From contig JAUSHJ010000071.1 of assembly GCA_030648615.1 (NCBI GenBank), forward strand, positions 830 to 64,829: a stretch of DNA of 64,000 nt, written 5' to 3'. How positions within the stretch are numbered: position 1 is the stretch's first letter; the number at the start of each line of letters is the position of its first letter. The notes below the pieces were generated by a model that saw only the letters and a list, made by a program, of their open reading frames with translations, searched no databases and was not told where the DNA came from. Source of the DNA: Candidatus Micrarchaeota archaeon (lineage in GTDB: Archaea > Micrarchaeota > Micrarchaeia > Anstonellales > Bilamarchaeaceae). Positions 1-64,000 of this stretch are shown here, piece after piece. The position numbers were made by a program, and so were the translations under genes.

Positions 1-708
1 GGCATTTCTAAAAATGACTTACTAGTAGTATTCTCCGGCAACCGTGGCTACCATGTTCATGTAAGAGACAGGAATTTTCTTGATCTTGGAAGCGATGAAC
101 GACGGGAACTAGTAGATTACATACGTGGTGCCGGACTTAACTACAGAAACTTTTTTGAAGAAAATTATGGTGGAATAAAAGGAAAGATAAATGGGCCAGA
201 ACCAAGCGATTATGGATATAGAGGTAAATTTGCCCGGGCGGTTCTTAAACTATTGGAAAATGAACCTGAAAAGATATCCAGAAAATTTACCAAAGAAACA
301 GAAAGAAACATGTTCAAAAAAGGAATAGAGAATGGCAATTGGAGCACTTCTCTTTCAGACATAATCGAACGGGTAGGCATAGTTGCCAGTGAACTGCCAT
401 TGCACACAGTAGACACAGATGCAGGAGTAACTTTTGACACAAGTAAACTTATAAGAGTCCCAAATAGCATTCATGGTGAAACAGGATTCGTTGCAAAAAT
501 AGTGAAGGATTTAGATTCGTTCAATCCGTTCAGAGATGCAACATTGAAATTAAAAGGAGAATTGAAAGTAAAATTTACAGAAGATGTTCCTGTAATTCAA
601 TTTGGAGATGAAACCATTGGTCCATTTGTAAAAGAGAGAGAGGAAACACTTGGGGAAGCACAGGCATTGTTCTTTATTCTAAAGGGAAGTGCAGTAATTC
701 TTGGCTAG
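1..708 (+). CDS. priS: DNA primase small (catalytic) subunit, 5'-truncated by the window edge
   Basis: Frame +1 is open from base 1: GISKNDLLVVFSGNRGYHVHVRD... and later TFDTSKLIRVPNSIHGETG, both PriS motifs. The ORF-track start at 253 is internal. Confidence 0.92.
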   Translation, partial: GISKNDLLVVFSGNRGYHVHVRDRNFLDLGSDERRELVDYIRGAGLNYRNFFEENYGGIKGKINGPEPSDYGYRGKFARAVLKLLENEPEKISRKFTKETERNMFKKGIENGNWSTSLSDIIERVGIVASELPLHTVDTDAGVTFDTSKLIRVPNSIHGETGFVAKIVKDLDSFNPFRDATLKLKGELKVKFTEDVPVIQFGDETIGPFVKEREETLGEAQALFFILKGSAVILG

Positions 709-710
709 AG

Positions 711-831
711 AGTAGAAGCTCGCAAAGCGAGCGGTAGACAAGCTTTTCGCTCTGAGCGAAAAGATGTCCATTGTTGCAAGGCAACAATTGGAAGGTAGAA
801 CGACTGCTAGAAGGTAAAGAGTATTTCTACT
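711..831. repeat. Tandem-hairpin cassette, intergenic
   Basis: GCTCGC-AAA-GCGAGC (718-732), CTTTTCGC-TCTGA-GCGAAAAG (743-763), ATTGTTGC-AAG-GCAACAAT (770-788); closing arms AGTAGAA (711-717) / TTCTACT (825-831). Confidence 0.8.
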
Positions 832-878
832 AACAGCATTTAGTAACATTGATAAACACTCCTAATCATGATATTCTT

Positions 879-1766
879 ATGAATATGGCAACTAAAATAA
901 AGGCAGTAAGAGCAAATCCAATCAAATCACCACTAAAAGACGTTTTGTTGTCCAGTTTAAGGGAGTACTCTGAAATAGGTTCAACTACTATAGATGGAAA
1001 AAGATTTACACCAGATAGATCTTTCGAATTAGCAAAATTCTTATTCAAATTATCATTAGGACATACTGTCGGTGCGGTAATAATCCCAGTACCGGAAAAA
1101 AAACCTGTGTTCGTAGTAGGAGACAAAGTACATAGTTTTGGAGTGAAAAACGAAACCACAGTAATTATTTTAGCTAATTGTGAAACTAACTTAGTAGATA
1201 TGCCTTACGGATCTCCGTTTTTAGGATATGTACCAAACCAAGGTTTTGTACCATTAGGGCAGTATGTATTTGTAGACGGGGTAGAAAGAATATTAACTCA
1301 ACCTAAAAATCCGCTCACTTTTAGAGTATTGGAACGTCTGGGGCCAGATGAAGCATTAAACACCGTACTTTTCGATGCAATAAACGCTGATAACGTATAC
1401 ATGAATCTTGTGGCAAACGCCAAAGATGTTCGAGATCAGGACATAAGAGGTTTAATGAGTATGATTCTCTCAACTGAACCGTTGATAGCATTTCTGGAAT
1501 GGTTGACGAATGTTCCACCTGAAACAAAAACAGAAATACTTAGAAGCTTCGGAATAGAAAGAGAAGAACAATTGTTTTCAATTGAAGCGATACCTCTTAG
1601 AGTAAAGATTGGCACTTTAGCAAACAACTTGGTTAGTAGTTATCTGAAAAAACATGGATATCCGAATATAGCTGAACTAATAGATACCCAAGCGATAGCA
1701 GATATAGGTCTAAACGTATTTGGAGGAAATTTCGGAGCATCTGTAGTGTTGGTGCAACCAAAATAG
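879..1766 (+). CDS. Hypothetical protein (orphan)
   Basis: Long ORF; first ATG at 879 (ORF track uses TTG at 849); no motif recognised. Confidence 0.6.
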   Translation: MNMATKIKAVRANPIKSPLKDVLLSSLREYSEIGSTTIDGKRFTPDRSFELAKFLFKLSLGHTVGAVIIPVPEKKPVFVVGDKVHSFGVKNETTVIILANCETNLVDMPYGSPFLGYVPNQGFVPLGQYVFVDGVERILTQPKNPLTFRVLERLGPDEALNTVLFDAINADNVYMNLVANAKDVRDQDIRGLMSMILSTEPLIAFLEWLTNVPPETKTEILRSFGIEREEQLFSIEAIPLRVKIGTLANNLVSSYLKKHGYPNIAELIDTQAIADIGLNVFGGNFGASVVLVQPK

Positions 1767-1771
1767 GGAAC

Positions 1772-1831
1772 CTGAAACTGAGAATCCAAAATCTAGACTC
1801 AAAACCAGAGACAAGACTTGAAACCAACTAC
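1772..1831 (+). repeat. Degenerate heptamer array (NNRARAC-like)
   Basis: ctgaaac tgagaat ccaaaat ctagac tcaaaac cagagac aagac ttgaaac caactac, immediately after the stop at 1766. Confidence 0.6.
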
Positions 1832-1869
1832 TTGGCTACTTTTATAAATCATAGAGCAGAATCTCTTCT

Positions 1870-2865
1870 ATGGTGGAGTTAACAGATACGCTCAGATTAG
1901 CAACAATAGTAGTAACTATTTCTATAATACTCTCAGGTATAGCTCTTGGTTTAGGAAGATCTCTGGGATATAGAAATATGGAGAATTTTGGAAAGGAAGA
2001 ACTTGGACAATCAATAATAAACGCTGCATTGTTAGGCATAGCAGCTACAATTATTGAAACTACTAAATCAATATCGGCAGATGCTGTAAAAGATACGATT
2101 TGTCAAGCAGCAATTAGCGAAGATGCCATAGCAAAAATAAGCTGCATACAACAAAGTCTTAGTACTGCACTTTTCGGTTTAATCCAGGAAAATATAAAAA
2201 CGCTAAACATAGTCGGCTATTACCAGACATTATCTCTTAATTTTGGTTCATTTTCAATACAGCCATTCATAAATCTCGGAGGAGTGAGTTCAACATTGCA
2301 ATCACAGTTACTGATACTAGAAAATACTCTCATTATGATTAATCTAAATTCACAATTCATTGATTTCATTTCTCAAAATGCATTTGGACTTATATTCGCT
2401 CTAGGGCTAATATTCCGTGCTTTCTTTGCAACAAGAAAATTAGGTGGTTTCCTAATTGCACTCGCCATAGGATTATTTGTGTTTTATCCGATATTTATAA
2501 TGGCATTTCCTACTCCGTATACAGAAATACAAAGTGCAACCGTAAATGCGTCGTTATTCAATAACAATACAAATTACGCATTGATCCCGATAGTTGACCT
2601 TAACGGCAATAATGCCATAGCACAAAAACTTGATAGCCTAGCTGGAAGAACTAGCAACGTAACAAATTCTACCATGACTATGACTGATTTCAGCGGAGAC
2701 TTAACCACCATAATCGGATTAAATGCCAATGCGATAGCCAAAACACTATTATATTCAGTCATAGCCCCAATATTCTCACTCATCATCACAGTCGTATTTA
2801 TAAAAGAACTCTCAAATATCTTAGGAGGAGAGATTGCTTCAGGGCAGATTTTTAACAATCTTTAA
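1870..2865 (+). CDS. Multi-pass membrane protein, first gene of the VirB4-like operon
   Basis: Several hydrophobic helices; stop overlaps the next start. Confidence 0.75.
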   Translation: MVELTDTLRLATIVVTISIILSGIALGLGRSLGYRNMENFGKEELGQSIINAALLGIAATIIETTKSISADAVKDTICQAAISEDAIAKISCIQQSLSTALFGLIQENIKTLNIVGYYQTLSLNFGSFSIQPFINLGGVSSTLQSQLLILENTLIMINLNSQFIDFISQNAFGLIFALGLIFRAFFATRKLGGFLIALAIGLFVFYPIFIMAFPTPYTEIQSATVNASLFNNNTNYALIPIVDLNGNNAIAQKLDSLAGRTSNVTNSTMTMTDFSGDLTTIIGLNANAIAKTLLYSVIAPIFSLIITVVFIKELSNILGGEIASGQIFNNL

Positions 2866-3662
2866 TGAGGGGAATTATGGCAGTAAGCAACAGACTTGTA
2901 ACAGGAATTGCAATAGGTGGAGGCATACTCTCGATACTTTCTGCATTCAGTTTAGGTAGCGTGATATTCACAGTTATTGCAGCACTACTATTTCTAATTT
3001 CCCTAGTAGTATGGAAATATGGGCATATTTTAATTCCAGCAATAACCAAAGCAACAAATTTTATAGAAGTAAGAGATGGTTATGAAATATCCCCAACTAG
3101 AGATTATATAATAAAGAAAAGTGAAAATGGATATTATGCAAGCAAATTCCTTGAAATAAGATTCTACGAAAGTACCATGGACAAACAGGAAGAACAGAAG
3201 ACTTCCATGATAGAATCATTTGAACGCGCCATAAGCTCTCTCAAGTATATAGTAAAGATTTCACTACTTATTTCAGCAGTTGACCTCTCAAAACACATTG
3301 ATGACATAAAAACTAAGAGAGGTTCTGCAGAAAGCAAAAAATCAAAAATTGCCAAAGAAGGAAGCGATGAGGGCATAAGAACTGATAGGGAAATAGCAAT
3401 GTGGAACAGATTGCTTGACCGCATAACTCACGGTGAAAGACCAGTGGAAGTTATTGCTTATGCTAGCACTACTTCATTTGGATTAACCAAAGAAGAAGCC
3501 GTTGCAAAAGTAAGAAGGCAGGCTAAAGAGATTAGAACGATACTCTCAAGCACCTTGGGATGCGACATAGTTGAAATGGTTGATTTAGATATGGTGAAAT
3601 GTTTCGAATGGGATAAATTTTTTCCTGCAACTCAGGAAGAACTAAGAGATGAATTGTTCTAA
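2865..3662 (+). CDS. Membrane-anchored protein (2 N-terminal TM helices plus soluble/coiled domain), VirB4-associated
   Basis: N-terminal hydrophobic hairpin, charged helical middle region; operon context. Confidence 0.7.
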   Translation: MRGIMAVSNRLVTGIAIGGGILSILSAFSLGSVIFTVIAALLFLISLVVWKYGHILIPAITKATNFIEVRDGYEISPTRDYIIKKSENGYYASKFLEIRFYESTMDKQEEQKTSMIESFERAISSLKYIVKISLLISAVDLSKHIDDIKTKRGSAESKKSKIAKEGSDEGIRTDREIAMWNRLLDRITHGERPVEVIAYASTTSFGLTKEEAVAKVRRQAKEIRTILSSTLGCDIVEMVDLDMVKCFEWDKFFPATQEELRDELF

Positions 3663-3688
3663 TGAACAACTATTCTAAGCGTGTTTAA

Positions 3689-4336
3689 ATGGACTTGTTA
3701 TCTGCACTGGCAAATGGAACCTGTCTCGGACCTCTTTTCGTAGGAACAGTAATCTTAACTTTACTTAACAACTTATGGATCAGTTTAACTAAGAGAAACG
3801 GAATAGCTTATCTCCATACCGACAATAGAGAACCAAACAAATGGATATTATATTTACTATCCGTGGTTTCTACGCTTACCGTAATCCCGATATTACTATT
3901 GACAATATATAATATCCAAAATTACACGATTGCAGATATTATGGTAATAGGCGCATGGATAACCATGAGCTCATTATTATTTGGCTTAATAAGAGTAGAC
4001 ACCTATGAGTTCCTAGGCAACAGACTATTCTTATTATTTGCATGGTTGGGCACCATGGCTCTAACAGAATATGGATTACTTGCTCATCTAAGAATGATAG
4101 GTGGAACACCTACACTTTTTGCAGATTCATTAACTATATTAGGTGTAATAATCGTAAGTATGATGTCTCAGGTTACTGTTACTCAGGAATCTGAATTTTA
4201 TGAGGAAAACGAATTGGAAAGTATCACACCAAAAATTGAAACTGAATCGGAAGTTGAACCTAAAACAAAATTTAAGATTAGTAGAAAACCTAATGCTGAA
4301 AAGGATATGAGAAAGAAAAATAAGGTGAAACTGTAG
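3689..4336 (+). CDS. Multi-pass membrane protein with charged C-terminal tail
   Basis: About 5 hydrophobic segments; operon context. Confidence 0.7.
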   Translation: MDLLSALANGTCLGPLFVGTVILTLLNNLWISLTKRNGIAYLHTDNREPNKWILYLLSVVSTLTVIPILLLTIYNIQNYTIADIMVIGAWITMSSLLFGLIRVDTYEFLGNRLFLLFAWLGTMALTEYGLLAHLRMIGGTPTLFADSLTILGVIIVSMMSQVTVTQESEFYEENELESITPKIETESEVEPKTKFKISRKPNAEKDMRKKNKVKL

Positions 4337-4361
4337 ATGAATTGTCCCATGGAACAACAAG

Positions 4362-4466
4362 CTTGTCGCAAAACGACAAGGTACAATCAACAACAAAAGT
4401 TGTTGATGCACATTGTTTTCAACAGAAAACAATCGTGCCTATTGTTCGAATATCGAACAATCAGGA
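4362..4466. repeat. Tandem-hairpin cassette, four hairpins
   Basis: CTTGTCG-CAAAA-CGACAAG (4362-4380), ATCAACAAC-AAAA-GTTGTTGAT (4386-4407), ATTGTTTTC-AACA-GAAAACAAT (4412-4433), ATTGTTCG-AATAT-CGAACAAT (4441-4461). Confidence 0.85.
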
Positions 4467-4488
4467 TATCTCGACAGGTGATGTCTCG

Positions 4489-5928
4489 ATGAAATTATCA
4501 TACTTATTATCCAAAGAACTTTCCAGAAGAATGATACTTGTCCATCCTCCAGAACCAAGAAAAGATTTACTACTTGCACCTCCTGATGATGCAATATACT
4601 TAGGAAGAACAAGATACTTGGGAACTCCAGTCTTCTGGGATCCGACAAAACTTATCAACCCACATATAGCAATAGTAGGGATAACCGGAAGTGGAAAATC
4701 CTATTTGGTTAAATCTTTCCTCACACGAGCCAGCATGATATGGAACACCAATGCGATTATACTTGACTGGGTAGGAGAATACGTAAAATGGGTAGAACAA
4801 GCTGGGGGAACAGTGATAAAACTTGGAAAAGAAAAGTTAAATCTTCTAGATCTTGCTGGAGTGGAAAAAACAGAAAGGATAAAACAAATAATTTCTGCTC
4901 TAGATATTCTACTTAACTTAAAGCAATATCTTAACGAAAGAGATGAAATAGAAGAAGCGCTTGAAGAGATTTATGAAAAAATGAAGAAACCAACTCTAGT
5001 AGATGTTGTAAAACATTTAGAAACAAAAAAACATAAAAAAGCTGCAAGACTTATAAAAAAATTTACTATAGAAGGAAGTGACTTCTTTGCTGGAAAATCC
5101 ACGCTCAACATAAGAGAACTTACTAAAACTGGCTTAGTATGCTTGGATCTCCATGAATTACCTACGGAAGAAATTCGCTCTCTAGCTGGTTTGACCATAC
5201 TTCAGTATATAAAAGAAACGATGAGGAAAACTAAAGTAGGTGAAGAAAAAGGAATAAAATTATTTGTAGTATTAGATGAAGCATGGAAAATAGCCCAAGA
5301 CGAAACCAGTGACGTCATAACCATAGTAAGAGAAGGAAGAAAATACAATTTCGCACTTATTGTCGCAACTCAGAACCCTACCGACATGCATAAAACGATA
5401 TTCAGCAACGTAGGTACAATGTTCATACTTAGATTAGTACTTAGAGAATTCAGAGATTATGTAAAGAATTCTATAGGTTATAGTGAATTTATAGATCAGG
5501 AAATGGGTAAATTTGGAGTAGGAGACGCTGCAATCAATATGATATTTGCAGAAAGGCAATCAAGAATCACTACGTTCTTATTAAACAAGATTGATGGAGA
5601 AGAACCACTTTTCCAATTCAAGATAAAGGGTGGGGACATGGATGTTGAAATAGAAAGAGAACAGTTCATAAAAATGCTTTACGAAATTGGATTAAATGAA
5701 GGACAAATAAATACGTTAAAACTGGAATTCGAAAAAAACGATGGCATAGTTGAAGGAGAAAGGCTAGTCTCTATTTTAGAAAAATTTGGCTACTCAAAAC
5801 CATCGATAATATCTTTTCTAAGGCAACTTGGTATAGATGAGAAGAATTTAATACATATATTCTCCTTAGTAAGAATGAGAAAGGCATCCAAGGGAGTAGT
5901 TAACATAGTGCTAGATAAGAAGGTATAA
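4489..5928 (+). CDS. VirB4/HerA-FtsK-superfamily ATPase
   Basis: Walker A GITGSGKS, Walker B FVVLDEAWK, REGRKYNFALIVATQNP. Start moved to ATG 4489 (SD AGGTGA upstream); the 49 extra codons in the ORF track are the hairpin cassette. Confidence 0.85.
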   Translation: MKLSYLLSKELSRRMILVHPPEPRKDLLLAPPDDAIYLGRTRYLGTPVFWDPTKLINPHIAIVGITGSGKSYLVKSFLTRASMIWNTNAIILDWVGEYVKWVEQAGGTVIKLGKEKLNLLDLAGVEKTERIKQIISALDILLNLKQYLNERDEIEEALEEIYEKMKKPTLVDVVKHLETKKHKKAARLIKKFTIEGSDFFAGKSTLNIRELTKTGLVCLDLHELPTEEIRSLAGLTILQYIKETMRKTKVGEEKGIKLFVVLDEAWKIAQDETSDVITIVREGRKYNFALIVATQNPTDMHKTIFSNVGTMFILRLVLREFRDYVKNSIGYSEFIDQEMGKFGVGDAAINMIFAERQSRITTFLLNKIDGEEPLFQFKIKGGDMDVEIEREQFIKMLYEIGLNEGQINTLKLEFEKNDGIVEGERLVSILEKFGYSKPSIISFLRQLGIDEKNLIHIFSLVRMRKASKGVVNIVLDKKV

Positions 5929-5930
5929 AT

Positions 5931-6632
5931 ATGACTGAAAAACGAATTACGATAAATGCAAAATGCAGAGTAAAACTAGATAAATTAATGCCGTTATTTT
6001 CATCACTAGGCTATAATAAAGTAGAATATAAAAAAGATAAAATTATTATAGAAAAATTCACCCAGGATCTGCAAGGTGAAAACACCCTTGATTATGGAAT
6101 TTTACTAAAAACAAATTCACTAGAATTTTATTATTCACAAACTGAAGGAAGCGGGAAACGAAAAAGAATGGTTGAACTTTTTCAGACATTTATGGATGTT
6201 TTGACGATTATAGGAAAAAATTACTTGGTTGAACCAACAGAGATAGCAAAAAATGCTAATTCTGTACTAAAAGAAGTTGCCCCTAATCTCGATAAAGATC
6301 TTCTTGAAGTAAACGCGCAATTAGAAGAGTCTAAAGAAAAACATGATGATTTGAAGAAAAGGTATGAAGACCTGGTGAGATCAAGCGAAGAAAATGCAAG
6401 AATATTATTAGAATGTGAAAGAAGGAGAGATGAATTACGTTTAAGAGTTGAAGAACTTGGGAAACTAAGTGATGAGAGTTTAATACAGGAAGTTTACCAA
6501 TGGATAAAAATTCATGGCGGAAGCATAGATACTACGGAATTCTGCAAAGCATATGGAATTCCACCAAAAAGAGCTGAAGAAGGATTAGAGATACTTATTA
6601 AAACAGGTTTCATAAGAAGAAGGAGTGATTAG
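5931..6632 (+). CDS. Coiled-coil protein with possible C-terminal winged helix
   Basis: Heptad-rich middle region; C-terminal IDTTEFCKAYGIPPKRAEEGLEILIKTGFI; 2 bp after the ATPase stop. Confidence 0.65.
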   Translation: MTEKRITINAKCRVKLDKLMPLFSSLGYNKVEYKKDKIIIEKFTQDLQGENTLDYGILLKTNSLEFYYSQTEGSGKRKRMVELFQTFMDVLTIIGKNYLVEPTEIAKNANSVLKEVAPNLDKDLLEVNAQLEESKEKHDDLKKRYEDLVRSSEENARILLECERRRDELRLRVEELGKLSDESLIQEVYQWIKIHGGSIDTTEFCKAYGIPPKRAEEGLEILIKTGFIRRRSD

Positions 6633-6761
6633 ATGCCTAAAATCACTAAATTTAATTTTGTTATTCTTAAGAATTACAACAAAGAGAGAAAATTTATTGT
6701 GCTTAAACCATTTAAGAATTCTCCATTTGACAGATTGGTGGGGATTTTTAGAAGGAAATAA
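6633..6761 (+). CDS. Small basic ORF, 42 aa (MPKITKFNFVILKNYNKERKF...), not in the ORF track
   Basis: ATG directly after the preceding stop, SD-like GGAGTGA upstream, stop followed by an A/T tract. Confidence 0.4.
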   Translation: MPKITKFNFVILKNYNKERKFIVLKPFKNSPFDRLVGIFRRK

Positions 6762-6771
6762 AAAAAGAGAA

Positions 6772-7590
6772 TTAACCAGACCTGTTTCGTTTTATTCCTC
6801 TTTTTGGTATTTTTGATTTTGGCGGAAATTTCCTGACTACTGACTCGTATTTAAATCGCATTTCTTGATCAGTCTGAGTCATCAGTAGTGGTTTTAGTTT
6901 TTCTACTTCTGCTACTAGAACTTTCCTAACTGTTAAATATGCAGCCACTGAAGAAAATTTTTCTGTTTGGGAAAGATAGTGGATGGCACGACCAATAAAC
7001 TCACACCTGGATTTCACATCTGATTCTTGCCTAGAAAGTTCTACGTAAATAACTGCGGCACGTTTCCTAGTTTCTTCGCTCAGAAAAACATCCGACAAAA
7101 TACGTTTAAATAAATGAGGAAGGTCAGAATCGACATGAATTTTCTTAGGCGGGGTTTTATTATATTTATCAATGATCTTGCATGCAACAAATTCTGCTAA
7201 TGATCTAGCTTGTTTCTGAGTTTCTGTGGGCGTAGATATACTTGGAGAACCAGTACACCTGTAAATATAATCATAGCGCTTTTCTAACCATCGGACTCTC
7301 ATAACATTGTTTAAATGTACTGATTCGAGTTCTCGGATAGCATTCTTAAAAGCTATTCCTGATTCTTCTCTTAAATTTTTGATTCTTTCTGATCTTTGAG
7401 CATTGAGAACTGCATTAACATCTACGAATACCATATCATCTGAGAAAATAGAAATCCCATGCGAATCTTCTGTAATTATATGTCTTGGACCTGCTACAAT
7501 TTCACCATATGCCTTTACGTCTCCTCCAACCACTCGGTTCCGAAGTTCCTGTAAATGTTCCTGCCAAGTTTTTTCAATCATATCATCCAC
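6772..7590 (-). CDS. Hypothetical protein (orphan)
   Basis: 272-aa ORF with SD GGAGGTGG; no motif recognised. Confidence 0.6.
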   Translation of the reverse strand: MDDMIEKTWQEHLQELRNRVVGGDVKAYGEIVAGPRHIITEDSHGISIFSDDMVFVDVNAVLNAQRSERIKNLREESGIAFKNAIRELESVHLNNVMRVRWLEKRYDYIYRCTGSPSISTPTETQKQARSLAEFVACKIIDKYNKTPPKKIHVDSDLPHLFKRILSDVFLSEETRKRAAVIYVELSRQESDVKSRCEFIGRAIHYLSQTEKFSSVAAYLTVRKVLVAEVEKLKPLLMTQTDQEMRFKYESVVRKFPPKSKIPKRGIKRNRSG

Positions 7591-8092
7591 CTCCGATTTT
7601 ACCCTTTGGCTGATTCTTCACTCGTTTCGGAGTTTCTGGCTTAGATGGAACTTCCCTTACTGCAAAATGGTATTTGTCACGCATTTCTTTATCTACAAAA
7701 GGGTTATCGGGATTTTCTTTATGGGCTAGTTTATCTTTGACTAATCTTTCTTTGATAGCTTCTACCATTGGAGCTCGCATTTCTTTAGTATATTCTGGAC
7801 GTTCAGGCTCCGCTAATGTGTTCCTCAAATCTTGTCTCAGAAATTTAAACCATAATTTAAAAGTAGCGCTAGATTGAATCCCATTTGCTTGCATTTGTAT
7901 GTCATAAAGAAGTTTTTGAAGCTCATAAAATATTTCTGCCCCTTGTTTCCTTACTTCCAATGGCAACCACGTATTTCTTTGAAGATAATAGCCAAAAGAA
8001 TCTAGCCCCTGAAATATATCCTGATATTTGCATTTTTGTTCTCTGTTAAGCTTTACTTCCTTATATTCATATAATATCATCATAATCACCAC
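7583..8092 (-). CDS. Hypothetical protein (orphan)
   Basis: 169-aa ORF overlapping the next start by 8 nt; exact start uncertain. Confidence 0.5.
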   Translation of the reverse strand: MVIMMILYEYKEVKLNREQKCKYQDIFQGLDSFGYYLQRNTWLPLEVRKQGAEIFYELQKLLYDIQMQANGIQSSATFKLWFKFLRQDLRNTLAEPERPEYTKEMRAPMVEAIKERLVKDKLAHKENPDNPFVDKEMRDKYHFAVREVPSKPETPKRVKNQPKGKIGGG

Positions 8093-8197
8093 AGTAGTTT
8101 CTTTGCATGGTTAATTGAGGCGATGGTAGTATATTTTAATTTACCCTCACATTTGAGGCTTTAACGATTTATAGAAAAAGAACAGGTTCCCACGGAA

Positions 8198-8521
8198 TTA
8201 TTTTATCATACCTATGATATTACCCAAAAGTCTTGAATGAAACTCCGGAGTAACCTTACCTATAACTGTTAATACTTGCTTAACATGCAACTTTAAAAGT
8301 CCATCAAACCGTGCACTGCTGTTTTTGTCAAGAACACAATTAACGTCTTTCTCAGAAATTGGAATGCAGTAGTCATCAGTAGCAGTAGTTATAGAAGCAA
8401 CTAACAGAAAATTAGCTTTGTGATAGTGATCATCTGAAAAAACGATCGCTGGTCTTGTTTTACTTTCAGGAGAATCTGAAAAATATACTTTAGCTAAAAC
8501 AACATCACGCCTTCTGACCAT
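8198..8521 (-). CDS. PemK/MazF-family toxin (type II TA)
   Basis: MVRRRDVVLAKVYFSDSPESKTRPAIVFS...VASIT matches the MazF GDVV..F.D....K.RPA pattern; follows an RHH antitoxin. Confidence 0.85.
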   Translation of the reverse strand: MVRRRDVVLAKVYFSDSPESKTRPAIVFSDDHYHKANFLLVASITTATDDYCIPISEKDVNCVLDKNSSARFDGLLKLHVKQVLTVIGKVTPEFHSRLLGNIIGMIK

Positions 8522-8762
8522 GTAAATACCTCTTTGTGTAAAACTCAGATGATTTTTCATCAGACGGATTGTTCCAATGCGCTTCTATGGCTAACTGATT
8601 AAGTGGTTCTTCCTCAGACTGATTTTTTATTTTCAACTGTTCTTCATAGTATCTAGTAATAGCTAATCGTATCGCTTCTGTTTTATTTGCTGCTAGCCCT
8701 CGATTCACCAGATTATTAATAAACTTTTCAAGCTCACCTTCCAAATGTAGATTTACGTTCAT
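8505..8762 (-). CDS. Ribbon-helix-helix antitoxin
   Basis: MNVNLHLEGELEKFINNLVNRGLAANKTEAIRLAI (RHH signature); overlaps the toxin start. Confidence 0.8.
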   Translation of the reverse strand: MNVNLHLEGELEKFINNLVNRGLAANKTEAIRLAITRYYEEQLKIKNQSEEEPLNQLAIEAHWNNPSDEKSSEFYTKRYLHGQKA

Positions 8763-8844
8763 AAATACCCCTTTGTACAATTTATATTATTATAATAGCA
8801 CTAAAGTATTATAAATAATGCATATTGGTATTTAATAGTATTAT

Positions 8845-9507
8845 CTATTTCAACTGCATAATCAGATTTGGCATAAGCTTCTCCTCTGCTCTCTTCAGAT
8901 GTTCCCTAAATGTAGCAACTGAAATGCCCATAGCCTTTGCTAATTTCCCTAGGTCAGTTTTTCTGGGCCAGACATAGTAACCAAATTCAAATGCAATGGT
9001 GATCGCAAGTCTTTGTTGTAGAGTCAACTTAGGCATAAACCTGGAGAAATAGATATCTGTAAGTTTTGTTTCTTTTATGCTCTTTATGTCAAGCTTAATC
9101 GCAATCTTCTTGACGTCGGATAAGAAATTATTTATTATCGACTTGTCCCATGTTGCAACTTCCCAGTGTTCAACACCGTTGTTGTCGATATTGATAGGCT
9201 TGGTAAAAAGGAGTTTGGGGGCAAGAGAAGACCAGACACTAACAGGAATGAGAGACTTGGTAACTTCTATGAGAAAGAGAGTATTGCCTTCAACCTCGAG
9301 ATTCTTCACACGCTTATCTTCTTTGAGTGCTTGCACAAAACTATTTATGTTTTCCTCTGTTCCCCAAAGAGTATGCACTTCTGGAGAGTGAGTGGTGCCC
9401 TTCTCTAGGAATACATTAAAAGGCTGGGAAACTGTAGAAACTTTGAATTCCCGGCATTTGTTTGCAATAATACAATCATGCAATATGCTAAATCGTGCAA
9501 CCCACAT
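8845..9507 (-). CDS. Bat/HTH-10-type archaeal transcription regulator
   Basis: C-terminal LTLQQRLAITIAFEFGYYVWPRKTDLGKLAKAMGISVATFREHLKRAE. Confidence 0.85.
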   Translation of the reverse strand: MWVARFSILHDCIIANKCREFKVSTVSQPFNVFLEKGTTHSPEVHTLWGTEENINSFVQALKEDKRVKNLEVEGNTLFLIEVTKSLIPVSVWSSLAPKLLFTKPINIDNNGVEHWEVATWDKSIINNFLSDVKKIAIKLDIKSIKETKLTDIYFSRFMPKLTLQQRLAITIAFEFGYYVWPRKTDLGKLAKAMGISVATFREHLKRAEEKLMPNLIMQLK

Positions 9508-9569
9508 ATGTAAGGTTTGGATGATAAAGTTTTAATTGTTGAGCGATAATCGTAAATCAGGTGTAATTC

Positions 9570-10868
9570 ATGAAAGTACTTCTTATAGGAAACGGAGCTC
9601 GTGAGCATATAATTGCTGAACGATTAGCTGAAGACTCTGAACTATACACGATAATGTCAAAGAAAAACCCTGCAATCGCACAATTATCCAAGAAGCACTG
9701 GATCTGTGATAGTGAAAATCCTGATGAAGTTGCTAAATGTATTACTGGACATGACTTCGATTTAGCATTTGCAAGTCCTGATGCTGTACTTGCTGCTGGA
9801 GTGAGCGACATTCTGGAAAAACACGGAATTCTGGTTGCTTCGCCTCTAAAATCAGCTGCAAGAATTGAGTGGGATAAAGCATTCATGAGAAGATTAATGC
9901 TAGAAAATAAAGTATCTGGACAAATCAAATATCAATTAGTTAATCATATAGAAGATGCACGAAAAGCAATTATGGAATTCGGAGAAGTTGCAATAAAACC
10001 AGTAGGTCTTACAGGTGGAAAAGGAGTCAGAGTAACTGGAGATCATTTTACTACCATCGAAGAAGGTATGACATATGTTACAGAAGTTTTCAAAAAAGAT
10101 GGACAGGTATTGATAGAAGAGAAATTAATTGGAGAAGAATTCAGTTTTCAGTGTTTTAGCGATGGAACACGAATAGCCGTAATGCCACCGGTTCAAGACC
10201 ATAAGAGAGCATTTGAAGGGGATATAGGTCCAAATACTGGAGGAATGGGCTCTTATTCTACTGGAAAATTACTTCCATTCCTAGAAGAAAAAGATATTGA
10301 ACAGGCAACAAAAATACTGCAAGAGACCGTACATGCAATGAAAAAGAATGGAACTCCATTCAAAGGAGTTCTCTATGGGCAATTCATGGCAACTAAAAAC
10401 GGTTTGAGAGTAGTGGAATTCAATTCCAGATTCGGTGATCCTGAAGCAATGAATGTTCTTGCAACTTTTGAAGGTTCGTTAGCTGATATGTTACTTTCAA
10501 TTACAGATGGAAAAATTGAACGAGCGAAGTTTAGCAATAAAGCAACAGTAGTGAAATATCTTGTGCCTGAAGGCTATCCTGATAAACCATTGAAAGATCA
10601 GCCAGTAACTATTGACAGCACGGTAATGGAACGAATTGGGGCTAAAATATATTACGCCTCAGTTTACGAAAAAGAAGGTGCAATTTACACCACTGGTTCG
10701 CGAGCATTCGGAATTCTCGGAGTTGCTGATAAACTGGAAGATGCTGAACAAATTGCAGAAGAAGGCTGTAGGTACGTGCAAGGAAAAATATGGCATAGGA
10801 AAGACATTGGAACTAAGGAATTAATTGAGAAACGAGTGCAACATATGAAAGAATTACGAAACATGTAA
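9570..10868 (+). CDS. purD: Phosphoribosylamine--glycine ligase
   Basis: MKVLLIGNGAREH, IKPVGLTGGKGV, QDHKRAFEGDIGPNTGGMGSYS, EFNSRFGDPE. Confidence 0.96.
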   Translation: MKVLLIGNGAREHIIAERLAEDSELYTIMSKKNPAIAQLSKKHWICDSENPDEVAKCITGHDFDLAFASPDAVLAAGVSDILEKHGILVASPLKSAARIEWDKAFMRRLMLENKVSGQIKYQLVNHIEDARKAIMEFGEVAIKPVGLTGGKGVRVTGDHFTTIEEGMTYVTEVFKKDGQVLIEEKLIGEEFSFQCFSDGTRIAVMPPVQDHKRAFEGDIGPNTGGMGSYSTGKLLPFLEEKDIEQATKILQETVHAMKKNGTPFKGVLYGQFMATKNGLRVVEFNSRFGDPEAMNVLATFEGSLADMLLSITDGKIERAKFSNKATVVKYLVPEGYPDKPLKDQPVTIDSTVMERIGAKIYYASVYEKEGAIYTTGSRAFGILGVADKLEDAEQIAEEGCRYVQGKIWHRKDIGTKELIEKRVQHMKELRNM

Positions 10869-10933
10869 TATGATTGGCATTTGGTACTAATTTATATCAA
10901 AATTAGTAAATAGTAAAAGAAAACGTTTATAAT

Positions 10934-10963
10934 AACTACTAATATATAGTAATATTAGTAGTT
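10934..10963. promoter_or_regulatory. Palindromic operator-like site over the Fic gene promoter
   Basis: AACTACTAATAT-ATAGTA-ATATTAGTAGTT (perfect 12-bp arms) between TATA-like TTTATAA (about 10926) and the ATG at 10973. Confidence 0.5.
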
Positions 10964-10972
10964 GTGATATAT

Positions 10973-12298
10973 ATGAAAATCCCGGAAAGACCACCACGTA
11001 TCGAAATGACAGAAGAACTGCTGAAATTATTACAAAACAGAGAAGTTTCCGAACTACTCAGAAAAATCAATGATGACTATCTAAGCTGGGAAGAAATAAA
11101 ACGACACTCTCCACTACCGGCAGGAATAGATGCAAAAAAGCTGTGGACACTTGTAAGAATGTCAAGAGGGCACATGTCAGATATTACTCTAGGGAGATAT
11201 TGGTTTTTTTTCAATTTATATACGTCCAGCAATATGCAACAAAAACTTCATGAAATAGATTTAAATAGCGGCGGCTTACCTGTTACAGGATTAAAGATAA
11301 GCAATGAAGATAAACGAATGTATGTTATAAGTTCCATGATGGAAGAAGCTATTGCATCAAGCCAACTAGAAGGGGCGGCAACAACAAGAAAAGTTGCCAA
11401 AGAAATGCTAAGAACTGGAAGAAAACCACGAAATGTCGCGGAAAAAATGATTCTTAACAACTATAATAGCATGAACAATTTGTCCAGCATGACTGAAAAA
11501 CCACTTACGATTGAATTGATAAGGGAAATACAAAGCACCATAACCAAAGATACACTGGAGAAAAAAGAGTGGGAAGGCAAGTTCAGAGATCATGATGAAT
11601 TAAGGGTCCATTGGAATCCAACTGGAGAAATTTTACATACCCCGCCGCAACACGAAGAGATTGAAGAATTATTAAAAAAATATTGTGAATTTGCAAATTC
11701 TAATGACGCACGATATATACATCCGGTTGTAAAAGCTGCGATATTACATTTTCTAATGGGGTATATCCATCCATTTGAAGATGGCAATGGAAGAACTGCA
11801 AGAACCATAACATATTGGTATTTGTTGAGAAATAGGTATTGGATTATAAAATTCATGACTATTTCAAGGGTAATAAATCATGCAAAGACTAAATACGCCC
11901 AAGCATATCTAAATTCGGAAACAGATGATAATGATATAACATATTTTATTAAATTTCAGATAGATGCCATAGATCAAGCATTAAAAGATTTACGAGATTA
12001 CATCAAAAGAAAACTAGAAGAAAAGAAAGACATGTACCGGTTCCTGAAAATACCTGGGATCAATGAAAGACAGGCACAAATACTTCTGGAATTTTTCAAT
12101 GAACCCAACAGAATAATGACGATTGAAGAAGTGGAAACACAATTCTTAGTAGTGTATCAAACCGCAAGAGTAGATATGCTAGTCTTAGAAAAAACTGGCT
12201 TCCTAGAAAAAAAGAAAGCTGGGAAGAAGCTGCTCTTCTTCAGAGCATATAAATTCGAAAAAGTATTAGATGAATACACCAAAACTGAAAATAAATGA
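10973..12298 (+). CDS. Fic-family protein with probable C-terminal winged HTH
   Basis: HPFEDGNGRTAR (canonical Fic motif); EEAIASSQLEG. Confidence 0.92.
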   Translation: MKIPERPPRIEMTEELLKLLQNREVSELLRKINDDYLSWEEIKRHSPLPAGIDAKKLWTLVRMSRGHMSDITLGRYWFFFNLYTSSNMQQKLHEIDLNSGGLPVTGLKISNEDKRMYVISSMMEEAIASSQLEGAATTRKVAKEMLRTGRKPRNVAEKMILNNYNSMNNLSSMTEKPLTIELIREIQSTITKDTLEKKEWEGKFRDHDELRVHWNPTGEILHTPPQHEEIEELLKKYCEFANSNDARYIHPVVKAAILHFLMGYIHPFEDGNGRTARTITYWYLLRNRYWIIKFMTISRVINHAKTKYAQAYLNSETDDNDITYFIKFQIDAIDQALKDLRDYIKRKLEEKKDMYRFLKIPGINERQAQILLEFFNEPNRIMTIEEVETQFLVVYQTARVDMLVLEKTGFLEKKKAGKKLLFFRAYKFEKVLDEYTKTENK

Positions 12299-12315
12299 AC
12301 TGAGGAGGTAAATTT

Positions 12316-12888
12316 ATGGACTTTGGAAATATTAGAATAGTATTCTCGATCATATTGGTTGCTCTGTTATTTGGCTGCGTTAACAATAATAAAACGAACG
12401 ATTCGAATAATCTTAAGATTACCAACAGTTATTCAGACGAGGTGGGAATAATGAAACTAAGTTCTGTATTCGATAATGGAGAAAATGTTCCGAAGAAATA
12501 CACTTGTGATGGAAATGACATAAACCCTGCACTGAAAATATCCGATGTTCCTGCAGCTGCAAAAAGCTTAGTGTTGATTGTGGATGATCCAGATGCACCT
12601 GGAGGGACGTTTGTTCATTGGATAGCCTATAACATAGATCCAAAAACAAAAGAGATTCCGGAAGGTGTTAGTTTGGGTACTGGAGGAATGAATGACTTTG
12701 GAACTACTAAATATGGCGGTCCGTGCCCGCCTCCTGGCTCTCCGCACACTTATAGATTCAAGCTTTATGCTGTAGATTTTGACAGTTGGCCTTTGTTTGA
12801 AATTCCTCCTGATAAGGCTGCAATAGAATCATTTATGGAAGGACACATTATTGCTCAGGCTGAACTAGATGGGAAATATCAGAGATAA
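12316..12888 (+). CDS. YbhB/YbcL (PEBP/Raf-kinase-inhibitor-like) lipoprotein
   Basis: LIVDDPDAPGGTFVHWIAYNI, YGGPCPPPGSPHTYRFKLYA; lipobox LLFGC. Confidence 0.9.
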   Translation: MDFGNIRIVFSIILVALLFGCVNNNKTNDSNNLKITNSYSDEVGIMKLSSVFDNGENVPKKYTCDGNDINPALKISDVPAAAKSLVLIVDDPDAPGGTFVHWIAYNIDPKTKEIPEGVSLGTGGMNDFGTTKYGGPCPPPGSPHTYRFKLYAVDFDSWPLFEIPPDKAAIESFMEGHIIAQAELDGKYQR

Positions 12889-12909
12889 TTTTTGCAATTA
12901 AATGTATAA

Positions 12910-14052
12910 TTAAGCCTCGCCTATCTCATGACTGCCAAAATTAATTGCTCCCGGATCAAAATGTTTTCTTAATAAAAGTATAAGATCTTCAGGAGGAACC
13001 GGAAGCATGGCAATGTCTTGTTCGGATATACCATCACCGTGCTTAACTTTTACATCTGCAATTATTCGCTGTCCAATATCTTCAAAAAATGGAAATGTCA
13101 GTAAAATATTTGCAACTGCCACGGAAAATTGAGGATCATCACTCTCATTTAAGCTTATTCTTATCTGCTCCAATTCGCTTTCAATCATGAAAAGTTTTTT
13201 CTCCTTACAGTTATCTCCTAGTATTTTTGCACTAACCATGCCATAGGTTTTCAGCCCTTCATAAGCTACTGCAAGACATAGACAAGTTGGTTGCTTTTCC
13301 ATAATCTTCTGACGCAATACGGCTACAGCCAGGATACATTTATTTAAATAACTGCGATTAGACTGTAGATAACCTATGGCTGTCAATGTATCAATGTCCT
13401 TGATGAATGATTTGCTTTCAAAACTTTCTAAAGATAATGAAAAAAGCTCTTCGTTTCTTGCGATTCTTCTAATTCCAAGACAGGTTAATAACCCATAAAT
13501 TGGAAGTAGTACGACTCCGGTTAAAGGCAAAAATGGAATAGTAATTGCAGATGCTACTGCCAACCCACTATGTAACCATAATACATTTCGCTGAGCTAAA
13601 GAACGAAATCTGAATGCTTCGATATTAAGAACCCGCATTGCATTTAGTATTAATTCTCCGGGCACTTCTGGTTTTTCTTTTTTATTTCTATATTTATGCT
13701 CAAAATCTTCTATAACATGCCCCAACACATACGCTACACGTTCTCTTACGCCTGAATATAGTTCTTCTTTGGATGCGCAAAATAACAATTCTTTTATTAG
13801 TTGTTCTGATAGTTCTGTAGCTGTTCCAGCTTCGAGTAGCAGTGTTTTTTCTAATCCTTCGATTGCTTTCTTTGGTCCTCGATCCAACTTCACTTCGATC
13901 TCTTTTGCCCTTTCTTCCGTTAACCCGCATCGTTCACCAAGCATTAGTTCTGGATTCCTATATCTTCCGAAAACTACACGAGGTGCAAAGAATGGATGTG
14001 CCTTGGTAGTTGTAATAAGATGATTTACTACTTCTTTTGCCAGATTCCTCAT
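12910..14052 (-). CDS. Hypothetical membrane protein (orphan)
   Basis: Long ORF with one hydrophobic hairpin; start moved to ATG 14052, 26 nt from the TATA box. Confidence 0.6.
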   Translation of the reverse strand: MRNLAKEVVNHLITTTKAHPFFAPRVVFGRYRNPELMLGERCGLTEERAKEIEVKLDRGPKKAIEGLEKTLLLEAGTATELSEQLIKELLFCASKEELYSGVRERVAYVLGHVIEDFEHKYRNKKEKPEVPGELILNAMRVLNIEAFRFRSLAQRNVLWLHSGLAVASAITIPFLPLTGVVLLPIYGLLTCLGIRRIARNEELFSLSLESFESKSFIKDIDTLTAIGYLQSNRSYLNKCILAVAVLRQKIMEKQPTCLCLAVAYEGLKTYGMVSAKILGDNCKEKKLFMIESELEQIRISLNESDDPQFSVAVANILLTFPFFEDIGQRIIADVKVKHGDGISEQDIAMLPVPPEDLILLLRKHFDPGAINFGSHEIGEA

Positions 14053-14068
14053 AAATATTATATAGATC

Positions 14069-14108
14069 AACAGATTTATAAACATTTTGACATAAAGTAT
14101 AACTTATG
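14069..14108 (+). promoter_or_regulatory. Promoter copy 1: AACAGATTTATAAACATT-N11-TATAACTTATG
   Basis: TATA box TTTATAAA; both blocks and the spacing recur exactly at 14650-14689. Confidence 0.7.
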
Positions 14109-14621
14109 ATTATTCAGGTAAAAAAAGGATTAGTAGAACCTAATTTCAAAGATGGACCAAAGGAAACTAGACGAATCAGACGAGATGCACTAGACAGTTT
14201 CCTAAAACATCTTTTATTCGAAGAACCATTTAAAGGTGTAAAGGTAAATAGAAGCACTGCCTGTTTTGAATTTAAAGGAACAAGTGTGGTTACAGAATAT
14301 ACACCAGACACAGTTATGGGCATCATGATAGCGCGTGGAAACGTATTAAATCCATATACAGAACCAATTATAGAGATAGAATGTGCTTCGCTTGTAAATA
14401 GTGTAGGAATAGATATTGCCTTTAGTTTTGCTAAAAAATGCCAGAACGTACAAACTATAGGCCAAAATGTCAGACCTGGTACTTCAATGGTATCCGTATC
14501 ATCTAATGACGTACCATCGCAAACTGATCATGAAAACATTGTAATTGTATCAGCTTTGAGCGTACCGACCAGAATCACGCTTCGTATGAACGATAGAACA
14601 GTAACATGTGAGATAGAGTAA
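14106..14621 (+). CDS. Hypothetical protein (orphan)
   Basis: 171-aa ORF with leaderless start behind the promoter above. Confidence 0.6.
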   Translation: MIIQVKKGLVEPNFKDGPKETRRIRRDALDSFLKHLLFEEPFKGVKVNRSTACFEFKGTSVVTEYTPDTVMGIMIARGNVLNPYTEPIIEIECASLVNSVGIDIAFSFAKKCQNVQTIGQNVRPGTSMVSVSSNDVPSQTDHENIVIVSALSVPTRITLRMNDRTVTCEIE

Positions 14622-14649
14622 ACAAAATCATGGTGAGACCGAGTATGTA

Positions 14650-14689
14650 AACAGATTTATAAACATTAACCCACTAATTATAACTTATG
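14650..14689 (+). promoter_or_regulatory. Promoter copy 2: AACAGATTTATAAACATT-N11-TATAACTTATG
   Basis: Identical 18-nt and 11-nt blocks to 14069-14108. Confidence 0.7.
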
Positions 14690-16045
14690 CATACATTAGT
14701 AACTGGAAGATCAACAAAAATTAGCCCAGTATTATTTGATTTTACTACAAGAACAGTTACTTTTAGAGAACCTATTTTCAGTGGAGTGCCGTCAGATAGA
14801 TTAGCTACAAAATTATCTGCACTGTGGAAAGCAGAACCTGATAGAGCTAGTGCATCCCCAGAAACGGTTAGACGGATCGTGAATGTATATGCAATTATTT
14901 ACGCTGATTTGTATAGACTAAATCCTGAACTAGCAGATAACGCTACGAAAATAATGGAAAAGCTCCCATTTGAATTATGCTATAAATACGCAAAATTAGT
15001 TGTAGGTGCATTTTTACATAAAGAAAAATTTGGTGAGATATTAGGTTTTCTTTTAAATCCAAAAAATATAGAACTGATAAAAAGATATGCACTTAGCAAC
15101 GATAATGCCTCTAGACCACCATCTAATATTGCAGGAATTCCTTTGATTGATTCCGGTGTTCTGAATTCTGTTTTAGCTAGTGAACAAAGAACTGCACTGA
15201 TAACTGAGCTTACTCATGAATATGGCTATTATGAAATGGAATTAAATCTATTGAGAAAAAATATGCCTAAGATAGCTGAAAAAATCGGATGTAATGAGAA
15301 TTATGGGATAGTAGCTCTAGGCCCAGATGTTGAAAAAACACAGGAAATTATTACTGCTGTAGATGCACAACATGGCAACAGTGGAAGAGTATTGTTGGTC
15401 GATTCGAATTTAACTGCACTTGACAATACTTGTGCTGGTTTAGTTGAAAAAGGTTATGAAAAAAGAATTATAAGAACACATTATACATTTGAGCAGCTAG
15501 TTGAATTAGGAATTCCTGTAGAAATGGCACAGAGTACCATAGTCACAACTAACCTAGGAACTACTTTCTGCAATTTACCTCCATGGATAAACTTCCAGGT
15601 TATGAATGCGATTAGAACTAAATATGCTCTAATTGGATTATATACGCTTAATGAAAATCACAGCAATATCACGGATATCATGTTTGCTTACACCGGAAAT
15701 GCAATGAGAGAACAGGCAAAAGTTGGTGCAATGTTACTTGGTATTAGTGCTGAAGATGTAGACAAATGCGACTATAACATATACATGTATCGAATTGATT
15801 TCAGCAATAGATATGGGTCAGAACTTAAAAACGTAGAAGTTCTTATAGCGGCATTTGATGTAAATGAAAAAATAGAAAGCGGATTAGGAAAGATATACCA
15901 ACCAGGACAAAGAATAGGTGGATTTTACTCGATAAAATATACACCATCACAATTTCGCAGAATTGCTGCAATACATGGATATTCTACTGAACATAACGTA
16001 CATAATGATGATGTTGGAATTTATCTATTGAAAAAAGATGGTTAA
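14687..16045 (+). CDS. Hypothetical protein with EgtD-like (Methyltransf_33) C-terminal domain
   Basis: Ordered motifs IVALGPDVEKT, VLLVDSN, NLGTTFCNL, LIGLY...AYT, YSIKYTPSQFRRIAAIHG resemble EgtD LGSG..KT / IDIS / GSTIGNF / LIGVD..AYND / SYKY; the glycine loop is degenerate. Confidence 0.5.
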   Translation: MHTLVTGRSTKISPVLFDFTTRTVTFREPIFSGVPSDRLATKLSALWKAEPDRASASPETVRRIVNVYAIIYADLYRLNPELADNATKIMEKLPFELCYKYAKLVVGAFLHKEKFGEILGFLLNPKNIELIKRYALSNDNASRPPSNIAGIPLIDSGVLNSVLASEQRTALITELTHEYGYYEMELNLLRKNMPKIAEKIGCNENYGIVALGPDVEKTQEIITAVDAQHGNSGRVLLVDSNLTALDNTCAGLVEKGYEKRIIRTHYTFEQLVELGIPVEMAQSTIVTTNLGTTFCNLPPWINFQVMNAIRTKYALIGLYTLNENHSNITDIMFAYTGNAMREQAKVGAMLLGISAEDVDKCDYNIYMYRIDFSNRYGSELKNVEVLIAAFDVNEKIESGLGKIYQPGQRIGGFYSIKYTPSQFRRIAAIHGYSTEHNVHNDDVGIYLLKKDG

Positions 16046-17007
16046 ACCTTTGGAATATATTCCAGCAATGGTTCTGCATAGTTAAGCATCGTATCATAAT
16101 CTATGATTATATCAGAAAATTGAGATTTGAACTCTCTTATGAATTCGTGCAATTCATTTGTTCCTTTTACCATTATTTCAAATTCAAGATTGTGCATACC
16201 CATGGGTTTTGTAATGTAAATTACAGAAGGGTGTAAACGCAGATAGGTATGAAGTTTCTTTTGTTTCTCTTTTGTAAAATTTTGTAACGTCAGAAATACC
16301 TTCTGGTGATCATAGCCAAGAAGTCTTGTGTTTAGTTTGGTTCTAAAACCAATAATTACTTCTTTCTTTATTAAATTTCTGATTCTATAGTCAACTGTTT
16401 TTGGGCTATTGCTAAGTTTCTTTGCTATATCTATTATTGACATTCTTGCATTGGAAGATAGCACATGAATAATTGCAAGATCGATATGATCTACTTTTAC
16501 AGGAATGTTTTCTCCAAGAATTAGCTCTTTTGTATCTTCAGTACCGTATAAGTAATTGTGCTTATAGTGATATATCCTGAATGCAATAGTCAAATAAGGA
16601 TTTTGGAAGTATGCTCCAAATTTTGAGCTTAGGTCATCGTATAGTGTTTCTATCTCACCAAGGTTTTTAGCCAAGATAACAATAGTTATATCCCACTTGC
16701 CTTCGCCTAAAGCGACCCAGGTAATTAAACTAGATTTTTTGCAGTATTCTAATAATTTTTCTTCACTCTCATGTAACATAACCCTGTACTTCAAGAAAAA
16801 TCTACAATAGATCAGACCAAGTTTTGATACGTCCAAAGCAGTATAGTAACCTTCAATTACTCCTTTTTTTTCTAATTGCTGAATTCTGTAATAGACTACT
16901 TCTCTTGAAAGCCCGACTTTTTTTGCAATTGCTGAAAGTGACTGTCTTGCTCCCATATCTAATTCGTAAAGAATTTTTTTATCTTTGATATCCAGAAGTT
17001 CTTCCAT
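16042..17007 (-). CDS. Tandem-duplicated Lrp/AsnC regulator
   Basis: Two HTH-AsnC units (DIKDKKILYELDMGARQSLSAIAKKVG; DHIDLAIIHVLSSNARMSIIDIAKKL). Confidence 0.9.
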   Translation of the reverse strand: MEELLDIKDKKILYELDMGARQSLSAIAKKVGLSREVVYYRIQQLEKKGVIEGYYTALDVSKLGLIYCRFFLKYRVMLHESEEKLLEYCKKSSLITWVALGEGKWDITIVILAKNLGEIETLYDDLSSKFGAYFQNPYLTIAFRIYHYKHNYLYGTEDTKELILGENIPVKVDHIDLAIIHVLSSNARMSIIDIAKKLSNSPKTVDYRIRNLIKKEVIIGFRTKLNTRLLGYDHQKVFLTLQNFTKEKQKKLHTYLRLHPSVIYITKPMGMHNLEFEIMVKGTNELHEFIREFKSQFSDIIIDYDTMLNYAEPLLEYIPKV

Positions 17008-17127
17008 AATTTACATTTAAGATAAAACATTATAAAAATATTACTTTTTCGTAAAAGTTATCATCAAAGATTTAATATTAAAGATAAACACTAGTCATCA
17101 CTAATTAAAACATGATAGGTGATGACG

Positions 17128-18171
17128 ATGTCTAGATTAAAAAAACCACGAGTGCTAGTTATAGAAACAGGCGGAACGATTGCCCAAAAAAGAAGTCGGG
17201 ATGGAGTATTCAGACCTGCAGAAAATGAAGCAAACTTAATTGATAGAATAAAAAGTGTATTTAGATTTGCAGATGTTAAAACTGAAAAACTAGCAAAAAT
17301 GATTGATAGTACAAACATGCTTACAGAGCAAAGAGCAATGATAGCAAATATAATTTATCATAATGCAAATGAATTTGAGGGTTTTGTTATAACTCATGGA
17401 ACAGATACCATGGCAGATACTGCAGCAGCATTAACTTTTATGTTACAAGATTTAGGAAAACCAATAGTATTAACAGGATCTCAGATTTCCATTTATGAAC
17501 CGAGAAGCGATGGGATGGGAAATTTGATTGCGGCGATAAGAACGGCAACACAAGATTATGGAGAAGTAGTGATAGCATTCGGAAACGGAGTATGGAGAGG
17601 TCCTAGAACGATCAAAGATGATGAAGAAGGATTTAATGCATTTTTATCTCCAAGAACACCCCAGATTGGAAAAATTGGAATTACCATTGAGCCTGACTAT
17701 GGTAGAATAAAAAGGCATAAAGCAGAAACAAGATTATTTACTAAATTTGATACTAGCATTGGATTTTTCTATCCGATGTCAGGAGTAAGCGTGGATACGT
17801 TTTCTGCCCAAGTTCGAGATCCAAATATACATGGATTCGTGATGGTTGGTTTTGGTGCTGGAAATATACCTGAAGTTTATTATGAAGGAATAAAAGAAGC
17901 TACAAGAGTTCATAAACCGGTATTAGTTGTAACTCAATGCCTGAAAGGCGCAGCAGATATGGGAATATACGAAGTTGGTGCAGTTCCACTTAGACTAGGT
18001 GCTATTTCTGGAGGAGACATGACGATGCAAACTGCTACTCAAAAACTTATGTATGCTTTAGGAAGAGCAAATGTAGAAAAAGTTGGTGATACTCGGAGAA
18101 TTGATTTTGTTAAACACATAATTTATACAGATTATGCCCATGAAATCGGCAATACTGAAAGAAAAATATAA
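17128..18171 (+). CDS. ansA: L-asparaginase, type I
   Basis: IETGGTIA, ITHGTDTMADTAAAL, PIVLTGSQ; SD AGGTGA 5 nt before ATG 17128. Confidence 0.9.
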   Translation: MSRLKKPRVLVIETGGTIAQKRSRDGVFRPAENEANLIDRIKSVFRFADVKTEKLAKMIDSTNMLTEQRAMIANIIYHNANEFEGFVITHGTDTMADTAAALTFMLQDLGKPIVLTGSQISIYEPRSDGMGNLIAAIRTATQDYGEVVIAFGNGVWRGPRTIKDDEEGFNAFLSPRTPQIGKIGITIEPDYGRIKRHKAETRLFTKFDTSIGFFYPMSGVSVDTFSAQVRDPNIHGFVMVGFGAGNIPEVYYEGIKEATRVHKPVLVVTQCLKGAADMGIYEVGAVPLRLGAISGGDMTMQTATQKLMYALGRANVEKVGDTRRIDFVKHIIYTDYAHEIGNTERKI

Positions 18172-18266
18172 AAGTAAACTATTTTAAATCATTCGAACTT
18201 AAATTAACATAATCTAACAGTCAGCTTAATCCATGACTTGATTAAAATAAATGATCAGATGATACC

Positions 18267-19277
18267 ATGCAACAGCAATTAAGATTTATTAGACCAGAAC
18301 GAAGGCTAACTATAAAAGAAATTCGAGTAACAGCAGCCAGAGCAATGGAACAAGGAGAAGTAGCACTAGCTTCGGAAAAATACCCTATAAAATCAAAAGT
18401 ATATGGAAATGATATAACAGATCACATGGGTTTATTCAACAAGATAGCTTATGGCAACTTTAGGGCAAAATATGGTGGAGAACAGATAGAACCAGAAGAA
18501 TTTTTCAGTGAACTTGTTTGTAAAACCCAGGAAAGATGGGAAAGTTTTGATCCTTTAAAAAATAAAAGTAGAGCTGCATTCATATATTTTATTGCAAGAG
18601 GAGTACTATCACAAATGCTAGTAAAAGGACGAATTGATGATGGAAAATATGTAAGAAAAGCAGTTAATAATTTTAGACATCTTAGGGAAGAAATGAGACA
18701 ACTTAGGGGCAAACTAGAAGAAAAAGGTCTTGACCTGATTCCACTATTAAGCAAATACGAAACGACTCTTAAGGTATTTGAAGAAATGCAAAGAACTATG
18801 ACCGTAAGAGAAATGGCTATGGAACTTGTTTTAAAAAAATATGAAATACCGAAAGACGCTTACTTAAGAGCTAATGAAGCAAGAAAAGGAGAAATGAGTT
18901 TGGACGCACAGAGAAAAAATAGAGATGGTGAAGATACTGGAACATTTATGGATAGCGTACTTGTAGACAGAGAAACTCCAGATAATATCGTAGCAGATGG
19001 TCAGTTAAAAGATATATTAAGAAGTGCCATAAGAACAGCAATTGAAAACGTACTCGCCAAAAGACCAAAAAAAGAAAGAGATCTGGAAATCATAGGAGTT
19101 ATGGCTGATGGTGATGAAGAAAGCTTTGCAGACATTGGAAGAAGATATGTCATATCAAGGGCAAGAATTGGTCAAGTAAGAGATCAACTTAAAGCCAAAA
19201 TAAGAACTGAATTAGAACATGGTTTAGCAGAGCATGGCGGTGCTGCCAGAATTTTAGAATTAATTAGTAGTCAGTAA
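18267..19277 (+). CDS. Sigma70-like protein with regions 2, 3 and 4
   Basis: WESFDPLKNKSRAAFIYFIARGVLSQML (regions 2.3/2.4), RTMTVREMAMEL (region 3), MSLDAQRKNRDGEDTGTFMDSV (region 3.2), ESFADIGRRYVISRARIGQVRDQLKAKIR (region 4.2 HTH). Confidence 0.75.
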   Translation: MQQQLRFIRPERRLTIKEIRVTAARAMEQGEVALASEKYPIKSKVYGNDITDHMGLFNKIAYGNFRAKYGGEQIEPEEFFSELVCKTQERWESFDPLKNKSRAAFIYFIARGVLSQMLVKGRIDDGKYVRKAVNNFRHLREEMRQLRGKLEEKGLDLIPLLSKYETTLKVFEEMQRTMTVREMAMELVLKKYEIPKDAYLRANEARKGEMSLDAQRKNRDGEDTGTFMDSVLVDRETPDNIVADGQLKDILRSAIRTAIENVLAKRPKKERDLEIIGVMADGDEESFADIGRRYVISRARIGQVRDQLKAKIRTELEHGLAEHGGAARILELISSQ

Positions 19278-19308
19278 CTTTTTATTCTTATCAAATCTTA
19301 TTCTAATC

Positions 19309-27764: not shown

Positions 27765-27813
27765 ATTTTAGGAAGGGATTTACTTTGCAGTGCAAAGATC
27801 TAATTTTAGGAAG
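27765..27813. repeat. Hairpin flanked by an 11-bp direct repeat
   Basis: ATTTTAGGAAG at 27765-27775 and 27803-27813 around CTTTGCA-G-TGCAAAG. Confidence 0.6.
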
Positions 27814-27978
27814 AAAGGAAGACCTACTCTAATTAAGGGAGAAAGGCTGGAAAAATTATTGAAACTGTATTATACAGAATCGCATTCTATACGGAAAATA
27901 GCTGATATCTTAGGTGTATCCAAGACAACTATTCTTAGAACAATTAATAAAAAAATTAAAGGTGATTTATATGAATAA
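27790..27978 (+). CDS. Small HTH DNA-binding protein (resolvase-like HTH); 5' end possibly disturbed
   Basis: KKGRP...SHSIRKIADILGVSKTTILR. The SD-backed ATG at 27747 is out of frame and stops at 27801-27803. Confidence 0.6.
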   Translation: MQRSNFRKKGRPTLIKGERLEKLLKLYYTESHSIRKIADILGVSKTTILRTINKKIKGDLYE

Positions 27979-28483
27979 CTTGAAATGGGTAGAACGTAAT
28001 AGGAAAAATATACCATTACGCATAATACATGCAGGAGTTAGGTTGGATAATCCTTTGGTTGAACGATTATCTAGAATTGTCACTGAAACCATTGGTAAGT
28101 CCGGTTCTCCACACCCGAAGCAAACGGTGGAAATATTGGAAAGATTATTGAAATCTCTAGCACTAAGAAGTATAGAAAACAGTAAAAGAATTGATGGAGC
28201 AGAAGTGCCATATCTTCGCTTTGAAGACCTGATGGCTCTCCCGTCAATAGAAATAGGAAACATTGAAGGGTTAGTCAAAATGCTAGAATTGTATGCAAAG
28301 CTAGAACATATAACTCCAGGTGCATTTTATATGGGAATCAAGCGTGAAGCTCGAAAACTCAATATTTTGGATCATTTCTCCAGAAATATGGCAAAAAGAG
28401 ATGAATTTTTGCGTACAAAAAGGCTTGGACAGGGAGAAAACTATGTTGATTGTGAAACTTTTTTCAGATCGATAAACATCTGA
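27971..28483 (+). CDS. Hypothetical protein
   Basis: ATG 27971 with SD GGTGA, overlapping the HTH stop. Confidence 0.55.
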   Translation: MNNLKWVERNRKNIPLRIIHAGVRLDNPLVERLSRIVTETIGKSGSPHPKQTVEILERLLKSLALRSIENSKRIDGAEVPYLRFEDLMALPSIEIGNIEGLVKMLELYAKLEHITPGAFYMGIKREARKLNILDHFSRNMAKRDEFLRTKRLGQGENYVDCETFFRSINI

Positions 28484-28576
28484 ATCTACCAAAAATTGAT
28501 TACAATATTATGGCTATTCTGGGGAGTTGTCCCTCCCTGCATTTTGCTTTTAAACTAAAGCTTTTTTGTTAGCTTT

Positions 28577-28981
28577 TCATTCGGTAGATTTGCCATCATA
28601 CTCTTCAGGTAAAGATAATGCATCTGATTTAGTACTCCTTATAGTCTTGTCAATATGTTCTGGTGGAGAGTAAATAGTATAAAATTTCAACTTAGTTGTC
28701 TTTGAGGTATTCGTTACATTATGTTTTGCACCAGCAGGTATGATTATGCCATGGCCATCAGCAACTATATGATTTACGCCATCTATGAAAACAACACCTT
28801 CACCCGATTCAAATCTGAAGAACTGGTCTAGGTGAGCATGTACTTCTTTTCCAATTTCCTCTCCTGGATTTAAACACATCAATACGAGTTGACTATGTTT
28901 GCCAGTGTAAAGTACTCTTCTGAAATCTTGATTTTTTTCAGTTTCATTTTCAAGATTAATTGCATATCCTTTCAATGCCAT
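28577..28981 (-). CDS. Cupin-domain protein
   Basis: RVLYTGKHSQLVLMCLNPGEEIGKEVH...DQFFRFESGEG...IPAGAKHNV. Confidence 0.9.
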   Translation of the reverse strand: MALKGYAINLENETEKNQDFRRVLYTGKHSQLVLMCLNPGEEIGKEVHAHLDQFFRFESGEGVVFIDGVNHIVADGHGIIIPAGAKHNVTNTSKTTKLKFYTIYSPPEHIDKTIRSTKSDALSLPEEYDGKSTE

Positions 28982-29044
28982 AGTTATCACCTTTTTCGGT
29001 TTAATCCATTCAAAAATAAAAAACAAAAAAAGAAAATTATTTAG

Positions 29045-30307
29045 TTACCTTTTATTGTTTACTACAACAAACGTGCCGTTCTTAAGGAGTATTGACCCCT
29101 TTAGAAGGGAAACCTTGTACGTACCTGCAGTTGTAACTGAAACCTGAACTGAACCAAGAGCACCAATTTTAAATATTCTAACTGAACCCTTTGGACTAGT
29201 TACAAGCACATTACAACCGATACATGAATTTCCATCAAAACCAGTTGCCTTTATGATTGCATTTGCTCCCACTTGAGAATTTATTGGCATTATCATTCCA
29301 TGCAACTGAGAAATCTTATTGCTATATATTTTAGTCACGGATGATATTGATTTAACAGGTGTAATAACAGGCGTAACACAAATGTGATTAACGATCTGAC
29401 CAGAACACCCTATTTTGCTGCATGAACCTAAGGCGCAATTTTGTGTTGCACTGCAATCAGAATTAACTACACACTGTGGAATTAAAACTGATTTTGGTGT
29501 AACGTTCGTTGATGTAACTTTCGGATTAACTATCGGAGTAACAATTAGAGCAGATGATGTTGATCCTGATGGTGCTGTCACCATATTAGCATCCAATGTA
29601 ACTGCAGTCTGAGCTAATGCTCTTCCGTTTAATTTTGCACCAGTATTTAATACAATTGCAGTTTGAGAAAGAATTATTCCTTTAAAATCTGAAGTTGTTC
29701 CAAGTGTTGCTTGACCTGCAACCTGCCAGAAGACATTCTTTGCCTGGGCACCGCCGCTCAAAGTAATAATGGCACCATTGCCAACATCTAGATCTTGTGC
29801 AATCTGAAATATCCAAACATCGTTTGAACTTCCAGAAAGTGTGACACCATTATTTATTATAACTCCAGTTCCCCATTTATAGAGACCTGGAGCAATTGTC
29901 ATTCCGCTAATATCTCCAGCTCCCAATTCAGTTGCTGTAGGATTTGTTCTTCCTGCGGCATCAGTGTATGCTATTTCCATATCACCTATGGTTGTAGTCA
30001 TAGCAGTTGGAGTCGGAGGAGTATAATCAGGTGCATGTATTTTTCCTGTTACCAAAGATGACCTCGAAAAGGTATTTGAAGAATCTGCGATCAGTCCAAA
30101 TCCAGTTATCCCTGTACTATCGATTGGGCTTACACCCATATCACCAGTAACGTAGGTGGTACCAGTAGTTGAAATTCCTGATTTTGATAGAATAACAAAA
30201 TTACCTGCTGTCCCTAGATTTACTGCTGCTGGACCTGCAGCACTGATTATCTGCACTAAAAACAGAAATAAGAATGCAAAACTAAATATTGTTTTATACG
30301 ATACCAT
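29045..30307 (-). CDS. Secreted DUF3494 ice-binding-like protein with C-terminal Ig-like domain
   Basis: Signal peptide; AVNLGTAGNFVILSKSGIS, PGLYKWGT, AQAKNVFWQVAG, GRALAQTAVTLD. Confidence 0.88.
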   Translation of the reverse strand: MVSYKTIFSFAFLFLFLVQIISAAGPAAVNLGTAGNFVILSKSGISTTGTTYVTGDMGVSPIDSTGITGFGLIADSSNTFSRSSLVTGKIHAPDYTPPTPTAMTTTIGDMEIAYTDAAGRTNPTATELGAGDISGMTIAPGLYKWGTGVIINNGVTLSGSSNDVWIFQIAQDLDVGNGAIITLSGGAQAKNVFWQVAGQATLGTTSDFKGIILSQTAIVLNTGAKLNGRALAQTAVTLDANMVTAPSGSTSSALIVTPIVNPKVTSTNVTPKSVLIPQCVVNSDCSATQNCALGSCSKIGCSGQIVNHICVTPVITPVKSISSVTKIYSNKISQLHGMIMPINSQVGANAIIKATGFDGNSCIGCNVLVTSPKGSVRIFKIGALGSVQVSVTTAGTYKVSLLKGSILLKNGTFVVVNNKR

Positions 30308-30426
30308 TTTTCATCAACTCCATCTAAAACTTAATACGTGCGATTGCTGTAAATTCGAAAGAATTTACAATAAAAGAAAATATAAAAATAAAAAAAGAAA
30401 ATTAATACGTCTTGATAGGTAGTAAA

Positions 30427-31155
30427 CTACGGCGATAGGCTATATGTGGAAGTTGTCTGATACGGAACAATAAATAGTCCTCCTAACACAACTACAAATA
30501 TAGCTACCAAAATAATCATCAGGATTATTGTTGGCAATAGTATCACAATTGCTGCTTTCTCCCTAGATATGCCATGTGTTAACCTTATTGTTTTCATATT
30601 TAGGTATATACAATAAATAGATATTGCAATTGAAATCACTGAAAATACAAGTCCAACGTAAGGAATCATAACCAGAATCACAAATGGTATGCCAATTATC
30701 CAATTACCGGAAAATACCAATGACATAATGTAAAACTGGTTTTCAAAGTTTGATTTGCCACCTAGAATCTTAGCAAATATCCAATAAAACGCGCTTACGA
30801 TAAGAGCAAATAATACTGTAGCTATTGGAGCTAGAATTACTATCGAAAATATCATCATTATACCAAAAATTGAAGCAATAGGAACAATAGGAATCACTTT
30901 AGATGCTGATACGCTAGATGCTGCTAATCCGAATTGTATTAGGATAACGACAACTAAGACCAACATCTGAAGTACTGAAGCTATCAAAATATTTTTTATA
31001 CCGTCTCCTACACTTCCTTTTCCGAGTTCCCTAGTCATTGTTTCATGTGGTTTAGTATAAACTTCCAACCACTTGCTTGCATTTTTGTATGGGATTAGCT
31101 TGAATAACCATCCGAATGCACTGTTAAATATTTCTCCAATTTCCATAGATTTCAC
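30427..31155 (-). CDS. Yip1-like multi-pass membrane protein
   Basis: VYTKPHETM, 5 TM helices, KILGGKSNFENQF, HGISREKAA. Confidence 0.65.
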   Translation of the reverse strand: MKSMEIGEIFNSAFGWLFKLIPYKNASKWLEVYTKPHETMTRELGKGSVGDGIKNILIASVLQMLVLVVVILIQFGLAASSVSASKVIPIVPIASIFGIMMIFSIVILAPIATVLFALIVSAFYWIFAKILGGKSNFENQFYIMSLVFSGNWIIGIPFVILVMIPYVGLVFSVISIAISIYCIYLNMKTIRLTHGISREKAAIVILLPTIILMIILVAIFVVVLGGLFIVPYQTTSTYSLSP

Positions 31156-31168
31156 CTTTTAATAAATA

Positions 31169-31480
31169 CTAATCTGTCTTATCCTGAACGAAAATTACAA
31201 CTATAATACCGAAGAACGCACCTACCAGAACAAAACCCAGACCACGATAAGGTACAAAGTTGTCTAGCAAGAGTGCAATTCCCCAAATTATGAAAAATAA
31301 ACTCATCAGTATAACTGATATTCTCATTAGGGATTGCTCCAATGGTTTTCTAATTCTCTTGAACGCGCCTTCTATCCCATTGGAAATAGCACCTGAGACA
31401 GTGCCCTGGATTACTCCAGAGACATCTATCACGCTCTTGATGCCCTCAATAAAGGCTTGAACCGAATCAGATAGGCTCAT
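31169..31480 (-). CDS. Small 2-TM membrane protein (YqjE/holin-like topology)
   Basis: Soluble N-terminal half followed by two TM helices. Confidence 0.55.
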   Translation of the reverse strand: MSLSDSVQAFIEGIKSVIDVSGVIQGTVSGAISNGIEGAFKRIRKPLEQSLMRISVILMSLFFIIWGIALLLDNFVPYRGLGFVLVGAFFGIIVVIFVQDKTD

Positions 31481-31713
31481 TTGCTTCCCTTCGAAAGCAA
31501 AGTACCTAGTGCAACTCCACCAAGAAATGCTCCCAAAACAAATGACTTCGGATGCTCGTTTACCATAGCTCCAAACTCATCGTTCTTTCTGTATGCATAT
31601 TTCTGGGCTTTATTTATGTCATCTTGTACTTCTTTCTGGAATTCGCCTGCTTTATTTGTAATTCCTTCTTCAAAGCCTTTATCCAAAATTCGTCCATTTC
31701 TTTCATTTGCCAT
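31477..31713 (-). CDS. DUF883/ElaB-YqjD-like tail-anchored protein
   Basis: Charged helix then VNEHPKSFVLGAFLGGVALGTLLSK; SD GAGGTGG before ATG 31713. Confidence 0.6.
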   Translation of the reverse strand: MANERNGRILDKGFEEGITNKAGEFQKEVQDDINKAQKYAYRKNDEFGAMVNEHPKSFVLGAFLGGVALGTLLSKGSK

Positions 31714-31846
31714 AAAATCCACCTCTTATTTTGCTGCTGTATTTCACATCAGTAAGCGTAAATTCTTTTTTAGAAGAACCAACTAGTTCAAACACCATGA
31801 ATCCGAGTATACCGATCAAAATAAATCCAACCAATCCGAACATCAT
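31703..31846 (-). CDS. Small 47-aa single-TM protein, not in the ORF track
   Basis: MMFGLVGFILIGILGFMVFELVGSSKK...; SD GAGGTGA; overlaps the next gene by 11 nt. Confidence 0.55.
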   Translation of the reverse strand: MMFGLVGFILIGILGFMVFELVGSSKKEFTLTDVKYSSKIRGGFYGK

Positions 31847-31887
31847 AATCACCTCAAATAAAATAAAATAAAAAAATAAAAAAGGAA

Positions 31888-34335
31888 TTACTCCTTCTTC
31901 TTGTTTCCTGCATCATATGCCAACAAACCTACACTGAGTATACCAAGAGTTATAGGAATAGCAATGAGCATCCACCATTGGAAGAACCCTCCTTGCGCTG
32001 ATACCGATTGTGGAATTAGCTTTATAGAATCCCGAGCAGCAACAGATACTGCTCCTGATTTTATTACGGTACCATTTTCAAGAAGATCGACAGTGTAAGA
32101 ACCTACAAAAGACGGTATGAAACTTGTCTTTTCTGAACCATCTGTGGCAAGAGTTATAGCTGATCCGTAGGGAGTAGTAACTTTTATCGTACAGTCCGTA
32201 CAGCTAGTTGTAATTGCAACTGAACTGTTAACGAATCCAGCATAGGGAACTGAAAAAGTTACCACTAGAATTTCAGACGTGTTTTGAACTACTGTTTCAA
32301 CTACTGGAGGTTTTTCAACAACAACTTCAACTACAGTTGGAGGTTCTTGAATAGTTTGATTGGTCTGATTGCTTGCTGGGGCATAGGATGGTACATAGTG
32401 ATATGTATCTGACCAACCACCACCATTTGATGAACTGCTACTTGATGAACTACTTGAAACAGTAGCAGTAGTAAAGCTAGTTGTGTTACTTGCCGAATAT
32501 CCTGCATTGTCATAACACGTAACATTCGCTACATAATTTGTACTGGAACTTAAACTACTCAAACTAGCAGTGAATAATCCACTACTTAAAACTAAACTAC
32601 CGCTTCCGGCACCACTGTAAGTACAATTATTTATTCCAGAATATGCATCGCTCGCATTAACAGTAAGTATTGCGCCACTTGTAGTTACACTACTTGTAGA
32701 CAAACTATTAATCACAGGTGCAGACTGATCTACATATATAGTAAACGAACTGATGTTTGTATAGCTAGCATTATCTAGTACAGTTAGGTTAACATAATAA
32801 GTACCATTTGCAGTGGCAACATACGTTTCAACTCCAGAAATATTATTTGTAGTCGCCGTCCAATTTTGTAACATTCCCAAAGTGGAATTATAAACTACTA
32901 AAGTCCAGTTAAGAATGTTGGTATCATTGGCAGTAAAATTAATGGTCAACGTATTATTGTTAGTACCATTACCGCTACCCAATCCATTGATGTTATTAAT
33001 TAACGATGTAGGATATATCGAATCTACTAAAATTATCATATTACTAGAATTACCAACGTTACTAGCTTGATCAGTACAACTTACGTACCAACTATTGCTA
33101 CCTTGACTTATCGAAGTATTACTAATGGCTGTATTAGTATTGTTAGTAACCGAACTATTCGTTCCTGAAGATACTCCACCAATCAATAAACTACAAGAGT
33201 TTATTGAAGCATCGGTGTAATTAAAAGTAAATGTAGGTGCAGCCCAGGTATTGTTTACAGGACTTACTAAACTTACTACTGGAGCAATTGTATCTATGTT
33301 AATTACTCTCGGAGTAGAAGTTCCTACGTTACTGGATGTATCTGTACAGTTAACATACCAGTTATGTGCCCCTTCAGATAAACTAACGTTAGGAGTAATC
33401 AAAGTCGCAATATTGTTAGTTGTGCTTAAACTAGCATTACGACCAACGTTATCTACAAATAAACTACAACTTGCCGTAGTAGATACTGCATCTACAAAAG
33501 TAAAGTTCAAACTTGTTTGATTATTATTGGTCCAGCTATTGTTTGCTGTGTTTAATGTTACCACTGGAGGAAGTAAATCGCTATTTGTCGCTACGGGTAT
33601 TGAAACAGTATTAGAATCCAATGTAACAGCTGACTGTGCCAGTGCTCTTCCGTTTAATGTTGCACCAGTGTTTACTACAATTGCTACTTGATCAAGGATG
33701 TTTCCATTGAAAACAGATGTTGTCCCAAGTGTCGTTTGTCCAGCTACTTGCCAGAAAATGTTCTTTGCCTGAGCACCACCGCTTAGGATAACTTGTTTAC
33801 TAGAACTAATAGCAAGAGTTCCTGCTACCTGAAATATCCATACATCAGTTGAGTTTCCAGAAAGAGTTACATCTGTTGGAATTGTGACATCAGTTCCCCA
33901 TTTATAGAGACCCGGAGCAAGTACTAATCCACCTATGTTTCCAGCACCTAGTTCAGTCTCATCTGGTAAAGTTCTTCCGGCTGCATTAGTATAGGCTGTT
34001 TCCATATCACTTATGGCTGTAGTCATAGTGGATGGAGTTGGAGAAGTGTAATCTGCTGCATAAACGCTTCCATTAACTAAAGAGGATGTTGAAAATTGAT
34101 TAGAAGGATCCATTATTAGGCCAAAACCAGTGATTGCCGTACTATCAATTGGGCTTACCCCAATGTTTCCGTTAATCTGAGTAGTTCCGGTTATCGATAT
34201 TCCTGTTTTTGCCAAAGCCGCAAAATTACCAGCGGTTCCAAGATCCACTATTGCTGGACTTGTGAAAGCACTAACTGTTTGTACTAAACAAAAAATAAAT
34301 AAAATCAAACTGAATATATTTTTATACGACACCAT
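31888..34335 (-). CDS. Membrane-anchored surface protein: DUF3494 ice-binding-like domain, repeated Ig-like domains, Ser-rich linker, C-terminal TM
   Basis: Same MVSYK..FS leader and DUF3494 motifs as 29045-30307; repeated SCSL/WYV.C.D units; C-terminal WWMLIAIPITLGILSVGLLAY. Confidence 0.85.
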   Translation of the reverse strand: MVSYKNIFSLILFIFCLVQTVSAFTSPAIVDLGTAGNFAALAKTGISITGTTQINGNIGVSPIDSTAITGFGLIMDPSNQFSTSSLVNGSVYAADYTSPTPSTMTTAISDMETAYTNAAGRTLPDETELGAGNIGGLVLAPGLYKWGTDVTIPTDVTLSGNSTDVWIFQVAGTLAISSSKQVILSGGAQAKNIFWQVAGQTTLGTTSVFNGNILDQVAIVVNTGATLNGRALAQSAVTLDSNTVSIPVATNSDLLPPVVTLNTANNSWTNNNQTSLNFTFVDAVSTTASCSLFVDNVGRNASLSTTNNIATLITPNVSLSEGAHNWYVNCTDTSSNVGTSTPRVINIDTIAPVVSLVSPVNNTWAAPTFTFNYTDASINSCSLLIGGVSSGTNSSVTNNTNTAISNTSISQGSNSWYVSCTDQASNVGNSSNMIILVDSIYPTSLINNINGLGSGNGTNNNTLTINFTANDTNILNWTLVVYNSTLGMLQNWTATTNNISGVETYVATANGTYYVNLTVLDNASYTNISSFTIYVDQSAPVINSLSTSSVTTSGAILTVNASDAYSGINNCTYSGAGSGSLVLSSGLFTASLSSLSSSTNYVANVTCYDNAGYSASNTTSFTTATVSSSSSSSSSSNGGGWSDTYHYVPSYAPASNQTNQTIQEPPTVVEVVVEKPPVVETVVQNTSEILVVTFSVPYAGFVNSSVAITTSCTDCTIKVTTPYGSAITLATDGSEKTSFIPSFVGSYTVDLLENGTVIKSGAVSVAARDSIKLIPQSVSAQGGFFQWWMLIAIPITLGILSVGLLAYDAGNKKKE

Positions 34336-34822
34336 TTTCATCATCTCCACATTATAAATATAATACCCTATTACAAATATAATATGTTAGTACGCATATA
34401 TATAGCTATGTATTATTATAATAGCTCATTATTTATATTATATAATATAACAAATATAATATATTAAGACGTAAATAATAGGACATGTATCGAGAAATCA
34501 TACTAAAAATGATGCTATGAAATACATGACTTGCACTAGAAAGTTTGTGGGAAAACGACAAACAAAATTGACCATAGACGTTCTTAACCTCGATAGAAAA
34601 AATGACCTAGAAACTAAAATAAATTGTATTTAAAATGAAAGAAATAGGAAAAACGTTACCTACTAGTAATAGTTATAAAAAATAGAATTTTCCTAATAGT
34701 GACTTTTATAGTCTATAATATAATTAAAAGATAAATATTAAAAAAGAAAATTAGAGATCTTAGCAAACATCGATATGCCATGAATGCCTAATTAGTTCCT
34801 TTAACCCCTGAAGTAATCTTAA

Positions 34823-35500
34823 CTATAGATAATGTTTGAAGTTCTTGTCAAATATCTGTATGAATTTTCTATAATCTGCAGGATGCTCCTTAATCTGACC
34901 TTCGTAAATTGAATTTACAAAAGCGTAAGTCTTTTTCTGCTCTGAGGTTAATGCATCCATAAGCACTGGTTTTCTTCTATAGGCTTCTGTCTTCCAGCCA
35001 ATCGAAAGCACAGCATCCATAACTTTCCATGTTTTTTCTTTACTTACTGAAGCAATATTCTCCGATGGCTTAACTAGGTTTGCTTCATTTTTGGCACAGA
35101 GAAAATAATAGTTGAACTTCGAACCTATGAGCTTGGAAAACTCTGAAGTGCCAGACACGTCCCATATCCCAGCTGAAAACGGCGTCAGGAAAGGATCTAT
35201 GATTACACCGTGGCGCTCATCATAACTAATGAAATATTGACTCCAAATCTGTTCTAGATCAATTTCACTAAGATAATAGGTAAGTATTGGTGACCCGGAG
35301 AATAACTCCCCCACATTGAGCTTTTCAATTGAAAGTAATTTCTTTTGACCGAGTTTCTCGAAACGTTCACGCCAGTGCTTCTGCCCAGCTGATTTAATCC
35401 CTAATATTCTACCAATTTGACCCTTAGTCATTTTTTTAGGCATGGATAAGATTAACGTAAGCAAAATTTCGTTATCTGAGTAATTTGGAGCTTTTGACAT
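34823..35500 (-). CDS. Hypothetical protein with possible N-terminal winged helix
   Basis: MTKGQIGRILGIK...ERFEKLGQKKLL pattern only. Confidence 0.5.
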   Translation of the reverse strand: MSKAPNYSDNEILLTLILSMPKKMTKGQIGRILGIKSAGQKHWRERFEKLGQKKLLSIEKLNVGELFSGSPILTYYLSEIDLEQIWSQYFISYDERHGVIIDPFLTPFSAGIWDVSGTSEFSKLIGSKFNYYFLCAKNEANLVKPSENIASVSKEKTWKVMDAVLSIGWKTEAYRRKPVLMDALTSEQKKTYAFVNSIYEGQIKEHPADYRKFIQIFDKNFKHYL

Positions 35501-35633
35501 CTTAGTTCACTTCCTGAGTATTATTTATCTAGTTATTAGTTATCTATTGGTTAGTTCATTAATATGAAGGTATTTGTTATAAACATATGTGTCGCTCCAT
35601 CACTAAATATCAATGGAGCGTCGCAGAATATGT

Positions 35634-35753
35634 CTAAGTTCTCATAATTTTTTTTCCTACTGGACGATTTTTAACCATACCCTTGCCACCCTTGCTCTTT
35701 GCTGCACGAGTTTTAGCTGCAGTCATTCTTCCGCCTCTACTTGTTTTTACCAT
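35634..35753 (-). CDS. 39-aa highly basic peptide, not in the ORF track
   Basis: MVKTSRGGRMTAAKTRAAKSKGGKGMVKNRPVGKKIMRT; SD GAGGTGA; downstream hairpin CGCTCCAT/ATGGAGCG (35593-35620). Confidence 0.6.
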   Translation of the reverse strand: MVKTSRGGRMTAAKTRAAKSKGGKGMVKNRPVGKKIMRT

Positions 35754-35786
35754 GGATATTCACCTCGTTATTTAAATTCTGAATAT

Positions 35787-36227
35787 TTACTTCCCTTCAC
35801 TCTTCGATGATTTTTGAGTTCTTTTTTCCTCTACACGTGTCCCTGATTCGTAGTCTCCGTTCTCGTTAACCCTGTCTGGACTGCTAGTTGTAGTAGTTGT
35901 CTCGCTGCTACTTTGTTCTTCCTTCTTATTGTCATTATAGTATCGTCCGGCTAGGAACATCATTATTGAAAGAAGTATCAACAATCCTGGAAAACCAATA
36001 TAGATTGCCGGAAGCACGAGACCTGGAATATCTGCTTGAAGTTTTGATAGTTCAGTTGGAACGTTTATTCCGCATGCCTGAAACTTAGAATTCTGATCTG
36101 TTCCAGCAAAAGCCACGGCTGCAGTTAAAACCCCAGTAGTATAATTTACTACCATAAATGTTGATAACAAGATCATCAAAATAACGATCAAAGTAATAAT
36201 GCCAGAAAATATATTGTTTTTACCCAT
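35787..36227 (-). CDS. 2-TM membrane protein with charged tail
   Basis: Two hydrophobic helices; SD upstream. Confidence 0.6.
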   Translation of the reverse strand: MGKNNIFSGIITLIVILMILLSTFMVVNYTTGVLTAAVAFAGTDQNSKFQACGINVPTELSKLQADIPGLVLPAIYIGFPGLLILLSIMMFLAGRYYNDNKKEEQSSSETTTTTSSPDRVNENGDYESGTRVEEKRTQKSSKSEGK

Positions 36228-36360
36228 GTTAAACCATCTCCATTTTCAAATGATATTACTTATCTTATTCTCTATTATAGATATAAATATAGATTATAAA
36301 TATAATAACACGTTACTTATGTACCTGCTAGTATATAAACCTACGTAGTGTAATCTAGCT

Positions 36361-36618
36361 ATGTCAAAGAATTATATAGAAGTCGGAAGTGTCCTGGTTG
36401 CGCTAATTATACTATGGTTACTACTGGTATTCGTTCAAAATCCGATTGCACTAATTATGAATTCGCTTATAGCAATCGCAATTATGTTTCTTCTTAATAC
36501 AATCCTAGGACTTGGTATTCCGATTAACATATTTACTGTTCTGATAGTAGCTATAGGCGGAATTGCTGGTCTTCTGTTAATAATAATATTAAGAATGATG
36601 AGAGTAGCATTCGTTTGA
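36361..36618 (+). CDS. BofA-family (pro-sigmaK processing inhibitor-like) membrane protein
   Basis: IMNSLIAIAIMFLLN...IPINIFTVLIVAIGGIAGLLL. Confidence 0.7.
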   Translation: MSKNYIEVGSVLVALIILWLLLVFVQNPIALIMNSLIAIAIMFLLNTILGLGIPINIFTVLIVAIGGIAGLLLIIILRMMRVAFV

Positions 36619-36628
36619 GGTGTATCTT

Positions 36629-36868
36629 ATGTTTGGATTAGTCGGATTGTTAGTAGCGCTTTTGATAGTATATGTGTTATTTAGATTCCTAAAAAATCCT
36701 ACTTATATAATAGCAAACTCGATAATGGGCATTGTAATATTCTTTATTCTGAATCTATTCGGAGTAGGAGTACCAATTAATCTCTTTTCTGTTGGAATTG
36801 TTGCCATAGGGGGCATTCCAGGCGTCGTACTGGTTTTACTTATTCATTTACTCGGACTTGGATTCTAA
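36629..36868 (+). CDS. BofA-family membrane protein, tandem paralogue
   Basis: IANSIMGIVIFFILN...VPINLFSVGIVAIGGIPGVVLV; SD GAGGTG. Confidence 0.7.
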   Translation: MFGLVGLLVALLIVYVLFRFLKNPTYIIANSIMGIVIFFILNLFGVGVPINLFSVGIVAIGGIPGVVLVLLIHLLGLGF

Positions 36869-36902
36869 AGAGTAAGTAAAAGTTAATGTGTAGGTGGTTT
36901 TA

Positions 36903-37094
36903 ATGAAAAAAATGTTAGTAATTGTCATTACATTAACGTTTGTACTGCTATTTGCAGGTTGTCTACAACAACAATATTTCGCAGTAGATGGAAACAAAAC
37001 AAGTACTGCACAAATTTGTATGAAAACTCCAAACAGAATGTGGTGTGACAACGAACAGAAATGTATTGATCCAGATACTGAAGTTTGTAGATAA
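36903..37094 (+). CDS. Small Cys-rich lipoprotein
   Basis: MKK, hydrophobic stretch, LLFAGC lipobox; four further Cys. Confidence 0.6.
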   Translation: MKKMLVIVITLTFVLLFAGCLQQQYFAVDGNKTSTAQICMKTPNRMWCDNEQKCIDPDTEVCR

Positions 37095-37184
37095 CTAATT
37101 TTTCTTTATTTTTTCTTTATTTGTCCCTCTTTAGGAGAAAATAAAGGCAACCAATAAAATACCTTTCAACTTAGTGTATATTGA

Positions 37185-37961
37185 ATGATCCCCGAATTAG
37201 CTAAACTTCTAGAGAAATCTATCCAGCAATCACTAGAAGACAGAGTAGCTGTTTCTTTTTCAGGAGGAGTAGATAGTTCTCTTGTAGCTCATGTAGCTGG
37301 AAAGATTTGTGATGTTGAACTGTTTTCCTGCGGCACAGCAAATAGTGAAGACATATTATACGCAGAGCAGGTTGCAAGGCTACTCAACTTAAAATTATAC
37401 AAACTAATTTTTGAAGAACAGGAAATTCTTGACATTTATAATAAATGTTACAATACTGTGCCTAATGATTTGTTAAAGGTAGAATTACTTGTGCCAGTAT
37501 ACAAAGCAGCTGAAGAAGCAAGGAAAAGAGATCATAGAGTTTTACTATTTGGTTCTGCAAGTGAAGAATTGTTTGTAGGTTATGAGAGATATTACACTTA
37601 TGCGAGTGAAGGAAAAGACCTTGACGGAATTTTACGGGAAGAATTTTCAACCCTGAGAAGCAGGGAAATTTCCTGGGTAAAAAAGATTTGTTATAAGTTA
37701 GGCGTAGAAGCAAGATTTCCATTTTATAACCAAGAGTTAGCTAATTTTGTTTTTGATGTTCCACTGGAATTGAGAATGGAGGATCATGAACTAAAAAAGG
37801 GAATTCTAAGAGAAGCTGCAAAGATGCTTGGATTAACGGATTTAGCAGTGAAAAGAAAGAAGAGGGCAATGCAGTATGGCAGTGGCGTGCATAAGATATT
37901 ACTAAAGCATGCTGATGAGTTGAATAAGGTAGATACGACTCCACCGTGGCAGAAATCCTAG
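37185..37961 (+). CDS. Asparagine-synthase-like protein (ATP-pyrophosphatase domain only)
   Basis: VAVSFSGGVDSS, LFGSASEELFVGY, EARFPFYN, KKGILRE, RKKRAMQYGSG; no N-terminal glutaminase domain. Confidence 0.85.
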   Translation: MIPELAKLLEKSIQQSLEDRVAVSFSGGVDSSLVAHVAGKICDVELFSCGTANSEDILYAEQVARLLNLKLYKLIFEEQEILDIYNKCYNTVPNDLLKVELLVPVYKAAEEARKRDHRVLLFGSASEELFVGYERYYTYASEGKDLDGILREEFSTLRSREISWVKKICYKLGVEARFPFYNQELANFVFDVPLELRMEDHELKKGILREAAKMLGLTDLAVKRKKRAMQYGSGVHKILLKHADELNKVDTTPPWQKS

Positions 37962-38095
37962 GGTCTCCCATCTTCAGTTTCGGGTTTCGTGTCTAGCTTC
38001 CTGTCTTAGGACCTTGGTTGTTTCCAGTCTTGAGTTTTCGGTTTCAACTCTCTGGTCTAGTATCCTGGTCGTCTTCGGTCTCGACTGTGTTATAC
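37962..38095 (-). repeat. Long degenerate heptamer array
   Basis: Minus strand reads ...ttgaaac cgaaaac tcaagac tggaaac... (38020-38047), with further imperfect units on both sides. Confidence 0.65.
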
Positions 38096-38277
38096 GTTTG
38101 TGCACTTATAAGAGCATGTTTTATAGTTTTGTGCCCTTAAAAGGACATATTTCTAAGCTTTGTGCCCTTAGATAAACCAGATAAAAAGAAGATAATGCAT
38201 ATTTCGATGGATGTTTTTTAAGGCTGGAATTAGGAAATGCCAATCGTCGATAGTATAGCAATACTCTATTCTAGTTA

Positions 38278-40578
38278 TCACTTAGAACTCTTCTTTTCAG
38301 TCGAAGAAGCACCCTGTGCTTTCCTGATGGCAATCTCATCCTTAACTAATTGTTTGAAAATAGGTTCCCACTGCTTCCATGCTTCTTTGAAGTCTATTTT
38401 ACCTTCATCTTTCTCCAACGTTGCCAAAAGCTTATTTGCTTCAGTGTTTGTTTTCAATACGAAATCTATTTCTAATAGTAATTTATCTCCAAGTTCCTCT
38501 GCAGTTTTGCTTACCTCATAATACATTTTACCTTTGAAGAATGCCTGCATGATATATTGTTCAGGAGAAATACCTGTTTCCTCGCTTCTTCTTGCAAGTG
38601 CAGGAGGTATGAATGCTATATCAAGCTCTTTCTCTAATTTCCCGAGATCTACTTTACTAAAGTCTGGATTAGAAGCCTCTGGATTTCTTAGGAATTTGCA
38701 TTCTAACTGACATTTATCTATTGATTCTCCACGCTTGAAACGGAAAACTTCTATGAACTTCTTATCATCCATATCGCTTTCGTAACCATAACCAAGTACA
38801 CGGTAGATTCTTCCCCTTCTACCAAACCGTATTTTCTTAAGGAATGAATATCTGTCTGTAGCGAACATGCTTGCAGCAGGGATGCCGAATACTAGTTCTA
38901 ATCTGTCCTGAACATCTCTAAGCGATTCTGCGTGCAGGTTATAAAGCAGGAATACTCCTGGCTGGGTGTTTAGTAAATTAATGATACCTTGTACGGCTAC
39001 ACGTGAACGAACTTCGTTGATGATTAGTGCGGCATCGCCCATTCTTAGCAATGCATTAGCCATACTTACAAGATCCAGTTCCTTTGTAGTAGTTTCTTCC
39101 CTGTCACTACTCTGTACTCTTGCTGCACCTATGTGGAAACCTCGTTTTCTAAATGCACGAACTGGTATTTCTTCTATATCTTGTATTGGGATTATTCTTC
39201 TTCTGGTACCTATGGCTGAAATTTTAGCTGAAGTAAATGCTGTTTTACCTACACCTTTTAGTCCAAGCACCGCTTCACTGCAACCAAGACCAACTAATAC
39301 GTCATCATATCCAGCAAAGAAAGGATTGAATGAATTATAGGAAAGATATTGCGGGTAGGTAAACGGTTGCTCTTTCATTATACGCAATGCTCCCTGGAGC
39401 TCGTCGAACGTAGCTGGTGGCCTTTGTAGGTGGCAGCGCATGCTTAATCGCTTCAGAACTACATCTGCTATAGGGGAATTTTCATCGAACTTGCGGCTAC
39501 CTTTGAGTGTGAATACGATATTTTTGAATGCGCGCTCCAGAAGATCGCGATTGTATCTATAGAGGGTATGACAAAGACCGTATTTTACGTGCTCGAGATA
39601 TAATGGTGAATTCTCACTATCTACGTAAATATCTGTGATGTTGTCTTTGTCTAAAGCTAAATTTTCGATGTGAGCACCGAGACCCACACTCCATGCTGCA
39701 GCTTCTCTGCCCATAACTAGTGCTTCTTTTGGAGTTATTTGAATGCCCTGCAATATGGCCTGATCCATGAAATATTGGCGATAATCTCTGGTTTTAGAAT
39801 CCATGATAATTTCGTAGTCTGCATTCTCAAATATTTCTTTCATCTGTTCTCCGAGGAAACGAGTAAGCATTTTCTTGAGAGGTTCGCTTAGCCCCTCTAT
39901 TATAGGATTCTTCTGAACGTAGAGAAATGCATCTGCTCCAGGTGTTTCATATATTTGTACTTCTACTCCGTAGGGCAACTTGTAACTTGCATCCGCAGCC
40001 TTCACTGGTTTAGCATTTGGAGGTATGTCAAGAACTATCGAAGTTACGAAATAGAGGCTCTTCAAACCAGTTAATGATAGGAAAGCAAGTCTGAAGTCTC
40101 CTGCTTTTTTTACTAATTGATAAAGCTTAGTTTCTATGAATCTTTTGAGTATACCGTTGATCCATGCCTTGAATGTCTGGTAACCTTTTACGTATATTTG
40201 TTTTTCTGGTTCTGCTTCCTTGTAGCCTGATAGCTCTTGTTCAGCAAGTACTGGATTAAGAAATACGTATTCGTAGAATTTTCTGATTAGTCTTCTTCTA
40301 CCATCGAAAGAAGGATCCTGTTTCATCCCATAAATATCTTCTCTTAGGAGGAGTTGTTCAATTTGTCTAATTATACCAGCATACTCCACTAGTACATTGG
40401 TGCGCGTTTCGTCCAGTTCTATAACTATTTCTTCTTCATAGCGAATTGTTTTTATCGGAACTTCCTGAGTTGAAAGATCTTTTAGGTGAATGTTAAGGAA
40501 TTCCGGAGATGCGAATTCATATGGGCATTTTGATAGGTCGACAATGGCTCGGTTTCCTTCCAGATAAAGATTACACAT
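38278..40578 (-). CDS. TadA/VirB11/FlaI-type secretion or pilus ATPase with long N-terminal region
   Basis: Walker A GLKGVGKT, Asp box IQDIEE, Walker B LIINEVR, LHAES His box. Confidence 0.8.
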   Translation of the reverse strand: MCNLYLEGNRAIVDLSKCPYEFASPEFLNIHLKDLSTQEVPIKTIRYEEEIVIELDETRTNVLVEYAGIIRQIEQLLLREDIYGMKQDPSFDGRRRLIRKFYEYVFLNPVLAEQELSGYKEAEPEKQIYVKGYQTFKAWINGILKRFIETKLYQLVKKAGDFRLAFLSLTGLKSLYFVTSIVLDIPPNAKPVKAADASYKLPYGVEVQIYETPGADAFLYVQKNPIIEGLSEPLKKMLTRFLGEQMKEIFENADYEIIMDSKTRDYRQYFMDQAILQGIQITPKEALVMGREAAAWSVGLGAHIENLALDKDNITDIYVDSENSPLYLEHVKYGLCHTLYRYNRDLLERAFKNIVFTLKGSRKFDENSPIADVVLKRLSMRCHLQRPPATFDELQGALRIMKEQPFTYPQYLSYNSFNPFFAGYDDVLVGLGCSEAVLGLKGVGKTAFTSAKISAIGTRRRIIPIQDIEEIPVRAFRKRGFHIGAARVQSSDREETTTKELDLVSMANALLRMGDAALIINEVRSRVAVQGIINLLNTQPGVFLLYNLHAESLRDVQDRLELVFGIPAASMFATDRYSFLKKIRFGRRGRIYRVLGYGYESDMDDKKFIEVFRFKRGESIDKCQLECKFLRNPEASNPDFSKVDLGKLEKELDIAFIPPALARRSEETGISPEQYIMQAFFKGKMYYEVSKTAEELGDKLLLEIDFVLKTNTEANKLLATLEKDEGKIDFKEAWKQWEPIFKQLVKDEIAIRKAQGASSTEKKSSK

Positions 40579-40628
40579 GATTTAGAATACAGAGATATTG
40601 TTTTTAAATCCAGCGAATTCCGTTCGAC

Positions 40629-41246
40629 TTATACCGTGTCACTTATTATGATTTTGGGGATTTTCTGGCCTAGTAAACCGCCGATTAGACCGGCTACAAC
40701 GGATAGAATAATTAGAGGTAACCCCCTGAGCATCAATTCTGCGATAGGCGAATAACTGAGATGACCATACTGTGTCAATTCGATCATGAACTTAGATATG
40801 TTCAAATTTAAAATTAAAAAAATTATTGTAGTCAATACGCCTACCAAAGTACTTGTAATCATTGCTGAGATTAGATCTAGTTTTATATATCGAGTTGCAC
40901 GATAGCCAACATAACCAAAAAATATGAAAATTAGCACAAATGGGCCATATACAAAGAGAAGTTCAGTCGTAGAATCGGGGCACTCATATAGACATGTTAG
41001 GTGTTTATAACTAAAATAATTAGAGAGATAAGATTGAATTATAACTAAAATAACTGATGCGACAATACTGATTTTTGCAGATTCCAGAATATTCTTTTTG
41101 GATATGCCATGACGTTTTAAATGTATCCACGATACCAAAATAGATAAAAGAAATCCACCAATGATAGTCGCAATAATTGCCATTGCAATTAGATCCGCCA
41201 ACGCGCCAAGTCCAGTTCCCCCATACCCAGGACTAAGCAAGAACAT
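40629..41246 (-). CDS. Multi-pass membrane protein
   Basis: About 5 TM helices; start moved to avoid overlap with the upstream gene. Confidence 0.6.
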   Translation of the reverse strand: MFLLSPGYGGTGLGALADLIAMAIIATIIGGFLLSILVSWIHLKRHGISKKNILESAKISIVASVILVIIQSYLSNYFSYKHLTCLYECPDSTTELLFVYGPFVLIFIFFGYVGYRATRYIKLDLISAMITSTLVGVLTTIIFLILNLNISKFMIELTQYGHLSYSPIAELMLRGLPLIILSVVAGLIGGLLGQKIPKIIISDTV

Positions 41247-41287
41247 CGAATCTTCAAACATAATTAGTACTGAGTGGCTTGTAATTT

Positions 41288-41596
41288 TTAAACTTGCTTT
41301 TTCAGTTCCTTCCTTCCAACGTAGATGTAAATCAGGATTCCGACCACTAAAACGAAAATCACTACGAATAGCCATTTGACTTTCCATGAAGTTTCATTTT
41401 TGGCAAGGTAAATCTCACGCAACACTGTGACCAGTGCAAGAAATGATGGCACTGCACTTATGGAGAAGCATACTGCAGAAATGACAGTCAAAAAACCATA
41501 ATTTGTATAGAAGTAAAGAATGGTGCTGATAGCTCCGATAATAAAAAGAGCAAAACTGGCCTTTGCTGCAAGAACTAAATAATCTGATTTTAACAT
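41288..41596 (-). CDS. Small membrane protein with PLDc_N-like C-terminus
   Basis: KVKWLFVVIFVLVVGILIYIYVGRK. Confidence 0.55.
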   Translation of the reverse strand: MLKSDYLVLAAKASFALFIIGAISTILYFYTNYGFLTVISAVCFSISAVPSFLALVTVLREIYLAKNETSWKVKWLFVVIFVLVVGILIYIYVGRKELKKQV

Positions 41597-41657
41597 GATG
41601 GTGATTGTGAGCTGTAATTTTTATTTGTATCTAAGAATTGCCAATTTTGGGGCGATC

Positions 41658-41706
41658 TTCAAATATGTAATATTTGAACGAGCTAGAGAACAACTGGATG
41701 TTCTCT
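41658..41706. repeat. Two-hairpin cluster, intergenic
   Basis: TTCAAATAT-GTA-ATATTTGAA (41658-41678); AGAGAACA-ACTGGA-TGTTCTCT (41685-41706). Confidence 0.55.
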
Positions 41707-41797
41707 GGATAACCACCCTTTTGATTTGTGATGCCTAAGCAATAAAAGAGCAGTATTTAACAAATCATTAAATAGTTTATGTTTCATATAACATAGT

Positions 41798-42901
41798 ATG
41801 TCAAAGATACGCTGCGCAGTTGTTGGAATAGGAAATTGCTTTGCTGGTCTAGTACAAGGGATAGAATATTACAGACAACATCCTGAACAGGAAGTAATTG
41901 GAGTAATGCATGCCAAGATAGGCCCCTATTCCATTCATGATATTGAATTTGTTGCAGGATTTGACGTAGGAGAAAATAAGATTGGCAAAACAATTAACCA
42001 GGCTATTTATGAATACCCGAATCTCGTAAACTGGATTCCAAAAGATACGATGCAGAAGACTACTGGAAAAGTCTATGAAACTCCAGCACTGGACGGAGTC
42101 GGGATTTGGGTTGAGAATAAAATTAAACCAATTAAGAGCAAGAAAACTAATGAGCAGTTGACAAATGAAATAAAGAAGATACTGAAGGAAAATAACGTAG
42201 AAATAATAATTTCCTATTTGCCAGTAGGTTCAGAAAAAGCAACTAAATTCTGGGCGCAAATATGCCTGGATGCTAAGGTTGCATTTGTAAATTGCATGCC
42301 TAGCTTCATTGCATCAGAACCAGAGTGGGCGAAGAAATTTGAGAAAGCTGGTATTCCAATTATTGGAGATGACATAAAATCCATGGTTGGAGCTACTATA
42401 GTCCACAGATCATTGGCAAGATTATGCGATATGCGTGGCACAAAGATAGAAAAAACGTACCAGATTAACGTCGGCGGCAACGCCGATTTTCTTAATATGA
42501 AAGAACAGTCAAGACTACAATCTAAAAAAATATCTAAAACTGAATCAGTACAATCACAACTTAGACAAAGACTCCCAGATGATCAAATTTATGTTGGACC
42601 ATCAGATTTTATTCCATTCCTCGGCAATACGAAATTAATGTTCATGAGAATAGAAGGCCGTATGTGGGCAAACGTCCCATTTAATATGGAAGTAAGATTA
42701 GAAGTTGACGATAAGGCTAATTCTGCAGGTATTGTGATAGATGCGATCCGCTATTGCAGACTTGCGTTGGATAGAAAAATCAGTGGACCGTTAATTGGCC
42801 CAAGTGCATGGTTAATGAAACATCCTCCAAAACAATTTAGCGATGATGAAGCAAAACGTTTGACAGATGAATTTATTAGTGGGAGTATTGCCCGCCAATA
42901 A
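41798..42901 (+). CDS. ino1: myo-Inositol-1-phosphate synthase
   Basis: AVVGIGNC, SYLPVGSE, GDDIKSMVGAT, YQINVGGNADFLNM, DKANSAG, WLMKHPP. Confidence 0.95.
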   Translation: MSKIRCAVVGIGNCFAGLVQGIEYYRQHPEQEVIGVMHAKIGPYSIHDIEFVAGFDVGENKIGKTINQAIYEYPNLVNWIPKDTMQKTTGKVYETPALDGVGIWVENKIKPIKSKKTNEQLTNEIKKILKENNVEIIISYLPVGSEKATKFWAQICLDAKVAFVNCMPSFIASEPEWAKKFEKAGIPIIGDDIKSMVGATIVHRSLARLCDMRGTKIEKTYQINVGGNADFLNMKEQSRLQSKKISKTESVQSQLRQRLPDDQIYVGPSDFIPFLGNTKLMFMRIEGRMWANVPFNMEVRLEVDDKANSAGIVIDAIRYCRLALDRKISGPLIGPSAWLMKHPPKQFSDDEAKRLTDEFISGSIARQ

Positions 42902-42916
42902 TAACTCGGTGCATAA

Positions 42917-43531
42917 ATGATAAAAAACACAGGTTTCGCAAGCAAAGTATCCGAGAATTTAGGCAAGATATTTGCAAAATTACCTATTGACCCAAATGCC
43001 ATTACAATATTATCTCTTTTACTAGCGATAATGGCTTACATTTCCTATGGACCTCACCCTGTAAACGAGCTACAATCACTAATCCTATTCGGGTTTGCAT
43101 TCTTCTTTGATGCGATCGACGGTGCTGTAGCCCGTGCAGTAAACAAAGTAACAAAAGAAGGTGCATTTCTAGATGGAGTTATTGACAGATGTGTAGAATT
43201 CTTTTTGATATTGACTTTATTCAGTGCATTTACGTTTAATCTAGAGGCGTGGAAACTGCTTTTAGTAATATTGTTCTTCGGTACTGGCATGACTAGTTTT
43301 GTCAAAGCGTATGCAGAACACAGAGGCATGATGACACATGAAGAAGCAGCAAAATTGCCAGGCTTACTAGAAAGAACTGAAAGAGTAATACTCTTGATGC
43401 TAATATTTGTAGCTACGATTTTCTCAACCATGGACCATGTACGAATTTTGCTTTACATAACTGCTGCACTTAGTATAGTAACGTTCCTACAGAGAACTTA
43501 TTTGATTATGTATGGGAAGAAAACGAATTAG
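42917..43531 (+). CDS. CDP-alcohol phosphatidyltransferase (archaetidylinositol-phosphate synthase-like)
   Basis: DAIDGAVARAVNKVTKEGAFLDGVIDR signature; directly after ino1. Confidence 0.88.
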   Translation: MIKNTGFASKVSENLGKIFAKLPIDPNAITILSLLLAIMAYISYGPHPVNELQSLILFGFAFFFDAIDGAVARAVNKVTKEGAFLDGVIDRCVEFFLILTLFSAFTFNLEAWKLLLVILFFGTGMTSFVKAYAEHRGMMTHEEAAKLPGLLERTERVILLMLIFVATIFSTMDHVRILLYITAALSIVTFLQRTYLIMYGKKTN

Positions 43532-44810
43532 TTAGTATCTCTGTTTTTCTGCTTTCCAATAATGTGCGAATGGCCAGCACTATCTCTTTTAGAACTACAT
43601 CTTTCACCATGGAATCAGAACGATGAGGCACATATCTCGGTCTTCCATCCGCTCCTCTTACGACATTATCACCATAATAAAGAACTGGATGACCTGCTCC
43701 TTTCCCTGTAGGAAGTTTAATTTGAAATCCGATTTGGACGAGCCAACGATGAAAATCACTCGATTTAAGACCATGATTTAGAGAGAGTTGAGCAAGCAAC
43801 TCCAGGTTTCTCTCGATTTTTGCAAGCTCCTTTGCTGCCTCGCCAGAAATTGAATTCGAATACGGTTCTTCTCTTCCGCCTAATGGATGTGATAACTTGG
43901 CAAATATAAGATCAAGAATAATTGAAAATCTAACTCCTTCTGAAGCAAAGGCATCTGACAAGGATTCTGTATGAGTTGATAGAATAGTCTTAAGCACTGT
44001 AGGATTTTCTATAATAGATTTGATTTCAACTTCTCCAAGAGTATTGCACAATACTTTGGCTGTTACGCCAGCATAGCTTCCCAAAACAGGTTCGAGAGCA
44101 GAATAGAGTGATTTTTTGAAAGATTCGTTTCTTTCAACGATATCTTCAACCGCTTTTTTAGACGATGATGGTGGTATTTCTTCATCAGTTGTAGCGGTAG
44201 GCAACTTTTGAGATTTAAATGGAGTATGATTTAAAAGGTCAATAAAAAGTTCAAAAGCTTCTCCTATGCGTCTTTTTGTTCTCCATGCCCTAGTTAGTTC
44301 TCTGCGTTCATGATCCTGTTTATGCAGTTCGTCCTCTTTTCTCCGCTTAAGTTCAGTATGTCTAAATTGCCTGACTCTGTCTAGCCATTCAGGAATAGCA
44401 AATAGAACAAATATTGCAATTGCTGTCAGCAGACCATCGATTATAGCCAAAGGACGTTTGTGCTCATTGTCATATTTAAGTTTTCTGGCTACCTCGCTAA
44501 CTCTTTTACTATCTTTGTTGTAATTTAATATGGATCTGTCGGCATCTTTATACTCCTTCAAATCTTTAATTTCTTTTGGATCCTTAGTTTTGTATTCTCC
44601 ATCACGCACCCTTAAAATTAAATTGCGGCTATTTTGGAGTATTGCATCAAACGATTCATTCCTACTGTCCAAAAGTTCCTTAAAATGGTGCGCCTCTTCT
44701 CTGTAGGTTGTACTCCTTGTATTGAAAGAACGCTGACCTGCTACCAAACCAAAACTAGAGGCAATAACCGCAACAACGATTTCATAGCGACTAGCCTTAA
44801 ATATTTTCAT
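43506..44810 (-). CDS. Membrane-anchored hypothetical protein with HicA-like C-terminal domain
   Basis: Two hydrophobic segments; C-terminal FHRWLVQIGFQIKLPTGKGAGHPVLY...YVPHRSDSMVKDVVLKEI. Confidence 0.45.
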   Translation of the reverse strand: MKIFKASRYEIVVAVIASSFGLVAGQRSFNTRSTTYREEAHHFKELLDSRNESFDAILQNSRNLILRVRDGEYKTKDPKEIKDLKEYKDADRSILNYNKDSKRVSEVARKLKYDNEHKRPLAIIDGLLTAIAIFVLFAIPEWLDRVRQFRHTELKRRKEDELHKQDHERRELTRAWRTKRRIGEAFELFIDLLNHTPFKSQKLPTATTDEEIPPSSSKKAVEDIVERNESFKKSLYSALEPVLGSYAGVTAKVLCNTLGEVEIKSIIENPTVLKTILSTHTESLSDAFASEGVRFSIILDLIFAKLSHPLGGREEPYSNSISGEAAKELAKIERNLELLAQLSLNHGLKSSDFHRWLVQIGFQIKLPTGKGAGHPVLYYGDNVVRGADGRPRYVPHRSDSMVKDVVLKEIVLAIRTLLESRKTEILTNSFSSHT

Positions 44811-44909
44811 GATATAATAATGTATATAATCATTTTTAAACACATCTTAACATAATATTACTACGTTTGAGGTTAATTATGAGTATAGAGCCAGTAATAT
44901 TCGAGTTAT

Positions 44910-45061
44910 GTGAACCCTCCCAGCACTAAAGTGCTGGGCTTCCAGCTATTTTAGAAGAATCCTGAAAGACTTAGTTGTTCTGGCTCATGTTCTAACTGCT
45001 GAATTGTCTGGTTAAATGTGTGGTCAATTCACTACGGACTAAAGTCCATAGATTTCTTGAC
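44910..45061 (+). mobile_element. Non-autonomous IS200/IS605-type element (PATE-like)
   Basis: TTAT then GTGAACC; hairpin CCCAGCAC-TAAA-GTGCTGGG (44919-44938); second hairpin CAATTCA-CTACGGAC-TAAA-GTCCATAG (stem 45032-45051); no ORF between them. Confidence 0.65.
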
Positions 45062-45110
45062 ATTCTTTTGGTACCGGGGAGCTTTCTTATGGGGGTGTCA
45101 GGAATCCCAG

Positions 45111-45243
45111 GGACCGATAAATCGAAAACGATTTATGGTTTGACAAGAATTTCTTGTCAAATATTGACAAAGTTTTTGCAACTTTGTCAATGGTCCATAT
45201 TTCGAAGTTTCGAAATATCGGAAACTAGAGGGGCGCTCCCCTC
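45111..45243. repeat. Tandem-hairpin cassette, five hairpins
   Basis: ATAAATCG/CGATTTAT, TTTGACAAGAA/TTCTTGTCAAA, ATTGACAAAGT/ACTTTGTCAAT, ATATTTCGAA/TTCGAAATAT, AGAGGGG/CCCCTCT. Confidence 0.85.
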
Positions 45244-46244
45244 TGGTTGGCCTTTAAATTCCCTTCCGGGAAATAATTGAAAGTATGATCCTTGAATATT
45301 GGAAAGGTTTCAAAATCAGAAATAACATCACCAAATTTATCTCTTAGTTCCACAACAAAACTCTGAAATTCGATTCTATTTTTTACTTCTACTTCTACAC
45401 CTATGCGCCAGCGGCCAATGTGGTTCACAACGAAGGTCACATTTTGACTAGCTAAAAGAAAATTATTCAGTTGTTTTTCTCTGTCTGACTGAAGATTATT
45501 TATCCCTAAAAATAGCATGTAGACCTCATAGCCAATAGCAAAAGGATGAATCATTGCACGATAGCCCAATATGAGTTTATTTTGTTCCATTTTTTTTATT
45601 CTTGCAGTTACAGTCTTATCTGAAACTCCAAGTTTATTGGCAATTTGTAAATTTGAGAGAAATGCATCTGTGGAAATCACATCTACTATTTGCTTATCTA
45701 AATCATCAAAACCCAATTCAGAATTAAATTTCATGCTATGTACAAAGTATTTTCTTTCTAGTTGTTCTTCCTTTATTTTATCATCAAGAAGATATATACG
45801 AGATTGATCTCTAACATTTATGTAAACTAAAATTTCATAAGCTTTTACGAATTTACCGTATTTATTTAAAAAATCTTCAAAAATAGTATTGAAAGAATAG
45901 TTATCTTTAGTTATAAAATTTACAATTACATCCCAATTGCCCCCTACTTCCCCTACCCACATGGCACTTGGGTGATTAGAGAGAAATTCCAGAAGTTGTT
46001 GCTTCTGAACTTTACCAGCACCACCTAATCTTATCAATACTCTAAACCAATTATAGCCAACTAGAACACTATCAAAAATAGTTAATGCTGCTTGTATAAT
46101 GCCTTCTTTTTTCATTTTATTTATTCTGTATAATGCTACTTGCCTACTGACACCCGTTTTCTTGGCTAGTTCGCCAATCGGCATTCTGGCATTCATATCA
46201 AGAAAATATAGAATACGACGATCTTTTAGATCTAATTTAGGCAT
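45225..46244 (-). CDS. Tandem-duplicated Lrp/AsnC regulator
   Basis: DLKDRRILYFLDMNARMPIGELAKKTG; second unit DDLDKQIVDVISTDAFLSNLQIANKLG. Confidence 0.9.
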   Translation of the reverse strand: MPKLDLKDRRILYFLDMNARMPIGELAKKTGVSRQVALYRINKMKKEGIIQAALTIFDSVLVGYNWFRVLIRLGGAGKVQKQQLLEFLSNHPSAMWVGEVGGNWDVIVNFITKDNYSFNTIFEDFLNKYGKFVKAYEILVYINVRDQSRIYLLDDKIKEEQLERKYFVHSMKFNSELGFDDLDKQIVDVISTDAFLSNLQIANKLGVSDKTVTARIKKMEQNKLILGYRAMIHPFAIGYEVYMLFLGINNLQSDREKQLNNFLLASQNVTFVVNHIGRWRIGVEVEVKNRIEFQSFVVELRDKFGDVISDFETFPIFKDHTFNYFPEGNLKANQRGAPL

Positions 46245-46365
46245 ATTTTACTTTTAGTAAGTTTTATTTATAAATACTCCGAAAATGCTAATTTTTAGCC
46301 AATAACTTTTAAATACTTGGAATGTGTGAAATAGTTAGGAAAAATGATTAAATGAGGTAAATATT

Positions 46366-47001
46366 ATGACTGGAATTACTTGTACCGTAAAAACACCTGG
46401 AATGTTTAAGCCCGTAGATGTTTCTTCCAAAATAGTAAAGACACCTGCATTTATCCAAGGTGGAAGTCACAGAATAGACAAAGGACCACGTACTGATGAA
46501 TTACAATCATTCAGAAAAGCAGTAGAATTACATAGAAAATGCCTAGATGAAGGACTGCAAACAACACTGGGTTGCATGGTTAATGACCTTGCAATTCCAA
46601 GCAAAGAAAGACCCAAAAACACTGGAACGCCATACCAGTTTCCAGAAGAATATTTGAAAATACTTCAAGAAGCAAGAATTCCGATTGCTGAGGTAGTAGT
46701 TTTCTATGAAAGTAGCTTAAGAAATGGAGCAAGTCAAGACGCCAGAAGACGAGGAGTAAAAATAGCAGAAACAATGAACGAATATACGGGTTTTCCAGTT
46801 CCTGTTTGTGCTTCAATTATGGGAAGATTTTACAAAACTTTAGAAGAACAAGGTTTTGCACAGGTAATTGGAGTATATACTCTGATGGACTGTGGACCGG
46901 AGAAAGGTGCCAAAAAGGAACGTTCTGGTTACGACATCAAAATGGATGTTGTAAACTTTTACATGGACGCTAAAGGAAACGTTTATGATGAGCATTTCTA
47001 A
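46366..47001 (+). CDS. Hypothetical protein, divergent from the Lrp gene
   Basis: 211-aa ORF with SD GAGGTA; no family recognised with confidence. Confidence 0.6.
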   Translation: MTGITCTVKTPGMFKPVDVSSKIVKTPAFIQGGSHRIDKGPRTDELQSFRKAVELHRKCLDEGLQTTLGCMVNDLAIPSKERPKNTGTPYQFPEEYLKILQEARIPIAEVVVFYESSLRNGASQDARRRGVKIAETMNEYTGFPVPVCASIMGRFYKTLEEQGFAQVIGVYTLMDCGPEKGAKKERSGYDIKMDVVNFYMDAKGNVYDEHF

Positions 47002-47067
47002 ACAGTTAAAACATAAACATACCTCTAACCGTTCTATCTAATAACAGGAGTAATCTAAATTCCAATC

Positions 47068-48375
47068 ATGCAACCAACAGATGCAAAACTAACAAAGCCA
47101 GAACGAGCCTTGCGTGCTTATTTGAACACCTCAGAAGTACCTAAAGGATTCCGAGGTAACTCGTACACCTGCAAAGATGGAACAGTTATAGAGCTAGACA
47201 TAAACCCAAAAAATCTTAGCAGATATGCTACTTACGTCGCATGTATTGAAGAGTGGGCAATAACACTACCGAAATCAATTGAAGGAGTTAGTCCTGAAGT
47301 ATATGGCAAAGTTATTTCTGCAACCAAAGCAAGTGAAACCGAGAAAGCACTGGAATTCTGCAATTCTATAAAAGAAAAGGAAATAATTGCAAATCTAAGA
47401 CAAAAAGGTTCTATAATATATTTTTCTGAAGCTGCATTAACCATAGTAGATAATTTGGAGAAAAACGAATCTGCTCACATAAATGATTTGGAACTCATCA
47501 AAGCTAAATTCCAAACTAACATTAAAAATGAAATAGAAAAACAACAGAAATTGACAGCAGACAATCACGTAAATGGTCATGGACGTGCTAATTTTCCACT
47601 AGAGTTCAAAACAGCACTGGAATTCCTGAGAACACGGCTTTTCGATGAATTAACTATGCAAGATGTGATGAAATCACTTGAGATAACCAAAGAAGATAAA
47701 GTCACTGATAAAGAAAGAGCGACACTGGAATTGCAATTAGAACTTCACAAACAATTTTCATTTAGAAAAACCATGGAAGTCAATGGAAGAAAATTCATGG
47801 TAGAAGCTAGTCCATTCACAGAAAAAGGAATAATGGAACCCATAAGTGACTTGGATATTGTGGTTTACCCTCAGGATGAACAAATTATAGAAGCAATGAA
47901 AACTATAGCCAATCCTGAATTTGAACATGCTGACGGATCAGTTGTAGCTGCATCGATATTGATAAAAAATAAGGTGCAGCTAGTTGAGGAAATGCAAACT
48001 GAAGTTCCGGATTTACTGAGAAAGGCATCGTTAACTAGAGATGTTACTAAAGAAACAGAAATTCTCCTGCCAATCATAGAAGATTGGGAACTTTTAGCAA
48101 TGGAAGCAATTCAGGTATTTGCAAAGGAACATAAATTCTCTGAATTTTACATCATGACACCTTGGGGAGTTACAAGAAGATATCAAAGTAGCATTCATCC
48201 AGATAAATTGACAAAGATATATTTCAGTGTGCTGCAAAGATTAGGCGGTGAATTAGTCTTTGATGATAAAACTAAGGTTTGGACTGTACCTGCTTACTAC
48301 TGGAAATTTGATGCTGATTCTGATTTAATAGTTAAAGCAGAAAAAAATAAGAGTAAATGGAGCTTTAGAACGTGA
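47068..48375 (+). CDS. Hypothetical protein
   Basis: 435-aa ORF; C-terminal LVEEMQT...WELLAMEAIQVFAKE...IYFSVLQRLGG, possibly GNAT-like. Confidence 0.55.
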   Translation: MQPTDAKLTKPERALRAYLNTSEVPKGFRGNSYTCKDGTVIELDINPKNLSRYATYVACIEEWAITLPKSIEGVSPEVYGKVISATKASETEKALEFCNSIKEKEIIANLRQKGSIIYFSEAALTIVDNLEKNESAHINDLELIKAKFQTNIKNEIEKQQKLTADNHVNGHGRANFPLEFKTALEFLRTRLFDELTMQDVMKSLEITKEDKVTDKERATLELQLELHKQFSFRKTMEVNGRKFMVEASPFTEKGIMEPISDLDIVVYPQDEQIIEAMKTIANPEFEHADGSVVAASILIKNKVQLVEEMQTEVPDLLRKASLTRDVTKETEILLPIIEDWELLAMEAIQVFAKEHKFSEFYIMTPWGVTRRYQSSIHPDKLTKIYFSVLQRLGGELVFDDKTKVWTVPAYYWKFDADSDLIVKAEKNKSKWSFRT

Positions 48376-49308
48376 TTAAACGTACTTTATGAATTGTTCG
48401 AAGACGAATTGCACGAATGGTTTTTCATCTTTATTTTCTACTGAACTGATCAGGGCATCAAAATATTTGTCAGTGTCTTTTGATATATTTAACATAGGAT
48501 AACCAAAATCAAGAAATGCTTTGTTGAACAATAAACGAGATACTCTTTTGTTTCCATCCTTAAATGGATGAATCATATAAAAGCGAAGATGTAGCAATGC
48601 TGCCAGTTCTATTGCGTTCAAGTTACCAAGACTTGTATTGTACCATTCTACAAGTTCCCTGAGTTTATTATGTAGAACATCTGGAGTTGGTGGTCTGAAA
48701 CGTATTTCCTCAGCTTTTTCATAACTTTTCAGATAGATGTAAGCTTGTTCCTTTCTAAATGTACCTGGATTCTTTTCTTTGTATTCATCCATTATAATCT
48801 GGTGTAGTTTAAGGATAAAATCTTCAGTTATACCTTTCTTACTTTCTTTTACATATCTTAGACCTTTTATCATATCAAGCGCTACTCTAAGATTTTCATC
48901 GCGTATAGTTTTGATATTCTTTTGATCAAATTTGTAGGCTAAACCAGCATCTTCTTTTGTTATAGGTACACCCTCTGTTGTCAGAGTAGTATATACAAAA
49001 TTTACGGTATCAACTTCCTCTTTTTCATCCAGTTTTGCTTTTCCTAATTTCTTGAATTTCACAGCGAATCTCCGCTTTCTCTTTTCTACTTCTATAAGCT
49101 GCTCTCTTGTAACATACAGAAATTTTTGCTTACCTAGTAAGGAACCATAAATTTTATCCAAAAGTTCTTGTCTTTTTCTTTTGAGATTTATTTCATCTGG
49201 AATTTTCTTGCCTAAAAAAATAGAGTAAACTTTTGGAGTTTCCAACCTAAGTGTTTCTTCCAGATAGTAGTATTCGTTTCCCTTTACGATTTTTTTCCTT
49301 ATGCCCAT
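48376..49308 (-). CDS. Fic/Doc-family protein
   Basis: HPFKDGNKRVSR motif; N-terminal KKIVKGNEYYYLEET. Confidence 0.9.
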   Translation of the reverse strand: MGIRKKIVKGNEYYYLEETLRLETPKVYSIFLGKKIPDEINLKRKRQELLDKIYGSLLGKQKFLYVTREQLIEVEKRKRRFAVKFKKLGKAKLDEKEEVDTVNFVYTTLTTEGVPITKEDAGLAYKFDQKNIKTIRDENLRVALDMIKGLRYVKESKKGITEDFILKLHQIIMDEYKEKNPGTFRKEQAYIYLKSYEKAEEIRFRPPTPDVLHNKLRELVEWYNTSLGNLNAIELAALLHLRFYMIHPFKDGNKRVSRLLFNKAFLDFGYPMLNISKDTDKYFDALISSVENKDEKPFVQFVFEQFIKYV

Positions 49309-49445
49309 AGTATTATTTGGAGGTAAACATTAATAAGGTTATCATACATTTTTAAGTCTAAATGTATGCCTAAAAATTACGACGTAAAAAATTATAATAC
49401 ATTTTTTGAAATAATGTAAGGTAAATGACTATTTCTAAGCTAAAA

Positions 49446-50024
49446 CTATTTCTTTTTTGGTACAACTGATAGATCCTTCTTAGTTACAAGACTAACTTCA
49501 ATGAACAGAGTACCAAGATGATCATAGAAAATATCTGAAACTTTTAAAGTTTGTGTTTCGGTACCTATATTAGTAGTTTTAACATTAGTTCCTTTGATTG
49601 TTACATCAAGTAGAGGTTTTGATGGAAAGAGAAGTGGTGAAGCTTCAGCCAAACCTGATTTTACGGCATCTACCATTGAAGCAACATCTGCTTTGTCAAC
49701 AACATATTCTATAAGTAAAAATCTGGATTTGTAAGCAGTGCTCATTTCAAAAACAGCTGCTTCAATACCTTTGAGGTCCGGTGTTCCTCCACCTTGAGAA
49801 ATTGCGCGAGCACCACCTTTTGTAAGAACATTGTGTAGTTCGAACCCTGGAGAGGATGGATTTTTACGATCTGCATTAGTTACAAAAGATTTAAGATCAG
49901 TATAAGTACGTGGTGGAACTATATGAACTTCTCCATCGTGGGCAGGGATACTTTTAAACATTCTATCTAAGGATTTAATTCCTTTATCGTGATCAGTTTC
50001 TTTTAGTTGCTGTGCTTGCTCCAT
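49446..50024 (-). CDS. Hypothetical protein (orphan)
   Basis: 192-aa ORF with SD AAGGTGA. Confidence 0.55.
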   Translation of the reverse strand: MEQAQQLKETDHDKGIKSLDRMFKSIPAHDGEVHIVPPRTYTDLKSFVTNADRKNPSSPGFELHNVLTKGGARAISQGGGTPDLKGIEAAVFEMSTAYKSRFLLIEYVVDKADVASMVDAVKSGLAEASPLLFPSKPLLDVTIKGTNVKTTNIGTETQTLKVSDIFYDHLGTLFIEVSLVTKKDLSVVPKKK

Positions 50025-50070
50025 TTTTTCACCTTCGAAAATTTATGATTCAAATGTTTTAATAATGTAT

Positions 50071-51528
50071 CTATTTCTTAGCCAGTCGTTCCAGCGTCTC
50101 CACAACTAACCTCAAACCAATTCCAGAAGCACCCTTATCCAAATAAGGATGTTTCTCAACTGCGTCTACTGCTGCAATATCAAGATGTGCCCATTTAGTT
50201 TCTCCTATGAACTCTTTCAGGAAACAAGCTGCAGTTATACTGCCTGCATCACCTGACTCACTACCGATATTCTTAACATCGGCAAAATCTCCTTTATCCA
50301 TATCTGAATATTCCTGATCAAGAGGCATTCTCCATACTCGTTCGAATGTATGCTCGCCAGCATCGAAAATTGCTATTGCTAATTTGTCATCATTACTAAA
50401 AAGACCAATCCTGAAACGACCAAGGGCAACAATTATTGCACCAGTCAAAGTAGCAAGATCAATCATGTATTCTGGTTTTCGCTCAGCTACATATGCAAGA
50501 GTATCTGCTAGAATAAGCCGACCTTCAGCATCGGTATTTAGTACTTCTATGGTTTTTCCATTATAAGAAGTAACAATATCGCCAGGCCTTTGTGCAGTAC
50601 CGGAAGGCATATTTTCAGTAGCAGTAAATGCACCTATAAGTCGAATTTGTAATTTCAACTCAGCAACTGCTTTCATTATCCCAAGAGTAGTTATTGCTCC
50701 AGTCTTATCATATTTCATTTCCTGCATTCCTTTTGCTGGTTTTATAGAAATACCACCAGAATCAAATGTAATTCCTTTTCCGACTACAGAATAAAGAGGT
50801 AAATTCTTCTTGTCTTTATTGTATTCCATTAAAACCATAACAGGTGGCAACGGACTACCTTGATTAACTCCAAGAATTGCATTCATACCTTTTTTCTTCA
50901 TCTCCTCTTTTCCTAAAACTTCAATCGCGAACCCTTTTTCTTTTGATAGTATTTGTGCTAACTCTGCAAGTTTCTGAGGAGTAGCGATGTTCGCTGGATT
51001 TTCGTTATTGTCCCTGACATAATTCTGTGCTGTTCCAAGAATAAAACCTTTTTGCACTGCAACTGAAACGTCTTCTGTACCCACAACAGTAATCTGTTTT
51101 ACCTCGAAATAATCGTCCTTTTTGCTCTTGAATTTTATGCATTTGTAATTTGCAACTGTTGAAGCTTCTACAATTGCCTGAGCAAAATCAGAAGGTGAAA
51201 CTCCTTTGGTTTTTGGAAGTGCAATAGAAATATTATCGCTTTTCATTCCAATTGCAACTCTAATTGCAGTACCTGCAAATCTCCTGACAAAATCAAGATT
51301 GAAATCCTTTTCTTCGCCGAGACCATAGAGCAATAATTTCTTGAATGATAATTTTCCAAGAGTAGTTAAAGTTACTGCTTGCCCTACTTTCCCTTCAAAC
51401 TCCTCCTTTCGAAGAGTTTTAGTAAGCTCACTTAGTTCTTTTGGAAATTCCAAATTTTGTAAAACTGCTACACATAGCAATTCGTCTTTAACTTCGGTCA
51501 ATTGTTGTTTTTTAAATGAAATTTGCAT
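50071..51528 (-). CDS. pepA: Leucyl aminopeptidase (M17)
   Basis: VGKGITFDSGGISIKP, MKYDKTGA, EVLNTDAEGRLILAD, IDLATLTGA, WAHLDIA. Confidence 0.96.
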   Translation of the reverse strand: MQISFKKQQLTEVKDELLCVAVLQNLEFPKELSELTKTLRKEEFEGKVGQAVTLTTLGKLSFKKLLLYGLGEEKDFNLDFVRRFAGTAIRVAIGMKSDNISIALPKTKGVSPSDFAQAIVEASTVANYKCIKFKSKKDDYFEVKQITVVGTEDVSVAVQKGFILGTAQNYVRDNNENPANIATPQKLAELAQILSKEKGFAIEVLGKEEMKKKGMNAILGVNQGSPLPPVMVLMEYNKDKKNLPLYSVVGKGITFDSGGISIKPAKGMQEMKYDKTGAITTLGIMKAVAELKLQIRLIGAFTATENMPSGTAQRPGDIVTSYNGKTIEVLNTDAEGRLILADTLAYVAERKPEYMIDLATLTGAIIVALGRFRIGLFSNDDKLAIAIFDAGEHTFERVWRMPLDQEYSDMDKGDFADVKNIGSESGDAGSITAACFLKEFIGETKWAHLDIAAVDAVEKHPYLDKGASGIGLRLVVETLERLAKK

Positions 51529-51665
51529 ATGTACACCCCTAATCGAATTCTCTTATTGTAATAATATTACATTTATCAATATCAGATTTACTAGGCCCAA
51601 TAACAGAGCAATGCGAGTTACTACAATTGTATGGCTTAAATTCAAATGTGCAATTACTGTCTCGA

Positions 51666-51685
51666 GCAAAACTGGAAACTAAAAC
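51666..51685 (+). repeat. Heptamer array fragment
   Basis: CAAAACTGGAAACTAAAA (51667-51684) is identical to 53897-53914. Confidence 0.6.
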
Positions 51686-51764
51686 AGAAAAAGAAAGAAA
51701 TGCAGCTGAAGAAATTATGATTCTTCCAACAAATGATTTTGTTCTTTGTCTCAAATTTACACCT

Positions 51765-53087
51765 TCAATTGAAGAGAATCATTTTTATCATCTCAGGAAG
51801 AGAACTAAATTTAGATTTCTCTTCTGAATGTAGTAATGAAGATGATATCGCTCTTCTCATCTTTTCACTATTAGCTGCCTTGTCAATCATCCAATTAAGC
51901 AACCATTTGTGCTTACCCCACTTCTGCATTCTATAACTGTTCTTGAGATCTCCATCAATTTCCTTGGACAATTCAGTTTCATATTCCACCAGAGTAACAG
52001 CACTAAAATCGTTTTTCTCGAATGCTTTGGCAATTATTTGAGAACTTATCTTACCACTTATAAGTGAATTTCCAATGCCTTCACCGCTGAATGGATCAAT
52101 GAGAGAACCTGCATCACCTATAATAAGATAGCCATCACCGAAACATTTTACTCTATTTGAACCAAGAGGCAATTGCCATCGTTTCACATCACTTATTCTT
52201 TCCGCACCTTCAAATCTAGCTTTGAAAACAGGATGATTTTCAATTATGCTGAACATTATTTTTTCCATATTTGATTTGGTACTTTTTATATCACTAACGA
52301 GCATGCCTACGCCAACGTTTGCCTTGCCATCTGGCAAAGGAAATATCCAGAAATAGCCGGGGAGTAATTCTTCTACAAAATGTAGCTCAATGGTGTCATT
52401 CATTCCTTTTACTCCTTTATAATATGCGCGAAGCGCACTGCATTGATGATCTTCTTTAGTATTAACAGCATTGAATTTTTTTGCAACTACTCCGCCTACA
52501 CCATCTGCACCTACAATGACTTTAGCAGTAAACGTCATTTTCTGACCAGTTGGCATGTGATTTCCTGTGACGCCCGTAACAATTCCGTTTTCCTGAATCA
52601 AATCGTTTACAAAAAATTGTTCGATAGTTGTAGCAAATTTCTTAGCATTCTGGAAAAGAACATTATCGAATACTTCTCTTCTGCAAACAAAACCTGGAGG
52701 GAGATTAGGATCTTTTGAAGGTGTATCTATCTTGACTACCGTACCTTTAGGATTTGAAAAAGTAACACCGTACATTTTCATATGCTCGACTTTTTCCATT
52801 TCAGGAAGCATTCCCAATTCTTTGAGAACACCTACACTTTTCCCGCTTATGCCATCTCCACAAGTTTTATCTCTTGGGAATTTTGCTCTGTCTAAAAGAA
52901 GAACTTTCTTGCCTGCTTTACCGAGATACATGGCACAGGAACTTCCTGATGGTCCACCACCAACGATTATAACGTCAAAGGAATCTCCATCTTTCGCAGC
53001 CAGAGAACTAGAAGGTTTCGGAATTTCTTTCGAAACTTCGGCTGCCTGAGCTGATTTAAATTCTAAAGTTGTTTTTTTAGCAATCAT
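51765..53087 (-). CDS. Geranylgeranyl-reductase-family protein with an N-terminal extension of about 35 aa
   Basis: DVIIVGGGPSG, FPRDKTCGDGIS, GYFWIFP, IIGDAGSLIDPFSGEGI; SD GAGGGTGA before ATG 53087. Confidence 0.9.
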   Translation of the reverse strand: MIAKKTTLEFKSAQAAEVSKEIPKPSSSLAAKDGDSFDVIIVGGGPSGSSCAMYLGKAGKKVLLLDRAKFPRDKTCGDGISGKSVGVLKELGMLPEMEKVEHMKMYGVTFSNPKGTVVKIDTPSKDPNLPPGFVCRREVFDNVLFQNAKKFATTIEQFFVNDLIQENGIVTGVTGNHMPTGQKMTFTAKVIVGADGVGGVVAKKFNAVNTKEDHQCSALRAYYKGVKGMNDTIELHFVEELLPGYFWIFPLPDGKANVGVGMLVSDIKSTKSNMEKIMFSIIENHPVFKARFEGAERISDVKRWQLPLGSNRVKCFGDGYLIIGDAGSLIDPFSGEGIGNSLISGKISSQIIAKAFEKNDFSAVTLVEYETELSKEIDGDLKNSYRMQKWGKHKWLLNWMIDKAANSEKMRRAISSSLLHSEEKSKFSSLPEMIKMILFN

Positions 53088-53126
53088 ATAATTCACCCTC
53101 TAAGTTTAGTAATCAGATTTTTCTAA

Positions 53127-53295
53127 GAGTATCCTCGCTTCGCTCAAAACCGTGCGCAAGCGCACGGTATGCACTCATTCGAAAAATACTCGCAACATTA
53201 TTGTCGCAAGCGACAATATGCATCTTGCTGCAAAAAGCAGCAAGCATGAGTCATGTCGATGATTTACCCGTACACGACAAGCATGGTACTCTCAC
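53127..53295. repeat. Tandem-hairpin cassette in the GGR 5' leader
   Basis: ACCGTGCGC-AA-GCGCACGGT (53149-68), TATTGTCGC-AA-GCGACAATA (53199-218), CTTGCTGC-AAAAA-GCAGCAAG (53224-44), plus an imperfect GAGTCATGTCG...CGACAAGCATGGTACTC stem. Confidence 0.85.
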
Positions 53296-53402
53296 CGACT
53301 TTGCGATAGTTCTACGCTTTTTATATATGTAAACACGCAGAATTAATTAACTAATTTCTATGAAAAATGAAGTTAATAAATATTGGCTTTTGTTAATAAT
53401 TC

Positions 53403-53870
53403 ATGCTTAAGATCATAAAATACGCTAATAAATACAAAAATGCAGTTCCTAAATTTATTCTTGAAGTATTAGAAGGTGAATTTGGTTTCACTGGCATTGA
53501 ACGTCCGGACATTTACAACATACCTGAGCATTATCACATTGGTACCAGTAAATTCTGGCTTGCCATTGAGAGAGGAATCGTAATTGGCACTATCGCTATT
53601 ATTGATTGCGGTAGGCATAGAGGATTTTTAAGGCGTATGTACGTAGCTAAGGAATTCCGAGGTAAAGGAATTGGAACAAAACTGCTTGAAACACTATTGA
53701 GATACACTAAGAAGCACGATTATAAGAGAATTTTTCTTTGGACAGACTCTGAGATGGTAGAAGCAATTAAAATGTATGAGAAAAAAGGATTTAAAAGAAT
53801 TAAAGCCCCGCCAAAAGATTTTCATTTTCTCAGGCTTTCGGATTCTATTTTTTATAAACTTGAATTGTAG
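53403..53870 (+). CDS. GNAT-family acetyltransferase
   Basis: LRRMYVAKEFRGKGIGTKLL (motif A), EAIKMYEKKGF. Confidence 0.9.
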   Translation: MLKIIKYANKYKNAVPKFILEVLEGEFGFTGIERPDIYNIPEHYHIGTSKFWLAIERGIVIGTIAIIDCGRHRGFLRRMYVAKEFRGKGIGTKLLETLLRYTKKHDYKRIFLWTDSEMVEAIKMYEKKGFKRIKAPPKDFHFLRLSDSIFYKLEL

Positions 53871-53881
53871 TTATTTGTCAA

Positions 53882-53916
53882 CCGAAACCCGAGACTCAAA
53901 ACTGGAAACTAAAAAC
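53882..53916 (+). repeat. Heptamer array at a convergent junction
   Basis: ccgaaac ccgagac tcaaaac tggaaac taaaaac. Confidence 0.75.
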
Positions 53917-53920
53917 AGTA

Positions 53921-54892
53921 TTATATATCCACATCTCCAACTAATTCCTCAATCAAATCTGCAATTGTAATAAGACCAATCAACTCGTTATTATGATTAA
54001 CCACATAGCCCATGTGAAGCTTCCTCGCCTGCATCTCTCGAAAGACCTGATCAATCATAGTATCACTCTGGATGAATAAAGGAGGATGCATTAAATCAGT
54101 TATTAATTTTTTATCATCTTTTTTTACATATTTTAGTATGTCCTTTAGTCTTGCAGTACCAATAATTTGATTATCTTGATTAACTACTGGAAATCTGAAA
54201 TGCGCATGCATATTCGCAATTATGAATGCTTCATCTACTGTGGCAGAACTTGCGATAGTTACCATATTATCCTTCGAAATCATGATATTTTTAACTGGAA
54301 TATCGTTAAATAGCAAAACTCGTTCAATAAACTCACGTTCATGATGTTCCAGAACTTTCTCTTCTACTCCTATGGCGATTATATCATGTATTTCCTTTTC
54401 AGTTATCATAGGTGAAACGTCTTTCTTTGAAAGCTTGAATAATACTTCTGAAACCCAATTAAGTAATTTGACTATTGGAGAAAGGAGATATACGAAAAAC
54501 TCAAGGACTGGTGCGCAAAATAAAGCTATCGGTTCTGCATTTACAGAAGCAAATGTTTTCGGAAGTATATCTCCAACAACTATAATTATTATAGACATGA
54601 CAGCTATTGCTATCCCTACACCTAGTTCTCCGAAAAGCTGCAATGATATTACAGTAGCAAGAACTGATGCAAACGTATTCACGAGATTATTACCTATGAG
54701 AATTGTTATTATCGCCTGACGTTGATTGCGCTTAAGCCGTTCGAGATTCTGCGATCCAGATTTAAGAGATTTAGCGAGTGTCCGAACTCTGATCTTTCCT
54801 ATGGAGACAAGAGATACTTCTGCAGCTGCAAGGAATGCTGACAATAAAATCATTAGCAACATCACTATAACGCTTATCAGTACATCTATCAT
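53921..54892 (-). CDS. CNNM/HlyC-CorC family protein (DUF21 plus CBS pair)
   Basis: LSAFLAAAEVSL, ILIGNNLVN, GDILPKT, RFPVV, LITIADLIEELVG. Confidence 0.9.
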   Translation of the reverse strand: MIDVLISVIVMLLMILLSAFLAAAEVSLVSIGKIRVRTLAKSLKSGSQNLERLKRNQRQAIITILIGNNLVNTFASVLATVISLQLFGELGVGIAIAVMSIIIIVVGDILPKTFASVNAEPIALFCAPVLEFFVYLLSPIVKLLNWVSEVLFKLSKKDVSPMITEKEIHDIIAIGVEEKVLEHHEREFIERVLLFNDIPVKNIMISKDNMVTIASSATVDEAFIIANMHAHFRFPVVNQDNQIIGTARLKDILKYVKKDDKKLITDLMHPPLFIQSDTMIDQVFREMQARKLHMGYVVNHNNELIGLITIADLIEELVGDVDI

Positions 54893-54896
54893 TTGA

Positions 54897-55448
54897 CTAC
54901 ACCCTTAGTATCCTATTACCGCTTATTACAATATCCATTTTCTGATCATGTTCTTGTATTGGAAGTTTTTCTACAATTTGAAAATCAAACGCAACACCAA
55001 TTCTCTTTGATTTTAATTTTTTAAATAAACGATCATAATAACCTTTTCCGTAGCCAAGACGATAACGGGCTAAATCAAATGCAAGACCTGGAGTTATAAC
55101 TATATCTGGCAGGTTTTTACTAGGCTTCTTTACTTTTGGTTCCATAATCCCGTATTTTCCAGGAATGAGATCTTCGAATGAAATAAATTCGACTAATTCT
55201 ATTTCAGAATTTGTCACTGGAACTAAAACATTTTTTCCGAGTTTAAGCGATTCTTTTATCATGCCAGACGTGTCAACTTCGCTTCCCTTTGAAAGATAGA
55301 ATGCAATAGTATCTGCAGAACGAAATTCCTCTAAAGAAAATAGTATTTCCCCTATCTTTTGGCTTTTCTCTTTTCTTTCTCGTTCTGATATACCATCGCG
55401 TAATTTCGTCATTATCAATCTAAGAGCAGCTTTTGATTCCTGATGCAT
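54897..55448 (-). CDS. 5-formyltetrahydrofolate cyclo-ligase
   Basis: SEVDT, GKYGIMEP, DIVITPGLAFD...RLGYGKGYYDR. Confidence 0.93.
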   Translation of the reverse strand: MHQESKAALRLIMTKLRDGISERERKEKSQKIGEILFSLEEFRSADTIAFYLSKGSEVDTSGMIKESLKLGKNVLVPVTNSEIELVEFISFEDLIPGKYGIMEPKVKKPSKNLPDIVITPGLAFDLARYRLGYGKGYYDRLFKKLKSKRIGVAFDFQIVEKLPIQEHDQKMDIVISGNRILRV

Positions 55449-55582
55449 AAGAATAACCTAAAACTATTTATGTTCTTATTATTAAAAACTTATTCTAGAG
55501 CTCCAAGTAAAAAAATAGAGCACTATCTATAAAACCAATAAGTAAATTATAAAATAAATACAAATTACTTTATTGGTTTAAT

Positions 55583-56368
55583 ATGGTTGGTAATATGGAA
55601 GAAAAAATAACTGTAAATGGTAAAGACTATCTGCTAAAGCCATACCGAGACTATGGTAAAAATGCCATAGCAAAACTAAAGGGAGATGTAATATACATAA
55701 AATTACCCAGGCATTGGAACAGTGAATTGGCATGGAAAATAGCTGAGAAACTAAAGAACAGAATGATAACTAATATTGGTAAGGGAATTACCAGTAGTTC
55801 CGAACTTACGTTTTATAATGTACATGAAGTGACGGTATTGGGTCAAAAATATGCCATAGAAAAAATAGAAGGTGAAAACAAACGGAATCGAGCTAGAATA
55901 GTTGAAAATAAAATATTAGTAAATATAATTGCTACTCTTGAAAAGCATAAAAAAAAAGAAGTAATTGACGAATTAGTACGACGCTCACTGTCGCGCGAAT
56001 TACTGCCTAGGATAATTGCAAAAATTGATGAACTTAACGATTTGCATTTTCATTCCGAAATAGGTAAAGTTTCATTAAGGCAACAAAGTTCGAGATGGGG
56101 AAGTTGTTCTCCTGCTAATAATATTAGTATAAATTTTTCTCTCTTGTTTCTACCACAAGAAATACTCGACTATGTTATAGTGCATGAACTTGCTCACACG
56201 AAAATAAGAAATCATTCTGAAAAATTCTGGTTGCTTGTTGGTAAAGTAATGCCTGATTTTAGAGAAAGAAGAAAATGGTTGAAGAAAGAAGCTAGAAAAG
56301 AATTAACTAAAATATTTAACTTCCCCAACCCTCAGTCTTCGGTTTTGAATTGTCAGACTATGATTTAA
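55583..56368 (+). CDS. YgjP/DUF45-like metal-dependent hydrolase (SprT-like HExxH)
   Basis: SRWGSCS, DYVIVHELAH, NHSEKFW. Confidence 0.88.
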   Translation: MVGNMEEKITVNGKDYLLKPYRDYGKNAIAKLKGDVIYIKLPRHWNSELAWKIAEKLKNRMITNIGKGITSSSELTFYNVHEVTVLGQKYAIEKIEGENKRNRARIVENKILVNIIATLEKHKKKEVIDELVRRSLSRELLPRIIAKIDELNDLHFHSEIGKVSLRQQSSRWGSCSPANNISINFSLLFLPQEILDYVIVHELAHTKIRNHSEKFWLLVGKVMPDFRERRKWLKKEARKELTKIFNFPNPQSSVLNCQTMI

Positions 56369-56377
56369 ATTAAGAAC

Positions 56378-58360
56378 TCATGGACGTTTTGGTCTGGTTT
56401 CTTCTGTTCCTATTCCGTTATTGTAGTGAACAGATATCTGTTCTGGTTCCAAAGGAACACCGTAGATATAAACATTGTCGATTTGACCTACGAATGGATT
56501 AGCTAAGGAACTACTTGAACTGTTACCAAATAGAAGAGAAGTAGTCGTATTGAGTAATGGAGATGTGTCACCACGCAATTCATGATCACCAGGAACATAT
56601 TGACCATCAATATAAAGACGTAATCTATGATCGCCATACGTCGCAGCTAGTTGATGCCAACTTGAATCATTAACATTAACAGTAGAAGATTTAGTATACC
56701 AGTCCGCACAGGTAGCTCCGCAATTACCAGTTGTAACTGCAGAGGATACATTAATACCGTAAGAGCCAATCATATAGCCTTGTGTTGGATTGAGTGTCGC
56801 TTTCTGCATTATAGGTGCAACATAACCTTGTGATCCAGAAAGTCTAAACCATGCTACCATAGTTATTTGATCAGTTGGATTTATCACAGGTGAATCTGGA
56901 ACTGAAATCATTCCGCTACCATCAAAAGAAGCTGCAGTACCCATATATATACTTTTTGAAGCTACCCCTAAAATTACCCCGCCTGATAGAGACCCACTAA
57001 CGACATTTGATGAACTTATATTCGGATCATTACTAACAGAAGCGCTACCCTGAGGCTCATTAAAAGTCATATGCAAAATTGGCTGAGGCAAAACACATGA
57101 ATTTTGTGCAGGGTCGCAGGTCTCACCATTTGACAAACACTGTTCGTCTTCTGGTGCATTCCAACCAGTACCGCTCAAATTGCAAGTTATTGTTCTAACT
57201 GTAACTAAATCGGAACAACTAATTTCTTTGGAATCAGGTATACAAACTACCCCAGCATCAGTTCCTCCATCAACACTTGATCCAGCATCGGCAGCTAATC
57301 CGGCATCTGAATGACCTCCGTTTGAACCACCGTCTCCTACTCTACCACCATCTGCAGTAATTCCACCATCGGTTCTAGTAGTACTACCGGCATCTCCTCG
57401 TGCTCCACCGTCGTTAGATGTGGATTGACCTCCATCTGAAAATGTGCCAGCGTCTCTAAGGGAACCTGCGTCTATTGAATATCCTGCATCCCCGCCGTCT
57501 AGAGTTCCGGATCCCGAGTCTCGCGGCCCTGCATCTTGTGCTGATCCTGCGTCTCCTACTCGCCCACCGTCTCTAGTTCCTTGTCCAGCATCTCCTCTTC
57601 TGCCACCATCTCTACCACCATCAGTTCTGGTAATTCCACCATCAAACGAATGGCAAAAAGTAGTATCTACAACCCAAACTGAATTAAAACAAGTTACAAG
57701 TTCGTCACCAATATCGCAAGGAACAGTATACCATTCCCCAGTAGTACAAATTTGGCCACCGTCTCCACCGTCTCGTATTCCATGACCAGCATCTGTATGA
57801 CCGCCATCTAATCCTGCATCTCCAGTTTTACCTGCATCTTTACCAGCATCTCGCCCGCCATCAAGCCCTGCATCTAAAATTCCATTTCCAGAATCTCGAA
57901 GTCCCGCATCATCTGCTCTTTGCCCAGCATCTCTACCGGCATCGTCATTACAAGTCGCTTCGCGACAGCTGCCATCGGGTTTTTTACCACCATCGAGGAC
58001 TTGACTTGTGCTTCCATCTTTGGCAGTAGAACCATCTGCAATAATTGCACCATCTAAACCAGGAACAGGATGACATTCATCTGTTTTAAAAATAGTTGGT
58101 CCTTGAGGTGTATCCTTGCAAATGATTGTAGCTTCTAATGTATTATCATCACCACAAAAACAGATTGCTTCTCGCCCTACAGTAGATGAATTACATATTG
58201 ATTCGAGTTTAGGTTCGTTGCACTTACCAACATGAGGAAGGGCACCGGTTTTACTTCCTATTACGCATCCTGATAAAGATGTAAAAAATGAGAGTGTACT
58301 TGCTACTGTTGCAACTAGAAGTGTTGATCTTTTCAATGATCTTTGGGTTAACAGTGCCAT
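56378..58360 (-). CDS. Lipoprotein with DAG/DGG low-complexity repeats and C-terminal LamG domain
   Basis: Lipobox SLSGC; dozens of DAG/DGG tripeptides; WHQLAATY...LYIDG...FVGQIDNVYIY (LamG/concanavalin-like). Confidence 0.8.
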   Translation of the reverse strand: MALLTQRSLKRSTLLVATVASTLSFFTSLSGCVIGSKTGALPHVGKCNEPKLESICNSSTVGREAICFCGDDNTLEATIICKDTPQGPTIFKTDECHPVPGLDGAIIADGSTAKDGSTSQVLDGGKKPDGSCREATCNDDAGRDAGQRADDAGLRDSGNGILDAGLDGGRDAGKDAGKTGDAGLDGGHTDAGHGIRDGGDGGQICTTGEWYTVPCDIGDELVTCFNSVWVVDTTFCHSFDGGITRTDGGRDGGRRGDAGQGTRDGGRVGDAGSAQDAGPRDSGSGTLDGGDAGYSIDAGSLRDAGTFSDGGQSTSNDGGARGDAGSTTRTDGGITADGGRVGDGGSNGGHSDAGLAADAGSSVDGGTDAGVVCIPDSKEISCSDLVTVRTITCNLSGTGWNAPEDEQCLSNGETCDPAQNSCVLPQPILHMTFNEPQGSASVSNDPNISSSNVVSGSLSGGVILGVASKSIYMGTAASFDGSGMISVPDSPVINPTDQITMVAWFRLSGSQGYVAPIMQKATLNPTQGYMIGSYGINVSSAVTTGNCGATCADWYTKSSTVNVNDSSWHQLAATYGDHRLRLYIDGQYVPGDHELRGDTSPLLNTTTSLLFGNSSSSSLANPFVGQIDNVYIYGVPLEPEQISVHYNNGIGTEETRPKRP

Positions 58361-58659
58361 ATTTACCTGCATGAATTATATTAGCTTCTATTTTAAAATA
58401 TTTGTGTTTCTAGATGGTTTAGGCTGTTTAGCTAGACCTTGTTACATAGCTCGTCTTGCAGAATACAATTTTTCTCACTGATTAATTAACAGTTTATATT
58501 AGTTATGGGTGCATTTTACACTACTTTAATATATTCGTAGTTGTACAACGACCTCTTTAGCTAAGAAAAATAATATGTGAATATTTATAAACATTACATG
58601 GAGAGTTATAAATAATATATGAATATTCGTATCAATTAATATTTATGAGGCGATGAATT

Positions 58660-61188
58660 ATGAATATGAAGACTATTTTTATATGTACAATAACGATGAT
58701 TTTAATATTTTCAGGTTTAAGTTTTGCTGACATTAATATCACTAGTACAAGTTGTAGCATAGCCATAGGCACATCTGTCAATGAAACCGACGTCAATGTA
58801 ACTGCAGGATCGCTCGTTGCAACAACAATTTCCGGAGTATCAACATGGGCCACGTTACCTGCTGATGGGATAGTAAGAATAATTTCAAATCAAATTGGTA
58901 TTAGTGGCGTAGATTGTATCATAATAACTAGAGCAAACGGACTAACTTTAGATCTTAATGGAACTACCCTTAGACGTTCTACAGATCCAGCTTCTCCAGA
59001 TAGTGCAATAAGAATACTTAGCCTAAACAATTCGAAAATAATAAACGGTACCATACAATCAAACCAGAAGAATTACAATATAGGTGCAATAATAGGCGTA
59101 AATACCTCTACTAACGTTACAATATCCAATGTTAATATTTATAATATATCAACAGATGGCACTACAGCTATAGATGCAATTAACATTTCGAATACGATGA
59201 ATTGGACATTGAATAATATCAGCATATCTAACTTATCTACAAATTCGATAGGACTCGCAATAACTAATTCAACTGGAATAAAAATTATAAACAGTCAATT
59301 TGGTGGAAGTTCTACAACCTCTCCGAGCAATATTACAACACGTTGGATGGTTATACGAGCAGGCACAAGCACAGAAAACACGAGTTTAACCAATGTCACT
59401 TTTAATACTACAGCAATCGACTTATTATCTTGGGGCGGCAATACAACAATATCACAACAAGACGGAGATCCGATTTCTTCCCATAATGCCCCGACAGTCG
59501 GATCTAGTGCAGGGTCTGGAATAAAATTCATCAATATAACAAATAATTCAGCAATTGGAGCAACAGCAAACTTAACTATGTATACTGGGTCTAGCCCGCC
59601 TAATACGGTTGGATTATATACTACAACAGATAGCATAAGTTGGGTCATTAGATCATACACATATCCTTTTAGCGGAACTTCTGTTTCATACCTAAATTTT
59701 GTAGTTGGAACGATATATGCATTATTTGGAGGAACGACAACTTTACAATCTACAGGTTCTTCAGGAACTACCTCACCTCCTCCAGTAGAAGAATCGATAC
59801 CAATGGGAGATGTAAATTGTGGAACAGATGGAAAATATCATTTCACAAGTGCATCTAACCCTGACAGCTATGGTGTAAATTATGGGCAAGACACTTCAAA
59901 ATTAACACACGTGATGAACTCTGGAAACGACTATTCATTTGATTTTGTAGGTTTAGGAGATTATTATGCAACAGTTTACAAGAGCCCTGACTCAAACTAT
60001 AGAACGTACCACATAAGTGAACCGTGTGGACAAAAAGAATTAGAAGTTTTAACAGCAATTACCTGCCCAAGCAATTTAGTAGTAACAGTAACAGATGTAA
60101 ATTCTGGTGCAGCAGTAAGCGATGCATCAATAACTAAAGGAACTGGACCAACTGGAAGTCTATGTTTGGTTTCTACTTCTAATGGAATAAAAAATACAGA
60201 TAGTAGTGGAAAAGTTAGTTACCCGCTATCGGAATTTTCTAGCAATTATGATTATTGTTTCGAAGCTAGCAAATCAGGATACCTAACAAAAAAAGTAGAT
60301 GTCAAGTATAGTACATTGAGTTGCGGCACCACGGTAGTAACTACTGAAGTTTCCTGTCCTGCTGGAACTGTATTAAAAGCAACAGCAAAGGACCAAAATG
60401 GAAATCCCTTATCTGGAATATTAGGATTATTTAGAGGAAGTGAAACTGGTGAATACTCACATGACATACAAATTGGAATTAATGGAGAAGGATCTGCAAG
60501 CATAATAGATATAGGTGAAGAAGGAGATTATATCGCTACGTTTACACCAGACAATCATATATATCAGCCATATAGAGCAACAATAACGATAAAATCACAG
60601 GAATGTGCAGCACCAACTGACAACACAGATGGAACTACTACTGGAACAGATACAACTGGAGGAGACACCACAGGTGGAAATAGTGGAGGGGATAACGGTG
60701 GTAGCGGAAACAGTGGCGGAAGTGGAACTCCGGTTAACCAACCAACAGTTACCTATGACCTCCAAACACAGGATAGTGGAAATGTAGGTGACGACTCACC
60801 AGTAACAGTTACGAAGGACAATAAACCATATTCGAATGCAAAAGTACTTGCCACTTTACCAAACGGAAAAGTAATTACACTTACAACTGATAGTGAAGGT
60901 AAAATAATATTACCATTAGAGTTTGCAGGTCAATACAAATTGTCACTATTAAATGAACAAGGAGATACAGTAAAGAATAAAAATCTACAAGCACTAGCTA
61001 CGAAAACAGGTGGAGATGGATTCTCTATACCTGGTTTAACCATATTTAGTGGAGAAAACGTTGGTAAAACAGCAATAGTTGCAGTAGTCGGTCTGGTAGT
61101 AATAGTAGGGGCATACTTCTACTTCCGTGGAAGAGAGGGCGGCAGTAGTGAAGATGATTATAAATCTAAAAGAGGATCCAAAAACTAA
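58660..61188 (+). CDS. Large surface protein: signal peptide, parallel beta-helix-like region, Ig-like domains, G/T/D-rich linker, C-terminal TM
   Basis: Asn/Ile/Ser/Thr periodic repeats (NVTISNVNIYNI, NWTLNNISISNL); C-terminal AIVAVVGLVVIVGAYFYF. Confidence 0.75.
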   Translation: MNMKTIFICTITMILIFSGLSFADINITSTSCSIAIGTSVNETDVNVTAGSLVATTISGVSTWATLPADGIVRIISNQIGISGVDCIIITRANGLTLDLNGTTLRRSTDPASPDSAIRILSLNNSKIINGTIQSNQKNYNIGAIIGVNTSTNVTISNVNIYNISTDGTTAIDAINISNTMNWTLNNISISNLSTNSIGLAITNSTGIKIINSQFGGSSTTSPSNITTRWMVIRAGTSTENTSLTNVTFNTTAIDLLSWGGNTTISQQDGDPISSHNAPTVGSSAGSGIKFINITNNSAIGATANLTMYTGSSPPNTVGLYTTTDSISWVIRSYTYPFSGTSVSYLNFVVGTIYALFGGTTTLQSTGSSGTTSPPPVEESIPMGDVNCGTDGKYHFTSASNPDSYGVNYGQDTSKLTHVMNSGNDYSFDFVGLGDYYATVYKSPDSNYRTYHISEPCGQKELEVLTAITCPSNLVVTVTDVNSGAAVSDASITKGTGPTGSLCLVSTSNGIKNTDSSGKVSYPLSEFSSNYDYCFEASKSGYLTKKVDVKYSTLSCGTTVVTTEVSCPAGTVLKATAKDQNGNPLSGILGLFRGSETGEYSHDIQIGINGEGSASIIDIGEEGDYIATFTPDNHIYQPYRATITIKSQECAAPTDNTDGTTTGTDTTGGDTTGGNSGGDNGGSGNSGGSGTPVNQPTVTYDLQTQDSGNVGDDSPVTVTKDNKPYSNAKVLATLPNGKVITLTTDSEGKIILPLEFAGQYKLSLLNEQGDTVKNKNLQALATKTGGDGFSIPGLTIFSGENVGKTAIVAVVGLVVIVGAYFYFRGREGGSSEDDYKSKRGSKN

Positions 61189-61331
61189 TTCTCCTTCTTT
61201 GTTCTTTTTTGTTTTCTTATTTTTATTTATTTTCCCTATATTTTAGTTATTATTTTTCTAATTTTTATAATGATCCTTGATTCGTACTTAATCAACTGAT
61301 TAGTTAGTAATTTAAACTAATTTTAAGAATA

Positions 61332-61369
61332 TACAGTAATCCACATAAATAATGCGGATTACAGTCTAG
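61332..61369. repeat. 38-bp palindromic dispersed repeat, copy B
   Basis: Exact reverse complement of 21969-22006; followed by a partial third arm AGTAATCCAC (61368-61377). Confidence 0.9.
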
Positions 61370-61450
61370 TAATCCACGAGATATTTATGATCTAAGAAAA
61401 TCGCATTACTTTCGTGAATTGCTATAGATAACGTTTATTGAGTTGAATAT

Positions 61451-62686
61451 ATGATTAATACTTTTGACGTGATAGTTGTAGGTGGAGGACCAGGAGGTTC
61501 TACCACTGCTGCATTTCTTGCAGAAAAATACGGAAAAAAAGTTCTACTTCTTGAGAAAGAACAATTCCCGCGAGATAAACCTTGCGGCGATGCTATTTCT
61601 GGTAAAAGCATGGGTGTGCTAACTGAGTTAGGAATAAAAACTGATATAGAATCCACCAATCCGATAAAAACTCATGGCGTAGTATTGAGTTCTCCAAAAG
61701 GAGTAGTGCTTGACATTCCATTCAAGTCTAAAGATCCGAACAGGCACAGCTATGGTTATGTTTGTAAAAGATTTATTTATGATAATATATTGTTTCAGCA
61801 TACAAAAGGTCTGAAAAATGTTACTACCATTGAAAAATTCCAGGTTAATGATTTACTCTATGACGGAACACAAATAGTAGGGGTAATTGGCAAAAATCTT
61901 GATAGTGGAAAGGAAATGCAATTTACGGCAAAAGTAGTTGTAGGAGCAGACGGTGCCAACGGTTTCGTTGCCGGGAAATTAGGTGTTGGTGGATTTGATG
62001 ATAATCACAGAGTAATATCGATTAGAGCATACTATGATGGTGTCAAAGGAATGAAACCGGCAATAGAAATTCATTTTGTTAAGTCCTTGATACCAGGTTA
62101 TTTCTGGATATTTCCATTAAATGATCACGAAGCCAACGTAGGAGTAGGCATGATTGCTTCTGACATGAAAAAATTAAAAATGAATTTACAAAAAGAAATG
62201 CTAGAGATAATTACAAATCACCATGTTTTCAAAGAAAGATTCAAAGATGCAAAATTAGTTTCTGATATTAAAGGCTGGAATTTACCATTAGGTTCAAAAA
62301 TAAGAAAATGCGCCGGAAATGGCTACGTTCTCGTAGGTGATGCTGCATCTTTAATAGATCCATTTAGTGGGGAAGGCATTGGAAATGCTATGTACTCCGG
62401 AAGATTAGCTGCCCAGATAATAAACAAGGCATTTGAGAAGAATAATTTTACTATTACGACATTGGCGGAATATGAAACAACACTTAGAGAAGAACTTACT
62501 CCAGAACTAAAAACATCTTACTACTTACAAAAGCTTGGGCAGAATCAGTTGTTACTTAACTGGGTTATAGAAAAGGCAGCAACAAAAGAAAGCGTAAGAG
62601 AAATATTATCTGGAATGCTTGCAAATACCAAAGCTAAGAAAGGACTGGTTAATCCACTGTTTTATTTGAAATTGTTGCTTTCCTAG
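61451..62686 (+). CDS. Geranylgeranyl-reductase-family protein
   Basis: DVIVVGGGPGG, FPRDKPCGDAIS, GYFWIFP, LVGDAASLIDPFSGEGI; close paralogue of 51765-53087. Confidence 0.9.
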   Translation: MINTFDVIVVGGGPGGSTTAAFLAEKYGKKVLLLEKEQFPRDKPCGDAISGKSMGVLTELGIKTDIESTNPIKTHGVVLSSPKGVVLDIPFKSKDPNRHSYGYVCKRFIYDNILFQHTKGLKNVTTIEKFQVNDLLYDGTQIVGVIGKNLDSGKEMQFTAKVVVGADGANGFVAGKLGVGGFDDNHRVISIRAYYDGVKGMKPAIEIHFVKSLIPGYFWIFPLNDHEANVGVGMIASDMKKLKMNLQKEMLEIITNHHVFKERFKDAKLVSDIKGWNLPLGSKIRKCAGNGYVLVGDAASLIDPFSGEGIGNAMYSGRLAAQIINKAFEKNNFTITTLAEYETTLREELTPELKTSYYLQKLGQNQLLLNWVIEKAATKESVREILSGMLANTKAKKGLVNPLFYLKLLLS

Positions 62687-62716
62687 TGATATGTCTCTAA
62701 GTAAAATTGATTAATT

Positions 62717-63970
62717 TTAATCAGGTGGTAACCGTGGCAATACTTTTTTCATCAGATCAATTGCCTGATCTTTAGTACAAATAGGTACTTCCAGTTGCAT
62801 AATAACTTGTTGTCTTCCTTTCTTTGTAATTAAGAAAGTACTTTCACCTAATTTTATATAATATGATTTGTCACCCAAATTATTAACAACTTCACGTTGA
62901 CCATAGGAATACATTGTTTCGAAATTACTTACATCATTGGTTTGATAAAGATTTAGACCATAGTCGCTATCAGATGTCGAATCCCAGAATTGACAACTGC
63001 GACCGTCTATTGGTTCGTGAGTTAAAGTTGGCTGATTGCAAGTAGTTTTTACTTCGTCTTGAGAAAGTAACGTGCAAGAATCTTTTACCAATGGAGCTGG
63101 TGCCTGATAAGTTCCATTCAATTTTCTGCCTTGCCAATCCGTATCGTCAATAAGTTTTCCAGTTAATTTACAGGTAATTACCGCAGTATCAATGTAATCC
63201 TTGCCACTATTGACTTCTGGATCATTTGGTCCTGGAATGTATGCTAAATGAAGCGTCAATGTTCCTTTTTCAAATCCCTTGTAGTGATCTCTACCATCTG
63301 ATAATTTAGTTGATAATTTAAGTTCTTTTGTCTTCGCAAGTATGTATGTAATGTAATTTTGACCATCTAAAAGACCAGAAGTAGTACTCCAGTAGGCAAC
63401 ATCATATTGAGAATCAGATTTATCATTAAGAACGTCTAAATTCTTGTGAGATCTAATCATAGTTATTCCGTTTCCTAGATCTCCGCCCACTACTCCACCT
63501 TGGTCTAATGCACCTGATCGATCTGTAAGGAATTCATATGACCGACCTTCTAGTGATTTATCAAGTTTATTTATTACATAGAAATATAATGAATCTGAAC
63601 CTACCCAATTATCCCCGTAATCAACAATTTTTTCCTGTTCATTTTTTGGAGAATATGCAATCACATACGGTCTGTAAACCTCTAGGTAATCAAGATTAGA
63701 AGTACACGTCACCATGTCTTCACGAATATCTATACCTCTACCTTTCAGGCTACCTACCTTTTGATCTATAGCAATCTTAATCTTCTGAACTCGAGAATTA
63801 TCTCCGCCAACTGCATTTGTGACGGAATTGGAAATGTCAGTTATTGGATTACTATCTGCACTAGCTGTAGTGCCACTATTATTTTGTTGTTCTTTTGATT
63901 GTGTAGTACAGCCTGCCAACAGAATAACCAAAACAAATCCTACAAAAAGCAATTTATGAATGTTTTCCAT
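62717..63970 (-). CDS. Lipoprotein with DUF3558-like C-terminal domain
   Basis: Lipobox LLAGC; DSCTLLSQDEV...SCQF...VNNLGDKSY. Confidence 0.6.
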   Translation of the reverse strand: MENIHKLLFVGFVLVILLAGCTTQSKEQQNNSGTTASADSNPITDISNSVTNAVGGDNSRVQKIKIAIDQKVGSLKGRGIDIREDMVTCTSNLDYLEVYRPYVIAYSPKNEQEKIVDYGDNWVGSDSLYFYVINKLDKSLEGRSYEFLTDRSGALDQGGVVGGDLGNGITMIRSHKNLDVLNDKSDSQYDVAYWSTTSGLLDGQNYITYILAKTKELKLSTKLSDGRDHYKGFEKGTLTLHLAYIPGPNDPEVNSGKDYIDTAVITCKLTGKLIDDTDWQGRKLNGTYQAPAPLVKDSCTLLSQDEVKTTCNQPTLTHEPIDGRSCQFWDSTSDSDYGLNLYQTNDVSNFETMYSYGQREVVNNLGDKSYYIKLGESTFLITKKGRQQVIMQLEVPICTKDQAIDLMKKVLPRLPPD

Positions 63971-64000
63971 GCTATAAAGATACGATTAAAGGTTAAAAAT

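Follow-up and report, generated by a model that had tools for sequence, protein, structure and literature searches.

Hairpin cassettes in the window

The hairpin cassettes in the window, i.e. the whole 64,000-nt stretch of Candidatus Micrarchaeota archaeon DNA that was analysed, are insertions, which are modular, nest in one another, have variable junctions and are restricted in their distribution. Comparison with related sequences shows that they were inserted recently. With the probability roughly in balance, they are regarded here as lineage-specific, non-autonomous selfish hairpin elements of the copy-and-paste type, integrated by annealing at short homologies. All eleven loci named in the initial annotation were found again, and abutting hairpins were detected at ten of them by a scan for perfect hairpins (stem at least 7, loop 2–9). 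The features are as follows (strand given where one applies):

711–800: intergenic cassette 3' of the PriS gene, from the perfect-hairpin scan; hairpins gctcgc/gcgagc, cttttcgct/agcgaaaag (743–763) and attgttgc/gcaacaat (770–788) among GTAGA-like words
4343–4489: 147-nt four-hairpin cassette (hairpins 4362–4461) separating the stop codon of the preceding gene from the ATG of a CedB/HerA-like ATPase gene
22423–22533, plus strand: 111-nt three-hairpin insert that lengthens phosphoglucomutase/phosphomannomutase (PGM) in frame by 37 aa, between its domains I and II
26648–26702, plus strand: 55-nt double hairpin (hairpins 26650–26701, the first with an 11-nt loop) after codon 9 of a DUF460 (RNase H-like) gene
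26959–27015, plus strand: 57-nt double hairpin CCG-hairpin-GGTCC-hairpin-CGGA (hairpins 26963–27012), adding 19 aa in frame to the DUF460 product
27288–27373, plus strand: upstream copy of tRNA-Leu exon 1 (27288–27300), 26-nt single-hairpin insert (27301–27326) and relic of an ancestral D-loop intron (27327–27373), from alignment with the D-loop intron of the congener
27374–27618, plus strand: tRNA-Leu(CAG) with exon 1 (27374–27442), 161-nt T-loop intron (27443–27603) and exon 2 (27604–27618)
27766–27814: lone 6-bp hairpin ctttgc/gcaaag flanked by 11-nt direct repeats ATTTTAGGAAG, read from the sequence
41645–41706: intergenic double hairpin ttcaaatat/atatttgaa and agagaaca/tgttctct (hairpins 41658–41706) upstream of the inositol-1-phosphate synthase gene
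44909–45258, minus strand: internally deleted, non-autonomous IS200-family copy hosting the next cassette; both ends match the full element C47:14087–14846
45114–45222: 109-nt cassette of five hairpins (45117–45218); outer pair CCG-hairpin-GGTCC-hairpin-CGGA with a second pair (tttgac.../attgac...) nested in the linker
53127–53295: intergenic, from the scan; three perfect hairpins (53149–53244) accgtgcgc/gcgcacggt, tattgtcgc/gcgacaata and cttgctgc/gcagcaag

The abutting hairpins of the first cassette span positions 743–788 in the scan, and its two-hairpin module recurs together with its flanks in C7, C41, C48, C29, C19 and others. Downstream of PriS in congener L053, the spacer contains no module of this type, although the alignment is poor there. 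The cassette at 4343–4489 is flanked on both sides by GATGAA, and its ends are common to a copy at C38:55060–55160. It is missing in the congeners L054 (96% amino acid identity) and L053 (91%), where TAG abuts ATG.

The hairpins detected within the PGM insert span 22450–22530, and AAAGGA is present on each side of the insert. Five orthologues in other genera of the family lack it, and so does an 81%-identical congener, in which the sequence of the empty site is GAGAATGGG|ACTAAG. The first insert in the DUF460 gene is a clean 55-nt indel in comparison to congener L050; it causes a frameshift and supplies a substitute ATG at 26670 (N-termini of the DUF460 protein: MYLIVGIDAGIKVGY in the congener, MYVIVGIDAGINVGY in genome G001). 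Its module recurs in C15, C56, C29, C55, C54, C39 and C65 and also in a tRNA intron in C38. The second insert is a clean 57-nt indel in comparison to the congener and is missing in all 20 of the 20 relatives with a match.

Copies of the double hairpin at 41645–41706 occur with 93% identity at C56:48297 and C39:29590. The segment 53127–53295 shows the feet typical of the family and a TGCAT linker; a near-identical copy was not found elsewhere in the genome. Some hairpins of this segment and of the PGM insert occur only once in the genome, so that these two may or may not have been copied from existing modules. At 27766–27814 the hairpin and the 11-nt direct repeats described before are present, but there is just one hairpin, and a second copy was not found in the genome; this locus is a weak or doubtful member of the family. 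The recurrence of stem starts was confirmed, ATTGTT/ATTGTC feet being present at six loci of the window and ATAAATC feet at two. No part of the window matched an Rfam family at gathering score, and it is correct that no mobilising enzyme is encoded there.

Other repeats serve as hosts of the cassettes. The full IS200 element at C47:14087–14846 encodes a 142-aa Y1 transposase (PF01797, E = 6e-30), and further copies lie at contig ends. The cassette in the deleted window copy is flanked on both sides by GGA; when it was deleted in silico, the resulting junction matched C63:1–124 and C47:14087–14217, which are further copies of this IS200-derived repeat. In addition, the genome contains a true MITE with terminal inverted repeats (130 nt, about 20 copies), which is a host of cassettes and not itself a cassette; hairpin pairs are polymorphic at four of its sites.

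Empty sites and junctions

Six window cassettes are cleanly missing in syntenic congener contigs (81–96% protein identity, about 90% nucleotide identity). These are 4343–4489, 22423–22533, 26648–26702, 26959–27015, 27301–27326 and the intron 27443–27603 with its hairpin pair. A seventh empty site, that of 45114–45222, was found within the genome itself. The congener contains no hairpin cluster in 7.1 syntenic kb.

In 13 pairs of filled and empty sites, the junction homology amounted to 7, 6, 6, 4, 4, 3, 3, 3, 2, 2, 0, 0 and 0 nt. The junction words differ, and for two unit types there are two insertions each that follow similar words (ATGG and ATGG; GGGA and TGAA); here, the unit ends in the same bases as the word preceding it. 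The four flanking direct repeats reported for the window (CCA, AAAGGA, ATTTTAGGAAG and GCAGGGATGGCGG) are all present, and genome-wide such repeats show a weak excess and no favoured length. As the empty sites show, the flanking repeats represent variable-length junction homologies and not a fixed target duplication. The previous suggestion that variable-length duplications would point away from transposition of the DDE or IS200 type agrees with these homologies of 0–7 nt. Nearly all cassettes within open reading frames are in frame and free of stop codons, the 55-nt DUF460 insert being the exception.

The tRNA-Leu(CAG) locus

In searches of the unspliced window with ARAGORN and Rfam, no tRNA was reported. 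After removal of the 161-nt T-loop insert, ARAGORN reports a perfect 84-nt tRNA-Leu(CAG). The predicted fold of the intron comprises the T-stem, a 3-nt bulge and a 4-bp helix, which corresponds to a relaxed bulge-helix-bulge (BHB) motif. Introns at position 59/60 have been described in ARMAN-2, and the Micrarchaeota endonuclease cuts such relaxed motifs (PMC3239211). The congener possesses no T-loop intron, and G001 has one of 47 nt at the same place.

Midway along the intron lies a nested double hairpin (27499–27546). The proposed invasion of a tRNA is to be corrected in that the hairpin pair sits in the T-loop intron and not in the mature tRNA. The upstream locus, previously counted as one more cassette, consists of the relic D-loop intron, the second copy of exon 1 and the 26-nt insert with its hairpin at 27305–27322 in the scan. 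G001 likewise has a D-loop intron at its tRNA-Leu locus. Genome-wide, cassettes are frequent in tRNA introns, and some hairpin pairs lie directly 5' of tRNA genes, at three places. The DUF460 and PGM cassettes have borders that cannot form a BHB or relaxed hBH motif; such a motif is present only for the 161-nt T-loop intron.

Modules, abundance and distribution

The basic module is a perfect hairpin of 8–12 bp with a conserved foot (ATTGTT, ATTGAC, CTTGTC, TTTGAC, ATTATT or AYAAAT), a variable tip and a variable loop of 2–5 nt. At least 15 families of stems can be distinguished, their feet being ATTG, TTTG, CTTG, ATAA or ACAA, and the stems are almost always perfect, whereas tips and loops vary. 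ATTGTT...AACAAT occurs 79 times genome-wide, in 65 cases with at least two further complementary pairs. About a third of the hairpins (100 of 286; about 14 expected) carry a bulged outer stem of 3–5 G+C-rich base pairs, which is formed by the linkers across a single bulged base. The usual unit consists of two unlike hairpins (about 50–57 nt), which do not pair with each other. Identical 22-mers occur at 10 loci with differing neighbours, indicating copying of modules, and nested pairs are present at C29 and at 45139–45193. New units favour the linkers and loops of older units and other repeats, thereby building the cassettes of 2–8 hairpins.

The host genome comprises 1.65 Mb with 36% GC and 90% coding DNA. 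The host is a small symbiotic archaeon. Clusters of abutting perfect hairpins (at least two hairpins, stem at least 8, gap at most 12) occur 110 times in the genome and 3 times in each of two second-order Markov simulations, which is an excess of about 35-fold over the composition-matched expectation. Stems of 9 bp (239 vs about 68 simulated) and 10 bp (113 vs about 15) are likewise enriched. Outside any open reading frame of at least 120 aa lie 83 of the 110 clusters (about 75%), and their orientation relative to neighbouring genes is unbiased (9 anti, 5 same).

Of the family's 99 genomes, 14 contain the module pattern, which was not detected in any of about 325 genomes from other families (reversed-pattern control: 0). 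The family of modules is confined to some genera of one Micrarchaeota family, and conservation of the feet spans genera whose proteins are just 55–60% identical. Among 185,579 species genomes a module 19-mer was found only in Micrarchaeota MAGs, apart from one chance hit, and there were 0 matches in viral contigs. The initial annotation had proposed a modular selfish element family, which would be contradicted by occupied orthologous sites and by a hairpin density matching shuffled DNA. Because empty sites were found, six in congeners and one within the genome, and the density is about 35-fold above expectation, neither objection applies and the proposal is supported.

Mode of spread and alternative explanations

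We infer a single-stranded intermediate and annealing-primed copy-and-paste. A single-stranded copy of a unit would anneal via a few bases of homology between the unit end and the target, and pasting would take place as a template switch during DNA synthesis or repair. Such a switch would leave junction homology of variable length and no fixed duplication, and it would need no sequence-specific transposase. Selection would remove harmful copies; those surviving reside in spacers, in other repeats, in tRNA introns, with which they are spliced out, and in frame in tolerant protein loops. Against this reading, a single-strand transposase whose target word equals its right-end cleavage word would leave junction homology, too. 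Furthermore, the conservation of feet across genera suggests protein recognition or horizontal spread, neither of which is explained by a purely enzyme-free process.

Outside the window, the genome encodes two candidates for a mobilising enzyme, a Y1 transposase of the IS200 family and a reverse transcriptase (RT) of group-II-like type. A Y1 (HUH) single-strand transposase of the IS200/IS605 or RAYT type might mobilise the units in trans, though this is rather unlikely. Such an enzyme would recognise folded hairpins, cut beside a short word and insert the unit 3' of a similar word with no duplication, in the manner of REP/REPIN and PATE elements. The IS200 family looks active (full C47 copy, contig-end copies, deleted window copy), the elements are built on hairpins and have no duplication of fixed length, and the two unit types inserted twice after similar words fit as well. 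In the GGTCC-type pairs the linker is complementary to both junction words, which may recall the pairing of guide and cleavage site in IS608. However, the IS200 end hairpins (CCCAGCAC..., AGAGGGG...) are unrelated to those of the cassettes, at least 15 stem families would demand one very tolerant enzyme or many enzymes, three of the junctions have no homology at all, and the cassettes flank no gene in the way REPs flank RAYT genes. The cassette-rich genomes G001, G092 and G053 gave no hit for Y1_Tnp, which overall occurs in 6 of 14 cassette-positive and 19 of 85 negative genomes (p = 0.18); absence of Y1_Tnp from a MAG is weak evidence because multicopy IS are often lost from MAGs.

Of the two enzymes, only the RT correlates with the cassettes, close homologues being present in 9 of 14 cassette-positive and 20 of 85 cassette-negative genomes (Fisher p = 0.004). 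This correlation may merely reflect the accumulation of mobile DNA in less streamlined genomes, and 20 RT-positive genomes lack the module pattern. Spread via RNA would mean that hairpin transcripts, e.g. released tRNA introns, are reverse-transcribed by a group-II-intron-like RT and that the cDNA is primed or joined at short homologies, resulting in target duplications of variable length. An RT of the group II type (TIGR04416) is encoded at C71:1614–2700 and preceded by an Rfam RT-16 RNA; primer annealing fits the variable junctions, cassettes are frequent in tRNA introns, and the duplicated tRNA-Leu exon 1 directly before exon 2 resembles partial replacement by spliced-tRNA cDNA. In the host genome, however, a frameshift at a G10 run splits the RT gene, in five other genomes the RT has no cassette in its vicinity, orientation is unbiased with respect to transcription, there is no tail or other mark of a retro-element, and the RT-16/RT module may be a defence system. 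This route is considered slightly less probable still than mobilisation by Y1.

Conserved feet, the almost always perfect stems with variable tips and loops, and the pairs directly 5' of tRNA genes might indicate host-functional structures under selection (terminators, RNA stabilisers or protein-binding sites) instead of mobile DNA. The purely structural alternative left by the initial annotation is nevertheless very improbable: the cassettes are missing at orthologous sites in congeners with 81–96% protein identity, their presence differs among near-identical repeat copies, their orientation is unbiased, one frameshifts a conserved gene, others add 19–37 residues to enzymes, and 85 of the 99 family genomes have none. 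That the in-gene cassettes are introns removed from mRNA by the broad-specificity Micrarchaeota tRNA splicing endonuclease is the least credible explanation, for although the T-loop insert has a motif of the type cut at 59/60 (PMC3239211) and removal of the 55-nt DUF460 insert would restore the frame, inspection of the DUF460 and PGM insert borders gave no exon-exon helix or 3-nt bulges, spliced introns need be neither in frame nor stop-free, and cassettes are strongly depleted from coding DNA.

Comparison with known systems

Copy-and-paste hairpin elements, as favoured here, share features with several known systems. PATEs of the IS200/IS605 type likewise have hairpin ends and make no duplication, and they insert 3' of one fixed tetra- or pentanucleotide; the cassettes may also insert beside a short word. 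The cassette hairpins are unrelated to IS200 ends, the junction homologies vary, and the Y1 gene does not track the cassettes across the family. A DDE-type MITE was rejected, as a fixed-length duplication is absent and the 130-nt MITE merely hosts cassettes. The T-loop intron resembles the BHB introns of ARMAN-2 in its hBH-type motif (PMC3239211), and several cassettes lie inside such introns; these are passengers whose own borders lack the motif, and the archaeal BHB intron was rejected as the identity of the cassettes.

REP, BIME and REPIN sequences of Proteobacteria are also short extragenic hairpins in hundreds of copies, which form mosaics in either orientation with short linkers and without target duplication, and the doublet is the likely mobile unit of REPINs (PMC3116915). 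In contrast to these, which comprise one or a few conserved imperfect palindromes, the cassettes have no conserved GTAG head, many stem families and variable tips; their paired hairpins differ, whereas REP doublets contain the same REP inverted, some lie in coding DNA and tRNA introns, and the host is archaeal. RAYT genes typically are single-copy and have the repeats on both sides; the cassettes flank no RAYT-like gene, and the only Y1 gene of the genome is an ordinary multicopy IS200 TnpA. Membership in the REP/REPIN-RAYT system was ruled out by this absence, by the at least 15 stem families and by the unlike partners.

Rickettsia palindromic elements (RPEs) are palindromic and selfish, too, and survive in frame in protein genes with addition of a peptide; the inserts of 37 aa in PGM and of 19 aa in DUF460 are their counterparts here, the likeness being one of behaviour only. 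RPEs are single elements of about 100–150 bp in few sequence families and not modular arrays of 20-nt hairpins. They are not known to resemble the cassettes in sequence and occur in a different domain of hosts.

The double-hairpin and repetitive hairpin-forming elements of mitochondria (Allomyces, sponges, yeast GC clusters) belong to organelle genomes, have unrelated sequences and show no tie to tRNA introns or to nesting in MITEs or IS. They also occur as single, double and multiple tandem hairpins, mostly in intergenic regions but also in rRNA and protein genes, are patchily distributed among relatives and have no flanking duplication (PMC2800124). In their behaviour, the hairpin cassettes of this archaeon resemble REP, RPE and mitochondrial hairpin elements known from other genomes.

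Hairpin clusters in the window and in the genome

The window covers positions 830–64829 of contig C44 in a genome that comprises 1.65 Mb in 76 contigs with a G+C content of 36%, and the genomes of relatives are likewise small (0.8–1.6 Mb). The window carries archaeal genes, namely those of primase PriS, a CedB/HerA-like ATPase, a class III signal peptide protein and the RNase H-like DUF460, and all records containing its repeat modules bear the name Candidatus Micrarchaeota. In the window, 66 perfect hairpins (stem ≥ 7, loop 2–9) were detected, with clusters at the same places at which the initial annotation had located cassettes of abutting hairpins; only the locus at 27765 is a doubtful member.

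Hairpin loci in the window
743–788, hairpin cluster
4362–4461, hairpin cluster
22450–22530, hairpin cluster
26648, hairpin with a 10-bp stem and an 11-nt loop, then an 8-bp hairpin
26963–27012, hairpin cluster
27305–27322, hairpin cluster
27499–27546, hairpin cluster
27765, one 6-bp hairpin flanked by 11-nt direct repeats, doubtful
41658–41706, hairpin cluster
45117–45218, hairpin cluster
53149–53244, hairpin cluster

A gene-disrupting insert at 27765 was rejected, as removal of the repeat unit did not restore a frame.

In the genome-wide search for inverted repeats suggested in the initial annotation, 110 clusters of two or more hairpins (stem ≥ 8, gap ≤ 12) were detected in comparison to 3 in each of two second-order Markov simulations; relative to these simulations, stems of 9 bp were 3.5-fold and stems of 10 bp 7.5-fold over-represented. 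The combination ATTGTT...AACAAT occurs 79 times, about 6 being expected from base composition, and in 82% of the cases at least two further pairs continue the stem. The initial observation is thus real and far exceeds chance.

Anatomy of the modules

The usual unit is a pair of unlike hairpins of about 50–57 nt. Approximately 15–20 stem families with 5–20 copies each are set by the hairpin foot (ATTGTTGC, ATTGTTCGA, ATTGTTTTC, ATTATTTTC, ATTGACGCG, ATTGACACGA, CTTGTCGC(T), TTTGACGC, ATAAATCNA, ACAAATCNA and ATTTTTCC). Complementarity is nearly always perfect, although tips and loops vary. The linkers are short G+C-rich words, e.g. GCGC, GCAC/GTGC, GGGCAT, TGCAT or GGTCC, and extend the stem by 3–5 bp across exactly one bulged base in 100 of the 286 clustered hairpins (about 14 expected); in the same set, neither 1x1 loops nor 2-nt bulges were enriched. 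Within a pair, the bulge lies on the 5' side of the first and on the 3' side of the second hairpin, which results in the layout X-A-hairpin1-X'-hairpin2-T-X. Copies of the same module have different neighbours, and one 22-mer is identical at ten loci. Cassettes of 6–8 hairpins were found at five contig ends (contigs C24, C29, C70 and C71) or inside contig C43, which indicates that long cassettes broke the assembly.

A separate two-hairpin motif with highly variable loops (aggacaaatt-N7-aatttgtcct GT tgtaaattc-N4-gaatttaca GTAGAA) is present at 30348–30369 and recurs at about 13 sites genome-wide (e.g. C11:10071, C24:7305, C56:68460). Three paralogous ORFs (C34:6861, C34:18395, C41:34225) contain a related form in frame. 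This motif may represent another element or have a regulatory role.

Empty sites in congeners and within the genome

The species representatives contained no genome of the same genus; congeners were present in metagenome assemblies, among them groundwater samples with the accessions ERZ27253369, ERZ909605 and GCA_900218215.1. Four groundwater contigs (L049–L052) keep the gene order phosphoglucomutase/phosphomannomutase (PGM), DUF460, tRNA-Leu with 81–83% protein and about 90% nucleotide identity, and two further contigs (L053 and L054) cover the region from PriS to CedB with protein identities of 91% and 96%. Every cassette that could be compared in these contigs is cleanly absent from them. 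In PGM, the site of the 111-nt insert reads GAGAATGGG directly followed by ACTAAG in the congener, whereas in the window GAAAAAGGA and ACGAAA are separated by the 111 nt; five orthologues from other genera lack this insert, too. Also missing in the congener are the inserts of 55 nt and 57 nt in DUF460, a 26-nt hairpin in an old D-loop intron and a whole T-loop intron of 161 nt. The CedB-like gene and the gene that ends at 4336 are separated by a 147-nt cassette in the window; in both congeners they abut as TAGATG. A congener contig of 7.1 kb contained no hairpin clusters.

Empty sites were also found within the genome itself. Positions 44909–45258 represent an internally deleted, non-autonomous copy of an IS200-family element, of which a full copy (C47:14087–14846) encodes a Y1 transposase of 142 amino acids (PF01797, E = 6e-30); more copies lie at the ends of contigs C26 and C37, and several copies are near-identical. 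The copies in contigs C63 and C47 read CCCAGGGA directly followed by AACTAG. The window has 109 extra bases at this point (45114–45222), and their removal in silico reproduces the other two copies. Furthermore, a 130-nt MITE with terminal inverted repeats (TCATGTGTCAATTCGGC...GCCGAATGGGCAAATCAT) occurs in about 20 copies (e.g. C18:3500–3629, C12:727–856, C65:58513–58642). Nine are bare, and the rest carry hairpin pairs of 50–55 nt at four internal sites, singly or combined. At several places, a pair is nested inside the linker or loop of an older hairpin.

The cassettes are thus confirmed, empty sites being known for seven loci, and the orthologous sites without them support mobility. The reading as a family of selfish elements, one of those put forward in the initial annotation, is supported by this direct evidence; the same sequence was not present at orthologous loci of the congeners. 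With many clean filled and empty pairs at hand, the chemistry of insertion becomes directly testable.

Junctions

In 13 filled and empty pairs, junction homology was scored as the bases just before the insert which equal its last bases. It amounted to 7 nt (TCAAAGC), 6 nt (AAAGGA and GATGAA), 4 nt (ATGG, twice), 3 nt (TGG, CCA and GGA) and 2 nt (AC and GC), and to 0 nt in three pairs, in one of which the end of the insert is complementary to the flank. On contig C29 at least, the repeated bases are part of the conserved end of the element, which speaks for homology between element and target and not for duplication by a staggered cut. Genome-wide, exact flanking repeats of at least 6 nt were mildly enriched (55 of 102, about 30 expected) with no preferred length, and a target duplication of fixed length was not found in this count. 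This pattern does not fit DDE transposases, and it fits annealing-primed copying.

Survival of cassettes and effects on genes

DPANN archaeal genomes are regarded as streamlined; in this one, young selfish hairpin DNA makes up 4.4% of the non-coding DNA (7.2 kb of cassettes). Altogether, 83 of the 110 clusters lie outside any open frame of at least 120 amino acids, in a genome of which 90% is covered by crude gene calls. Clusters within long ORFs keep the frame and contain no stops, with the exception of the 55-nt pair at 26648–26702. This pair breaks DUF460 after MYLIVGIDP, and the conserved N-terminus with its acidic residue is lost; a substitute ATG lies within the pair at 26670. As the remainder of the gene is intact, either the insertion is very recent or the shortened protein still works. 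Since the split from the congener, cassettes have added 37 residues to a sugar-phosphate mutase, placed two inserts in one nuclease-like gene, one of them breaking its start, pushed a spacer between two abutting genes and entered tRNA introns as passengers.

The commonest pair is oriented against the flanking genes in 9 cases and with them in 5, which counts against a function at the transcript level. Splicing of cassettes from mRNA was rejected, because no bulge-helix-bulge motif was found at their borders, copies in ORFs are in frame and coding DNA is depleted of them.

Cassettes in tRNA introns

Neither ARAGORN nor Rfam detected a tRNA in the unedited window. Removal of 27443–27603 yields a perfect tRNA-Leu(CAG) of 84 nt, the precursor of which folds into the T-stem, a 3-nt bulge and a 4-bp helix, i.e. 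a relaxed bulge-helix-bulge. The three-unit endonuclease of ARMAN-2, also a member of the Micrarchaeota, cuts such structures at position 59/60 (PMC3239211). The double hairpin at 27499–27546 lies in the middle of this intron and nearly repeats the module at 4441–4461 including its flanks. At the same intron site, another genome of the family (G001) has an intron of 47 nt and the congener has none. More cassettes reside inside tRNA introns at C38:36858–37037 and C54:2478–2689. Contrary to the initial annotation, in which a tRNA is invaded, the mature tRNA is therefore free of cassettes; in introns they are harmless.

The completeness of the genome is about 90%, and ARAGORN identified only 16 tRNA genes, of which many contain introns of 43–125 nt. 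The remaining genes are probably interrupted by long or non-canonical introns, some of them cassette-bearing. Two tRNAs with D-loop introns were not recognised by the program (C63:31650–31800, C65:19816–19930). A cluster lies no more than 400 nt away from at least 6 of the 16 tRNAs, which does not clearly exceed the expectation for non-coding DNA, so that only nesting in introns is claimed.

Further observations concern the surroundings of tRNA genes. Exon 1 of tRNA-Leu (GCAGGGATGGCGG) occurs twice in 27288–27442, once upstream of the relic of an ancestral D-loop intron and once directly before exon 2; this intron is still present as such in the congener and in G001. The doubling looks like partial intron loss, possibly via cDNA of the spliced tRNA. 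A hairpin pair (attgaaNN and ataaattN) directly precedes three tRNA genes starting with GGGCTYGTAGCTCAG (C63:31602–31660, C65:19770–19830, C32:52230–52290); a second copy of the first four tRNA bases, GGGC, lies upstream of the pair, and the linker contains the complementary sequence. Synteny with the congener stops immediately past tRNA-Leu. Here, the window encodes a resolvase-type HTH ORF, an orphan ORF of 169–189 amino acids, a cupin protein and an ice-binding-like protein (27620–30310), and the congener has an unrelated gene of 462 amino acids instead. This region is a variable island adjoining the tRNA.

Distribution

In this genome, 35 matches to the pattern of the commonest pair (ATTGTTS...SAACAAT, linker, TTGT) were counted. 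Two genomes from another genus have 14 and 11 matches, and eleven more of the family have 1–5 each; the pattern was absent from the remaining 85 family genomes, and a reversed-pattern control gave zero. Outside the family, only three single matches without hairpins were obtained among 401 genomes drawn from the phylum. A search of 185,579 species genomes for the 19-mer GCAACAATGGGCATCTTGT of this pair gave four Micrarchaeota MAGs and one cyanobacterium only, the latter match lying in a gene and being due to chance; viral carriers were rejected, as viral contigs gave 0 matches of the 19-mer. That modules are common to genera with only 55–60% protein identity calls for either horizontal spread or a constraint acting on the feet.

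Mechanism and candidate enzymes

Most likely, the cassettes arise by single-stranded copy-and-paste at short homologies and subsequent selection: single-stranded hairpin units would be copied and pasted where short homologies occur, and selection would act after their insertion. Of the enzymes to be searched for according to the initial annotation, Y1 and reverse transcriptase (RT) genes are present as candidates, and no RAYT-like gene flanked by cassettes was found.

An RT route is a live alternative. A candidate group-II-intron-like RT (TIGR04416, C71:1614–2700) has a tRNA-Leu and an integrase gene as neighbours. A G10 run splits it into N- and C-terminal halves that lie in different frames; this run reads G22AG5 and G9 in two other family genomes (G013 and G053). 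In all three (C71:1614–2950 in this genome; loci L055, L056 and L058), the Rfam RT-16 RNA (RF03019, 79–84 bits) lies just upstream of the RT, and both may form a phase-variable or frameshift-controlled RT/ncRNA module. Homologues with 63–83% identity occur in 29 of 99 family genomes and are more conserved than the housekeeping proteins compared. Close homologues are present in 9 of the 14 pattern-positive and 20 of the 85 negative genomes (p = 0.004), but this correlation may only reflect the general load of mobile DNA, and no cassettes lie near the RT in the other genomes checked.

Transposition of the Y1 type is a live alternative as well; the genome possesses such a gene. However, Y1 occurs in 6 of 14 pattern-positive and 19 of 85 negative genomes (p = 0.18) and was not found in three cassette-rich genomes, MAGs being prone to lose multicopy IS. 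A Y1-type enzyme is reconcilable with the junctions only if each type of unit has its own target word.

It is rather unlikely that a dedicated structure-reading system of the Micrarchaeota moves the units, by guide-like targeting or by RT, and also shapes tRNA introns and genes. In the guide-like form, the linker between the hairpins would base-pair with the target word, and the layout X-bulge-hairpin-X'-hairpin-bulge-X, X being partly target DNA, would fit. In the other form, the RT-16-associated group-II-like RT, with its G tract of variable length in the gene, would perform retro-insertion. The same process would create and enlarge the non-canonical tRNA introns of these archaea and write new peptide segments and start codons into genes.

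IS200 TnpA as driver was rejected, since its end hairpins are unrelated to the cassettes and its presence does not correlate with them, as was TnpB (in 1 of 7 cassette-bearing genomes); an all-against-all BLAST of ORFs revealed no assembled multicopy transposase genes.

Comparison with known systems

Besides their effects on genes, the cassettes account for practical problems, namely assembly breaks and probably tRNA genes missed by standard tools. If a dedicated enzyme or RNA route were found, this would be a new way to move DNA in archaea and could be an origin of non-canonical tRNA introns.

A literature search gave no report of hairpin repeats in Micrarchaeota. In kind, the cassettes resemble REP/BIME/REPIN, RPE and mitochondrial hairpin elements (PMC3116915, PMC2800124), but they differ from REP/BIME/REPIN and the mitochondrial elements in the features by which these systems are defined, and probably also from RPE, for which the comparison covered behaviour. 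New in the present case are the empty sites, the unit of two hairpins with its nesting, the spectrum of junctions, the consequences for coding genes and tRNA introns, the restriction to one family and the tests of two candidate enzymes.

Follow-up and report, generated by a model that had tools for sequence, protein, structure and literature searches.

Small selfish DNA elements of palindromic type include the Rickettsia palindromic elements (RPEs) and MITEs. RPEs are single elements of 100-150 bp, which occur in a reduced genome and are tolerated inside protein genes and stable-RNA genes. For archaeal introns, highly similar endonuclease-spliced copies in different tRNA genes of one genome were described in the Thermoproteales (Fujishima et al., 2010, as summarised in PMC4090602), and the mechanism of this intron transposition was called unknown (PMC4090602). 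In the Micrarchaeum ARMAN-2, the broad-specificity epsilon-2 endonuclease cuts relaxed hBH junctions of introns at position 59/60 (PMC3239211). For the tRNA introns of Asgard archaea, a 2026 preprint states that "how they arrive remains open".

Here we analyzed a window of 64,000 nt (contig JAUSHJ010000071.1, positions 830 to 64,829 of the forward strand) from an ultrasmall archaeon of the Candidatus Micrarchaeota, in which a near-identical hairpin occurs in a tRNA intron and in the leader of an ATPase gene. The genome comprises 1.65 Mb with 36% G+C in 76 contigs and is ~90% complete. It is a fragmented MAG with contigs broken by repeats, and the gene calls used here are crude longest ORFs.

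A near-identical hairpin at two loci

The first-pass annotation had reported a near-identical module of about 30 nt at two places in the window, and this match is seen directly in the sequence. Positions 4437-4466 (GCCTATTGTTCGAATATCGAACAATCAGGA) and 27521-27551 (GCCTATTGTTCGAAACATCGAACAATCAGGA), both on the plus strand, share 14 + 15 identical bases. They agree at 29 of 29 non-loop bases, and the loop alone differs. The identity covers the stems and the adjoining four or five flank bases, and the outermost flank base on each side differs. Both copies lie where they had been placed, but the assignment of the two loci needs care: 4437-4466 is the copy in the spacer before a VirB4/HerA-like ATPase gene, and 27521-27551, with the loop AACA, is the copy within the T-loop intron of tRNA-Leu(CAG). 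In the ATPase gene leader four hairpins abut, the last of which is the spacer copy with the sequence G-CCT-A-TTGTTCGA-ATA-TCGAACAA-TC-AGG-A. Its flanks had been described as unpaired, which is not entirely accurate, because CCT (4438-4440) pairs with AGG (4463-4465) and forms an outer stem of 3 bp across a one-base bulge. This CCT/AGG outer stem is found in three of the 22 copies of the hairpin in the genome, the third one with a different foot.

A chance resemblance of two unrelated palindromes, for which only the low complexity of A+T-rich palindromes could be put forward, is already refuted and retains practically no probability. The gapped pattern has exactly two occurrences in the window, 100 dinucleotide-preserving shuffles yielded none, and the same outcome was obtained for the bare 8-bp stem pattern. 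A genome-wide search revealed the core hairpin in 22 copies with shared flanks, so that the match is not unique to the two loci. Of 185,579 species genomes scanned, only Candidatus Micrarchaeota MAGs contain several copies of the module, and elsewhere isolated matches occur in scattered bacterial genomes.

No extended similarity was found around 4437-4466 and 27521-27551 beyond the 30-mer. Three other pairs of copies in the genome are equally tight, each of them embedded in a longer shared repeat, and the window pair is the only tight pair without such an embedding. Since the two copies are identical and their surroundings are unrelated, the copying unit can be a single hairpin, and the window pair points to copying at this level. 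The assumption of a transferred 30-nt module is thus in agreement with an identical pair amid unrelated neighbours, but the piece inserted in the intron is a two-hairpin unit of 57 nt and not the 30-mer alone. The intron copy has the consensus loop of the family, AACA, and the commonest partner hairpin, and the spacer copy has the loop ATA, which is unique. The leader copy (4437-4466) is therefore unlikely to be the unchanged source.

Filled and empty sites in a gene leader and in tRNA introns

The HerA/VirB4-like ATPase gene (4489-5928, plus strand; Pfam DUF87 and AAA_10) is a core gene and was found in all of the 25 genomes searched. In most relatives examined, it starts 2-44 nt downstream of a conserved protein ending in ...FEWD..DEVF. 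In the window, this protein (2865-3662) ends in ...DELF and is separated from the ATPase by an extra ORF (3689-4336), which encodes a 215-aa membrane protein with a lysine-rich tail. The spacer before the ATPase comprises 152 nt (4337-4488) and is filled with hairpins. At least 10 gene starts in the genome share the leader motif GAATTGTCC-N4-GGACAAATATCTCGAA-N(6-14)-TCTCGATG, which in these near-leaderless genes may be a palindromic operator beside a TATA-like box (AAATAT). Upstream of the ATPase, this promoter/leader motif, contiguous at other gene starts, is split into an upstream half (4337-4357, plus strand; ATGAATTGTCC-CATG-GAACAA) and a downstream half (4466-4491, plus strand; ATATCTCGAC-AGGTGATG-TCTCGATG), the latter ending in the ATG start of the ATPase (4489-4491). 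The splitting block of ~108 nt (4358-4465, plus strand) consists of four hairpins with the stems CTTGTCG, ATCAACAAC, ATTGTTTTC and TTGTTCGA. Five paralogous leaders of the type GAATTGTCC-N4-GGACAAATATCTCGAA...TCTCGATG were found without this four-hairpin block. The hairpin next to the module (ACATTGTTTTCAACAGAAAACAATCGT, 4410-4436, plus strand) is a member of a separate ATTGTTTTC family with 12 copies, the partner hairpins of which vary by locus. Hairpin blocks interrupt the shared leader motif at different points in at least three genes. An interpretation of the ATPase leader block as an mRNA intron of the bulge-helix-bulge (BHB) type was rejected, as one strict candidate was found and 1.34 are expected in shuffles.

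The second copy lies in the tRNA-Leu(CAG) gene (27374-27618, plus strand), which has the acceptor stem GCAGGGA/TCCCTGC and the anticodon loop TTCAGGG and is divided into a 5' exon (27374-27443) and a 3' exon (27605-27618). ARAGORN and Rfam found no tRNA in the unspliced window. After removal of the intron in silico, the spliced 84-mer was called as tRNA-Leu(cag) by ARAGORN, and contiguous tRNA-Leu homologues of 84 nt are present in related genera with 75-81% identity over positions 1-84. The intron (27444-27604, plus strand, 161 nt) follows position 59 of the T loop (59/60). It was identified by MFE folding, by a BHB scan and by comparison with a family of paralogous introns. Its junction shows the T stem GCAAG/CTTGC, a central 4-bp helix TTCG/CGAA and the 3-nt bulges ATT and AAT. 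The intron-side helix is imperfect, which results in the relaxed hBH form of the bulge-helix-bulge. In a BHB scan with an exon-side helix of at least 5 bp and no requirement for the intron-side helix, the intron was among five candidates, and its cut positions are deduced from the established motif geometry and not from data.

MFE folding predicts that the module hairpin coexists with the T stem and the TTCG/CGAA helix. The genome encodes a 420-aa open frame with two matches to the splicing endonuclease domain PF01974 and a paralogue of 166 aa. For cleavage, the archaeal endonuclease would require no more than the bulge-helix-bulge that the T arm forms with the two intron ends. The intron would tolerate the insert because self-contained internal hairpins leave the structure of the splice junction undisturbed, and we infer from the sequence that the insert is made harmless through splicing.

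A second copy of the 5' acceptor segment was observed 47-86 nt upstream of four tRNA genes (in the window at 27288-27300, and on contigs C38, C39 and C73). At three of these four genes, the upstream acceptor copy is followed by a hairpin and a partial inverted copy (X-hairpin-X'-spacer-X). Another genus (G020, L007) shows the arrangement upstream of tRNA-Leu as well, with a hairpin tip that differs. The duplicated segment was considered as part of a further BHB intron and this was rejected, because a palindromic central helix cannot form there.

Homologous long T-loop introns at 59/60 were found in at least seven tRNAs, which differ in their acceptor stems. They are located on contigs C29, C32 (two), C51, C53 and C54 and in the window (27444-27604), and the seven introns share the 5' domain ACCGTTTTGAC..CGGCAAAACGGTTGTCCAAAA. 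Their hosts include Leu(CAG) and Pro(GGG), the latter called after intron removal. Direct comparison divides these introns into filled and empty ones. Five paralogues are empty and read ...GGTTGTCCAAAA|GCCATGCG... (TCCAAAA|GCCATGCG), without any insert. A two-hairpin insert of ~57 nt is located at this TCCAAAA|GCCATGCG point in the window intron and in one further paralogue, on the minus strand of C32. In the window it spans 57 nt (27495-27551, plus strand) and consists of hairpin A (ATTGTTGC-TGAT-GCAACAAT) followed by the module. A clear target duplication was not found at this insert, at most one base. In the orthologous tRNA-Leu(CAG) of another genus (G020), the 59/60 intron comprises only ~38 nt, contains no module and, as judged from the sequence, forms a perfect BHB, which indicates that the intron is older than the insert. 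With paralogous introns and paralogous leaders that lack the blocks, both window copies look like secondary insertions. The insert site is the same in both filled introns, and this could go back to one insertion followed by spread of the intron, so that the copies would not all be independent. A second intron family with two members was found in tRNA-Glu(CTC) and another tRNA (C76, C73). It had been proposed that modules move between introns and the rest of the genome. The filled-versus-empty insertions and the identity of the single unit are in favour of this, but the movement itself is deduced from comparisons.

Four of the 22 copies in the genome are located in introns of stable RNAs. Three lie in tRNAs, namely in the window intron and in two introns of one multi-intron tRNA on C32, and one lies antisense in an intron of the 23S rRNA. 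Introns account for ~2% of the non-coding DNA, and the four observed copies exceed the 0.44 expected from this share (P ~8e-4). This excess fits a tolerance of the module in spliced introns. Part of it may come from the spread of whole introns among tRNA genes and not from separate insertions of the module. In other Micrarchaeota species, four of 28 copies lie within tRNA genes according to a strict script, plus one by eye, and one of them is antisense. The 23S rRNA gene (C69:147-1125, L066) contains a hairpin-rich insertion of 322 nt near the peptidyl-transferase region, at positions ~2571-2574 of the Rfam model, which holds the module in antisense and is presumably an intron; the contig starts inside the rRNA gene. 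An Rfam search with permissive E-values at 20 loci revealed this 23S rRNA host and still missed the intron-split tRNAs.

For the tRNA census, a custom search for T arm and acceptor stem was applied, which misses tRNAs with introns in the stems. A T-loop intron was found in 18 of 34 candidate tRNAs. Two long tRNA candidates (C11 and C76, minus strand) were removed as probable false positives. The standard finders recovered few tRNAs from this ~90% complete genome (ARAGORN 7, Rfam 8 above the cut-off), because most tRNA genes carry non-canonical or multiple introns.

The distribution of the copies could also be explained by an RNA route, in which excised module-bearing introns were reverse-transcribed or reverse-spliced and seeded the family elsewhere in the genome. 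The over-representation of copies in tRNA and rRNA introns of several species, the consensus loop and commonest partner hairpin of the intron copy and the paralogous families of T-loop introns across tRNAs would agree with such a start in introns. However, 18 of the 22 copies lie outside introns, the insert-free paralogues show that the module entered the intron and was not born there, and the antisense copies in introns do not fit reverse splicing. We therefore regard an origin in introns as highly improbable.

A family of hairpin repeats in Micrarchaeota

The TTGTTCGA hairpins form a directly observed, dispersed family of 22 copies, most often with an AACA loop. As had been suggested, the module connects the tRNA intron with the intergenic hairpin cassettes, namely as a member of this family. 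The outer 3-bp stems of the 22 copies co-vary (CCC/GGG, TCC/GGA, CAC/GTG, CAT/ATG, CGC/GCG and CCT/AGG), and a one-base bulge follows CAAT in nearly all of them. Each copy is located directly 3' of another hairpin, and the identity of this partner varies by locus. Perfect hairpins with a TTG...CAA foot are far more numerous in the genome, and the TTGTTCGA hairpins are a subset of them. The genome contains 352 perfect hairpins with a stem of at least 9 bp, compared to 65 in a Markov simulation. For stems of at least 8 bp, 61% of the perfect hairpins fall into the 12% of the genome outside the crude ORFs, with densities of 4.3/kb in tRNA introns, 2.1/kb in other non-coding DNA and 0.18/kb in ORFs. 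A start with ATTG was found in 103 of 673 hairpins.

Four other genomes from this family of genera also contain the TTGTTCGA hairpins, with the same flanks. In a search for close strains, the exact intron 21-mer had no match in metagenome contigs and the exact CCT/AGG variant had none in the species genomes, searches from which the records of the window's own genome and near-identical ones were possibly excluded. Papers describing these modules were not found in the literature searched. A separate repeat of ~100 nt around ACCACAGCC-TTTA-GGCTGTGGT occurs in 13 copies (contigs C8, C10, C12, C18, C32, C33, C40, C41, C62, C63, C64 and C65). It is well conserved and often located at contig ends. 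Several contigs begin or end in hairpin repeats, like C24 and C29, which start with TTGTTTTCAACAGAAAACAA, and this indicates that the repeats break the assembly.

The hairpin might be a functional RNA or DNA motif under selection, for example a protein binding site, which acts in intron folding or processing or in the control of the ATPase mRNA. It was found that the outer stem co-varies and that the bulge position is conserved, that the family is retained with the same flanks across several genera, that several copies lie just upstream of start codons and that copies are enriched in introns. All of this is in line with a function, and perfectly paired stems together with co-varying outer stems would fit selection on structure as well. 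However, the module is present in both orientations relative to its host RNAs (the 23S rRNA intron and one tRNA of genome G003 hold it in antisense). Such hairpins also occur in a promoter, in an element derived from an insertion sequence (IS) and, according to the first-pass annotation, in coding sequence, where one case was checked by eye. The occurrence in both orientations and of cassettes in a promoter region and in an IS points to a DNA element and argues against an RNA motif. A DNA-level repeat is also suggested by the perfect Watson-Crick stems (no G-U pair in the listed copies, which were not systematically tallied), by the five paralogous introns and five paralogous leaders without the hairpin, and by a copy number which ranges from 0 to 22 among relatives of different genera. 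A functional motif is thus quite unlikely in our opinion. A sense-strand RNA motif in particular was dropped, as hairpins with AACA loop show no clear orientation bias with respect to the crude ORFs.

Short-patch gene conversion or recombination would be a further explanation for the matching pair. Both loci would already have possessed a TTGTTCGA hairpin, one of which was overwritten via the TTG...CAA feet. Neighbouring hairpins indeed share their feet (ATTGTT/AACAAT) and have wholly different tips, the mosaic arrays with their varying partners fit recombination at microhomologies, and the junctions between units are short G+C-rich palindromes. However, the sequences to the right of the unit are not homologous (AGCCCA versus TATCTC), so a conversion tract would have to stop exactly at both unit boundaries, and the filled-versus-empty patterns are left unexplained. 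We consider such a conversion unlikely.

An insertion sequence in the same genome also holds hairpins of this kind. An intact IS200-like element of 760 bp is located at C47:14087-14846, with further copies at contig ends. A derivative of it without TnpA is found in the window (44910-45258) and holds a hairpin cassette of 106 nt (45114-45219) with the ends CCGATA/TATCGG, which is absent from the intact IS. At the junction of this cassette a 3-bp GGA overlap is present, compared to none or one base at the intron insert, and a consistent target-site duplication was not found across the two. The end hairpins of the element, AGAGGGG-AGCG-CCCCTCT and CCCAGCAC-TTTA-GTGCTGGG, are unlike the TTG...CAA modules. 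The sole Y1 (HUH) transposase gene of the genome belongs to this multi-copy IS200-like element. Y1 is present in two of five module-bearing genomes and in 11 of 36 that lack the module. The distribution of the IS200-type Y1 transposase over these 41 genomes thus does not follow the module. No transposase or nuclease tied to the modules was found, the transposase census covering PF01797. In another genus (G013), two IS200-like copies (C3:134372-135140, L074, and C3:1-130, L075) carry a two-hairpin module in the leader, between the end hairpin and the transposase gene. An IS can thus ferry the module.

The 30-mer is probably one unit of a Micrarchaeota-specific family of small palindromic repeats, which acts at the DNA level, is copied or recombined singly or in pairs and is tolerated at many sites including spliced introns. 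A unit of this family would consist of an outer stem of 3 bp, a constant TTG...CAA foot, a variable inner stem with loop, and a one-base bulge. Such units would accumulate head to tail where extra DNA is tolerated. One unit together with its partner hairpin would have entered the linker of the pre-existing 59/60 intron of tRNA-Leu(CAG) as an insert of 57 nt. The promoter/leader of the HerA/VirB4-like ATPase is split by a block of four hairpins, one of which would be a sister unit. We infer mobility at the DNA level through hairpin-forming single strands, the candidate routes being the action of a structure-directed enzyme and template switching at palindromes. The mosaic character of the arrays is probably due in part to recombination at the TTG/CAA feet that the units share.

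The filled and empty introns described here are paralogues in one genome, and the unit inserted in them is common to ordinary non-coding DNA. They directly connect, at the sequence level, introns of the endonuclease-spliced type with a repeat family that is spread over the genome. They show one route by which such introns lengthen, and they offer a system for following intron gain. It is conceivable, although we rather doubt it, that the hairpin modules are the material from which tRNA and rRNA introns of Micrarchaeota grow and sometimes arise. A palindromic unit that lands in a stable-RNA gene would become an intron if a broad-specificity endonuclease cuts the resulting helix-bulge junction. 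Hints in this direction are a T-loop intron of 42 nt, which consists only of two hairpins with TTG...CAA foot, and an intron family of 98 nt, which consists of three or four. If true, this would be a concrete and traceable route of archaeal intron gain.

Comparison with known introns and palindromic repeats

The tRNA-Leu intron corresponds to a predicted archaeal endonuclease-spliced BHB intron, since a canonical tRNA is restored on its removal and a bulge-helix-bulge is present at the junctions. It resembles the 59/60 introns of ARMAN-2, which belong to the same phylum, in intron position, in the relaxed hBH junction and in a long, putatively multi-unit endonuclease gene. However, the 59/60 intron assayed there has 13 nt (PMC3239211), compared to 161 nt here, where the intron is swollen by hairpins and belongs to a paralogous family. 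This host intron family, with seven T-loop introns on seven acceptor stems, is similar to the transposed introns of Thermoproteales. The module itself is not, because whole introns are copied in Thermoproteales, whereas here a hairpin unit smaller than the intron is also found in leaders, in spacers, in an IS and in an rRNA intron.

Among the palindromic repeats, the modules show several features of REP, BIME and REPIN sequences. With a length of ~30 nt, a bulge and conserved foot bases, they form imperfect palindromes, and they occur in tens to hundreds of copies, often in doublets or clusters. As in REP and REPIN sequences, the palindromes are short, have many copies and are mainly extragenic. 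In contrast to REP and REPIN systems, a single-copy RAYT-like (Y1) gene flanked by the modules or co-occurring with them was not found. Furthermore, the module arrays are mosaics of many hairpin sequences, and they colonise introns of stable RNAs. The IS200/IS605-derived PATEs are similar in that they are non-autonomous, bear hairpins and presumably move as single strands, and an IS200-like element is present in this genome. However, the module hairpins are not homologous to the IS ends, no conserved target tetranucleotide was seen for them, and the module is a passenger inside the IS.

With MITEs, one cassette can be compared, which has the ends CCGATA/TATCGG and a 3-bp GGA overlap; the duplication at the intron insert is none or one base. 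Like RPEs and MITEs, the modules are small palindromic repeats tolerated in unusual places. They differ from RPEs in that the units of Micrarchaeota have ~30 nt, occur in modular combinations and have no fixed terminal repeats or target duplication. The modules are best read as resembling palindromic selfish DNA of the REP/BIME or MITE/RPE type, but neither a RAYT gene nor PATE-like IS ends are associated with them.
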